From the NCBI GenBank assembly GCA_010093605.1, contig MU004183.1, forward strand, positions 434,001-498,000: a stretch of 64,000 nt of DNA, read 5' to 3'. The position numbers were made by a program, and so were the translations under genes. Below, in pieces: positions 1 to 64,000 of this stretch (the first letter of the stretch is position 1; the number at the start of each line of letters is the position of its first letter). Source of the DNA: Lophium mytilinum. Lineage: Eukaryota. The notes under the pieces were generated by a model, which saw nothing but the letters and a program-made list of their open reading frames with translations, did not search any database and had not been told where the DNA came from.

Positions 1-135
1 CCTTTCCAGTGCCTTCCATTCGTCGCTCTGATACATTACTTCTCCACTCTAACTTTGGGTTGTGCTGAAACCTATATTGTATACTTCTTTCAACATTTCA
101 TCCTTCATCAAACCACAGAATCTATCTCCGCAAAG

Positions 136-3100
136 ATGGACGCCCATTCAAGCCCGTCTAAGCGACAAGAGCTGTGTCACACTCTGCTCATAGAACTCCT
201 TGCGTTTGTCTATCGTTCCGACTTCCTGCAATGTCTACTAATACGTTAGCCTGTAGACATCAGTTCTGCTCACCTGTGCGATGGACCGAGACGCAGGACC
301 TGCTTCTGCACGACTTCAAGACCAAGAAGACCGTCGAAATCGGGCCGTCGGACACCCTTACAACGATGATGAAGAGAACTCATGATCTTACGTACCGACC
401 TTTCGATACCGCCAATTCTGTGTCCCGGAATTTTCTATCGCTCAAACGTAACAAGAAGGACGTCTGTTTTCAAAGGGAGAGAACGGCGAGTCCGGCGAAG
501 AAGGCGAAAGTGACCAGCACAAAGGCTGTAGTGTCACATCCTACCGTGGACCAGCCCACACCACCTATACCATCAACAGCGCCTGTAGCAGTGGCCGTTG
601 GTCCCATTGAAGATGCTCCGGTGTCTGCTGTAGATATCATCATAACGATCGTTGCGGTGGCCTTAAAGAAGAGCCCGAAAGATCTTGCTCTTGACAGCTC
701 TGTTAAGGTTCTTTCTGGAGGTAAGAGCTTGTACTGAGCGCCTACAATGACTTATTATAGAAATCCGTACACCTGTTTACCACTGCTTGGGGAGCTTCAC
801 GGTATTTTCAACGCTTCGAATACAAGAAAATACAGCAGATACACCTCCAATCTGTGTACACCATTTTGGCACTGTTTGGGGTACCCTCACAGGTTTACCA
901 GCAGTCCAGGATGCTATTTAATTTCCCTTAATTGGAGCGCTGAAAACATCATGAGGCTCTTCAAGCAGTGGTAAATAAGTTTACAGATATCTATAGCAAG
1001 GCACTGTACAAACTGTTTAACTAACTTCAAACAGGACGGTCTACCCTGCAAAATGAAATTACAGGCGACCTAGACACTGAGTTCGGGTCCGCACCTGATG
1101 GCGCAGAAGATGTTCCTCTAAAGGAGCTCGCCGCCATACTTCAGAAGTCTTTTACCGGGCAGCTAGGACGGCGTACGAAGTCCATGATTGACAAACTTTT
1201 CACCTCTAAGATGCCGGGTGGATTCAACTTAACCAAAGTGCGAAGCATGCTTGAACAAGACTACGGGTTTGGCGCAGGAAGACAGGACTCTATTCTCCTT
1301 TCCTCCCTTCAGGCTCCACCAGCAGTCCGATTTGACTCGGAAGATAAAGCCAGAGAATACTGGTCCAACACTGTTCAACTCTACATATCTGCTGCCGGTA
1401 TTCAAGTTCAAAAGACAACTACATCTTCCGGTGTGACTGGCGCTGCTATCAGCATCGATCCTAAGGCGCTGGAGGCACTGACAAAACGCAATGATAACTT
1501 CAATCGAGATATCTACGAAGCCTATGCTAGACATGTGGGCGATCAATCTGCGTCTAGTTCTGACGAGCTTGCGAAAATCCGGAACGACTTGAAAGACCTC
1601 CAAAGCGAACTTGATCTATGGAATCTGGAGCACGGCAATGAGTATGCGACTGGTATCAAGCCACTATTTGACCGTCGCAAGGCTCGCCAATACGACTCGT
1701 ACTGGAACTGGGCAGTGCAGGACCTCTTCCAAATCTACCACGGCATCCGTCAAGGCAGCCTCCATATTAACGATGAAGACCTGATCCCCCGCCGACAAGC
1801 TTTGCTCAATAAGTCATGCGCGCGTTTGATCTTCGCTCTCAATCATATGTTGGCTGAGATAAAGGCTGAAAAGTCACAGCCAATAGAAGTATCCAATTGG
1901 CTCGCGGAACTTCTCGTGGATTGCAAAAAGGCTCTCCACCGATCACCAGCTTTTGTTGCCTCCGCGAAGCTCACGAAACCGAGAACTACCATCGATGCCG
2001 ACGGAGTGATACAGTTCATCGAGGAGCCAGTTACGCATGTGCAAGCATTCGAGGAGCAAACCTTGAAAGCAGCCGTAGTCGCCAAAGACCCGAATGGAGT
2101 GGCCACCCATATCAGCATCAACATAAGCACCCAAAACCTGGATATGCCAGCATCAGATACCTCATCGGTTACTGAAGTACCCACTCCTGGCCTTCCCTGC
2201 AACTCCCTCCCGCAAATACAGAAGAAGGTTGGAGGGGCATGGAGGGACTCCGTGTCTTTAACAGATGAGTACGCCAATGGTCTTGGCCAGTCAACATCAA
2301 AGGGATTGGAATTCTCTGGCAAAAACATTCTCATTACGGGCGCCGGAAAGGACTCTATTGGTTCTAAAATCTTGCAAGGCCTTCTCTCTGGAGGTGCCAG
2401 AGTTGTAGTCACCACGAGCTCATACTCGAGAAAGACCACGACGTATTACCAAGACGTGTTCTCGAAATTTGGATCCAAAGGTTCTAGCCTGCTGGTCGTG
2501 CCGTTCAATCAAGGCAGCTTGCAGGACACGGAAGCTCTTATCGAATACATCTATAGTATCAACGACTCCGAATGGGATCTAGACCATGTTGTTCCGTTCG
2601 CAGCTATCTCGGAGATCTCTAACGGCGTTGAGCTTGGTTCGAAATCAGAATTGGCTCATAGAATGATGCTCACAAACACTTTGAGGCTACTCGGAGCGAT
2701 CAAGAAGGCTAAGGAGGCTCGCCGGATTGATACTAGACCTGCGCAAGTTATTCTTCCACTGTCGCCTAACCACGGCGTATTCGGAGGTGACGGGCTCTAC
2801 TCGGAATCGAAGCTTGGTCTCGAAGGCCTGCTGAACAAATGGCACACGGAAGATTGGTCTGACTATCTGTCTATTTGCGGTGCCATCATTGGGTGGACTC
2901 GTGGCACCAAACTCATGAACGACAACGACATCGTAGCGGAAGGTGTTGAAGGCCTAGGCGTAAAGACCTTCTCACAGGCCGAGATGGCTTTGTATATTCT
3001 GGGTTTGATGACTTCGCCGCTTCTCCACATTTGCCAGACTGAGCCGCTACTTGCGGATTTTAGCGGAGGCATGACCTCGTTTTCGAACCTCAAGGAAGAA

Positions 3101-5458
3101 GTCGCCATCATCCGCTCCGAAATCAAAGACATCAGCGCCAGCCGACGTAATATGGCCCGTGAACTCCAGGCTGAACATGGTGTCTCAACTTCGACAACCG
3201 GCCAATTTCCTGCTTTCACGCAGCGAGCTAACATCAAGTTCGACTTTCCCAAGCTTCCTGACTTCTCTTCAGAGGTTGAACAGCTCTCACAACTCGAAGG
3301 CATGATCGACCTCGACAAGGTCGTCGTCGTATGCGGCTACGGGGAAGTTGGGCCGCATGGCAGCTCCCGCACTCGATGGCAAATGGAAGCTCACGGGGAG
3401 CTTTCTCTGGAAGGACACATCGAAATGGCCTGGATGATGGGGCTAATCGAGTATCAAAGCGCCGAGGGCATACCGTATCGCGGATGGGTCGAGAAAGAAA
3501 GTCACCAGCCGATCACGGACCTTGATATTAAGAAGAAGTACGAGCGGCACATTCTGGAGCACAGCGGAATTCGATTTTTTGATGCTCGCTCGCTGGATGG
3601 CCCGGACCCGTCCGCTCGTCAGGTCCTTCACGAAATCGACCTGCAGGCAGATTTTGCGCCTTTCGAAGTTTCCAAGGACACAGCTAAAGACCTTATCAGA
3701 GAACACGGCGACAAGGTCACAATTACCGATGTTGAGGATCACTGCGTTGCAATTTTGAAGAAGGGCGCCCGTCTCATGGTTCCTAAGGCTTTAGTCTTCG
3801 ACCGCACCGTTGGAGGTCAGGTCCCGACAGGCTGGTCCGCCAGAACCTACGGTATTGCTGAGGATATCATCAACCAAGTTGATCCTGCAACACTGTATGC
3901 TTTGGTGTGCACCGCTGAGGCATTATTGTCTGCTGGCATTACCGACGCGTACGAATTCTACAAGTATATCCACGTTTCCCAGCTCGGTGTTGCCGTTGGA
4001 TCTGGTTATGGCGGAGCCGCATCGTTACAAGGTATCTACAAGGAGCGATTTCTTGATAGGCCGATTCAAAATGACGTGCTAGCTGAATCTTTCATCAATA
4101 CGGGTTCAGCTTGGATCAATATGCTTCTGCTCTCCTCTTCAGGGCCCAACATCACGCCTGTTGGCGCTTGTGCTACCGCATTGGAGTCGCTTGATGTGGG
4201 TTTCGAGCTCATTTCCAGCGGAAAAGCGAAAGCTGTGCTCGTTGGGGGCTACGACTACTTAGCCAAGGATGTTGCCTACGAGTTCGCCAACATGAAGGCA
4301 ACCATTAGTAGCGATGTTGACACAGCTCGCGGTAGAGATCCGCAGGAAATGTCTCGACCTGCTACTTCAACACGGGGCGGTTTCGTCGAGTCTGAAGGTT
4401 GCGGCATCCAGGTACTCACCACCGCAAAGCTCGCTCTCGAAATGGGTCTACCAATCCACGGTATAATGGCGATGACTCGGACTGCTAGCGACAAGGCCGG
4501 TAGATCACTGCCAGCCCCTGGCCACGGCATCATGACCGCTAGTGGTCAGTCCAAAGGTAGCGCCTTCGACTCACCCCTAATGAGCATTGCCTATCGCAAA
4601 CGCCATATCAACCTCCGCATGAACCAGATCAAAGCCACAGAAGACTCCGAACTCGCCTTCCTCGAAGAAGAGCTTGCCTCTTACAAGCCCAGCCAATCTG
4701 ATTTCGACTTGGACGAGTTCCGAAAGCATCGCATCGCCGCCATCCTCTCCGAGAGCCAAAGCCAGCGACAAGAAACCATGAATACCTACGGCAACAACTT
4801 TTGGAAACGCGACAGTCGTATCTCGCCAATGCGAGGCGCGCTCGCTACTTGGGGATTAACAATCGACGATCTTTCGGTAGCATCCTTCCATGGCACGTCG
4901 ACTGTGATGAACGAGCTCAACGAATGCACTGTCATCCAAGAGCAGATGACCCAGCTCGGTCGCACGCGCGGCAATCCTGTCCAAGCAGTCTTTCAGAAGC
5001 ATCTTACAGGGCACCCTAAGGGCGCTGCCGCGGCATGGATGCTGAATGGATGTCTACAAATCATGGACACAGGTCTCGTACCGGGCAACCGGAATGCAGA
5101 TAACATCGACGCAGAGCTTGAGAAGTTTGACCATATCGCTTTCCCAAGCGAAACGCTAAAGACGTCTACGGGAGTGAAGGCTTTCATCGTCAGCTCATTT
5201 GGGTTTGGGCAGAAGGGCGCGCAGACGATTGGGATTCATCCGAAATATCTATTTGCGGCGGCAGGGAAGGAGCAGTATGAGAGCTATCGTCTGAAGCTAG
5301 CTAAGAGGCAGAAGAAGGCGTATCAGCATTTCCAGAAGTCGATGATGGAGAATAGCTTGTTTAAGGCGAAGGATTTGCCGCCGTATGCGGCGGAGAAGGA
5401 GACGGAGTTTTTGACAAATTTGGACGCGAGGTTGCCTATGGATATGGAACTTGAGTAG
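136..5458 (+). CDS. Fatty acid synthase alpha subunit, secondary-metabolism type (ACP-KR-KS, no C-terminal PPTase)
   Basis: ATG at 136. Introns 204-256 and 721-1034 (GT..CTAAY..AG) restore FAS-alpha motifs ELCHTLLIELLA|HQFCSPVRWTETQD and the ACP serine motif GG|RSTLQNE. KR motifs ITGAGKDSIG and YSESKLG; KS motifs PVGACAT, SFHGTST, LTGHPKGAA, SFGFGQKG. Confidence 0.95.
745..1006. mobile_element. TA-flanked MITE (Tc1/mariner-like) in FAS intron 2
   Basis: 57-nt inverted arms at 745-801 and 950-1006 (37/46 identical over the inner part). Ends are TA|CAATG and CACTG|TA. A third, internal copy of the arm core lies at ~851-890. Removing the element plus one TA leaves a normal 50-nt intron. Confidence 0.8.
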
Positions 5459-6984
5459 GAGAAGATCGTTTGTATCTGTCTTGTCTGTATTTTATTTTAT
5501 GTTGAAAGAGTTGTCTTCCCTTTAAATCTTTCTACATGATGCGGAGCTGGGTTGAGGAGCGTGTGATCATCCCGCTCTGCTCTATAATAATATTATTCGG
5601 AATGACTATATTACTGGTTTCACTTGAAGCGACGTGCGCTATCTAACACGCTTTTCGAGCCTGATTTTGGTCCAATCGAGGACGGTCTAGCATCGTAGAC
5701 TGAGAAGGCCATTGAGGCTAGTTACCCACCCAAAGGGGCTGCAAGAGTTCGTGGATTGAGTACGCTTGGACACTTCTACTTAGCATTGGTGAATTCTTCT
5801 TGGCATCTTGAGCACCACATCACGTGCATCTCACGTACATTTCCTATACCGAGCCCTCCCATCTCCTTCCTCCGTACTATTCCGCCGTTGTCGGAATTGA
5901 AAGCCCGAACTGCTGCTAAAGATAGACCCATCCAGGCTCACGGTGCGGCGCAGTCCATTGTACCTCCATTTGCAGAAATACAACTGCGCAACCAATCACA
6001 CCTCTCCACGTTCTAGCGCGAGACATACCGGGGGCCTAATTACGCGTTTATCATGGATAGACGCGTATCGCTACACAGCTATACGCCGCGTTACTTCTCC
6101 AGGGTACCGCTGATAGTGAATTTCAGCAGGCGGCGTCGGGCCTGTAAACCGTTTCACAACGCAACAACGCACGCGACCCTCAATCTGAGACCTCGACGTA
6201 CCAGATTGGTAATCTTGGAACAACATGTGCCCTCCAGCGCGAGCTTTCCACCTCTCATCGTGCAAGCCAGCAAGAGCCAAGAGCGGTTCTGTTCCACACC
6301 AGCTAACTATTCTAATCAACGAAATTCGCTTTAAAATCTCACGTCTCAGCCATTCCAGCCCGCGCTTCGCACGCCCTGGGTATGCTTATCGGCTGCGGTG
6401 CACGCCTGGGACGCCTTAAAATACTCCGCTCTCTGACATTGCACTAGCCTTGTGCGATCGGCGCAGGGTAAGCAGCCCACGCGGTGAGGATTAAGCGTCT
6501 GATGGGCATGGGGGGCCTGGTTGAGCGTATGCAGAGCTAGGCAGGGGGGATCCACTGTGCGAGACCCTGTGTATTTTATGTTTCGTGCATGGTGGCTGCG
6601 TCGTGGCGGGGTAAGGCGTCCAGGGCTGAAGGGCCGGGGTTTATGCGAAGTGGTTGGGGGGCGGGAGGGTGGTTTGGGGTTATGGGGGTTTAGATGTAGG
6701 GTGTGCGGTGAGGGGAGCTAGCGAAGTAGTGCGGACAGTAGAGAGAGATGCGTTGAGTATTGGGGATGAGCGGAGGGTTTGAAGCATGGAAGTGGTTCAA
6801 GTTTGCGCATCGTGCATGAAGGAAATGGATTCATTGTCTTGCTAAGGTCGATGTATCACTGTTTTGGGCACTTTGAGGTATAAATATGATGTTGGACGAT
6901 AATTTATATATCTCTATTCTTGTAAAGTTCTTCGCCAGCGGCCGTAAGTTCTACTTCCCTGCCTCTTCGAGCGAGGCAGGGAAG

Positions 6985-7089
6985 TCAAAGGAGAGCTGCT
7001 TCGACGCCCTTGTGGAAGAGGTGGATGCTGCCCTTCTTCTCCAGCGCCGCGATGTCGAAGTTGTTGAGCACGCTCCAGAACTTGTTGAA
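6985..7089 (-). pseudogene. Fragment resembling a fungal eIF4E-family cap-binding protein
   Basis: Minus strand reads FNKFWSVLNNFDIAALEKKGSIHLFHKGVEAALL*, resembling the eIF4E FWSVxNN...HLFxKGVxPxWED segment, but it stops before PxWED. It is preceded by an intron-like CTGAC..CAG acceptor. Confidence 0.5.
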
Positions 7090-7509
7090 GGCTGGAGGGA
7101 AAGGATGCTAGTCAGTGTGCGTACAGATGTTCACCACGTCCTGAGGTGGCCCAGCAAGGTGTTAGGAGGCAATGTTAGAATGGCCTCCGGACTTCTGAAG
7201 AAGACATCACTGAGCAAATTAGTTGAAACTTACTCACGGCATGTGACATGGGAAAGTACAGAGTAGTAACGGTCAACATGATAGTATCTAACAAAAAGGG
7301 TACTCCATGTTAAGAAATCCATAAACGCCTGAAAGCCTGATCGATCATCATTTTCCCAATATATTTGCCGTGTCTAGCTGTAACATGCTTTCCGTAGATT
7401 CGTTTTACCCTCCCTTGAAAGACCCCATATACCGTTCGCTGTATGCCAGATAGAACATGAAATTCGTGGGCTATTCCGTTGCCAACTAAAAGAGTGACCC
7501 AGCCACTCT

Positions 7510-8695
7510 TCAAGCACGCTGGTGCTGCGCTCTCCAGCTTTCTCTAAACTGCTCGCCTTCAGACAACGCAATTTCTGACCCCAACTGGACATCTGATCCA
7601 TTGTTAGAGTGCATTGGCTTCATTCCCTTTGTGACAAGGCGGTCTCCCTTGCCAGCTGGGACCCATAGCTGACGGAAAACGCGCCCCGGGTGGAACCAGG
7701 TGATCAAAGCCACGGCGATTATGATCATGGGGCCTTCGAAGATCATGAAAGAGACTTCGCTGTTAGCGATTGCACTGTCAAAGCCGCCTGCAAGCTCGGC
7801 AACACGATAGATGCATCGAATGAAGATCAAGACAGTGGCAATGACGAGACCTGGAAGGAGACTGTTAGCTGACGGGATGGAAATTGCGTCGAGGGGGTTA
7901 CTTACTCAATTGGAATCCAGTAAAGATGCGAGAGTTGCGGAGAGTGTTGTAGAGAGGGGGCTGGCTGCGTCCAAGTGACCCCATAGCCTTTGCCTTCCGC
8001 ACTCGGATGGTAAAATCGAGCCAGAGAGCCATAAACAGAACCATAGAGATGACCTGGGACACGAGACCCGCAATCATGACGTTGGTCCCCTGCTGAGAGC
8101 CGGCATGGTCTTTAGCGGTCGAGGCGAGAGCACCTCCAACTGCTTGCAAGACCAGTGCAAAAAGATCGCAGCCAATGAATATTTTGGCGTATGTTCGGGG
8201 CTGGAGACGGGAGTTCTCTGGCCCGACGACGGTAATGATTCGTCCGAGGCAGAGATAGATGCATCCACTGAAGAAAGCGGGACCGATGGTGAGGCAGATG
8301 AGATAGCTATGGCACAATTAGAAATGAAGTTAAGATTGTGGTGATTTCTCCCACTATGTCACAGCTTACACTAAGAAATTGTTCATAATGAACGGATTGT
8401 TGTGGAGCATAATACGGCCAATATATCCGATGATCTCTAGCAGTAGACCCATAATCATCGACCCAAGAAATGTCCATGTCTTGTGCTTGATGCCGAAGAA
8501 CATCTGAATCCCCAGAAGCACAAAGAAGCAGGCCAAGTAAACGACGTTGCCTCCAAGATTGGGAAGGTAGGAGATGGTTGCCCACGAAATCGGACATTCT
8601 CCCAACTTGCAGTACTTCCGCTGCATGGCAATAAGGGTACTATTGGTAGTGGTGAGGTTGAGGTGGTTCGGGTCGACGCCATTTCTGTCGAGCAT
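7510..8695 (-). CDS. RTA1-like (lipid-translocating exporter family) membrane protein
   Basis: Three exons (ORFs 8366-8695, 7898-8317, 7510-7830) with RTA1 hallmarks LEIIGYIGR, IGPAFFSGCIYLCLGRI, FIGCDLFALVLQAVGG, IRCIYRVAELAGG and FMIFEG. Confidence 0.9.
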
Positions 8696-10511
8696 GATGA
8701 AGGTTGATGTCGAAGAGGCAAATTGAAGAAGAAGAAATAGATAAAGAAATAGATCCTAATTCGAATACTTCGGCTTCCGAGATGTGATGAAAGAGGAACG
8801 AGAGTTATTGAGAGTGAATGAAAATATGGAAACACAAAGACGCAATAAGCACACTTGATATATCTAAGACAGAATGCGGCGGGGTGGCCCTCTTTATGGA
8901 AAGGTCGCAAGCAGATTGGCGTCGCTGGGATGGAGAAGGCGTGCCGCACGGGGCTGTAGGATCCAAACTGGGAGCGGCGCAGCATGCAACCGCCAACCAA
9001 GGCGCCGAGAGAGCAGAAGTGGAGTTTCAGGAACACTGTGCTGCCGCGCTTACCACTCAAGGCGGTGGATTGGGAAGCACTATTCTCGTGGGCGGTGCAT
9101 CTAAACAGGCCCCTGCAAGAGCAAAGCATAGAAGACATTTTAGTGCTAACCCAGTACCGAGTAATAGCTACTTTGAGAACTTTCTAGGGTACCAGACGCC
9201 GTCTTCCAAGGTTTCAATCGAGGTGTTTGAAAGTTAGTTCTACCACATACTCTAACCAGACTTCTGGTCATCCTTCGACGGATTCCGGGCAGCAAGCGAA
9301 AGAGCTGATTTACCTCCTCATCTCATCCAATTGTGCGGTGGGCATAGTTGACCTCGAATGCCGTTTTCAAGCCGAGACATAACAAGGAGTTGTAGGATAA
9401 GGGCGGTGCGGCTGGCTCGAGCACGTCCGCTGCCAAGTGCCGTAGTGCAGATCCTTGGACTATCCCAGATGGGAATAGACTCGCGTAATTCTGAGACGGA
9501 AATCAAAAGTAATTAACATGGTTACAAACTCTGTGTGGCCGAAGCTTACCGCCTCTTCTCCCACAGCCCTCCCGCCCCTCGTCAGCACTATCACCCAGCA
9601 CCTACCGTTAGAGCTATCACCACCACTAACAAGTAATTGCCAGGTTACATCTGACACGCCCATGTTAAGCTTTCCCCGCACTTCCTGTGTCCAGCCGGAT
9701 TCATACTTGAGCAGAGATGCTCGAGTCTCCTTCACGCTGGTTTCAGGATCCACCGCGGCGTACGTGTCATTCCATCTCGAATGAACGTTACTGCATCAGG
9801 ATCAAAGATACACAGAGTTCTGCTTTGCTTCTCCCCTGCACCTGCAGAATATGACACGGGAAGAGCGAGGTTCTGTAGTCGCTCGTTGCTGTAAGATTAA
9901 GAATACGCTTCCAGCAGCCCTCAGCCCCTCACGCTTCCTTGGTTGGCTCCTGCAAGTGTTTTCAGCCTCACAAACAGCGCGTCTCCTTAGCGCAGTAATC
10001 CGTTTTTAGACTCACTCTATCGCCGCAACTTACCTCAGCCTCGATCGGTGTGCCAAAGGGCACCGGCGCGGAAGAGCAACGCTAACCACAGCCACCACCC
10101 GAGAACTCTACGGCCAACAGCCCTACGAAATGGCGCAAGGCTCTATTTCCGACGCATGCTACTGGCCGGTGCTTGTGTAGACCAAGTCTTAATGTCTCAC
10201 GTACCCTTTTTCGAATTCTAATCCTCTTGCTCACTTCACGATTTTCACCTTGCTCACAAGTTTCCTCTCTACAAACTCGGCTTTTGCCCCAATTGCTGTA
10301 TTAACCTAGATACCCTGCTTTTCACCTTTGCGCTTTAGCGCTCTTGATCTCATTCCACGGTTTTAAACTCTTCGAAGCAGCACCAACGACGAACTAAGCA
10401 AAGGTATAGTATTTATAAAGAATCCTTCGTTTGGAAATTTAACCTGCCAGCTCCACAGCTAGCAAAATAATCATTAGCTGTTCCAACTTCAGCACCTCCG
10501 AACTCACCAAA

Positions 10512-13500
10512 ATGGGTAGCGTTTCTGACTCCACGGCCGCTGTTTGGCTCTGGAACGACCAGGTCCCTACACGCATCGAAGAATGCGCCCACGAGCTGAT
10601 CCAGCGTCAAATTGAACTGCGACCTTTGGCAGTTGCTGTGCATGCGCACGATGGATCGCTCACCTACGCTGAACTCGACGAGGCCAGCAATCGCTTAGCG
10701 CATTACTTGGTCAAACTTGGAATTCTGCCGGAAGATGTAGTACCACTCTGCTTTGAGAAGTCTATGTGGGCGATTGTTGGTATCCTCGCAGTCTTGAAAG
10801 CTGGCGCGGCCATGGTTTTCTTGGACCCCTCCCACCCTGAGAGCCGGAGAGAATACATCTTTACCGAAGTGGAAGCAAAAGCTATAGTTTGCTCCCCGCA
10901 ACAGTCGCATCTCTTCGGGTTGAATTGCCCTCCAACTTTTGTACTAAGCAAAGACACCCTACAGACGCTTCCACTCCAAAATATCCCGCCGAAAACCACG
11001 GTCAATCCTGCGAACTTGCTCTACATTATCTTCACTTCGGGCAGCACCGGCACTCCCAAAGGCTGCTTGATCGAACATTCTTCCTTTTGTAGTGGTTCGA
11101 TACGCCATGCTGAAAGAGCGCGCATCCTCCCTTCGAGCCGCGTTATGCAACTGTACGTTTTGCGCCCTTTAACGTTATTCAAACCGTGCTAATCCTCCAA
11201 AAGCGCCTCGTACACTTTCGACGTTAGCATGCTTGAAATTCTCACATCTCTCATCAGCGGTGCCACCATCTGCACCCCTGACATGGCCATGATGGCCAAC
11301 GGCCCAGCCTATATCATTAATGAATACAAGATCACCTGGACATTCATGACCCCTTCTTTAGTGAAGATGATGGCGCCAAGCATGGTCCCAAGCCTGGAAA
11401 CCCTTGCACTAGGAGGAGAGCCTCTGTCAAAGATCGACGTCGAGACTTGGGCCGACCATGTCCAACTCGTGAACGGGTACGGGCCTAGCGAGTGCTCGGT
11501 AGCAGCATCTGGAAACACCGAAATGACAGCATCCTCAGACCCGGCGAATATCGGATATGCGGTCGGAGGCGTATGCTGGATCGTTGACGCAGAAGACCAT
11601 GACATTTTGCTCCCGCCGAACACCGTCGGTGAACTCTTGATCGAGGGTCCAATTCTAGCGAGAGGCTACCTCAAAAGTCAACAGAAAACTGATGAAGTAT
11701 TCGTTGAGTCTCCAGCCTGGGGTCCATTAACGAAATCTGGAGACAGAAGGAGGTTATACAAGACAGGTGATCTTGCCAAATTCCTGGATGACGGATCTAT
11801 CTACTTTATCGGCCGCAAAGACACGCAAGTAAAATTGAGAGGTCTCCGCATTGAATTAGGAGAAATCGAGCATCACATCGGAACAAACACACAGGTCCGG
11901 CATCGCATGGTCATCCTTCCAAAATCCGGCTTGTTCCATAATCGCCTGGTCGCATTGGTGTCCCTTGTGGATTTTCTAGTCGAAAGGTCAGACATCGTCG
12001 AGGCAGAAGTCCACACGGCCCAAGAGATGCACGAAGAGCCTATTCAGCAGCACCTTCAGTCTATTCGAGAGAACCTGAAGGCCAACGTTCCCGAATACAT
12101 GGTTCCGGAGACCTGGATCGTACTAGAGAGGTTTCCAATGTTGATTTCCGGAAAGCTCAATCGCTCCCTTGTTAGCAAGTGGGTCACCGATGCAGATAAC
12201 AACTTGTATCGGGAGGTAGTTGGTATCGACCTCGAAGACGTGCCCATAGTCGAGGAATCGGACAGTACCGAAGAGCAACTCCGTGCCATCTATTCCACCG
12301 TTCTCAATCTCGCCATCGAAAATATAAGCCATCAGAAGTCCTTCCTTAGCCTAGGAGGTGATAGCATCACGGCGATGCAGGTCATGTCGCGATGCAGAGC
12401 TGTAGGGCTTGCCGTCAGCGTGAAGGACATCTTGCGAAGTAAATCCATCACCGAATTGTCGCATTGCGTTAAGACAGCTGGGGAGAACACATATTCAACG
12501 GAAGAAAAGTTCGACCTCGCATTTGATTTGTCTCCAATGCAACGAATGTATTTCGATATTGCACCTGCCGAGATTGATGACTCAAGACAGACACGATTCA
12601 ACCAGAGCTTTTATCTCAAGATAGAGCAGCCAGTATCGGAATCGGATCTTGCTAAGGCGCTCGAGCTTATTGTCGCTCAGCATTCTATGCTTCGCGCCCG
12701 GTTCGTGCGAGATGAGAGTGGGAAATGGATGCAGACCATCCCTTCTCAGATCGCCGGATCGTTCAGCTTTGCGGTGCATAGGCTAGAGTCGGCAAAGGAC
12801 AATTTCTCCATCATGGCTACTACCCAAACGCAATTGAACACTCAGTCAGGACCAGTTTTTGCGGTTGATCTTTTCAATACCACGTCGGAAGGACAGTATC
12901 TCTTCCTCGTGGCCCACCACGTTCTGATCGATTTAGTTTCTTGGCGGGTTATCCTCCGAGATTTGGAAGAGATCCTCACCACGGGCAGCCTCAGTGCAGA
13001 GAAGCCCTTGCCCTTCCAAAATTGGCTTGCCCTTCAATTGGAGCACGAATCCCAGGTGACCGATGTTTCTGATGTGTTACCATTTGACATTCCCGCGCCT
13101 GATTTCGAGTATTGGGGAATGTCACAGCAACCGAACCGCATGTGCGACACCCAGGAGCAGACCTTCACTCTCGATTCTGCTACTACCAAAGAGCTCCTTG
13201 AGGGTGCTTGCCACTCCGCTTTCAATACCGAGCCTATCGATCTGCTCTTAGCTTCACTGGTTCATGCCTTCAAGATGACCTTCACCGATCGTACCGTTCC
13301 TGCTTTGTTCCGTGAAGGCCACGGAAGAGAACCCTGGGACGAAGATATCGACATATCTGGAACGGTCGGATGGTTCACGACTATGTATCCTCTCTACGTT
13401 GATCTGGTCGACAGTTCCGGAATCCTTGACGTTGTGAAGCGTGCCAAGGATGTCCGTTACAGTGTGCCAGGGAATGGACGACCTTATTTCGCATCGCGTT

Positions 13501-16500
13501 ACCTTAACGAAGCCGGACTTGCCAGATTCAAAGACCACGACCACGTTGAACTATCATTCGATTACTTGGGTCTTTACCATCAACTCGAGCGATCTGGCGC
13601 GCTTTTGACTCAAGTTCCTGGCTACCAGGCCATTTTTGAGGATGTTGGGAAGGAAACTCCTCGGTTCGCCCTCGTTGAAATCACCGCCGAGGTCATTCAA
13701 GGACAGTTGCAACTCTTATTTGTGTTCAACAAGAATATGAAGAACCAGGACTTGCTGCAAGCCTGGGTGCAAGCTACGCAATCATGTCTCATTGACTCCC
13801 TTTCCCAACTGCGGAACCGCCAGCACGAGCTGACACTGGCGGACTTCCCCCTACTAAAGCTTTCCTACAACGACTTGGATAACCTAATCCACTCCAAACT
13901 ACCAGCACTCGGCATCACAAATATCGCATGCGTTGAGAGCATCTATCCAAGCTCTCCGATGCAACATGGCCTACTAATGTCTCAGGTCAGGTCAGGGGAG
14001 TCACAAGGCTGCTACGAATATAACCATACCCTCAAGGTACAGAGCCGGAGCCCTTCAAATATCCTTGAAGTTGGAAAACTGAAGTCCGCGTGGCAAACAG
14101 TGGTCCAGCGTCATAGCTCTCTACGAACCGTTTTCATAGAGAGCCGAGGAGGACTCTATGACCAGATATCCCTGAAGAAAATCGGCTCAGAAACAGTCGC
14201 CATCTACGAATGTCAGCAAGAAGAGGTTGAGAGAGTGTTTGAATCGCAACAACGACTTGTATTCCAGGTTGGGCAGCCTCTCCATCGATTTACGATCTGT
14301 CAGATCTCGTCCAATACTGCTATCTGCAAATTGGAGATTAACCATGCAATCATCGACGGCTCCTCTATTGCAAACCTTCTGGGGGACTTCATCCTTGCAT
14401 ACGATGGTGCAATCAGCAATCGAAACGGCTTCGATTTCGAAGACTATATCACGCATATTCAAAGCCGTCCAATAGGCTTAGCCATTGATTTCTGGACCGA
14501 GTATCTCTCAGAGGTCACCCCCTGCTTTTTTCCCCTCCTTGCTGGCCTCGAGGACGCCTGCGACGTATCAAAAAAGCTAGAGACCATCAGCATTGACGTT
14601 GGAATTTCAATTGAGGACTTGACCGCGTACTGCGGGAACAGAAACGTTACACTGGTAAATGTTTTCCAGCTCGCATGGGGTCTACTCCTACGAAAGTACG
14701 TCGGCTCAGATGACGTATCCTTTGGATATCTCTCGTCCGGACGAGACGCACCCTTGGATGGCATCGAGGAAGGTGTCGGTGCCTTTATCACTATGCTAGT
14801 TTCTCGCATGGAGCTTAAAGATTCTGTGTCCATATCAACCACCCTCGACAAAGTCGCCGACGATCTGACTCGCGCTCTGCCGAATCAGCATTGTGGCCTA
14901 GCAGAAATTCATCATGCGTTGAAAATGGGTAGCCAACCGCTATTCAATACCATCATTTCGTTCCACAAGGAAACAGATCATGAAATATTGACAGATTCGA
15001 CTATCAAAGTGGAGGCCCTTGAAGGCTATGACCCGACGGAGGTAAGCAACCCTTAGTGTACAGTGCCTCATCAAAGAAATCGGTACACTTGTTCACCACT
15101 GTTTGAGGCACCTCTTCAGACAGTGGTAGACAAATGTACGGATTTCTATGACGGATAATTGTAGTATGAAACGTATTAGTTTCCCCACTGATTTGGTTTC
15201 TAGTACGCACTCGCTCTTGATGTTGGGATCACGGAGACCAAGATCAATGTCAGCTTGCAATACTGGACATCAGACTTCACCAGAGATCAGGTGAAAAACA
15301 TAGGTGCAACACTTGCGAAAGCTGTCGAGACTACCGTCCATCAGGCCGATAAGAGAGTTGGAGAATGTGATCTCGTCAGCAAGGAGCATCTCCGCCAACT
15401 CCAAACCATCACGGATGTGTATCCCGAAGTAACGATGGAGTGCATACACGAGGCAATAAAGGTTCAGGTCCTTGCACGCCCCGACGCCGAGGCTATATGC
15501 TCTTACGAAGGAAGCTGGACCTACAAGGAGCTTGATGAACAATCTACCCGACTTGCGCACCACCTCATCACTCTTGGAGTGGGCCCGGAAGTCATCGTTC
15601 CTTATTGCTTCCAAAAGTCAGCATTGGCCATCATCTCGATGCTCGCAATCTTGAAAGCAGGCGGCGCGGCAGTTGCTCTTGATCCAGGACATCCGGTCAA
15701 TCGACTCGAAGGACTCATCGAGCAGACAGATTCGAGGATAATTTTAGCCGCGCCTGCTAATGTTCATATCTTCAAAGACACCCCAGATGTTAAATACGTT
15801 TTGGGGATCGATCTAGACTTCATCACCAGCCTAGAGCAACCGCCGGGTAACCCTTGCTCAACCGTACAGCCTTCGAATGCAGCCTTTGTGGTTTTCACGT
15901 CCGGAACAACGGGAAAGCCCAAGGGCATCGTTCTTGAGCACTACAATCTGCGAACCTGCGCCGTTGCAATGGGGCCGGTTCTTGGATTCGGCCCAGACAC
16001 GCGCGCACTGCAGTTCGCGGCGTACACGTTTGATGTCTCTCTACAGGACATTTTTACAACTCTTCAATTCGGTGGCACTATTTGCGTCATCTCTGACGAT
16101 GAGCGCTATAACGATCTCGCCGCTGGAATCAACTCTCGAAGGGCTAATTGGGCTGATTTGACTGCCACCGTGAGTGGCATGCTACGACCCTCCGATGTAC
16201 CGACTATGAAACGCTTGAATAACGGCGGCGAGCCTCTGAATCGCGATGTGGTTGAGACCTGGGCGGATGCCGTTGAACTTCACAATCTTTATGGACCGGC
16301 GGAGACGACAGTTAATCAAACCGCCAGCAAGCGACTCTCAAAAACTTCTGCAGCGACAAATATTGGCCCTGCCTATGGAACTCATGTGTGGATTGTCAAT
16401 GCAGCAAACCCAAACCAACTCGTTCCAATCGGTTGTGCTGGAGAGATTCTCATCGAGGGACCGTTACTGGCAAGAGGGTATTTGAAAGATCCTGTCAAGA

Positions 16501-19500
16501 CCGCCGCTGCATTCATCGAGAATCCGGATTGGGTCCACCTTTTCCCAACCTCTGGAACCATCCGTCGGTTCTACAGAAGCGGAGATCTTGGCTTACTCAA
16601 TACCGATGGGAGTATCACTATCGTTGGCCGACGTGATACGCAAGTAAAGATTAATGGGCAGAGAGTTGAGCTTGACGAGATAATGCATCAGATACAACAG
16701 CTTTTACCAGAGGGGTACCAAACTGTCGTTGACGCGATCTCCGTTGAGCAACACACCAAGAGCAAGACTATCATTGCTTACGTCTGCTCCCCGGAATTTA
16801 GCCACAACGACCAAGCAAGCCTAGTAATCTCGGATGACTTGAGAAAGCTATTCAAGAGCTTGCAAGGGGCGTTGGCGAAAGTATTACCATTCTACATGAT
16901 ACCTTCGCTCTTCGTGCCTATTTCCAAGATTCCGTCCACTCAATCGGGTAAGATGGACCGTACGGCACTGAGACAGATTGTCTCTGGTTTCTCGAAGGCC
17001 CAAATTTCCCACTACATGCTCCGAGATACCTCAAAGTCTCTACCGAGGACGGGGATGGAACGACTTTTCCAGAGCCTGTTCAGCGAGACTCTCAGCATTG
17101 AAGCCGAAACAATCAGCAGGGACGACAACTTCTTTGGCCTGGGAGGCGACAGTGTTGGAGCAATGAAAATGGTGGCAGCGGCACGAAAGCACAACACCAT
17201 CATTCGAGTGTCAGATATATTCAAGCATCCAAATCTTGACGATATGGCCACCGTAGCCAAGATGGCCGACGACCAAAAGTCAACCGAGCAGATTGAACCT
17301 TTCAGTCTGATTCCCCTCAACGGTTCACCACTCGAAAAAGTCATCGCAGATGCAGCGGCACACTGCAACCTTCCAACCGCAGATATTGAAGACATATACC
17401 CAACCTCCGCACTCCAAGAAGGTCTCATGGCCTTAGGAATGAGGAAAACAGGAGCTTACATTGCGCAAAAGACTTTCAAACTTCCATCGCAGAATTTCGA
17501 TTTATCTCGCTTCTACTCTGCGTGGTTCACAGTCGTTGAACAAGAAGCTATCTTGCGAAGCCGTATCATCCACTTGCCACTGTCGGGAAGCCTCCAAGTC
17601 GTCCACAGACGAGCACTTGAATGGCAAGAAGCAGATGACCTGGAGAGTTACCTTACTAGCGATATGCTTTCTCCTTTCCAATACGGGGATCCATTAATGC
17701 GAGTGGCCATTGTCAAGGAGTCAAAGTCCGCAGTCTACTTCGTCTGGACAGCTCACCACGCGATCTACGATGGATGGACCATTTCTCTACTGTTTGAGAA
17801 AGTTGCTCAAGCCTACCGAGGAGACCTTGTAGCAGACTCTGTACCGTTCAAAGCGTTCATTAATCGCCTCGGCGAGGTGTCCAATGCCGCAAACATAGAC
17901 TTTTGGAAAGATGAACTCAAATCCCAAGGAAGCTTCCCCACCAGCTTTCCCATCGTTGGGCACGGATATACCGCAGGTCCAAAGAAAACTATTACTCATC
18001 ATGCTACAGCACCGCGCATCACTTCCAACATTCTACCTTCCACTATCAAAAAAGCTGCATGGGCGCTGACACTCGCCACTTACGCGGATTCGGAGTCTAT
18101 CGTTTTCGCTTCAACCGTCTCCGGGCGGAATATTCCAATTTCCGGAATCGACTCAATGATGGGTCCCACCATCACAACAGTCCCAGTGAGTGTTTTGTCG
18201 CCAAAACCAGGCACAACCATTGCCCAATTCTTGGATGCTGTTCAAATCCAATCAATCAATTGTACGTAAGCTCCCAGCACAGATGAAAAGTCTTCCAGCT
18301 TTTGCGGTCGTGTGTACACCCGTCTGCCACTGCTTGGAGTGCCTCAACAGGTTTTCAGACAGTACAAAGCTGAGAGTAATCCTCTCATTTGTATTTGTAA
18401 AAATGCATTGAAGCACCACAAACAGCGGCAGACAGGTGTATAAGATTCAGAATGCGGTTGAGTGTGCTACCTTTTTTATGCCCCACAGGGCTTTGAAGAC
18501 TCGAGGGCGATCTGGTCCTGAAATATTTGCTAACTTTACTGCCACCTTTAGCGATGGAATTCGAGCACTTCGGTCTGCAAAAGATTGGCGAAGTCAGCAC
18601 CGAGGCTCGCGCTGCCATTGACAGCATAACGAATCTCTTTGTATTGCAGCCGGCTGGCGAAGACAACGACTCTTTTCTCGGCATGGATCCTCTTCCAAGG
18701 CCGGACACAAACTTTGACACTTATCCGCTCGTGGTTCTATGTAACTTGGGCAACAATGGAGACTTCAGCGTCGAAGCAATGTTTGACGAGGAAATTATTC
18801 CTACAGATCGGATGACACGCATGCTCCATCAATTCGAGCATTTTGTCCAGGAACTTTCCACAGATACCCATAAGTCTATCGAAGAGATAGGCCTCAACCC
18901 ACACGATCTCAAGGCCATTACAGAATGGAATGCTGAGCTTCCCGCGAGCATCGATGCCCGAATTCCGGACCTTGTACTCAAGAATGTGGAAACAAGACCC
19001 GATGCTGAGGCAATATCCGCATGGGATGGCTCCGTCACTTATAGGCAGCTCGACATCGTCTCTGCTAAACTCGCAAGCCATCTCATTTCTCTTGGCATTG
19101 GCCCAGAAATCAAAGTTGGGCTTTGCTTCGACAAGTCCATGTGGAATATAATCTCCATGTTTGCAGTCATGAGAATCGGTGGTGTCTGCGTGCAGCTCCT
19201 GCCCAGTTACCCGATGCCAAGAATGCTGAGTATCCTTGATGATATCGAGGCGTCAGTTGTGCTAGTGTCTCCTCAACATGCTGCTCTTTTCGATGGCATC
19301 GTTCCAAACGTTGTATGTATTGAGTCTTCGTTTGTTGATTCTCTGGTGCAGAAAGACTTTGAAATCCCTCAGTACGGGCCCGAAAACGCCGCATTCATCG
19401 TCTTCACCTCAGGCAGCACGGGAAAGCCTAAGGGCGTAATCATCGAGCACCGCGGATTTACTACAATGGCCCACTATCAGCTCCCTCAGATCCTTCTCAA

Positions 19501-22500
19501 TCAGGACTCTCGGGTTCTTCAATTCGCAACCCACACATTCGATATTTGCTTGTTCGAGAGCTTTGCACCTCTGGTGACTGGCGCACGCGTCTGTGTCCCA
19601 TCTGAATACGACCGACTGAACAGCCTGGTTAGCGCCATCAACAGTTTGAGAGTGGATTGGATTATCATGGTGTCAACAGTTGCCGATACCTTCCATCCCG
19701 ACGAGGTACCAGGGCTCAAATCAATGGTTCTCGGAGGTGAACCACTTCGTGCTGATATCCATGACCGATGGGCTAACCGAGTCTGCCTCTTCAACGACTA
19801 TGGCCCTGCTGAGTGCTCTATTTTGGCGGTGATGACTCGATCATTCGCTGATACTCCTCCCTCGATGATAGGGAAGGGTCATGGGTGCAGGACATGGGTT
19901 ACCGACAAGGTAGACTCCGACCGTCTCTTGCCAGTCGGCTGCATCGGCGAGCTCCTTGTTGAGGGTCCTCTTCTTGCGAGAGGCTATCTCAAGAATCCAG
20001 AAAAGACTGCGGAATCCTACATCACTGCTCCTGGCTGGGCGTCCTCTGTTCAACCTCCGCCTTCGAGGCTCTACAAGACTGGAGATCTGGTCCGGTACAC
20101 GAAGGATGGCAATATGATCTGTTTAGGTCGTAAGGACACACAGATCAAAATCCGGGGACTTCGTGTTGAGCTTGGAGAAATAGAGCACCATATCAAAACC
20201 AGCTCATTTGGAGCTCGACATCTTGCTGTTGAAAAGATCCTGATTGGTGGAGACATCGAAAAGGCGGCTTTGGCGGCATTTCTCGTGCCTTCAGAGAATG
20301 AAGACAGCCAGAACGAAGTCCTTCCTTTATCCGACGCACTAAACGCCAAGTTCTTGCAGCTAAGAGATCATGTCGGACAGTCGTTACAGAGTTATATGGT
20401 TCCGTCCCTGTTTATCCCGCTGAGGAGAATGCCGGAGACACAGACTGGCAAGATCGACCGCAATGCATTGAAGAGGATTGGAGCCGGCTTGACACTAGGC
20501 GAATTTGAGGCTTACTCTTTAGCAGACGCTGAGGATTCGGCTCCACGACGCGCTCCATCAACGGCCATCGAGAAGATACTACAGTCGATTTGGGCACAGC
20601 TCCTGAATATTGACCCTCTATCCATCAGCGCAGACGACAGCTTTTTCAAGAAGGGGGGAGATAGTATTAAAGCTATGAGGCTAACCTCCATGGCCAGATC
20701 GGCAGGTTACAAGCTAATTGTTGCGGATATCTTCAAGAGCCCGGTATTGGCTGATATGGCGGCGGCAGCAGTTCCCGAAAATGTCTCGGTGATACCATCC
20801 GCAATCCCACCGTTCAAAGTCGCTTCAGGAGGGGATATCACAAACCTGATCGAGGAATCAGCTGCCCAATGTGGAGTCGAAAAAAGCGCTATCGAAGACA
20901 TATATCCATGCACCCCTCTCCAGGCCGGTCTGATGGAGCTTGCGACGCAACAAGGGACCGCTTACACAGCTCAAAGAGTCTTCCGCTTCCCCGCCGATAT
21001 CGACATAACTCGTTTCAAAGAGGCTTGGACCCAGCTTGTTGCCCTCAATCCCATCTTGAGGACACGAATTATTTTGTCCGGGTCTGGGGCAATGCAAGTT
21101 GTTATCAAAGAAGGCATTTCCTGGCAAACCGAAACCTCTGTTTCCGAATATACCGGAAATGACAAACTAGTCGAAATCCACTATGGTAGTCCCCTTGCAC
21201 GATATGCGCTGGATTCCGACCACAGGCACTTCATCTGGACAGTGCATCATGCTCTTTATGACGGGCATAGCGCGAATCTGGTCATGGAACAGCTAGAAGC
21301 CCTCTACGAGGGGTCTCAGACTGCACCCGCAACGGGCTACAATCACTTCATCAAGCTGATCGAAGACGTCGATCCAATAGCCTCCAAGACATTCTGGAGT
21401 CAGCAGCTGAACCAAGGCATACCTCAGAGCTTTCCTACACTTCCTTCCGCCACCTACCAACCGTCGCCTGATCGCGAAGTCACGAAATCCATCCACATTG
21501 TGTCCAGCGGAACCGACTTCATGCTCTCAACGATTCTTCGAGCTGCTTGGGCCATTGTTACGGGTCGATACATGAGCTCCAACGAGGTCGCATTCGCTGC
21601 CACTTTGTCTGGGCGGAACGCGCCCATCCCAGGCATCGAAACCATTGTAGGCCCAACGATTACTACTGTTCCTATCCAGATCCAGATGAAATCAGATGAG
21701 CCAGTGGCCCGGTTCTTGGGAAGAGTGCACCAACAACAAGCCGATATGATTCCTTTCGAGCACGCAGGCCTCCAAAATATCTACGCCATGGCAGGTGACA
21801 GGCAGAATCTTAAGAATCTCTTCGTCATTCAGCAGCCGCTCACGGATCTGACGAATGGGCCCGAGGGCAGTCTTCTCGATGAGATCCTCGATAAGGATCT
21901 TCTCCGGGGATTCCATACATTTGCCGTTGTTGTAGAGTGTATGATCATGAGTGAGAATAAAGTCGATATAGAGCTCCAGTTCGATCACAAAGCTTTGCCG
22001 GAAGCATCGGCTCGAATGGTTCTCGACCAATTTGAGCATGTTGTTCACCAATTGACCGAGGCGCCTTCATCTAGTCCCCTTGGAGACATCGACTTAGTTA
22101 CGCCGGCACACTTCCAACAAATGATTGAATGGAACAACATGGTTGATGTCCAGAACGTAGAGGACTGTATTCACAACATCTTCCGAGAGCAAGTCAAACT
22201 CCAGCCAGACGCAGAAGCAGTCTCGTCGTGGGATGGCTCCCTTACTTACCAGCAGTTGGATCACTTGTCTGAGAAGCTGGCCGCCTACTTAGTTGAAAGA
22301 GGTGTCAAACCAGAATACCTCGTGCCCATGTGCTTCGACAAATCTCTTTACGCAGTGGTCTCCATGATGGCCGTGCTCAAAGCTGGGGGAGCTTGTGCTC
22401 ATCTAGGAAGAACTCAGCCTATCGCGCGTATGACCCAGATTATCCAGGAAACCGGCGCCAGCATTGTTCTCACGGATAGACTCCATGGTGACCAATTTGT

Positions 22501-25500
22501 GGGCATTGCAGATTCTATTGTAATCGAGGAAGAGCTCTTCAGCACCCTCTCCTCGAATGCGCAACTCCCTCAAGTTTCTTCTTCAAATCCGGCATTTGTC
22601 CTATTCACCTCTGGCTCTACTGGAAAGCCCAAGGGTATCGTGGTCGAGCACGGTTCGCTCTGTACCAGCTCTAAGGCCCACGGTACGAACAGAAAAGTGG
22701 GCCCTCATACCCGTCTCCTTCAGGTAAGAATTCTTCGAGAGTCTTCACAGCTAAGACTAACATAAATCAGTTCGCCGCCTACACTTTTGACGTGGCTACT
22801 GCGGATGTATTTACGACTCTCCAGCGAGGAGGTTGCATCTGCATACCCTCAGAAGAAGAGCGTGTCAACGACCTACCTGGAGCCATCAACCGGACGAAGG
22901 CCAATTATGGGTTCCTGACTCCAACTGTCGCTGGAATGCTGGATCCGAAGAGCGTTCCAACCTTGAAGACGCTCATTTTGGGGGGTGAACTACTCACTCA
23001 AGATAACGTCAAGACGTGGGCTCCTCTGGTTCGTCTGATAATTAGTTACGGGATGGCAGAGTGCAGCATCCACTGCATGGATGCGGTTCCGTTGACATTG
23101 GAGAGCGATCCCGCAAATCTCGGCCGCCCTTCTGGATGTCTGATGTGGATAGTCGATCCGGAAGATCATGATAAGCTGGCGCCTATCGGAGCTGTGGGAG
23201 AACTGATGATCGAAGGTAGAATGGTCTCTCGCGGTTACCTCAACGACACGGAAAAGACAGATGCAGCCTTCATCATTGAACCTACTTGGGCGCAAGGCAG
23301 CGGCTCACCACGCCGCATGTACAAAACTGGCGATCTCGTCAGGTACAGCGCTCAAGGCGAAATTTGCTATGTCAGTCGAAAGGACTTCCAGGTTAAGCAC
23401 CATGGCCAAAGGATTGAGCTCAGTGAGATTGAGCACCATCTCGCCACCGACATCCGTGTGAAGCACACTGTATCACTGCTGCCAAAAGCAGGCTATCTCA
23501 AGAAGAAGCTCATAACTGTCCTTTCGTTTGAGTCGCTCGCTTTGCCACTCAATAAGGACTCTCAACTTGCGTTGATTACCGGACTGGATAAAGGCATGGC
23601 CGAAGTCCAGATCGCCTCAGTCCGCAACAACCTCGCGACAATCGTCCCGGAGTATATGGTCCCAGCATTATTCATTGTTGTGCGCGCCCTCCCTCTAACT
23701 CCCAACGGAAAGCTTGATAGAGTCACCACCCTCAAGTGGATTGAAGATATGGAAGAGCATATGTACGAATTGATCGCTGGCGGAAACGAAGACGAGGATG
23801 GATGGGCTACTGCAGCTACCGAGCAGCAAAAACGGCTGCAGGAGATCCTAGTTGAGGTCCTTGGCTTGCCAGGAATCAACATGAACCGGTCTTTTCTGGA
23901 TCTGGGCGGCGACAGCATTACTGCTATGCAACTCCGAGCGAAGGGCCAGGCGCAAGGCATTTCCCTCAGTGTGAGAGACATCATCACGTGCGAGAGCATT
24001 TCCCATCTCGCCATGCAGGCAAAGTTTCTTGAAGAGGGTGTGAACGAATTTGAAGAGGTGGTTGGGAAGCCGTTCCCATTGACTAACTGGCAGAAAGCGT
24101 GTCTTGATTCTACGGTACCGCAGACTCAGACAGTCGTACTGCGACTAGCCGAGTCTACTACGGTACCAAAGCTTGTCCGAGCGATCGAGGCGCTTATCCA
24201 GCACCATTCTATGCTTCGGGCGCGACTTACACGAAATGCCGAAGGAAGCTGGAAACAAGTTGTTACCAAAGAGCTCACCGGATCCTACGCTTTCGAAGCT
24301 CACACTTTGTCCACGAAGGCAGAGCTTGACTCTTATTTACCCAAAATGAGAGATATATTGGACATCGAAACCGGACCTCTCTTCGTAGTACATCTTTTCG
24401 ACGTAGTGGAGTCAGCCCAGGAGCAACAGCTGATAGCGATTACGATTCATAACTCGGTCGCAGATGCGACTTCGATGCGCATCATTGTAGAGGATCTCCA
24501 AGAACTATTGCAAGGTGGCATGATTTCTTCCAAAAAGGCGGCATCATTCCAAGCTTGGCTCAACTCTGCTCACGAGCTACCGCCGTATGAGTTACCCCAG
24601 GATACCATTAGTCCTCAAGCGGGATGTCACGTTCCGCCCTCTTCAACTCATGAAGTGGGTGAAACCACTTGTGTTCCACCCTTCCAGCTGTGCCAGGAGC
24701 CCTCTAACGAAGAAGAGGCCGTCGACAAGGAAGAGATTCAGTTCAACATGTCCGCCTGGGGTGTCTCGGACTTTGAGAAGTCACTCACCCTTACGGCGGA
24801 CACCTCTTCTCTGCTACTGGGCGTCAGCAACGATGCTCTTTCTACACAACCTAAGGACATCATCATTGCTTCCCTAACCCACGCCTTAGCTGCAAGCAAG
24901 CTACCCACAGTCATTTCCATCAAAGAAGATGGCCGGAACTCCAGGACAGTGGGACAGTTCAATCGCATTCGTGAGTTCGACGAAAGCGGTAGCCAGGACC
25001 TTGTCCAACTCCTCAGTAAAGCTAAGGATTTTCGCGTCCAGAATGAGGCCAATCTGCGCCTGATGCAATCTTCACCAAGCTTCACTGGAGTACTCTTCGA
25101 ATACTTGGACACCACTTTTAGCCTCGACAATGGAATTGTCCTAGATTGCGTTGAAGTCTCCCCACAGGAGTCCCAAGTGCCTTCCGCAGTACTCGATATC
25201 TCCGCCAAAGTTTCCAATGGCAGCATTACGATCAAAATACGGGTGCACAGCGTCAGCCTCGCTATTCAAGACTCGATCTGTGGCCTTGTCGATTATTTGT
25301 CGCTCTCCATGCCAGTCTTTGCAAAGAAGCTTGCCACAATGTCTCGCATGGCGACCTTGACCGACTATCCTCTCCTCAAGATGGAGTACGGCCACCTCCC
25401 TGAATTAGAAAACGTAATCCGCAATGTGGGGTTAAGTTTCGATCGTATCGAAGCTATTGTACCTTGCACACCACTCCAGACCCGAATGCTAGTCAGTCAG

Positions 25501-26802
25501 CAACGAACCCCAGGGACTTACCAGTCAGATACCGCGCACATAGTCTCCGCCCCAGGCGATAGTGAAGTCGACATTGCAAAGCTTAGCCTGGCATGGGAGA
25601 AGATCGTAGCGCGCCACGAAGCCCTCCGCACCGTGTTCGTTCCGTCCGTGACTCGACCGGGCGAATATGACCAAGTCGTTTTGAAAGACTATAAGACTGC
25701 TATAGGCGTTCTCACCGAGTGCGATCAATCAACAATCCTTGAAACCGTTCGGACCCATACCTCACTCACGAGCGCCTACACCCCGCAAGCCGCACTTTCG
25801 ATTTTCCAGTGTGGTTCAGCACCGTCTGGGGTGGCCCAGGAAGCCGGGCCTGGACAAGACGTATACTGCAAACTCGAGATTAGCCATGCGCTTCAAGATG
25901 GCATGTCAACGAGGAAGATTTATCAAGACCTCGTCCTCGCGTATCAGGACCTCCTTGCAGCCGGACCCGCGCCCAGCTTCCGGCGGTACGTTGAATGGAT
26001 AGAGAAACAGGACTTAGCGCCATCGATCGACTTCTGGACAAGATACTTAGGAGAAAGCAAAGCATGCCATATGCCTCGCCTCGAACATGCAAAGGAAGAG
26101 GCCAAGGGCCAGCACCAACTCATTGGATTCCCGGAACTTGGTGTCTCGGCCGCCGACATCACCAATATGTGTAGAACGAACAACCTCACGCCTGCGACGC
26201 TCTTCCAAGCCGCATGGGTCCTCGTTCTGCGCCAATTCACCAAGCAGGACGACGTTCTATTCGGCTATATCACGGCAGGGCGGGACATCGACATCCCCGG
26301 CGTCGAAGACATCGTTGGCCCAATGATCAACATGCTCGCGTGCGGCATGCACGTCGATAGCAACATGACGAGCGGAGAGTTGCTGAAAGCGACGCACGGG
26401 AGCTGGCTGCAGACGCTAGAGCACCAGCACGGACTGGTGGGTGCGGCCGCGGCAGTGGAGAAGAGGGACGGACGGCTACCGTGGAACTCTGTCTTGAGCA
26501 TCGAGTATTCTGGGTCGGACGATGCCGGTGCGGATGCGTACTTCCCCAGTAGCGGCAGCACGGCTGGCTCGTCGCCGCTGAACTTCGAGACTGTCTATGG
26601 AACTAGATCACCTGAGTTCGATGTTGTGCTCGGCGTGTTGCTGGGTGAGAGGAGTGTGGAGGTGCAGTTGGGGTATTGGGATGGGGTGATTGATAAAGCG
26701 GTGATGGATGAAGTGCTTGTCATGTACAAGAGGGTATTGGAGGAGTGGGTTCAAGCTGGTGATCTGGGGGACCGCGTTGGGGAGATGAAGGTCATTGTTT
26801 AG
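10512..26802 (+). CDS. Four-module nonribosomal peptide synthetase (A-T-E-C-A-T-C-A-T-C-A-T-E*-CT), ~5,246 aa
   Basis: Introns 11153-11203, 15042-15203, 18262-18551 and 22724-22770 join five ORFs in frame. Four A domains (FTSG[S/T]TGxPKG), four T domains (GGDS), E domain HHVLIDLVSW, C domains NHAIIDG, HHAIYDG and HHALYDG, a degenerate E-like HNSVAD, and terminal C SHALQDG. Confidence 0.95.
15061..15161. mobile_element. 101-bp TA-flanked palindromic MITE in NRPS intron 2
   Basis: 48-nt imperfect inverted arms (15061-15108 and 15114-15161) around a 5-nt loop, with TA at 15059-60 and 15162-63. Arms match those of the FAS-intron element (CAGTGCCT...AGAAATCxGTACA...ACCACTG). Removal leaves a 59-nt intron. 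Confidence 0.8.
18311..18479. mobile_element. Related MITE-family copy in NRPS intron 3
   Basis: Inverted arms TACACCCGTCTGCCACTGCTTGGAGTGCCTCAA / TTGAAGCACCACAAACAGCGGCAGACAGGTGTA. Collinear with the copy at 40016-40215 and with the inner part of the FAS element. Exact ends are uncertain. Confidence 0.7.
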
Positions 26803-26972
26803 AGTCGTGTTTTTATTTTCTTTCTGTTTCGTTGTCATGTTTCTTGAGTTTGGGGTTTTGGAAGTTGGCGTTTCGGTCCGCTTAGCATGGAGTCCTGAGC
26901 TATTACTATGAGAAACAAAATACCTTTGTATCACTCACGATGCTAACCAACTTTCATATCTTGATGCTTTTC

Positions 26973-27301
26973 GTACATTTACGCACCGTTCGGGGGGGTC
27001 TTCTATAGTTATCTAGACCCCGAAAACTAACGTTTAGTGGATTGTAATTCGTAGGTAGAATCTTGAACCCTTCGGGGGGGCTTCCATAATTATCCAAGCC
27101 GTGGTGCGATTCACGGTGTGTTGATCTTTACATTCAGTTTGTAGATTTACGCACCGTCCAGGGGGGTCTTCCTTCGGTAACCAAGCCCGCAAAATGTAGC
27201 GTGATAGAGTTGCGATTTACGCTGTCTCCACCTTTACATTGAGTATGTACATTTACGCACCGTCCGGGGGGGTCTTCCTTCGGCATACAGGCCCACAAAA
27301 C
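26973..27301 (+). repeat. Diverged tandem array (4 units, full unit ~106 bp)
   Basis: Recurrent GTA(C/G)ATTTACGCACCGT(T/C)C-G6-7-TCTTC...CC(C/G)(C/G)AAAA. G-runs start at 26992, 27074, 27161 and 27266. Confidence 0.85.
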
Positions 27302-27456
27302 TCACGGTTATATACCCAAATATAGGATGCATAGGAAGGCAGTTAATTATACACATTCTCCCCCAAGAATTGTAGTGTCATCAGAGTAGTATTTCGTAGG
27401 TATTAACTGCTGATCTTCTCCATGTTCCGCCACCCAAACACCCCTATTCGTACCCC

Positions 27457-28467
27457 CTAAGCTCCTGCAAGAAGGTCCTCCCTAGCCTCCCTCTCAGCCC
27501 TCAGAACAGCAATCAAGCGCTGCTGTTTCGCCACTTGTTCCCGAAGTTCCCGATTTTCCGCCAAAAGTTGGCCCATCGTGCGGCCTTCTGCGTCTTCTTC
27601 CTCCTTAAGTGGCACCCGACGTTCCTCCCTAGCCAACGGGGCGTCTGCTGCTCGTATGCCCTCCTTCAGCTTTGCCTTCAGCACTTCCGCCCTATCTTCC
27701 AGATCTTCCAACTCGCGCCTGTGCCGTGCCGCCTCGTCGTAGTCGTGAGTACGCGCAGAAGTCTGGTGGTGGTGGGGACGCTTAGGGGGCCTATAGCTGT
27801 CTGTGCTACGCCTTGGGACTACGCGACGCTTTGGGGCGATGATGGCGTTAGAAGGCGCAATAGGTGGGGATTTCGACCGCTGGTAGTGCACAGGATGGTC
27901 CAGGCTGTCTGTGCTGGTCTCGCGAGTGTTCAGGGACGCTTCGTCTTCTTCTTCCACTTCTTCCTCATCAGGCCAATCACTGTACGCAAAGAGGGTCTTC
28001 TCCTCCGACGCCGAGGCGGTCTTGGAAGCACTGGAAGGTGTGCGACGCTTCCTAGACGTTGGGGCCCGGGCATCTTCCAGCAACATGGCCGCCATGTCTA
28101 GCTTCCGCTTATAGGACTCGTCGTTCAGACCGCGGTGTCTGCCGCCGTAGGTGTCGTCGAATCCGCGCGGTTCGAATCCGATGCGGTTTCTCCACCAGAT
28201 GCTCCCTTTGATGCACAGTGGGCAGGCCACGTTGTCATGCTTGATCTTGTCTTTGCACCAAGCGCACCTGCCCTGACAGGCGTAGAAGTCGTCGTGGCCG
28301 GGCTCCCAGCACCGAATGCAGAGGCCTCTACCGACGTCTCGTGGGACCTCGTCGTCGCTCACGGTGATGTATTCGCGGCCTCGGTGTCGGAAGACGGCAG
28401 TTTGAGACGTACGATGTGACTGCGTGGATAGGGCGCCAGGGGGCAGAGGAGGGTAGAAGTCAGACAT
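27457..28467 (-). CDS. Orphan protein with two zinc-knuckle-like motifs and a C-terminal coiled coil
   Basis: Intronless ORF with ATG at 28467. Contains CIRCWEPGHDDFYAC and CAWCKDKIKHDNVACPLC, an acidic tract, and heptad-like LLAENRELREQVAKQQRLIAVL. Confidence 0.6.
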   Translation of the reverse strand: MSDFYPPLPPGALSTQSHRTSQTAVFRHRGREYITVSDDEVPRDVGRGLCIRCWEPGHDDFYACQGRCAWCKDKIKHDNVACPLCIKGSIWWRNRIGFEPRGFDDTYGGRHRGLNDESYKRKLDMAAMLLEDARAPTSRKRRTPSSASKTASASEEKTLFAYSDWPDEEEVEEEDEASLNTRETSTDSLDHPVHYQRSKSPPIAPSNAIIAPKRRVVPRRSTDSYRPPKRPHHHQTSARTHDYDEAARHRRELEDLEDRAEVLKAKLKEGIRAADAPLAREERRVPLKEEEDAEGRTMGQLLAENRELREQVAKQQRLIAVLRAEREAREDLLAGA

Positions 28468-29671
28468 TGATAAAGGTTGGAGCAGGCAGAGGGCGGACGA
28501 AGACACGAGAAGGTCCCAGGGTGTTTAAGGAAAGACGGTTGATGTGGACAGAGCGTGGAGATGAGGAGGGGGCGTGGAGAAGGTGCCCGCAGGGTGGTGA
28601 GGTGAGGTGAAGAAGGCAGGAGGAGGAGGAGGCGACTGACTTCTTTAAGAAGACTTCGGAACCGACACGATTAAAACGTCCCACTCCCCATGGCTGCTTC
28701 CTATCTCGGAAACACGTTGACACCCAGAGGTCCTTGACCGCCGTTCACCACCGCTTGGGGTGCCCCCATGGACCTTTGAAAGTCCGACCATGATGTAAAA
28801 GTTGAGGCTGTTCAAATCAGACTGCCGTCTGGAACTCACCTTCCGCATCCGAAAGCACCCCCCAGCGGGTCAAATGTGGATAGAGAGCTTAGGTAGCGAT
28901 ACGAGATCAAGGAGATGCCACGAATGACGGCGGAGAAGTGCCGAACCTACTCAAATCTACAAACCAAACTGCTCGTTTCGTTTCAGATCACTCGATTCCA
29001 CAGTCCGATGAACATCAGACAATGTTACCTACGTACACTCTAATCTACTACCTAAGAATGCCCCCCTCGCACTTCCAACACTCAACCAGGCACATCCACT
29101 CCAGTCCCAGAACACCAGCAAACACCGCGATATAGTACCACCTGCACCACCTCATCTCACCTCGCTCACATTCGCTGCATGACTTGAGAAGAGAAAACAA
29201 GGGGTACCAACCAGCCAATCAGCCACCCACCCAATCCATGCAATTTAACCGCTTGACACCGTCCATTCCCGGTCCGATCCCAAAACTCCAGAAGCCCACA
29301 GCTAATCATGCCCATGCACACAAGGAACACAACGAAAGTAGAAATGAGTGAAGAGAATAGAAAGTTGAACTAAAGTAAGGCAAGGATTTTACCCTTACCA
29401 CGAGTCCAGGTGTCTCGTCTGCACATATGCAGACACCATTGAGCTATGAGCTGAGATACTGATACCTGGACGCTTTATGTGTGGAAGAGGTGGATTGGAC
29501 GAGCCGGCCACAGTGCAAGTGTGGTGACAAAGTGGCGAGGATGTCGGTCGGAGTTGAGATTGCTTTGCCTGCAGTAGTGATAACAGTCAAAACGGCTCAG
29601 AAATGCTGCCCGCAACATTCGTGATGATGTTGTGAGCAGACCTAGAAAGAAGAAGGAAACACCGATGCACA

Positions 29672-32334
29672 TCAATGCGCAGTGCGAGTACCCTGTCCCA
29701 AAGTCTCCAGCAAGCTAACATCCCCGAAATGTTTTGCATCGTACTGGTTCGATTCGTGGGTAGCGACAGGTGCAAGGTCTTCTACAGACTTGCCAGTAAT
29801 CGTTGCGGTGCTCTCCCCCAGATTGCCGCCAGCCCCGTCATGAGGCTGTGAGCCGGTATGCGCTGCGCTACTTGAGCTCTCCCCTCCCGCAGAACCCTCG
29901 CGACCTTTACCGAGGTTCGGGCTGCCGTCGTGTTCCGCAAGATTCTCAATATGAGAGCTTCCATGAGCGTGGTCATTCTTATCGTCTTCACTTCCAATGA
30001 CCGCAGCAAGACTGGTGAAGTTGAACATGGGCTCAAGGCCTGGAGTGCCATTGGGCGGGGTCTCGTCTCTGTTGATACTCACACCCGAGGCGTTCGGGCT
30101 AGGTTCGAATGAGGAACCGGAGGCGCCAAATCCACCCACTTGCTGTAGCGAGCCTTGCAACGACTCGGAGAAAGAAGAAGCGGACGACGAAGCATTTGAT
30201 AAGTTCCTGAGAATTTGCCGATGGGAAGGCGGCTCAGCGGGCTGCCCTGCAGTCGTAGAATGGCTTTGGATTTGGGCCCGCGAGTGCTCAAGATGGCGCT
30301 GAGGATCGTCCTTGGAACCCGACGCGTTGATGGTTGAAGTCGGTTCGTTCATCGGGTTGAAACCAGCGTACCCGCCAGATCGGTCGACTCCCTTGCCTTT
30401 GCCTGCAATCGTCGACGATCCGGCGTTGGTGGAATCGGAATCACGGTCAAAGCTGGTACTAGGGAAGAACCCGCTCTTTCTCGCTGCCTTCTCAGCCTTT
30501 TTCATCTCTTTTGCTTTCTTTTTCCCCTCTTTCTTAGAATCTTTAGCAGCCTCCTTTTCTTCCTTTTTCTTGCGCTCTTCCTCAGCCGCGATGCTCAACC
30601 GAATCGCCTCCATCATCATAAGCTCCTCAAGGTCCTCGATCCGATTCCTCCTAGAGCTGTGCCGGCCAGGGAACAAGTCATCCTGGCCGTTTCCTCGTTG
30701 ACCTGGGCCCCCTGATCGCTCTGCAGCAGCAAGCAACGCACCTACGCTTCCGAGGCTCCCACCATCACCATTACGGGGCGTGTGGTTGCCACTGCTACCA
30801 CCGCTGTCACCCCCAAACATGGTCCGCCGCCTTCGACCGAGAACGAAGCCCCTGCCATCCGCAGCCTGGATATTCCCCATCATATAAGCCGCGTTATGCA
30901 AAGCAGTGGCCGCTGCAGCTCGTCGAAGTGCATGGGAACGGGCATCCGACAGCTTCTTAGCCCAATCGGGCCGAACCCGGTCCGTGGTGATCACACTCGC
31001 GTTATTGGCCGAGAGTGACGTCGTTCTCCTCCGATTACCTGTGGGTGACCCCAGTCCTTGAGAACCCAGCGAAGAAGAGGACGACATGGCTGACATGGTG
31101 CTCGCGAGCGGGTGTCCGGGTTGGCCTGCATATGAAAGCCCCCTCCTGAAAGGCGGCGGTTCGTACGTTACACCGAATTCTGGCTGGACGCAAAATGGAC
31201 AAGAAGCAGGTTCCGAAACAAGCATTCCGTCTTCCTGAGGCTCCTTACTCGCATTTGGGTCGGTCGGATCATGATGTTCCGGAGTATGTGGGTCAGGTCG
31301 TTTGATTTGAACAAAGCACTCGGAACAGATCGGTTGATCGCAGCAGCGGGTCTTATTGAGATAGGGCGGATAGTACAAGAAGCAGATGGGACACTCGGAA
31401 GCATTCTTATAAAGAAAGGCCTCTAATCGTTGGCCGTTGACATAAGGGTCCTTCGGAAGCTGTACCTCCTGGGGTGTCATTTCGGTTTGTGAGCTGTTTT
31501 TCGATGATGTTGTTAAAGCAGCCAAAGTCTTAGCCCGACCACGGAAGAATGGTGATGATGATGGCGAGGCTGAGATTGGGGATGTCGGAGAGGGCAGCGA
31601 GAAGGCCGGATGTGAGGGAGATAGATTCATTGACCTGTCGGAGTTGGACGATTGCGATCTCGAGGTTATAGGGACTGTGAGGTGGTTGATGTTGGTGTTC
31701 GAGGTCCGAGGATTCCAGTCCACACTCAAGTTGGTTGAGCGTGGTGGCTCTTCCGGAGGAATTTCATCAGCTGGAGGGATAGGCAAGTCATTGACGACAG
31801 CTACCAGTTGATGTTCAGTCCACATGTCCGAGTGGTCATTGAGGCCCTTCCAAAAAGGTGCTAGGCGACGCTCAATCTTCAGCACGGTTAGCAAGTACTT
31901 TAGCAAAGTGAAGAATCCCGGCATACCATCAATTGCCGGACAACAGTTTTGTTGAAATCTTCCGGCCCCGTATAGGTTCCCAGTGTTACTAAATATCCGC
32001 CATCGACACCCTCCTCGCGGATGCTCCGCTCCCGCTCTTTGTCTCGGGCAGCCCGCTCCTTTTCCAATTTCCGGGCCTCCCTCTCTACTTTTGTCTCCCG
32101 CCGAGCTTCCACGGTTGGTTGATCGGAGCTCCCACCGATACCTAGGAACGACAGGTCAGGTCTACTTCCCCGTCCGCCGCGACTGGTATATGTTGCCAAC
32201 CTGTCGCCCGCGAGGTGGGAGGAAGAGCCGGAGGGCCCGGTAGTAGTAGGAGAGCCTGTATCGCGAACACCATCGGACCGCGAATAGCTGCGCGAGGAGC
32301 CCGGACGCGACTCCTTGGTCGAGCTGTTACCCAT
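29672..32334 (-). CDS. SIP5: Sip5-like Snf1-interacting protein
   Basis: N-terminus [22 protein letters not shown]...[16 protein letters not shown] across intron 31877-31926. Cys-rich [10 protein letters not shown]...[19 protein letters not shown], and [15 protein letters not shown]. Confidence 0.9.
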
Positions 32335-34194
32335 GTTGCCCAACGGGAATATCTCAGGAATGCCGTCGAGGCCGTGGAAGGGAGCGGATTGGCGATGGGG
32401 GAGAGGTAATTAGGAGGCGGGACCTCATAAAAGGATAGTAGCCACGGGAGAAGGTGTGAATGCAGACAAGGGCCACCGGGGGGTCTCTGGTGGTTCTTCG
32501 AGCGGGGAGTCGGGTCGCGTCACAGGGACATGATAATGGATGAAATCTAAGACAGCTGGCCCAGCCGGAGTCGCCTTATCGCACGGTGGGAGGTTGCGGG
32601 CGGGCGGACTGGTGGTTTTGGGGGGGTGGATGCGGCGTGGAGGCGGCCGGCGCTGGGTGATGGAGGTCAGTCGGGGGGGTGGAGGAGTGAAGAAGGTGGT
32701 GGGCGTGGATGATGCCGTCAGTCTGCTTTGGGTTGACGTTGGATGAAGGAGCCACGGTTGTTTGCTTTGTGAGAGGGCGGGGAAGGAAGAGCCCGGCGAT
32801 GTGAGCAGCCAGATTATCTACACCTCCGACATCATCGTGGACATGGCCGCTTGAATCGCTCCAAAGCCTGCTGCTAGACTGCACTGCTGCAGGTGCTCCA
32901 GCGCTACGAATTACCAGGCTACTCATACTATTACCGCCCGCGCCAGCCAGGGCTTGCTTCGTGCCTTGCCTTAGGTCTAGATAAAGCTGCCGCCGAAACC
33001 GCCCAGCATGGGGCGCATCAAACCCCACGCCCGCCTGCAACCAAGCTTTCACCACCAGATCTAGGAGCCGGGCACCGTACGAGTCAGCTGTCCCTAGCCC
33101 GATACAAACCTCATCATCTGCTCAATTCTCTCATAGAATATTGTCTACTTTCTGCGGTTGTTATCTCTCCTTCACTAGTCTACACTCCACCGAGGTCACG
33201 CCGAGAAATGGGCATCAGGACATCAGGTCAGGGCATTAGGCCGCTATTTTAACCTATGGCGAGGCTGCCCGATTCTGTTTGGGCCTTCTTGGTTCAGGAC
33301 GACGTGGCCGAATGTGAACGGGGAATCCCTACAAGTTTCAAGATTCGGTCACTTCTAAGGACTTTATGATTCGAAAGGGATAGATTTCTGAAGTTTGATC
33401 CCGACTGAGAGCAAACTGCCCCTCCTATCATTTGCAACTTGAGTCTGCGTCTAATTTACACAAGATGATATCGATTTTCTTGCTTCTTAGTTGCCGTCTC
33501 ATGCACCCTCGTAAAACAGCGGTCGGGCCATAGCGTGCATCGCAGTGTAGCAAAGGCTAGGTTGTGATTTTGGAGAATGGGCCAGTGTTCTCCTGGCAAT
33601 TTAAGACAGCCTGCAGGAGGCATCAGAAGGAAGCCTGCATCATAGCTTCAGGGACTTTACAGGTTATCTCAACTTTTCTCGATATCATGAAGAGCTTCTG
33701 AGACTGCATAATAGGAGCAAAAGAAGACGGGCGTGTCTAGAGCAACGACAAACAGTACAACAGCAGATAGCTGTGTGTAGGCATCTAGTTAGACAGTCTA
33801 AAATTCGCAATTACCACTGACCGATATCTATGCTTTGATATAGTCAACTCTCCAAGGCCGAAATGGCTGCTTTCAGCACCGTGCAGCCGTATGAGGTCTC
33901 CCCTATCTCCAACAGTATCACCAAGGAACGGCAAAAGCTGAGTAAATCAGGTGTGCAAAAAGCAACACTCTTTTCCATTGCAAACAGCCAACATATAAAT
34001 ACCAAAATAATTTGGAAAGCGACATCAATCGTCAGGTCGTCCATCACACACATCTGTACTGAAATCTACGCCTACCGTTCCCACTTCTCCCCCAGCCGGA
34101 CCTCCGCGTCACCTCAATGCTCACTTCACCCAGCGCAAAACGTCGCCTTCAAACGCACTCCCACAAACCTTACGACCCATACGAACCCGCAAAT

Positions 34195-35063
34195 ATGGAC
34201 TTCGCACCCTACCAAGACGCCTCGCCCGAAACTCACCGCGCCTTTTCTCCCCCACCGCCCGGCGCGCGCTCTCCTTCTGGCGTACGCTCACCCACCTACT
34301 CGCCGCGCGCCTCGTTCGACCGTACCCGCAATATCGGCACCGCCGCCGTCGCATCGCCCTCGACTACGTCTCCGCAGGCTGGATACTTTGGGAACCAGGA
34401 GCCTGAACGGGAGCCGTGGGTAGGGAACGGGGGAGGAGGAGGATTCGGCGGCAGGAGAGAGGATGTGGATATGTTTGAGACGAGTTTGCAGCGGTGGGGG
34501 CTGAGGATGGATTATGAAGCGTGCCTGGCGTATTTGCTGCTGCCGCCGGCGGGGGGTGTGCTGTTGTTGGTGCTGGAGCATCGGAGTGATTATGTGAGGT
34601 GAGTGGATGGATTATCTTTTAGGTTGATGTGGAGGGAGGGTGGGTGTGATAGTGTGGTCGCACTTGTGAAGCAGAAGGCTTTGAGGATATACTAGGTGTG
34701 GGGACGAAAGCTGATCCGCGATGCAGGTTCCACGCATGGCAGTCCAGCTTACTGTTCGCGTTCATCTTCGTAAGTTCCCCCAGGTCAGATATACGGGGCA
34801 CTGGAGCTAATGCAGAGCAGGTTGTCCACATCATCTTCTCCTGGACGAGCATAATATCGTGGCTGCTATTCGCCTGCGATGTTGCCCTGATAGCTTATCT
34901 CATGTTCCGGGCGTACAAAGATGGTAAGCATTTTGATAGTCTTACGACAACTAAGGTCTTTCCCTCTATATTCCATATCTAACAGTTTGCAGCCGAAACA
35001 CTTGATCGATTCGAAGTCCCTTTCTTTGGGCCCCTCGCCAGCTCGATATTAGATGACGAGTGA
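34195..35063 (+). CDS. Small conserved membrane protein (UPF0132-like)
   Basis: Spliced product MDFAPYQD...LAYLLLPPAGGVLLLVLEHRSDYVR|FHAWQSSLLF...AYKD|AETLDRFEVPFFG...DDE*. Confidence 0.75.
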
Positions 35064-35576
35064 CACCGCGTCGAGTCTGTGGCACGTGTCAATGGAATGG
35101 CATAGGACTTACAGATGTACTTCACATTTCTTCATACTAAACAGCATGCAAGGCGTTTGGGAGGGCTGTTTGAATACCCAAATCATTGCGATGGCTTCGG
35201 CGCAGGTTTATGTGGTGTGGTGGGAGTCTCTTATCGGCTTGAAGTTGTTTTTATTTTGGCTAACCTAATACACGGGGTGGTGGGAGTCTCTTATGTGATT
35301 GTGGAGAGCCACACACAAGTACTTAATTTATAATTCCCGTGTATTGAGTGCTCCCTCTTCTGTGACACTATTGGTGATCTGGGCGAGCGGCTTTGATATA
35401 CTAATAGCATTTAATTGTGTTGGTGTATTGCTACTGCTCGTGGTCCTATAACTGTTCGACTACTGCAGTATATCACCGACTGGCTAGGATAACAATATTC
35501 AGAGTTCCAAAAGCCATCCCCGTGTTTGACAGCCAAACTCTGATTTCCAAGTCATGAATGACACTCCTCCATCGGG

Positions 35577-36716
35577 CTATCCAAACCTCTCTCTAGCAAT
35601 CGCCTTCAGCATCTCCATCGTCTTTTCCTCCTTCGCCCTGATCTCCGCCTGCCTCTCCTCCCTCTCCTCGGCCTTCGCTCTCATAATCTCCTCCTTCCGG
35701 ATCTCCCTCTCGTTTTTCTTCCGCTCACCCTCCTTCTTCCGCTTCTTATACCCGTCTATCCCATCATCACCCATCAGATCGCCTTCCGGAACCTCCTCCG
35801 CACCAGGCGACTTCGCCTCCCTAAATGCATTGAGCGTGCCAGTGACTTCCCGCTTCTTTTCAAGCGCACGCTCTCGGGACCCAGGATCCGCGCGGGGGGC
35901 AAGCTCTTCAAGGCGCTCCTTCTGTGCGTTGCGATCCAGTTTGCGCTCGTAGCGGAGGTCAGAGATGTTGTGCGAGCGAGCCTCGGCAGACATTTCTAGG
36001 GAACGTTTATTAGCAATCTGCTCCATCTACATATGCACAAGGCTTCTGCATACCATCTCTAAGCTCCAAGTCCTCTCTACGCGGTATGACAGGGCCTGCG
36101 CGGCGACCATGCGAGTCTGGAAGCGCAGGTCCGATCTCATCGTCGGAGCTTGAATCCTCCTTCGTGTTCCCCGCGTCTTGTGTAGTTTTATATGGACGGA
36201 GGTCTGGGGACTTTCGACGTTGGCGCTTGGGAGATATCGAGCCAGCGGTTTGCGCGTCGGTAGATGCGGCGGTGTCTTGCGTCTTTTTCAGCATGGCGGG
36301 GTCGTACCAGCCTTCTGCGAGTTCTCCACGGTTCCTCATGAACGTTAGTCTAGTGTTGCAAGATATGAGATAGCGAAGGGTGCATAAAGTGAGTATGAAA
36401 GCGTGGTATACCATTTGGAGAGGAAGCTTTTCCATCGTCCGCGGGCCTCGTGCTCCTCCAGTTCCTCGAGGTACAGCTGTTTATGGATGTCGAGGTATGA
36501 TGCGAAGAGGGGTTTGTATGCTGTGAAGTCTTGCTTTATGAGCGTGCGAGCGCGGTATGGGAGGACTGTTGGAGGCGGTGGTGAGCGTTTCCGCTTGTGT
36601 CGCGATTCGTCAGGGCGGCGCGGGGAACGGGATCGGGCATCGTGAGAGCGGCGGTGGTGATGGGAGGAGCGGTGGGGTTCTCTATGCGTATGTCGAGAGT
36701 TGGAGTGAGAAGGCAT
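35577..36716 (-). CDS. Conserved hypothetical charged/coiled-coil protein
   Basis: Three exons: RS/H-rich N-terminus, ARGRWKSFLSKW|NRGELAEGWYDP, and EELAPRADPGSRERALEKKRE...MLKAIARERFG. Confidence 0.75.
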
Positions 36717-37681
36717 GATGTTGGTGGGTGTTTAGAGGGGGTCGATGCAGGTTGGTGTGGTGCAAAGGAAGGATCTCTCTCTGCCAACATCAACATTTCG
36801 ACGTGTTATGAAATCAGCTGTGTGTACAACATCTCAATCTATATCCGGTCCATAGTAACAATCTCGAGTTGGTTGACTCCAAAAAAATGTAGTCTTATTG
36901 GGTTGGAACTAATTTGATAGCCGACATTGAGCACTACAACTTCTTCCGTTAACGCCAGCTGTTTTCATCATAGGTCATCCACGTAAGTAAATATCCATCC
37001 AATACTTCCCTAGCACTCAACGATCTTAGATTAAGCAGTAATAGTCGCATTTTAGAATCAACTTGAACCCTTGAAACATATGGAGAGATCGAGAAGCAAG
37101 CTGGACACTACTCCACTGATGGACCAAGTATGATCTTGAAAGCTCGCCCTTCATCATCTCAGACTACATGCATCGGCCCCAGTCCACATGGAGTGACCTA
37201 GAACTAAATTAATGAATCTCTATAAGAGAAGGTGACTATTATTCTCCCGTCTTCTAGACTAAGAATTCGGCCTTTCATTTGTATAGCATCTCCCGACTAA
37301 CAACCTTCACAACCGGTCTCTCGTAAATATAACGCCTTCTGCCAGAGTTTGCTCATGTTCCCCCAGCGCCATTCTTAGGGTGTTAAAATGTATTGCCTGG
37401 GCGGTGAAGCCAAGGTGGATGTTACGAGCGGCCTCACCTCGCACGTTGCTACCGTATATCAAGCCAAAGACAAACGACTTGGCTTTGAAACACTTAGGCA
37501 ACACTTCTTAACTTAGTAACTCACTTTATCTTCCTTGCGCTTATCATTCAAATCTCTATTTCCAAATTTGATGATCTAGTCTTTCAGATCTCTCGCATCT
37601 TTTACTCACTCTCACCACGACCAACCTCTTACCGGTCAGCTTCCTTCGACTTCAAGCTCCTGCCCTTAACATCCTCTTTCT

Positions 37682-37709
37682 ATCATCATCATTATCATCA
37701 TCATCATCA
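37682..37709 (+). repeat. (ATC)n microsatellite
   Basis: atcatcatcattatcatcatcatcatca. Confidence 0.7.
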
Positions 37710-37892
37710 ACCTCTTATCCCTCTACCTTCTCCGGCCTCCTGCAACCTCGCTGCAAGATAGATGACGAGGCCCACTATTTGAGCCGTCTCTCCTTCCCGT
37801 CATCATCAAATACACCTATCGCCCTCAGCTGCCTTAAAACCAGTGCGAGTCAACCAGGACCTGACCAACATTCTTTTGCTGAGCCATTTCTA

Positions 37893-39313
37893 ATGGCCGC
37901 CGCCGGCTTCTCAGCCGGGCAATACGTTCTAGTGCCGCTCCCAGGCAAACCTCAACAATCATGGCCGGGTGTTGTGTGTACAGACGACATGGTAGACATG
38001 GTACCAGAAGCCAATCGCGAAAACGGACTGAACGGCTATGAGTTGCCGGTGTTACTGCGCAGGGCTCACACGCTGGGAGTGTAAGTGATCCTTCTCGAAA
38101 GCCATTCAGCTGCACGATGCTAATTGATGATCAATTGAATTAGTGTTTACGCTAGTGCTGGCGCCTTGCGTGGGCTGGATCCAGAGGATCAAGACGCCAT
38201 ATCCCACATGGACGCAGATCGACGTGCGGCGTACAGCGAGATATTCGACTACGCTCGTGATGTTCACTACCCCGATCTGGATTACTGGAGGGACATTTTG
38301 GCGACTGGTCTCATGTTACAATCAGACGACTATTCGTCGGACGACAGCATCATACTCGTCGAGGAAGCGGACGCGCAACCAGGGAGGAAAAGGAAGCAGG
38401 ACGTGTTCATGCCACAGTCCCGCTCTAGCCAACCAAAGACACTGAGAATCAATCCGCCCATTCTATCGCTATCCGCCGAGACCCGAGATACCAAAGACCA
38501 AATACGTAACACGACGCCCGTTCTGGGAATTGTGGACTCGCAGAACAGGCACTCTGACCATGAACAGTCCACGCAGGAAGAATATACGACTCAGTCTCTA
38601 GACGATCGCTCTCAGACACAGGGGCGGGAGCCAGAACCGTAAGTCAAAGAAAACTAGATGCAGTTTATCTCCGCAACTAACCCAATTCTAGAGTCGATAG
38701 AGAGTGGGCGACGTTCTATATCGGTAAAGATGAGAAGGAATTCATAGTTCCGTTTGCGCACGTGCAGAAGTTTGATTGCTTCAAAGAGGCTATCGAAGAC
38801 GCCGACACGGGCATATGCGTCAGACGTCCAGCTTTCGCGAAAATAGACCCTAAGAATTTCGAAGCTGTGTCTATGTTCATTTCTAATGAAGACTTCTACC
38901 CACTCTTCAAGCAAGACTCAGCAAAGGATCATTTCGTGGACGATATGCCGACCCAAGCAGAAAAGAACGTAGCCATGACCCAGTGCATTCAAGCATGGAA
39001 GGTCTCCTGCGAGATCCCGTTCGAGGAAATGATGGAAATGACTTTGCGAAAGATTAAGGCTCTTAAGGATTCCAAGGCGTTCATCCTCTATCTGTCGAAG
39101 GTAGTTTTTGCCGAGCCGAGCTACGATCTCGACGCTGAGACGCAGCTACGGGAATTTTTGATCAGCGAAATCCACGACAATATCTGGCCGGATATGAATG
39201 AGCAGGGGAATGTCCGCGATGCTTTCCTGAAGTGCCCCGACTTGATGACGGCGGTGGCGGAGCGCATCCGTGAGGCTAGAGAGCCCCGGACCGATCCCGA
39301 TGAGGGAGCTTGA
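37893..39313 (+). CDS. Hypothetical protein; possible PWWP-like N-terminus and BTB/POZ-like C-terminal half
   Basis: Three exon-like ORFs separated by GTAAG..CTAAY..AG introns. QYVLVPLPGKPQQSWPGVV resembles PWWP; WATFYIGKDEKEFIVP...IDPKNFEAVSMFI resembles fungal BTB-like domains. Domain calls are tentative. Confidence 0.55.
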
Positions 39314-40015
39314 GCCTTCTAGCGTCTTCGTGTTGCTATCTGTTCTGACTGCGTACTACGGAAAGCGGAGAGGCATTGAGGCGACCTCGATGATCTTCAA
39401 CATGGCAGCTCTGATATTGATCAGCGAGAGTTCGTGGCGTCCATCTGAAAAGGGCACTTCAATGCTACTAGCCGTCTGATTTTCTCCCTTGATTGTGCGT
39501 TATGGTCTGATATTTCCCTTAGTTTCGGCATTCTCTATACATAATCGTATGCATGTATCTTTAATCTTCAATACGTCCTTCTCACTATCACACAGTGGTG
39601 ACACAGATCCCGAATCGCGTCTCCGAGGTTGGACAGATCGCTTTTCGGATTCAAATCATAACCTTCCAAAGCAAGATAGCGTTTACGTTAGCATTTCTGA
39701 CTTCTATATAGCACTGCCGCCTATGCGCTTCGGCTTCACTCACCCAGCGATCCCTGGGAGCTGTATACTGTTGAAGCTCTATGAATCAAACTAAACGAGG
39801 TCTCCATCCATGCGTAAGTTACCGTTTCCTGCTTGTGTAGAATGCGTTCGAAAGCTTGCATATTGATGACCAGTGTAGATAGCCACAGACAGTTAAACCC
39901 CGTCTCAACTGACTGTCCTCTTCCCTAAGCTCAGTTCTCATTCAGCGATACTGAAGCTATTAGCAGTAGCGCTCGGTATTCTCGGAAAAAGGGCTCATCC
40001 CCTCAAGCTAAGTAT

Positions 40016-40215
40016 AAAAAAAGTGGCGCACTCAGCAAGAGTTCTGTATCATGTAGTTGTGTGTATACCTGTCTGCCCTTGCTTGGAGTGCTTCAACAAG
40101 TTTCCACATAGCCCAAAACGAAAAGTCTCTATCCCTTTTACATTTCTAAAAGTGTATTGAAGCACCACAACCAGCGTTAGACAGGTATATATAAGGCAGA
40201 ATGCTTGCTAAGTGT
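40016..40215. mobile_element. Intergenic MITE-family copy
   Basis: Inverted arms GTATACCTGTCTGCCCTTGCTTGGAGTGCTTCAA (40063-40096) / TTGAAGCACCACAACCAGCGTTAGACAGGTATAT (40157-40190), plus outer inverted segments GCACTCAGCAAG / CTTGCTAAGTGT. Collinear with 18311-18479. Confidence 0.75.
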
Positions 40216-42267
40216 AATAATAGTCAGGTTCTAAGGTCGGGAGGGAGTTTCAACGATCTCAGCAATGGAATAGATAAGAGCTTGGATGGGCAGTTGTCCT
40301 TGACAACTAACTAAGCCAATCGAAACGTTGGACAGACGGAGAAAGAGGAACTGGGATTATAGTATCTGTTCCCTGGGGCAGTGCAAATTACTCGGTAAGA
40401 CTAGCTTGCCTCCAATATGATTTTTCGGGTTTGGGCTATGTATGTGCTCTGGAGCAGGAATCTGTATACTCGGGCACAAGCTGAAGAGGGGCAAAATGCT
40501 TATCGAAGATCGTCTTGTTAGGGGGATTGGCTGAGAAGTCTTGAGATTGCATTGCAACCAGAGCGCGTGATACTAGTAAATCGCCATAGTTAGAACTACC
40601 TAAACAGGCTCAGTAGAAGAATGTCTCGTAGATAGAATAAATTTCTACTAGTATATTCTAACCTCTTTTGGAAGACATGACATTTTGATGTGGTGCAAAT
40701 GGTGGAGAAGAAGACGGTGATAAGAGCGAAAGATAAATATGATTCAAGTGACGGGTGGACTGGGCCTAAGGTGTGAATGCGGAGATGAGCAGCGTGCTAT
40801 TATTGGTCGGTAGCGTTGACACGTGATTCCTCTAAAGCCCTTCTACCTACGATCCACTCCGTATAGTAACATCCTGAGAGTGGCTAAATACAACTCTTGA
40901 AAAGGTTTCAATCCGATAAACTCCAGTTTAGGCGCCTAAATCTATTTTGTTCTACGTGCAATCACATGATCGATCATTATCTACGCGACATCGCCGTCCT
41001 TAGATTGTCTTTCCGTCCTCCACATCATTCAACAGCATAACAACGGAGAGGCTTAAGGACGCTGTTCCATCAGCAGGTACTCTGGTTGGCTTTCCTCCCA
41101 CAAAATATACGGTTGTAGCATCGGGACAATATAATGGCATAGGTATTTTAGGTTCCCCTGTATCTCTATTCATAGGTATGTATATCCTCTTCCCTACCCA
41201 TCACTGTCCTCATCAATCAATCTCTAAACCAAATCTGGACCTCTCTCTTATACTATGTGTTGAACTTTCTCCATGTCATCTGACAGTGCGGTGACTGAGC
41301 ACCCGAGGCACGGGCGATCGTGAAGTAATATGCATCTACGGACAATCAATGCCTTAGCGTTACGAGTACTAGATACGCTTGTCTACGCCTAAGATCTAGC
41401 GCATCATAGCATTTTTGATGGGCTGAAAATGCTCTCGTGGCTCTGAGACAGGCGGTAGGAATCTAAAGTCGAAGAGAAAGGCCAACGACACGGATGAGTA
41501 AAGAGGAGCTCACACCAAAGGGGGAGGCGGCGTGGATGAGACTGACTACCCATTATCAGCATTAGCCTGAACATGTTATAGATATTGGTGAGTCTTCCGT
41601 ATGCTGTCATACGTGATTTCCTCAACAGCCTGCCCGTTTGTCCAGACTTCAATCTCTGCGGCCAAAAGAACCATAAGTCGAGCGTTTGAAGCCGGAATGT
41701 CGTTGAGTACACCAGCTTTATTCTTTGTCTTCGCCATGTGACGTGTTGTGCTGTGTTTGTACTGCTCACATCGCGACGTCTTCCCGCGAGGTGCTCGAGC
41801 GCAAAGGCCGTCGGGGCCACTTGACTCGCCCTTCAAGCAAGGGCCCTTTTCATTCGACTTCTGCTTCGTTCTATCAAGGTTGTTCTGATCAGTTTTGGTA
41901 ATTAAGCGCTTATCGATGTGGCGCCGTGTATCACGTTCGTCCAGGAGAATCTGTCAGTTGCAGTCACTCCAACGCGGTCGTGGATCTGGAACGTTCTTTG
42001 CAGCGTCTGCCACGTTGCCAGCCGTAGTTCATTCACCTTGAACAGCGCAGCTGCTCGCACTACATTGAACCCAGCGACCCTAAACTTGCTCGCAATCTGT
42101 CTACTTAAGCTTGCTCACCGACACCCAACCTTGACTTCTCCACCACACTTTCAAGTTGGCTTCACAGTCTATACTCCTACTGCCACACAGTTTCCAAGTT
42201 TATAGTTGTCACTCGCACATTTTTCATATCTCTCCACCCAGCTTCTCCTATACTTATTAGTGTCGAG

Positions 42268-44324
42268 ATGGGTTCCTTCGGACGCGGTCTCTTGAGTGGA
42301 GTCAGTGGGCTCTTCAAGCGGAGTGCTACCGCACTCGGACTCTGCTCTTCTGCGCCAACATCATCGGATCTCGGGTTCCAATACAAAGATACTGCAGCTC
42401 GTACCATTGGTGAAGTCGAATCTGACGATCCTGGCGACCCATACATTGCTCTCGGTATGCCCACTTTACTTCTTGCGACTCCTCTGTATCCCATGTCTCC
42501 ATCAAAAATGCTGATATTCCTAGATCTTCCGGACGTCAAGAATGGTTGGGGATGGGTAAACCATCTCGAGGAGAAAGGTCTGTGGGACAGCAGGAACGTT
42601 CCCCAAGGTCAGTCCAATCTGCCGACTGTCTCGACATTTCCAACCTCGACTAACATACTCACTACAGACGTCTATACCGAGGACCTTCCAGCTGGCTTCG
42701 CCACCAACCTCCAAGCCCTCATCAAGTCATCTCCTGGCATTAGCGCAGCTCGAGCTCCGGAGATGGAGATTTACAAGTGTGGCGTCGAAAAGAAGCACCT
42801 CGAGAGGGGGCGTTTCATGAGGGAACTTAACGACAACAACATGCGGGGTAAGCTTTCGCACACTCCAACGTGCGAACTAAGATCTAATCTAAGACGGCTT
42901 GCAGTTGCCAAACCCTGTGGTCCTAAGAAGTTGGCGCCCACCACGACTTGGGAAGAGAAGTATCAAGTGCTTGGTAAGTCCCTTTACAGACTCATGCGTA
43001 TATCGATTGTCCGATGCTAATATAACACTTAGTCGCCGGCCAGGTTGTCTGGGTAGGCAGAATACCAAACATCGCATTGCTGTTTGCCGGCAAAGGCTGG
43101 TCGTACAGTGTCCTTATTCACTATGCTAACAGCGTGTGCAATGAGGCTGGCCGCATCGAGCAATGCGTCAGCAGCAACCAGAAAAAGCTCATCGAGCGTT
43201 CCTACCACAAACCGTGCGATAATGGGGTTGTGATGCCCTCTATGGTATACGACGATACTGTTGGCGCTGGAAATCAAATCGTCGGTGGGGGCGAGCTACA
43301 ACTGATCGGAACCGCCACCGAAATTGAGAACACCAACCAGAACTTGGTGCGCTCGGAAGTGAGCAACTGCACAGTTCTGTTGGTGGACCGCGTCGTCGAC
43401 ACGCCGGACTCTTCTCAACATGCTACAGCATTCACTCCTCCAATCGAGAGCGAAACATGTATGTTTCCCCGCCCACCAGCACTTCTTACTTGTCCGTTCC
43501 TTAACTTATTTCCTATAGTACCCCTTCACGTTCCCGCCGAGTACAAATCCATCGACCAGGCGCCTCATAATCTCTCCAAGGCGCCCACGGTCTTGCGGGA
43601 TCACTCGTCAGACACGATGCCAAAAAACGTTCCCGTCCTCATCAGCTTCCTTCGCGACTCGGCGCTCTTGGCCGGAGGCTGGACTCTGGATAGGCTCGTA
43701 GAAGAGTCTACTTACGAAAATCTCGCGGAAGTTGTCTGTGTGGTTATTCCTCTTCTCACCGCTAGCACCTACTGTGTGTACAAAGTTACTTACTGCATTG
43801 CACGAGGACTTTTCATCTCCACCAAGTGGGTCTTGCAAAAGACATTCGCCGCCGATAGAGCGGCCGATGTCACCATCGAAGCATCATCTGCTTCTACACT
43901 CTCTATGCCGGGCCAATTCACTACCCCAGCTGGTCCCAACGACCGCGACAACTACGCTTCCTGGGCCTCGGCTTCACAGAAAATATGCTGGGGCGTCCGT
44001 AAGGGCTGCTTGGTCGCTCATAAAGTAGTTGTCGCTACTCTTTTCACGGTCAAGAACATTGTCCGCACGTGCGGGGCGTAGTGGAATGACTTTTCGTCCA
44101 CTTGCAATAGCCCCGATACCTCAAGCCACCTCCCTATCCACGACAACGAGTATCCAGTCCTGCCCGGAACTTTCCCGCAGGATGCAGTCCCTGTGCCTTC
44201 ATTGCCGCAACCACCACCCGCGAAGATGTCACCTTCAAAGGTCACGAGGATGCCATCCTCTCGCCGTCTGTCCATCTCCATGCCATCTCTATTCAGCTCC
44301 GGGCCTCTCACTTCGGTGTACTAG
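42268..44324 (+). pseudogene. Orphan multi-exon gene, possibly carrying a premature stop
   Basis: ORF 42268 splices (GTAAGT..CTAAT..TAG, ~42974-43032) into the frame of ORF 43077. That frame hits TAG at 44079-81 but stays open for 80 more codons to TAG 44322-24. Confidence 0.4.
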
Positions 44325-44665
44325 GCCAATCGCTAAAAGTATTCATGTGAGATCTGCTCTGTACGTTTCCATGGGCGTAGCGATTTATACAGCGGATCTA
44401 CGTCCTTCATCAAAAGTGCTTCATAGCGAGTGCAAAAGACCTAAAAGCCCAAAATTTTGTGGTATGTTATACGGATCTACCCATGTTGTAGATGTAGATT
44501 CTAAGGGGTTATACATTAGAGTGGTTGAAGGTGGCGGAACATTAAGAAGATAAGCGACTAATACCTACGAAATGCTACTCTGTTGATACTACAATCCTTG
44601 GTGGAGAATGCGTGTATCGTTAAGTGCTTTCCTATGCGTCCTATATTAGGCTATATATCCCTGCC

Positions 44666-45023
44666 TTTTGCGGGTCTAGATACCGATGGAAGACCCCCCC
44701 CCCGAAGGGCGTATAGATCTCTACACTAAATGTTAAATTCAAGACGTTGTAAATCACACTCTTCTAAGTGTGCATTTTCTGGGCCTAGATAACTCTTGAA
44801 GGCCCCCCTGGAGGCTGCATGATTCTGCACATCAAATGTCAAGGCCACAACGCTGTGAATCGCACTCTTACTATGATACGTTCTGCGGGTCTGGATATTT
44901 ATTGAAGACACCCCAGAAGGTTGCATGTTTCAACACAATGAATGTAAAGGTTAACACGTGGCGAATTGAACTACTTTTAGTGTGTATTTTGCAGGCCTAG
45001 ATAGCCAGGCAAGACCCCCTTAC
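44666..45023 (-). repeat. Second array of the ~106-bp tandem repeat, inverted orientation (4 units)
   Basis: TTTTGCGGGTCTAGATA...GAAGACCCCC-like units start at 44666, 44775, 44881 and 44987. Their reverse complement matches the 26973-27301 units, including spacer motifs AATGTAAAGG and GTAAATC(G/A)CA. Confidence 0.85.
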
Positions 45024-45258
45024 ACGATCACAGACATGCGCAATCAACAAAATAGAGTGTATGCAAATATGAATCTTAATTCGCCATCTACGGCCCACCC
45101 AGGCAGGCCGCTTCTATGTACCGCTGAAACCAACAGGGACATTGAAAACCGCAGAGAGCAGCCACTCTCAATGCAATACCAGCGCATCTAAACGAACGGT
45201 GAAAAGTATGAATGATGGAAAAAGAAAGGGGGAAAGTGGGCATCTGAACATAGAGTAA

Positions 45259-45885
45259 TCAATTCTCCCACCGCGACAACGCAATCGCCGCCTCTAACAT
45301 CTGTTCCTCCGTCATTTCGTCCTCGTCAGGCTCGAGTTCGTTGGCCATGATGTAGCTGGGTTGGTCCTCGGGGTGTGCCTCCAGCCATGCATCGATATCC
45401 TCTCGCTTCGGCGAATATTCATCTGGGGCCGTCAGCGGCAGCACAAACCCAAAGGTCTCCGCCATCATCTGTAGCAGCACTTCGTTCTGGGCCTCCATAG
45501 TTTCCCGTAGAGCGACAGTGGCTACAGCGGCTCGGTCGGCTATAAGGTTGGTCACTGCGGTATCGGCACTCGAGGAACGAAGTGAGGAAGTAGTTGACGA
45601 TTTCGCCAGTTTGGTATTCCGCGGGGGCGTATCGTACACATCCGCTCCTAATTGATCATTCGGTTCGCAGTAAACCCTCCTCTTCTTCGTAGCGTCTGAT
45701 ATATAACCTCCAACAAATCTGACGAAGTCCCCGTTCTCGTAGTACGCTATCGCGACACGCCCATCTGCGGTAAAGCCAACCTCGTAAGAAAACTCGCTGA
45801 CGTCAGGAGAAGAGCCCTCGGATGCGTCATAAGATACACGAGTGACAGGATCGCCTAGAAACGCATAATCGTTAACCCAAGACAT
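45259..45885 (-). CDS. Acidic ORF with a C-terminal UIM-like motif (separate gene or spliced Ubp2 extension)
   Basis: 208-aa ORF ending EDEMTEEQMLEAAIALSRWEN. Overlaps the UBP2 stop region by 14 nt. Confidence 0.55.
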   Translation of the reverse strand: MSWVNDYAFLGDPVTRVSYDASEGSSPDVSEFSYEVGFTADGRVAIAYYENGDFVRFVGGYISDATKKRRVYCEPNDQLGADVYDTPPRNTKLAKSSTTSSLRSSSADTAVTNLIADRAAVATVALRETMEAQNEVLLQMMAETFGFVLPLTAPDEYSPKREDIDAWLEAHPEDQPSYIMANELEPDEDEMTEEQMLEAAIALSRWEN

Positions 45886-48800
45886 GCTTCATGGGCAAGG
45901 GACAGAAAGGGCCGTCTGCGGGCACACCATCGATATACTCGACGTCCGCATACGAACCCTCAACTGCATCCGCCATCTCAACATCTTGAGGCATTTTTTC
46001 ATCGACCTGTGACATCTCTTGGTTAGCATGATCAGCCGTGGGAGGGAACGGAGGTGGTACCCGTGGATCCCGATTGACGGCTTCCACAAGTTCCAGCACG
46101 CTCTCCTGCTTGACGTAGACCATGCCTGTCGAGAGGCCCGGGAATTTCTCTTCCTGCTCAAAGATCTCCTTGAGGTCCTTGACCTCATCCACTGTCTCGT
46201 CGTTGTATCTGCGCCAGATGTTCTCCTTGAAGTCGTGGATGTATATGTAATAGTGTCCACCGGTCGCAGACCCGCGGTGGATGAAGACTGCTTGTAGCCT
46301 GTAAGGGTGGTCCTTTAGGTTCTCGAAATAGGAGTTGATAGTCTCGTCAATTTCTTTCATGCGCTGGACCAAAGATTCCTGGTCTTTCCGGAGGATCTCC
46401 GCCCCATGCCGAATAGATTCTGAAAGTCCAGGAGCAACGGGTATAGCGTCGACGTCTATGAGCTCATTGGCGTCTAACGCCTCAAGATCATTTAGAAATT
46501 CCGCTGTTTCCTCCACGTCGTCCGCACGACCCGTACCCAGTTCGGAGGTTTCCAGTTCCTTTTTCTGATCTTCCAAGCTCCGCCGTTCCTTATCGGTTTC
46601 CCATTTCTTGTTTCTCAGAGCTAGAAGCCCTTCGCTAGATAGGGAATTGGTTTGTTCAAGGTATCGGTCCAAATAGAGAACATCGTCCAGACGCAAGTGA
46701 GACTCGACTCGCGTGGTTTTCTTTGATTCCTTGTCGTAAGCAAGCCTTCGCACGTTGATCATCAAGATAGGCGGTAGCCGATTGATCTCGTCATATTTGA
46801 CTTTGTCCGTCCCTTCAACAGGCCCGAGGTCGAATTCATCGTCAAGAGCTCGGTAGAGATGCCTAGCGTAGTCGCCTGGGGAGGCAAAAATATTATCATG
46901 GAGTTGAAAGGTTGTGGAGGTTTCGCCATTGCCGCTTTGTACCGTTTTTATTCGAGAAAAGAACAAGCTGCGACAAGTTAGTGGGAGCTAGCATTTTGGA
47001 GGCACTTTGGGCATACTCAGTGATTTTATCCTTCTGCTCCCCGTCCTCCATGACACTATCACCCTTCATCGCACACCTCAATAGATCAAGGATGTTATTG
47101 AGAATTTCGGCGGCATCTTGCTGTTGCGCCGCGCTTTCCGCCTTCTGGAGTACAGTCTTCTCATGAGCGACTGTCTTTGGCCTTGGCGGGACTGGTGGCG
47201 GCGGATGTAATGGGGCGGCTGGCGGCTGATTCAGTGGTTCTGAGGCCGCCTGCTCCTGCTGCATATCGCCTTTGTGTTCTTCATCTTGCGATATCTCCAT
47301 AGAAGTATGTGCCGTGACTATAGGGTCCGAATCGGTCATCATCACGTCAGTCGACGATCCGGATATGGGTTGTGAAGATCCTTCGTTGCTTGCAGATGGG
47401 TTGGGTATAGGTCCGTACACGGGGCGACCCTCCATTTCGCCAAGATGACCGGTATCGTTTTCCGTGGATTGGGCATTAGAGTTGCCGTTAAGAATACCAT
47501 AGTCCGACTCATTCAGTAGGGCCAAGATGACGAGCTGTTTCTCTGGTGTTACATAGTCGCTCGGCGCAGTGATCATCACCAAGAAGAGCTTCCTCAGCTC
47601 TTGTAGGACTGTAAGACAGATTTAGCGACGTTCGAAGATAGCGTGAGATGAGACTCACATTCCTGAGCCCGCTTGACTCTCTCCAGTGTGACAACGCGCC
47701 TACCAACTTTCTTGTTCTGCATCGCCTCTGGAGTACATTCTTGCTTGTGGTCGTCAAAGTCTAGAACGATCTCTCGAAGGGGTTTGACGGTGAAGAGAAA
47801 CTGCAAGACGCTGTTGAGGTAGCAGGTGTTCCCCATATTTTTGCAACCAACAGGCCAAGAGGCCAAGGGATGCTTAGAAACAGGCTTCGTCCGCTGAGCC
47901 ATGCTGCCCTTCTCCTGCGCGATGAGCTCAAATGCTCGGTTGGCTTTTGCTGCGTCCTTGTGATCGGTGATGGCTAGATCGCGATAGACTTCTAGCGCAC
48001 TCAGATCGATGTCTCCAGACCGCTCCGCAATACCGAGAAATGAGTATGCATCGGCAATATCCATGCCGGCGTCTGCCATGGAGCCGTCCTGCAAATACCT
48101 TCGCAGACTTTCGCTGTTGCGGTGATCGGCAATGATCTCAACGGCCTTGCGAGCAATTTTCTCGTTGGCGGGGCTGTCCTGAATCTGCGCAGTAATGAGT
48201 AAATGTATGATTGCCGGCGCTGTAGGTAGATGTCTTAAGATAAGGACAGCGGTGAGAGAAAGTGAAGTGGAAGGTGAGTCAAGACGAGCGGAAGAAAAAC
48301 GCAGAAGAAACGCGTGAGTAACAAACAGCAGTGCACGGGTAAGTGCACCTGCATCAAAGCGCACCGGCAAGAGCAAAGCTGCTGCGTCACCACTGACACC
48401 GTTGTCACCACGCCGCTTAACACGTACCTTGAGAGTAAACATGGTGATCACAAACTCATCCGCCATGGTTTCGGACAGGTCAAGCCACGCAAGCGCTTGC
48501 GAATATGTCTCGATAGCTGCACGCTGGTCAGTGTGTGTACACACCACTACAAGTACAAGCGATCTAACTCACCATTCGACGCCTCCTGCAGAATCTTGGG
48601 GCTCCCTCGTGCGTAGCCAATGACACGCAGCATCTGGCGCGTCTCCTCCTCGTGCACCACGGCCATGTCCTGCATACGAGACTTGAAGGTCCCAATGATG
48701 ACGTCGTCAGACAAGAGCGATACATGCTTGGTGTCAATGTTGAAGTAAGCATAGGCGGCTGCTATCTCCTTGCGGCTCGTCTGTCCTTCCGAGGCCAGCA

Positions 48801-50225
48801 TTTGGACCTTCTCCTCCAGCATCGAGCTTTTCCTACCTATCGCTAGATCCTTGAGGCACTCGAAATAGTATGGCGAGTTGACAGGGTCAGTTCCGACCTG
48901 CCTACTGTACGCGAATAAGAGCAGCGCGTCGGAGAAGTCCCCAACTGCTCCTAAGCCGGCGTAATACCTGCAGGTGGGGATGAGCTCTCGCTCCTATAGC
49001 TTGCCTAGCGGAGAACTTACGGGTGGTCCTCCTGTCCTTTTGCGTTCTGCACTTGGGCGCGAGTCAAAGAGATCTTGCTGTCTACACCGACATGTCAGCT
49101 GCGGAACTTCTCATTATATGCCTGGGTCTTACAGTCTAAGCACCCCAGCGCTCTCTCGATTTCCGTCACCGAAGGCTTTGGAGCGTACACGCTGTTTCGA
49201 ACACCCTGTTTCTCTGATTGTGGTCTGTTCGATATGTGCACAGAGAGCTCGTGAACAGCGTCGTCGATCTTGTTGCGCAATGAATTTTCGGCCAAAGGGT
49301 CGGACGAGGGCGGCGGCTTTGGGAGATGCCAGCAGAACTCTTCGGTGGTGCCGCCGTTGTCTTCCTGTAAAGAGATTAGAATCTGAGACCCAGCGAGCGC
49401 AACCGGCGCCACCTACCATCACACTTGTAAACCCCAAGTCACGGAGCATGTCGTCACAATTTCTCCCAAATGTAACTAGAAACTTTCGATTTAGCAGCGG
49501 TATCCGACCCTTTCCTTTGGTTGGTTTCAAGGCATCGTTCAAGTAACTAGTGAGGAAGTCAAGGCCGTCCACAGGCCTCGCCATTTTGTGATCCTGACGG
49601 TCTGGGTCGATCTGTTTTGCGGATTCCAACCTCCGTCGCAGCTCGATCTTGTCTGTCATGAGGTGAATGTAATCGTCGGTAAGTCGTGGAGGATGCATCC
49701 GTATGCGCAGCTCGACGGGGCAGGCGTACGACGAGCACTGGAATCTGAAGAGCCTGGGTCCATTGAACATGCTGAGGATCTCTCGATCGAATGCGCCATC
49801 GGGTCGGTATATGAAATGGTGCAGTGGGCAGTCCGTAGTCGGGCAAGGGTTCTTTCGTACTCCATGGTCTCGAAAGTCCACCGTTACGTCGACGTGGTAT
49901 AGGCATCTCTGGCAGAAGGAGGCTACGTTGTACACAGTCTTCTCGTCTGGATCTTGTCCTGGTACCGGTAGCACACTCTGATCGTGCTTGATCATGAAGA
50001 CATGGCGACAGTTTCGCTGAGGGACGGCACGTTGGGGTGGTTGTGACGGATCATGATGCGGGGGAGGATCTGTGAGCAGATTTCGACCAGCCCGCTCCTC
50101 ATAGCGGGGATCGTAGCTAAGAAGATCTTGGAGTAGCTTCGGAGCGGTCTTGCCTAGAGAAAGACATATTGTGAGCAGACAGAACAGCTTTCAGAGCGCG
50201 CAGACGTACCAGGCGCGGACGACAT
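45872..50225 (-). CDS. UBP2: Ubiquitin carboxyl-terminal hydrolase (USP/C19 family), Ubp2-like
   Basis: N-terminus MSSAPG|KTAPKLLQDLLSYDP; Cys box GCKNMGNTCYLNSVLQF; QQDAAE; His box YRLQAVFIHRGSATGGHYYIYI; WRRYNDETV. Multiple introns. Confidence 0.88.
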
Positions 50226-50707
50226 TTCCACCGCAAAAGCAGTGGAAGAATATGCAGCGATCTATTAACGGAGGGCTTGAATGGTGGCAAGGAGGATTCT
50301 ATGGCAGAGGCAGAAGAAGAGCCGCCGCAAGAGGCGCGGGAGAGAAGGGCGTAGAATGAGGCGAGTGAATATGCGGAGGGTAGAGCATCGCAGGCTGCGA
50401 AGTTGTCGGCGACTGCGCTGGCTGGCCACGCAAGCTGAGGCAAAGGATGGAATATCACGGGGCGAAGTGCGAGGCAGAAGCTGTAAAAAGCTTCGCCATA
50501 GGGCCAGGTAGTATTTGAAAGGCGTCAGAAGCGCGTACTCGCAGCCATCTGGCGAGTCGATAGTCCCAATGTTGAAATGACATGCCAGATGCGCACGCAC
50601 CACAGAAACTGGCCCACTAGCGCGGCGGAGCTTGATGGCAGAGCCGCGCGCAACCTCAGGCCTCACCACCACTCCCATCCAGCCCGCCGCCCACTCCCGC
50701 GCCCGCC

Positions 50708-51454
50708 ATGGCTTCCGAAAGCAAGCCCTTCCATCCCCAGGATGCCATCTCTACCACCGTCCATGCGACCATGATCACCACGGGCGCCGGAGCCCTCGTT
50801 GCCGGCGTCCAGAACACCCTGGCCAAGCAGAACATCGGTGCCATGGGCATCCTCACCCGGAGCGGAGGCACAATTGCAGTCTACGGTATGGAATATGATC
50901 CGCGGGTCCAAGTGGAGCATATAATGGACGGCTAACGAGGCTTCAGCGGCGATGGGTGCCTCGTACGCTTTTGCCAAAACCGCTTCAGCCAACCTCCGCG
51001 AGAAGAACGATAGCTACAATACGGCAATTGGGGGCTTCTTTGCCGGTTCCATGATGGGTCTGAAGAGTACGAATATTCGAGGTTTGCTTAGTGGGATACA
51101 GTGCTGATGCTCCCGCAGTCCGGTCGACCCCTGCGATACTCGGATATGGCGCCTGTCTCGCGGTGGTATTGAGCGCATTTGACTACGCCGGAGGGTCCTT
51201 GACCGGCTACAGTCAAGACCCTGAAGTCGACGATGTGGCAAGAGTAGAGTTCTTGAGGAAGAACCGGAGGATACCAGTGGAGCAAACCATTGCCGAATTG
51301 GGCGAGGGTCGAGGTGCGTCAACCTTCTGTTCATTCTAGAACGACCCATCTAACAACTGCAGGAATCTATGGGCCAGGGTATGAAGAGCGAAGGCGTGAG
51401 CGACTAAAGCAGAGATATGGCGTTGACTTCACCGGTGTACCATCCGCTCACTAA
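50708..51454 (+). CDS. Complex I 21.3-kDa accessory subunit (NDUFA11/B14.7-like, Tim17 family)
   Basis: FHPQDAI...GALVAGVQNTL...ASANLREKNDSYNTAIGGFFAG...EQTIAELGEGR|GIYGPGYEERRRERL. Three introns. Confidence 0.85.
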
Positions 51455-52328
51455 ACTAGCGAGCCCAATCTCTTTCTCCAGATTCCAGACGGCTTGCACA
51501 ACTACATCGCAAACAGTAGAGCCTTCTCTGGCACTTGTACATATATCTACAAACACAGTTCAGACGTAGTTTTCATTGTTGGGTGACTTCTCAGAAGCTA
51601 GACCTCGGGGTATGGTGTCATTCTGCTGAACAGTCTTCACAAGGATTCGGCTTAAAGACATGGGGGATACAGAACGATACTCTCACAGCAACGTCGGCCT
51701 AGACACTCCTAGGCCCCGGACATGGGTGTGCCCAAAAGGAGCGTAACAGGCTGCGGCACGTGCCCTATACAGCTACTTCAATATCAACGACGAGAGTGTA
51801 GAGAATATGCAATATGACGCGCCTTCTCAGACAGCGTAGTAGGAATAAATCACTCCCGAGCTCCAATCCCACAAACCCGTCTTTGAGAGCGGCCTCTAAT
51901 CAGGTGGTGCGGACATGACGCCTGGTCGTTAGAGGCGGGGTAGATCGTCTCTCTGCATCTCCTCCCGCCGTTTGGACCCTCAAACGGAGCTTTTTCAGCA
52001 TCAATTGGCTATGGCACGTCGGACAGACGGCAGCCTCACCACAATAGGCACTTGCTCACCTTACTAGTACTACAGATCTGAAGACCTTAAATAAAAGGGC
52101 TAAGTATGACGGCCTCTCACAAATTCCCGTCTCTCAAACCACCCCACCACCCCACCACTGCCCTGGTGCTCGTCGCGTGCCCTCGTCGCGTCACCACTTC
52201 TCACCCCATAACGGCCCAGTATATGCACATTCAAGATTCACTGAGGGAAATCTCCTTTGATCTCATTCTTACTTCCGGCCTCTGGCATCTGACTGCTGTG
52301 CCTACAACTCTCTTAAATCGTTCCCAAT

Positions 52329-53595
52329 ATGACATCCCAACCTCAAACCGAAGTCGGCCTAAAAGAACGCTTCTTCCGCTACTTCCAACATGAAGTCACC
52401 GGTACGGCCCTCTACCTATCCGAAGAACTTATACTAATTCCTCCCAGCCCTCCAAGAACAGATGGAACGCCTGTCATCCACCGCCCTCGCAGGCGGCGAG
52501 CGCAACGATGCCGTCGACCACTGCCTCGCGGGGATAGCCCGCCTCTCCCACGAAGTCAAAGACGCCTCGAGCTACATTCCCGCATACGACCAGCGAACCT
52601 ACGCCGAAGTTCGTCCCCAAGCCCCTTACCCACCCCCTTTAACCATCCCCTCATACCGACACTAACCTCACCCCAAGGCCATCAAAGCGCTCAACGACAA
52701 GCTCCAAAAAACCCGCCTCGCCTTCGCGCCCCGCAGCAAATTCGCCTTCAAAACCGCCCACAAGAACCCCTCCGCCATCTCCCTCTCCTCCGCCGCCGAA
52801 CTCGCCGCCCAGAAAACCCCCCGCGTGCCCGGCTACCCCTCCGACACCTCCACGGGGCCCTCGTCCTTCGCGCCGACGCCCCTCGACGCAGCGTCTCCCG
52901 TCGACGAGAAGCCAGAAGAGGGGCTGTACAGCAAGAACGCCGCCAGTACAAAAGCCCCGACCACTGTCATCACGATCTCGAACCACACGAACGCGCACAT
53001 CGTCCTGCCGCACTCGACGTCGCACACCACAACCACAGGCACGGTGTCGAATCTCCGGCGCTGCGTGGCCGACATGTCGACGCCCACGTCGTCCGCCAAC
53101 GGCCACCCGTTCGCGGGGCTAACGCTCCGGAACATCAAGAACTCGCTCATCGTGTGCGGGCAGGTGGCTGGCGCGACGCACGTCACCAGCGTGGAGAACA
53201 GCGTGGTGGTGGCAGCGACGCGGCAGTTCAGGATGCATGGGAGCAAGAACGTGGATGTGTATCTGCATAGCGCGAGCCGGCCGATTGTGGAGGAGTGTGA
53301 GGGGGTGCGGTTTGCGCCGTTGCCCGCGAGCTATGTAGGTGGACCCTACGTTCCCCCTTTTCCGGGTAGATGGAGAGAGCTAATGAGTGTGTTGGTGCAG
53401 ATTACGGAAGCAAACGCCCAGTCGACGAATCAGTGGGACCAGATTGACGATTTCGACTGGTTGCAGGCGGAGCAGAGCCCGCATTGGAGCATCCTACCGC
53501 TGGAGAAGCGGGTGGAAGAGAGGGTGTGGAAGGATGTTGTGCCGGGTGGGCATAGTATCAGTTTGGAGGATATTTTGAAAGCTGTTGGTGTTTGA
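52329..53595 (+). CDS. Tubulin-binding cofactor C
   Basis: ERFFRYFQHEVT, SYIPAYDQRTY, CGQVAGATHV, RQFRMHGSKNVDVYLHSASRPIVEECEGVRFAP and NQWDQIDDFDWL. Confidence 0.88.
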
Positions 53596-54025
53596 GATGG
53601 TTTTGTGAAAAGGGGTAAAGCCGCAATCGGAAAAAAGGTCTACAATGAGTATTTCATCAAGGCATGCGCACACATAGCAGTATGATTTTGGGATCATGGA
53701 ACAGGAGGAGTTTCGGCGCTAGCGGTTTGGCAGAATCAACCAGGTAATCTACAGTACGAAAGATGAGTGAGAAGACGGAGCATCAAACCATCCTTATGGC
53801 CTTAGCGAGACGGAGAGGTCACTTGAAGGAGAAGTTTGAAGCGTAGGAATAGCATTCGTATGGACAAACCAATTATAATTCCAGCTATGGAAAGCGTCGT
53901 GGTGCCAGATCTAATCATTCAAGCAGCCGTAGCCGATACCACCCCTATAATTCCTCCGCGAAAATGCTCACAGCACACCTCCCAATGCAATCCAGTATCC
54001 GTCCCTACGCGGGACACCCTAACAA

Positions 54026-55378
54026 CTACCTCAGCGGAATACTGACCTCGGGCTCCGGACTCGCATCCGGCGTCGGCCACGGCGCTTCCACCTCGTTGAC
54101 TTTTATGTCAGCAATCCTCTTCCCCTCCAGCCTGCCTTGAACTTCCTTCTCTTTCTCCCCCTTACTCCCCTTCTCCTCTGGCGGACTCTCCCACGTATAC
54201 CCCACCCATTCCCCCAACACCTCCTGCACGCCCTCACTCAGTATCTGCACCGCCCGCTTGCGGTTCTGCGCCCACTCATACGCCCTGCTCCACCGTCCCG
54301 CTCGTATCGCCGTCTCCCTGCCACCCTCCAGCCCATCCAAGATACTCCGCCACACCAGCATCGTCTTCTCCAACTCCGGCGCACGCGACACCCCAATCAC
54401 ACTAACCCCCAGCTTCGTCCCGCCCACCGCCTCATTACTCTCCTGCTGCCACGGCACCCCGGACGCCGGATCCCCGCGACTCCCCACACTCGCACCCACC
54501 GCCAGCCACGTCTCGAGCGCATAGCGAATCGCGATAACCTCCAGCTTCTCACCATGCGCATCACAGAAGTCACTCGCCTGCCTTACCGCCAGCCTTAGCG
54601 CGCGCGACGCGGGATGGAAATCGCCCAGCGCGCCAACAGGCACGCCCTGGCGACGAAGCAAACCCATCCCCAACGGACTCGCATTCGGCACGACATCGAC
54701 GCCCGCCTCGCGCAGCCGCTGCACCCCGCGCGGGCCCGCGAGCCCCTCGTTCTGCAGCGTGAAGTTGGCGTAGCTCATGACGGCGTCGAGCGGCTCGCCC
54801 GTCTCGCGCAGCACCAGCTCGGCCAGCGCGCCCAGCACGTCGAGCGGGTAGCCCGAGATGCCGACGTAGCGCACCGTGCCGAGCTCGTCGCGCTGCCGGC
54901 GCAGCTCGCGCACCGCGCCCAGCACGGCGGCGGGCGTTACGAACTCGACGTCGTGGCAGTAGACGACGTCGAGGTAGGTGGTGTGTAGGCGCGCGAGACT
55001 GCGGGTGATGCTCTGCGCGACCCAGGCGGGGGAGTAGTCGAAGTGCGCTTCGGCGATGCGCCCGACTTTTGTGAGGATGAAGTAGGAGGAGCGCGGGAAA
55101 GTGGTGCGGACGAAGGGGGTGTCGAGGGCGGCGCCGAGGAGGGTTTCGGAGGGCCCGTAGTAGGGCGAGGTGTCGAAGGCGCGGATGCCGTGGGTCAGGG
55201 CATCCGAGACCAGCCCCGTAGTGTCGAGCGCGTAGGGGTCGTCATTGTACTGGTGGTTGAAGGTTGCAGTGCCGAAGATGAGCGGAGGGAGGATGGCAGA
55301 GAGCGGGGTGCCTTTGTCGTAGGCAACGGGCGGCTGGACCTGGGGAGAGTCTGCGGCAGACTGCGATGTCGCGGCCAT
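54026..55378 (-). CDS. Aldo-keto reductase (L-galactose / D-arabinose 1-dehydrogenase, Ara2-like)
   Basis: PPLIFGTATFN, AFDTSPYYGPSE, LTKVGR, YLDVVYCHDVEF, VRYVGISGYPL, NASPLGMGLL. Likely ATG at 55378. Confidence 0.85.
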   Translation of the reverse strand: MAATSQSAADSPQVQPPVAYDKGTPLSAILPPLIFGTATFNHQYNDDPYALDTTGLVSDALTHGIRAFDTSPYYGPSETLLGAALDTPFVRTTFPRSSYFILTKVGRIAEAHFDYSPAWVAQSITRSLARLHTTYLDVVYCHDVEFVTPAAVLGAVRELRRQRDELGTVRYVGISGYPLDVLGALAELVLRETGEPLDAVMSYANFTLQNEGLAGPRGVQRLREAGVDVVPNASPLGMGLLRRQGVPVGALGDFHPASRALRLAVRQASDFCDAHGEKLEVIAIRYALETWLAVGASVGSRGDPASGVPWQQESNEAVGGTKLGVSVIGVSRAPELEKTMLVWRSILDGLEGGRETAIRAGRWSRAYEWAQNRKRAVQILSEGVQEVLGEWVGYTWESPPEEKGSKGEKEKEVQGRLEGKRIADIKVNEVEAPWPTPDASPEPEVSIPLR

Positions 55379-56174
55379 CGAAGGATGAGGACTGAGGTGT
55401 CCGGTGCGATAAGGTGGTGGTGGTTGTGGCGGGGCTGTATATATAGTGCCTCCGTATACCGGCTTTGTTAGGAAGAGAGCGCCGCGTACGTGCTTGATTC
55501 CTGCTGTCAGCAGCAGAATAGACGATGGGATGAAGAAGAGCACAGTCAGTCCCTGGCGGTTAGTGAAGAATAACGGCAGGCTGGGCCGGGGTCTAATAGT
55601 GGGATATCCCGCCGGATTGGGGTGGCCTTGAAAGATGCACCACGGCTCGATGACAGGGCGATATCCACTAGGCCTGCGCCGAGTCGCGCGGATTCAATGA
55701 CGCCATGGCGAGGCCTGTCGCAATGGCAGGCGGGCCGGCGGTGATTCGTGGGTCGGTACGGTGAAGGATGGAGGGTCAGGGAGGGTATGGTTGAAGCCGG
55801 AGACGAGGTTGGGTGCTGCCAGTAGCTGCTGGAGACCCCCCCGCGTGGTGTTTCTTCCTCCAGGTCCCTGCAGCAGTGCCGATCCAACCCCAAACTTTTA
55901 GGGATACGCCTCGGGTCATCGCGGGACCTTGCCGCTGATATCTATTACGCCTTGACGCCGGCCGGCATTTTGCGGACCGCATTATATTACTTGCAGGTAG
56001 CGTCTATCGTATGCATCGAGGGAGTGCGCCTGTCCTATTGCGGGCTTATAGAGAATGACTTTGTAAAGGGAGAGTTTATATCGTGACGTATATATATAGT
56101 TATATGCAATCCAACCCGTACATGTTAGATGTACTGAATACTGTGGTATTTCGTAACACACCCCCTTCGATGGC

Positions 56175-57516
56175 CTACACGCTCTGCCATGTAATCGTCA
56201 GGCTCGTGGAATGACTGCTGGTATACACTGTCTCCTGCGTGCTCCCGCTCGCGACAGCATCCGCATAGAAGGTTGTACTGCCGCTCGCGGCTAGACTGCC
56301 ACTGCTAGCGGTGAAGACAGTTGCAGAGCTGACACTCGATCCGCAGGTAAAGGCACCAGAGACGATACCACATTTTCCCTTGGACGTCGTCAGCGTGAAG
56401 CCTGACCCGCTCGTGGCAGCTGTGTAGGTTGCGCAGGTGCCTGACGTGTACCACGTCCCTGCTGAGATCAGACAGCCGGTTGCCGTACCGCCGGTAGACA
56501 CATTCAAGTAGCCTTTACCGGAAAATGCGCCCCCAGTGCTCGTAGGAGCCACAGTGCTAGTTTTGGTACCAGTGACAAAAGTCGTTGTTGGTGATCCACC
56601 ACTTCCGCTCTTTGGTAGGTATTTCACCCCAGTGGTAGGGCATGTCGACTTGCTACCGTCAGGGGCAGCGGCTTCGAAGTCGCCCGTTTGGACGCTACCC
56701 TTTACATTGTAGTGGTACCAGATCTCGTTGAGCTCGCCGTTTTTGCAGCCCAAGGTCACCTGAACGCCGTTGCGATTCTTTCCCAGCGCAGCTTGGATGG
56801 CGGCAGAGGTGTAAGTAGCGGTGCTAGAAGGGACGATGCCGGCAGCTTTCAACCACTGTGTTGGTTTGTTAGTGGGCGAGCAAGGAACAATGCCGGAGGT
56901 GTCATACAGTATAGGATGGGAGAGTCTTGAAGAGGGCAACGGTCTTCTCGAAGAAATCCGCAGCTTCTTCCTTTGCCTGGTAGCCGGTGTAGCAATCCGT
57001 GTCATAGGTGCTGACGCAAGTGCCATGCTTGCCCCATTCGTGCTCCCAGAATGTCTCGTCATTGCCCTGATAGTCCTTCCAGTACGTCTGCATGTAGCTG
57101 AGTACGTCTGTCTTGCCGAAGCTGGTCAGAATGTCTCCGATACCGGTATATGCGCGGCTGGCATCGCAGTTGGCGTCGAAGGTGCCGTCACAGTGATCTG
57201 GCCTGCGAACTGTTAGATGAAGCAAAAAGACAGATTGTGGTGACCTTGCTTACCATAGCCCGTGGATGGTCCATGAATCCGACGGCCCAGTAGCTGGATC
57301 CGTATCCCAGAACTGTGTCTGAAGGAGCTGTCCCCCAGGCGCGTTGAAGCAGCAGAGGTCTGCTACCGCCGTTGTGTTGTGGCAGCTAAGCTGTCCCGTG
57401 GTGGAGCATGTTTTGGGAGTACCACCCAGCACCGTAGACCCGGAACCCAGGAACAGCTGCGCACCGCCAAGCGCAATCTTGGAGAGCGATCGTAGAGAGG
57501 GAAGTGAGGAAGCCAT
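56175..57516 (-). CDS. Ribonuclease T2 with a Ser/Thr linker and C-terminal extension
   Basis: CAS I WTIHGLW|PD and CAS II FWEHEWGKHGTC; DLCCFNAPGG; C-terminal GCLISAGTWY domain. Two introns. Confidence 0.92.
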
Positions 57517-59413
57517 ATTCGTGTCCCAGGCTACATCCAGGGCAGACGCCGCCGCATTTTGTACTGCTTCGAAGGCAGCGAAGCTGCCCATGCTGGCTCA
57601 GGGCAAAGAAGCTCCGCGAAGAAATCCCCGACGTGGAAGGACAATAGGTACGGCGCCTATCGTATTGGACAGAAGGCTGGTCTGCTAGAGATGAAAGAGG
57701 GAGGTGTTGTATGCATGGAACAGTCGTGGAAGGATGATAGAGGTAGCTCCCGAAGCGGGAGCCTATCGCGGCGAAGGGTGTGGCTTCATGGAGGACGGAG
57801 GGATGACGATCGCTGTTGTTTCAGGGCATGAGGGCCAGTCAGAGGCGAAGAGTGGCCGCAGCATCCCAGCGCGTGCGACAGGCTGGCGGGCATCGTGGTG
57901 CTAAGGTTGAGATCAACGATGATTTAGCCCAGGCCGGAGGTCGCCATCTGGCCCTCCCCTGCAGCTACCGGCATAGGGCCAATCCATTCACCTGCTCGTT
58001 TCGGGATGTTTCCGCCGTGCATCTACTTTATATCGACCGGCTCCTTCGACTCGCTGCTCTCGAGCTCCTTCATTACACCTAGCGCAATCGCCGCCCGGGT
58101 TAAGACTTGCTTAAGCTTCCGGGAGGGCGCCGGTAGTTAGCGAAACTCTTACAGCCTACCGAGTAGGATCAAGTCCAGGGTCCTCTCGTCTATTGGCTAC
58201 ATGGTATATTGCAATGACGAAGTGGGTCAAGTTAGCAACCTATGCGGTTATGCGTATCTACAGATGTCGTGGAAAGACGCTCAAGTCACAGCAAGGTCAG
58301 GACGGTATAGATAAGATGATTTGCATTGATTCTACATGATGCTGAAGCCCAGTTGAATGCTCAACCGCATCCCAGCTCGAACCATGTCAGTGCCAGTTGG
58401 CTGAATCATCCCCTAATATATTCTTCGTTTTCTTTGTTGGGTTTTCTTCTACCAGGCAAGCTATCAACAATCCACTCTTACAACCGTCGAAAGGTGTAAG
58501 ACAAGAGCTTAGAGTTGCTGTGGTAGAGAGACGTTGCCCAGACTGATCCGGTCCTTCTCAAGAAGAAAAGGTTGATCAACAATGAAAGAGACGGACCGTG
58601 TCGTAGTATCCGCAAGTAGAGACGCAAGAGGTGTGTGGGAGACGAGCGTCAGATGGTGGAGGGCGTTGGAGAAGAGTGTGAGATCATGGGGTATAGGGGA
58701 AAATCCACTTGCTCGAGATTGCAAGCTAACGAGGGAGAGACACATGAGAGATTGGCTGATGACAGCATGGTGACGCCTTGCCGGGATACGCCTTCATGGA
58801 AATAACAAGCACCATGGCTGAGAAGATGAAGAAAGCCAACCAGGGCTGCCGTGAGAACGCTAGAGTGCCGAGGATATGCCAGGGATGACCGTGAGCCAGG
58901 AATCCTCTAACAAGAGCATGAACTTTTATGATTACACCGCCGGTCATATATCCGGCAGAACTGATGAAATCCACTCCAGCACGAACGTGGTAGAAAAGCA
59001 TCCGTATCTGGGAGTGAGAGAGTACTGGAGGTCGCCATGGGTGTTTAGAGGCGACAGGTTGAACAGAGGAGTTGTGTCGAGAGAAGAGAAAGTCCAGAAA
59101 GTCCAGGCATATAATACAGTGCTGGATTGAAGTCGTAGACTCCATGGAGCGCCAGGTAGTCGAGTCGTGAAACCTCCCAGGAAAGAAAGCCAGGTATTCC
59201 GTTTCAAATCGTCGAACCCGATCCCGTAATCATGAAGAAGGAAGAAAGGAAACCGCAAATATGTTCAAGCTGAGAACAGTACCAAGAATAAGTCTCCAGG
59301 CTACTGAGCAAAGAGAAATCGCACCAGATTTTCAAAAGAAGACCCAAAACGGGAGGTCGACGAAAACTGCTCAGGCAAACTGGGAAACAAAACACGAGTG
59401 GTCGGTAAAGTAC

Positions 59414-61100
59414 CTAAGCCGGAGCGGCTGGCGGAGGGCGCGCAGTACGTTGGGCGTTGTGACCATTCTGGCGATTCTGTTGGTTGGATGGAGGCCCTCC
59501 TCTACGCTGGCCTTGGAACTGCGCGCCACCTCGCTGATTCCGCTGGAAGTTTTGTCTATTGTTGGCCTGAGAGTTAGAGCGAGGGACGTTGCTGTCGTCC
59601 TGGTCCTGGGTCTGGCCCGAGCCTTGGGTTCGCGGGGCCGGAGGGTTGGAGATGGGGCGCGGGATGTTCTCAGGGGACTCGTAGACGTAGAGCTTCTTCT
59701 CGATGGTCTGGGGGATAGGTTGAATCTCGGTTCCTAGCTCTTGTTCGATGCGGTAAAGATTGAAGCGATCGTCCCAGTTGATTAGATTGATAGCCAAGCC
59801 CAAATGTCCAAATCTACCAGAACGACCAATACGATGGAGATAAGTTTCAGCATTCTTCGGGAAATCGAAATTGATGACGACATTGACCGCCTGAATATCG
59901 ATGCCACGAGTGAGTAGATCCGAACAGACGAGATTGCGGCAAACACCATTCCTGAAGTCGTGGAATACGCGGTTGCGGTTGTGCTGAAGCATGCGGGCGT
60001 GGGAATAGAAGCAGGAATAGCCGAGTTCAGTGATTTTCTTCGCGAGCAGTTCAACCCGGTTGGTTGAATTGCAGAAGATAATGGACTGGTTGATCTGAAG
60101 TTTGTTGAACAGTGTATTTAGGCAGTGCACTTTCTGCTTTTCCTCAACGAAAGCATAGTACTGGGTAATACCGCGGAGGGTGAGTTCGTCCATCAAGTTG
60201 ATCTCGTACGGCGAGTTCATGTGTTTGTCCTGAGCTGATTAGTTTGTTTGTATCGCAGAATTTGGAAATCGATATATTTACCTTGAAATGCTTGACTACG
60301 ATTGGGAATGTGGCACTGAAGAGCATGACCTGCCGATCTTTGGGATGGAATGCCAAGAGTTGTTCGATGACGGGCGTAAATTCAGGAGACAACAGCTTGT
60401 CCGCTTCATCCATAACGAACGTCTGGCACCCTGACAGGACCGCAACGCCTTTGCTCGCGAGGTCTAGAATTCTTCCAGGGGTTCCAATGATGATGTGGAC
60501 AGTTTCTTGCAAGCGAATGATATCATCCTTGAGCCCAGTGCCGCCGGTAGTCACCATGACATTGAGCCCGAGGTGTTTACCTAGCATCTTGCACACTTGT
60601 GATGTTTGTAACGCCAGTTCTCGGGTTGGAACCAGGATCAGGGCCTGTACCTGTGTGCTCTTCGGGTTGATGCGCTCAAGTGTTGGTATGACGAAAGCGG
60701 CAGTCTTTCCAGTACCGTTCTTTGCTCGTGCAAGAATGTCTCGTCCGGTCAAAGCGACGGGGATCGCCTCTTCTTGAATGGGCGAAGGTTTCTCGAAGCC
60801 AGCCTCGAAGATTCCCATCATGAGTTCGCGCTTGATGTAGAAATCCTCAAACTCGAGTCCTTTAGTCGCAGTGACATCCTAGCAGTCCTTGTGTTAGCTC
60901 TGAAATATGCCTGGACGTGTTCATATCTACGTACCTCGGTCTGTGGTCGAGCGTCTTTGGACGGTATCTTGAGGCCATCTTTCCAGGAGGTTTCTGATGC
61001 GGGCTCTCTGAAGATGCATTAGTAAATAAACCTTTGTATCAAAGTGCTGAACTTACCCAAGCTTGACAGCTCCTAGCTGGTTTGTTATGTCGGTAGTCAT
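59414..61100 (-). CDS. DHH1: DEAD-box RNA helicase Dhh1/DDX6
   Basis: [61 protein letters not shown]. Confidence 0.96.
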
Positions 61101-61973
61101 TGTGCGCGGGCCACCACGAGTGGGGGGGTATGAGTATCACTTAGAGGATAGCAGAACTGTTCACACAGCGGACTGTACGGCCGCGTTTTGTTGAGTGGTC
61201 GGATGTAGGACTCGGAGGCTCAGAGGCTCGGGTGTAGGTAGGAGTCGAGTCGGTGCGGATGGTGGAGCCAGCAAGTGACGCTGGCTACTGGCGAGAGATA
61301 GGAGCGTAGATATGGCCTTTGCGATTTGCCCTATGTTTGTGCAAGCTAAGCAGCGGGATGATCTCGCCGGAGAAGATATGGAGAGCGGGTCGCGCTGTGA
61401 GTGTTGTTTGTGGAGAGCTAGTCGAGTCTGGGTGGTAGAGCTGCGTTGCAAGACTTCGAGTTAGTGAGAAGCCTCTTCAGGAGTGCAGCGGAGCTTTTGG
61501 ATGGATGGCAATGGCAGGTTGCGCGGCGGTGGTGAGGTGAGTGAGAGGAGGGCAAGTCCTTTGAAGATGAGGTCGCGGAGTGGGCTAGTTTTGGCCTTGG
61601 GTGCCAAGCCTGCTCCGTGCGGCGCGCTGGAGTGATTGGCTGGAGGAACGACATGGCAGCCTCAACCTCACTATCCACTCAATTCACCTCTCTGTATCTA
61701 GCGTTACAAAGCGATTGCCTCACAGTGCCATCCTGAAGTTCGTCTTCCAGAGTCCCTTCAACGATTTCTATTCTTCATACAAGCTATTCAAAGCTTCCTT
61801 CTTACACGTCGTCCGTCCGATCTCTGTATCAAGGCATTGGCATCAAGATTTCATTCTATAGATAATCTAGCTAGCTCTTGGAGTTAGATTCTTGTTTCTC
61901 TCACTTCGTATTGAAGCGGGAGCTGGATACTCTACACACGATCGCACAACACACGAGGTCGCAAAACAGCTCC

Positions 61974-62783
61974 ATGTCATCGTTCCTCCACCGCTCGTCC
62001 GCATTGTCGCGCTCATTACCGCGTCAACTCTCCCAAAACTCTTGGCGATTTGGCCCACCTATTCGCCGCTCTTGCGCCATGAATAGACACTTCTACTCCA
62101 GCCTAGGCTCCAACAGAATGGACGGCTTCAACCCACGCCAAGGTATGGGCTTCATCTGGGGCCTTATTGGTGCCAACGTCGCTGTCTTTGCAGCCGTCCA
62201 CGCAAGCCCATCGCTATCTCAAAAGCTGACTCGAGATTTGCCTTTAAGCCTCAAGAGCGTTCGGGAAGGCAGATACTGGACGATCATCACATCCGGCTTC
62301 ACACATTTCAGCGGCATGCACCTTATATTTAACATGATAGCCCTGCATGCATTCGGTCGCACCCTCGTTTACGGCGCGAGACTCCCCGTCCCTCGCCTTG
62401 CCCTTTTGTCGGTTGGCTCACTTATCTCTGGAAGCGCTTTCTTCCTTGTGCACGAGAAACGACGTGAACGGCGTTTCTACAATGTTCAAGGCATCGGCGC
62501 TAGTGGGATGGTCATGGGTCTTGGTGCTGCTGCTGCCTGTCTGGTCCCGATGCAGCAGATGATGGTAGTGATTGTCCCGGCGCCACTATTCGTCGTTGTC
62601 GCTGGGTACTTTGCGTATGACTTTTGGTATCTCAACCAACACACTGGAACAGCCCATTCCGGCCACCTTGGAGGCATGGCGTTTGGCCTGCTCTACTACG
62701 TCCTAAGCCTTCGAAAATTTGGCGGAGTTATGGGGCAGCGGATGATTAAATCGGCGCCGCCCTTCTGGCGAGGAAGGAGATAA
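61974..62783 (+). CDS. Rhomboid intramembrane serine protease (mitochondrial Pcp1/PARL-like)
   Basis: Arg/Ser-rich presequence-like N-terminus; RYWTIITSGFTH, HLIFNM; catalytic GASG and AHSGHLGG. Confidence 0.85.
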   Translation: MSSFLHRSSALSRSLPRQLSQNSWRFGPPIRRSCAMNRHFYSSLGSNRMDGFNPRQGMGFIWGLIGANVAVFAAVHASPSLSQKLTRDLPLSLKSVREGRYWTIITSGFTHFSGMHLIFNMIALHAFGRTLVYGARLPVPRLALLSVGSLISGSAFFLVHEKRRERRFYNVQGIGASGMVMGLGAAAACLVPMQQMMVVIVPAPLFVVVAGYFAYDFWYLNQHTGTAHSGHLGGMAFGLLYYVLSLRKFGGVMGQRMIKSAPPFWRGRR

Positions 62784-63420
62784 ACACTAGACTCTAGATG
62801 CCTAGCCGTCTCTCCTCTGGTCAACTGTGGCTCCTTTCCGTTTCTCTATTTCGGTCCAGCCATTTTCCCTTGTTTCGGTTAGAGCGCCTCACAACAGTTG
62901 TCTACTACCCGTTATGTGGTATTTCGGTTTTGATATTAGGTCCTTTTTTTGATCATGGCGCTCATCTGGCTGGCTGCTATCATAACCCACTTCAGGTGTT
63001 AATTTGAATAATACTCTCTTGCTTGGGAATTGGTTTCCACTTTGGACATTTAGAGCGGCACTTACTGCACCACAAGTGCACTTTCGGGTTTCTCATCCTC
63101 CTTTTTCGTCTTTGTAAGCTGAGGGTAGAAATAAACTTGCACTTGCTAGCCCAATCATCTGCATATTTCACGTCGAGTACCTCGGATGAGTAGATAAGCC
63201 TTGGTAAAACCACAGGATAGACAGACGTCTACTCCTCTCAAGATTACGAATCTTGTCTTTAGGCCTGGGCCATAAGTTTGGGCACACTGACTTAACCCTG
63301 CTCGCTTTACTGTTACTCTCTTGATGCCAATGGGAGAGTAGCCCAGGTACTTGGTTGGCAATGAGTTGAACAGCAGTCTGATCTGCGCTGCCTGGAATTT
63401 GACACCGCGCCTAGATCTTT

Positions 63421-63485
63421 AAAACTTTACGGGAGTACCCCAAGCAGTGGTGAACGGGGGTGCATAGACTTCTAGCTTACCACTG
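63421..63485. mobile_element. Solo arm of the MITE family
   Basis: GTACCCCAAGCAGTGGTGAACGGGGGTGCATAGACTTCTAGCTTACCACTG|TA matches the right arm of the FAS-intron element and ends in CACTG-TA. No partner arm seen. Confidence 0.55.
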
Positions 63486-63676
63486 TAACTGTCTTCTTGA
63501 AAGAGGTGGAATTCAAGTATAGGTTCTTGGAATAATACCCAAGTGGTTGCACGGCGGTGCGAAAGCGGGGACATCCATGCTGAAGTCTGCCAGGCGTTTA
63601 CCCCACCAATTGCCTGGATTATATCTTCAAGATTGACCTCTTCAATCCACGCCTCATCCCTATATCATATTCAGAT

Positions 63677-64000
63677 ATGTCGTCCCTCCTCTCCATCCCT
63701 CGCGAAATCCGCGACAGCATCATCGAACTTGCCCTCTCCTCCAGCCGAGAACCTTATCCAAGCATCACAGCCGCAGAACCCACCCGCTCAACCAAAATAG
63801 TCCCACACCGACCATTCTTCAAATCCTGGAGCTACGGCCGCAAGCACGTGCTCTTCGAATCCCATTCCTACCTCTCCAACAGCCTCCCCCTCCTCCTCGT
63901 AAACCACCAGCTCTCCTCCGAAACCACCTCAACCATCTCCCGCCTCTCCAAAAATGCTTCACTCCCCCACTACTCGCTCGACGTCATGTTCGTCAACGAG
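63677..64000 (+). CDS. Partial hypothetical protein with an F-box-like N-terminus (runs off the window)
   Basis: MSSLLSIPREIRDSIIELAL...LLLVNHQLSSET; frame is open to the end of the window. Confidence 0.6.
   Translation, partial: MSSLLSIPREIRDSIIELALSSSREPYPSITAAEPTRSTKIVPHRPFFKSWSYGRKHVLFESHSYLSNSLPLLLVNHQLSSETTSTISRLSKNASLPHYSLDVMFVNE

Follow-up and report, generated by a model that had tools for sequence, protein, structure and literature searches.

Cyclic tetrapeptides fed by a FAS, such as HC-toxin, apicidin and the trapoxin-like compounds, are classic natural HDAC inhibitors, and to our knowledge few gene clusters for them have been described. Apicidin and its kin are tetrapeptides with one D residue. 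The HC-toxin locus TOX2 contains the FAS and tailoring genes TOXC, TOXH and TOXF, and the available part of its description gives HTS1 as a protein of 5218 amino acids with one E domain and no introns, AjHTS1 likewise having one E-type domain (PMC3729494). In the apicidin F cluster, as far as the accessible text describes it, the genes include APF4 and APF5, the latter being a FAS alpha gene of 4995 bp (PMC4109984).

The window analyzed here, a stretch of 64,000 nucleotides of DNA from the wood fungus Lophium mytilinum, holds three intact genes between positions 136 and 26802, which encode a FAS alpha subunit, an RTA1-like protein and an NRPS. All three had been reported in an earlier note made from the letters of the sequence, and Pfam matches, splicing and RNA contigs place them at the same positions. 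On balance, we regard the locus as one end of a secondary-metabolite cluster that belongs to an orphan family common to several Pleosporales.

Genes of the locus

The FAS alpha gene (136..5458, plus strand; exons 136-203, 257-720 and 1035-5458) encodes a protein of 1651 residues with the order ACP-KR-KS and without a PPT domain. Its Pfam matches are Fas_alpha_ACP (8e-48), FAS_I_H (1e-52) and the N and C parts of ketoacyl-synt, and the large exon shows 100% identity with an NCBI Lophium mytilinum protein (P0121). The NCBI model begins later, at 366; the joints in the RNA contigs (203>257 and 718-720>1033-1035) lead back to the ATG at 136, the start previously proposed. In the alignment, the ACP serine (GGRSTLQNE) and the KS residues Cys1164, His1404 and His1445 are kept, while the C-terminus falls about 160 residues short of the end of primary FAS2 and the PPT domain is missing, as it is in 8/8 secondary-type FAS alphas aligned, P0121 among them. 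The retention of the ACP, KR and KS catalytic residues together with the missing C-terminal PPT corresponds to the secondary-metabolism type I form. Among the 120 best matches, identity is 67-84% to members of its own clade and 48-57% to primary FAS2. A metagenome scan with the N-terminal 500 residues returned one locus (L001) with 27% identity.

The RTA1-like membrane protein gene (7510..8695, minus strand; exons 8695-8370, 8306-7906 and 7850-7510) was assembled from three minus-strand ORFs matching PF04479 (1e-38, 5e-21 and 7e-6), with profile positions 1-29, 31-134 and 144-207 of 208 falling on the three exons. The GT..AG junctions were read from the sequence, and the spliced frame is open over 355 residues. 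The protein contains about seven hydrophobic segments, which fits the multi-pass RTA1-like family of lipid-translocating exporters. Its cover in the RNA contigs is thin (depth ~1.2, joints at its introns not listed) and uninformative either way.

Pfam scans of 47 ORFs (14 + 33), a set with every ORF of 150 residues or more and the greater part, though not the whole, of the 92 ORFs reaching 120 residues, detected no gene for an aminotransferase, an oxidase, FAS beta, a transporter or a regulator in the window, in agreement with the previous remark that aminotransferase, P450 and regulator genes are not present in it. The ORFs in the 37 kb downstream of the NRPS gene are of housekeeping type or without assignment by Pfam.

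Domain organization of the NRPS

The NRPS gene (10512..26802, plus strand; exons 10512-11152, 11204-15041, 15204-18261, 18552-22723 and 22771-26802) forms one open spliced frame from the ATG at 10512 to the stop at 26802, encoding 5246 residues. Introns 1-3 of its four introns are confirmed by RNA contigs, the stretch compared covering these three. Pfam recognizes four AMP-binding, four PP-binding and six condensation-type regions, four GGDS carrier motifs are present, and the domain order is A-T-E-C-A-T-C-A-T-C-A-T-E*-C, where E* denotes an epimerase-like domain that has lost its catalytic motifs. This domain and the four introns were missing from the earlier note.

All modules lie on the plus strand. 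Module 1 (10530..13883) is made of A1 (10530-12218, holding intron 1), T1 (12261-12473) and E1 (12474-13883). Module 2 (13884..17285) comprises C2, which follows E1, has the motif NHAIIDG and holds intron 2, as well as A2 and T2, module 3 (17298..20800) consists of C3 (HHAIYDG, holding intron 3), A3 and T3, and module 4 (20801..24039) of C4 (HHALYDG), A4 (holding intron 4) and T4. The A5 and A8 motifs of A4 are unusual yet conserved.

E1 keeps the motifs HHVLID (HHxxxD), EGHGRE and GWFT (TVGWFTT), and residue 1 is accordingly predicted from its motifs to be epimerized, as had been claimed before. The GWFT motif is the same as that quoted for HTS1/Apf1 in the accessible text of PMC4109984.

The protein begins, as first noted, with an A domain: A1 starts at residue 7, a starter C or T0 is lacking, and no remnant of a C or T domain was found in the 1.8 kb examined upstream. 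This start bears on an alternative explanation in which what the FAS makes would form an acyl chain, at the N-terminus or on a side chain, instead of being incorporated as an amino acid. The pleosporacin cluster, with its FAS alpha and beta, offers a model, since in the available portion of its description the fatty acid is put on T0 by an acyl-AMP ligase (PMC12177691), and the polar code of A2 (see below) makes an acylatable side chain conceivable. However, the N-terminal T0 or starter C of lipoinitiated systems of the pleosporacin/pneumocandin type is not present in the Lophium enzyme, no gene for a fatty acyl-AMP ligase or an acyltransferase was found in the window by the Pfam scans of the 47 ORFs, and module 1 contains an E domain, whose substrate is the thioester of an amino acid or a peptide. 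A lipopeptide of this kind is rather improbable.

E* (24040..25482, plus strand) is located between T4 and the last C domain. It has IHNSVAD where HHxxxD is expected, and its EGHGRE and GWFT motifs are degenerate. It is homologous to E1 (25% identity over 467 residues, E 5e-34) and not to C2-C4, and its PDB matches are E domains, restricted to the N-terminal third. The motif is dead in 27/27 sequences of the clade; the domain itself is present in every close orthologue, where it is the least conserved domain (40-44% identity).

The terminal C domain (25483..26799, plus strand; motif SHALQDG) is presumed to be responsible for release or cyclisation. Its nearest internal relative is C2 (E 7.5e-54, vs 1e-16 and 4e-19 for C3 and C4). 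The best PDB matches are the C domains of SrfA, TycB, bacitracin synthetase and PvdL (E 1e-19 to 1e-21), which we take to be of the DCL type, whereas the CT domain of TqaA, the one solved fungal cyclising CT, gives a weaker match (E 3e-10) than these bacterial domains. Judged by sequence similarity, the terminal C has its nearest counterparts in C domains placed after an E domain (DCL-type). The C domain that the earlier note described as CT-type is present at the end of the NRPS; since it is far more like internal C domains than like the CT of TqaA, cyclisation by it has to be assumed.

It is odd that a C domain of the D-donor type should stand at the end, behind a dead E domain, and this counts against the explanation preferred here.

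Substrate codes, orthologues and transcription

The four A domains carry the codes DVLFAGGVA, DVQDNGLVN, DIFIVGDIL and DVAFIGSIH. Asp235 and Lys517 are kept in 4/4 of them, so that alpha-amino acid substrates are expected, and the A2 code is polar (Gln239, Asp278, Asn299 and Asn331). The idea that the fatty chain enters as an amino acid is favored by these two residues and by the lack of a starter C, T0 and acyl-AMP ligase. It is not backed by the code of any A domain, as the Gly239/Gly278 deep-pocket code common to HTS1 A2 and APS1 A2 is absent from all four.

The codes of HTS1, taken by visual reading of supplement 2 of PMC3630128, are DIAVITVLI (A1), DAGGCAMVA (A2) and DLLFGISVL (A3), and those of APS1 from the same source are DVVALVVLI (A1) and DAGGCSMVA (A2). 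None of these five reference codes, with their imino-acid A1 and shared A2, matches the Lophium codes, HTS1 A4 and APS1 A3-A4 being outside the comparison. Of 512 retrieved proteins, NRPS and FAS-alpha relatives together, 510 contain none of four motifs from A1-A2 of HTS1/APS1; one of the motifs, FDASIGD, matched two NRPSs of 6.5-7 kaa (P0396 and P0313). Conversely, motifs of the Lophium A domains were not found in the A-domain data set of PMC3630128.

These results weigh on the proposal that the locus is a true member of the HC-toxin/apicidin group, with an HTS1/APS1 orthologue that would incorporate a 2-amino-oxo-decanoic acid of the Aeo/Aoda type into an HDAC-inhibiting cyclic tetrapeptide. 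The architecture speaks for it: four A-T modules with an A-T-E start, an E1 with intact motifs, a C domain at the end, an adjoining FAS alpha gene, a length near the 5218 residues given for HTS1, and a predicted D-L-L-L pattern that fits tetrapeptides with one D residue such as apicidin. Apart from the codes and motifs, it is weakened by the second E-type domain and the four introns, as opposed to the one E domain and absence of introns in the available account of HTS1. None of the 120 best FAS alpha matches bears the name TOXH or APS5, whereas primary FAS2 proteins are among them. In the 37 kb downstream, Pfam showed neither bANK regulator, MFS and BCAT genes nor genes like TOXA/APS11, TOXE/APS2, TOXF/APS4 or TOXG. 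Tox-box matches (4 vs 2.7 expected, only one inside the cluster) and Api-box matches (1 vs 1.8 expected, none in the cluster promoters) are at chance level. We consider this orthology unlikely. Of the HC-toxin/apicidin class assigned at first, the FAS alpha gene beside a tetramodular NRPS with an A-T-E start and a final C holds, but membership of the HTS1/APS1 family is not supported.

The relatives of the NRPS are found elsewhere. The search used residues 4300-5168 of P0296 as the query; the representative search sorts by summed domain scores, and large NRPSs consequently dominate its ranking, while the 129 new sequences were re-ranked with local BLAST. Five named full-length orthologues of Pleosporales, from Aaosphaeria, Paraphoma, Setomelanomma and Dendryphion and in one JGI record, show 63.6-65.3% identity end to end, aligning from their residue 1 to the end with the Lophium protein from Met24 to its end. 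Their A1, A2 and A4 codes equal those of Lophium, and the A3 code is off by one position, or by two in P0405.

Pairing of the two biosynthetic genes was approached through an indirect proxy for linkage, namely an exactly equal size of the longest contig. By this measure, 10 of the 35 FAS-alpha relatives (P0122-P0156) are accompanied by an NRPS orthologue, with NRPS identities of 46-65% across the size-matched pairs, and the contigs include ones of just 38.5, 55 and 68.5 kb. From these equal sizes, the FAS-NRPS pairing appears to be conserved and to recur in other genomes.

FAS alpha and the NRPS are each represented by spliced contigs in the same single run, X1, in line with the co-expression that had been set as a test of the initial interpretation. 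Expression is read from this one run, which is taken as RNA because its contigs contain five GT..AG joints, no listed run being recorded as RNA. Positions 6004-6670 and 8672-10005 have no cover in X1, which is uninformative either way.

It could also be hypothesized that the FAS alpha gene is part of another, adjacent cluster upstream, for example one with a PKS, and that the NRPS alone makes an ordinary tetrapeptide. Of the FAS, the window shows the alpha subunit alone, right at its border, and the FAS transcript contig extends 322 nt past the window start; moreover, tailoring genes are not seen in the window and no A domain has a deep-pocket code like that of HTS1/APS1. Against this stand the size-matched contigs, three of them of 38.5-68.5 kb, and the transcription of both genes in the same sample, which make a separate cluster quite unlikely.

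Proposed product and comparison with known systems

The explanation to which we lean, by a modest degree of confidence, is that this orphan cluster family makes a tetrapeptide of D-L-L-L configuration, probably cyclic, with a FAS-derived building block. We infer a role for the FAS product as an amino-acid unit, as well as the cyclisation, the product and the function of the RTA1-like protein, as follows. The PPT-less FAS alpha, with a beta subunit and a trans-acting PPTase, both encoded outside the window (no PPTase gene is found within it), would produce a fatty acid, which an oxidase and an aminotransferase, also from outside the window, may convert into an alpha-amino fatty acid, as is the precedent in HC-toxin, apicidin and aspercryptin. 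Four alpha-amino acids would be loaded on the NRPS, with E1 epimerizing residue 1 and C2, accepting a D donor, C3 and C4 joining the residues; a D-L-L-L configuration is predicted, given that the E* behind T4 is dead. Release of the tetrapeptide by the terminal C would follow, with head-to-tail cyclisation as the most probable route. The RTA1-like protein may serve to carry the lipophilic product out of the cell or to shield its producer; the RTA1-like AcrD gives self-resistance, according to the accessible part of PMC11791885.

A more far-reaching proposal, possible but doubtful, is that the logic of a private FAS and a four-module NRPS arose here independently, from an ancestor with two live epimerases that placed D residues at positions 1 and 4. 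The second epimerase would have died while its reading frame was preserved in different orders, the domain serving, without catalysis, for docking or as a scaffold before a C domain of the D-donor type. Such a role would be comparable in function to that of the inactive X domain in glycopeptide synthetases. The dead E* and the D-donor C could be reconciled if residue 4 were already D or achiral, for instance if it were a FAS-derived amino acid supplied by an aminotransferase of fold type IV. Under this proposal, the product would stand for a new class of cyclic tetrapeptides with a fatty amino acid.

The orphan family is conserved and transcribed and follows the general logic of the FAS-fed tetrapeptide clusters in at least six named Dothideomycetes. 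Since its substrate codes and domain layout differ from those of known clusters, it lends itself to the search for a new lipophilic tetrapeptide. The dead epimerase conserved before the terminal C is a natural case for the role of non-catalytic C/E-type domains in fungal megasynthetases, and also for the change of stereochemistry in NRPS evolution.

The Lophium family is analogous to the HTS1/APS1 systems, although orthology is not demonstrated. HC-toxin TOX2 of Cochliobolus carbonum (HTS1, TOXC, TOXH, TOXF, TOXA, TOXE and TOXG), as partially described, likewise has a four-module NRPS of ~5200 residues with an A-T-E start and a C end and a dedicated FAS alpha gene in the cluster. Lophium differs from it in the second, dead E-like domain, in the terminal C nearest to post-E C domains, in the four introns, where the available account of HTS1 gives none, and in the RTA1 gene adjoining the NRPS where an MFS pump would be. 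The Fusarium apicidin and apicidin F clusters (APS1/APF1, APS5/APF5), in the available part of their descriptions, resemble the locus in the E domain for residue 1 and in a FAS alpha gene of similar size (APF5) that has no FAS beta gene in its cluster. Unlike Lophium, APS1 has different A1 and A2 codes, and the aminotransferase, P450s, methyltransferase, bANK regulator and MFS of the apicidin F cluster are not seen in the window. An Exserohilum turcicum protein (P0028) was considered as the published HTS1-like gene and rejected, as members of the protein cluster to which it belongs have 6205-6206 residues, too long for four modules.

AtnA of Aspergillus nidulans, unlike the Lophium NRPS, is a six-module enzyme with a linear product. 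The similarity lies in the supply of its substrates: the accessible text on the aspercryptin atn cluster confirms the combination of FAS and NRPS named in the earlier note, which also attributes an RTA1-like gene to this cluster, atnA with atnF/atnM, the FAS and aminotransferases providing alpha-amino fatty acids to the NRPS (PMC12918583). The pleosporacin cluster ple (Pleosporales sp.), also from a Dothideomycete, has FAS alpha (1665 residues) and FAS beta genes clustered with an NRPS, but in the available portion of its description this NRPS is hexamodular, with an N-terminal T0 and an acyl-AMP ligase for lipoinitiation, which Lophium does not have (PMC12177691).

The same domain order, A-T-E-C-A-T-C-A-T-C-A-T-E-C, is found in P0285, P0308 (Apiospora marii), P0312 (Conoideocrella) and P0353 (Aspergillus egyptiacus), which are 33-49% identical to the Lophium NRPS over the full length, and the A1 code of P0285, P0308 and P0312 is similar to that of Lophium. 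In these four proteins, the E domain after T4 keeps HHxxxD, EGHGRE and GWFT, whereas the motifs are lost in the Lophium clade.

Gene models and expression

The FAS alpha subunit of Lophium mytilinum (Dothideomycetes, Mytilinidiales) is encoded at 136..5458 on the forward strand. Its long open reading frames match Fas_alpha_ACP (8e-48), FAS_I_H (1e-52) and the N- and C-terminal ketoacyl-synthase (KS) domains in Pfam, and the large exon (1025-5455) is 100% identical to the NCBI protein P0121 of the same species. Two introns, 204-256 (53 nt) and 721-1034 (314 nt), are skipped in the contigs of X1, the single public run with contigs covering the locus (joints 203>257 and 718-720>1033-1035). The ATG at 136, proposed in an earlier note as the start codon, matches these joints and yields a modelled protein of 1651 amino acids, whose N-terminus resembles the usual FAS2 start. 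In the NCBI model, P0121 begins at 366 and has a shorter N-terminus than the transcript-supported model. The FAS transcript contig runs 322 nt past the window start.

The ACP serine and the KS Cys/His/His residues are present in the alignment. The C-terminus lies ~160 residues short of the primary FAS2 end, so the PPT domain is absent, as it is in all eight secondary-type FAS alphas aligned, P0121 included. The nearest relatives, of ~1600 residues, come from other Dothideomycetes and are 67-84% identical; primary FAS2 proteins show 48-57% identity.

The RTA1-like gene (7510..8695, minus strand) has its PF04479 match split across three ORFs, which after splicing encode an intact 355-residue protein with about seven hydrophobic segments. 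No joint for its introns is listed among the X1 RNA contigs.

The NRPS gene (10512..26802, forward strand) is interrupted by four GT..AG introns at 11153-11203 (51 nt), 15042-15203 (162 nt), 18262-18551 (290 nt) and 22724-22770 (47 nt). Removal of these four frame breaks leaves a single open frame of 5246 amino acids from the ATG at 10512. Start and stop are fixed by five full-length NCBI/JGI orthologues, in which residue 1 aligns to Lophium Met24 and the alignment continues to the end. Pfam and splicing thus confirm all three genes of the earlier note (FAS alpha, RTA1, NRPS), with a refined NRPS layout.

X1 represents one run of one study, with contigs labelled 'RNA?'. These contigs skip NRPS introns 1-3 exactly as well as the two FAS introns, which identifies the run as RNA-derived; FAS alpha and the NRPS are therefore both transcribed in that sample. 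The contig depth, which is unfit for ranking genes, reaches 248 at 6950-7175 versus 5-20 over the cluster genes, and many loose ends occur there. A 40-residue ORF at 6985-7107 (minus strand), with a weak eIF4E-like Pfam match under the cut-off (E 0.021), appears to be a fragment similar to a strongly expressed gene at another location. One RNA contig jumps back from 20000 to 15871 (15871-15911) and has five mismatches close to its end. Alignment of a contig end to the paralogous module is the most likely cause, rather than a true rearrangement.

Cluster boundary and probable FAS-NRPS pairing

The Pfam scan covered 14 long ORFs and 33 downstream ORFs (27.4-64 kb), comprising all ORFs of at least 150 residues and most of the 92 of at least 120. 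At 27-45 kb none of the scanned ORFs matched Pfam, and beyond 45 kb the matches are to ubiquitin hydrolase, tubulin cofactor C, aldo-keto reductase, RNase T2, DEAD helicase and rhomboid families. Among the scanned downstream ORFs there is none for an aminotransferase, a P450, a FAS beta, a transporter or a regulator; the absence of aminotransferase, P450 and regulator genes from the window, as the earlier note had it, holds across all 47 scanned ORFs. The cluster boundary on that side is therefore the NRPS stop, and any further cluster genes must lie upstream of base 1.

A long serine-rich ORF at 29672-32409 (minus strand), with a Cys-rich CPICF... motif, did not match Pfam. Its product resembles SIP5-type zinc-finger proteins, and it is probably a housekeeping gene outside the cluster. 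A local G+C peak of 0.64 at 54001-56000 (about 0.50-0.55 elsewhere) coincides with the 555-residue aldo-keto reductase ORF at 54026-55693 (minus strand).

Linkage in other genomes was approximated by comparing the reported longest-contig sizes of FAS alpha relatives and NRPS orthologues. By this proxy, a FAS alpha relative and an NRPS orthologue have an identical size in at least 10 of 35 cases (P0122-P0156): 341453, 38520, 1420678, 55330 and 168886 bp, and further 475924 bp (Aaosphaeria), 1781809 bp (Paraphoma), 207458 bp (Setomelanomma), 68505 bp (a JGI record) and 1860979 bp (Dendryphion). Three of these shared contigs are below 70 kb. Exact matches of this kind are hard to obtain by chance, which argues for a conserved FAS-NRPS pairing and makes it quite unlikely that the FAS is an unrelated neighbour of the NRPS.

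Domain layout and epimerase history of the NRPS

Pfam detects four AMP-binding, four PP-binding and six condensation-type regions in the NRPS, and motif alignment gives the order A1-T1-E1-C2-A2-T2-C3-A3-T3-C4-A4-T4-E*-C, where E* is a degenerate epimerase-like domain (24040-25482). E1 has canonical motifs (HHVLID, EGHGRE, GWFT), and the active-site motifs of the C domains are NHAIIDG (C2), HHAIYDG (C3), HHALYDG (C4) and SHALQDG (terminal C). In domain-versus-domain comparison T4 is closest to T1, and T4-E*-C to T1-E1-C2. Introns 1 and 4 occupy equal positions in A1 and A4, directly 5' of the YTFD motif, and together with the T4-E*-C similarity this suggests that modules 1 and 4 go back to an old duplication of one A-T-E-C unit. 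No remnants of NRPS domains were found in the scanned flanks of the gene.

General A-domain anchoring rules were used to read the pocket residues from the FDxS, GGE, NxYGPTE and GK motifs; the HTS1 Ala domain, used as a check, gives DLLFGISVL, near the classical Ala code. The codes obtained are DVLFAGGVA (A1), DVQDNGLVN (A2), DIFIVGDIL (A3) and DVAFIGSIH (A4). Asp235 and the A10 lysine are present in all four domains, so each should accept an alpha-amino acid. The A2 code resembles the bacterial Gln code, a lead only. The roomiest pockets are those of A1 (Ala299, Gly301, Gly322, Ala331) and A4 (Ala239, Gly301, Ser322). The unusual A5 and A8 motifs of A4 do not reflect decay, since they are also present in the orthologues.

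A first search, which took in only proteins below 5000 residues, returned many colinear fragments, of which 26 were examined (46-68% identity). E* is homologous to E1 (25% over 467 residues, E 5e-34) and shows no homology to C2-C4 (E no better than 0.006). In the PDB it has a few matches, to E domains, all confined to its N-terminal third. IHNSVAD stands at the HHxxxD position, while EGHGRE and GWFT are lost. None of 27 sequences (the 26 fragments plus Lophium) retains HHxxxD in E*, most having HPxxAD instead. E* is the least conserved domain, with 40-44% identity and ~60 gapped positions, compared with 58-81% for the A, T, E1 and C2-C4 domains and 50-53% for the terminal C. It nevertheless remains in frame across orders, which fits a retained structural role.

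The terminal C domain is closest to C2, which follows E1 (E 7.5e-54; C3 1e-16, C4 4e-19). Its best PDB matches are the C domains of SrfA, TycB, bacitracin synthetase and PvdL (E 1e-19 to 1e-21), presumably of the DCL type, while the fungal cyclising CT of TqaA matches at 3e-10 only. The motif opens with SH in 26 of the 27 sequences (NH in P0008); SHALQDG is exact in 19, and a seven-member subgroup has SHT(V/I/M)HDG.

Full-length colinear relatives came from an exhaustive search of representatives, whose hits were re-ranked with local BLAST, and from a further word-index search. Orthologues at 64-65% come from Aaosphaeria arxii (P0400, 64.9%), Paraphoma chrysanthemicola (P0402, 63.6%), Setomelanomma holmii (P0405, 63.6%), a JGI record (P0409, 65.3%) and Dendryphion nanum (P0415, 64.5%). 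Their A1, A2 and A4 codes equal those of Lophium and A3 differs at one position (two in P0405); judged by these codes, the six NRPSs probably make one peptide.

More distant are P0296 (50.0%), P0285 (48.7%), P0308 from Apiospora marii (42.1%), P0312 from Conoideocrella luteorostrata (38.2%), P0346 from Colletotrichum jinshuiense (35.3%) and P0353 from Aspergillus egyptiacus (33.0%). Among eight full-length NRPSs, five (P0285, P0308, P0312, P0273, P0353) have an intact E domain after T4, whereas in Lophium, P0296 and P0346 this domain is dead; E1 is intact in seven. These states point to an ancestral layout with two live epimerases, the second of which the Lophium/Pleosporales clade appears to have lost. 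P0312 combines a dead E1 with a live E after T4, and the dead domain of P0346 has another motif (HFLVMD). Epimerase decay has occurred more than once in this NRPS architecture.

Comparison with FAS-fed systems

In the HC-toxin system TOXC is a FAS beta, TOXH a FAS alpha and TOXF an aminotransferase, and the apicidin synthetase APS1 is 44% identical to HTS1 of HC-toxin (PMC3729494). Besides a FAS alpha, the APF cluster comprises an aminotransferase and P450s, together with a bANK regulator and an MFS transporter (PMC4109984). Codes read by eye from supplement 2 of PMC3630128 are DIAVITVLI, DAGGCAMVA and DLLFGISVL for HTS1 A1-A3 and DVVALVVLI and DAGGCSMVA for APS1 A1 and A2; none of these five resembles any of the four Lophium codes. 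Three of four short HTS1/APS1 A-domain motifs have no match in 512 proteins (NRPS and FAS alpha relatives), while the fourth, FDASIGD, occurs in two NRPSs of 6.5-7 thousand residues (P0396, P0313).

The second A domains of HTS1 (Q01886_2) and APS1 (D2IKP5_2) have the near-equal code DAGGC[A/S]MVA, in which positions 239 and 278 are Gly. They are labelled Ala and Ile in the data set of PMC3630128; these labels may need a second look, because Aeo/Aoda is the residue type common to both products.

A FAS product could also serve as a lipid tail. In pleosporacin, lipoinitiation proceeds via T0 and an acyl-AMP ligase (PMC12177691). This architecture is absent from the Lophium NRPS, which makes a lipid tail rather improbable. 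The aspercryptin system shows that FAS genes and aminotransferases can supply alpha-amino fatty acids to an NRPS (PMC12918583).

The balance tips modestly towards an orphan cluster family that is conserved and expressed and would stem from an ancestor with two epimerases. Its product would be a tetrapeptide of D-L-L-L configuration, probably cyclised, that includes an amino acid derived from the FAS. Of the HC-toxin/apicidin-class reading in the earlier note, the logic and outline common to those systems and the Lophium locus stand, while two family features that were tested, one E domain only and matching A-domain codes, are missing. That the locus truly belongs with HTS1/APS1 and yields an Aeo/Aoda warhead is possible but unsupported, and doubtful given the code mismatch and the second E-type domain in the Lophium NRPS.
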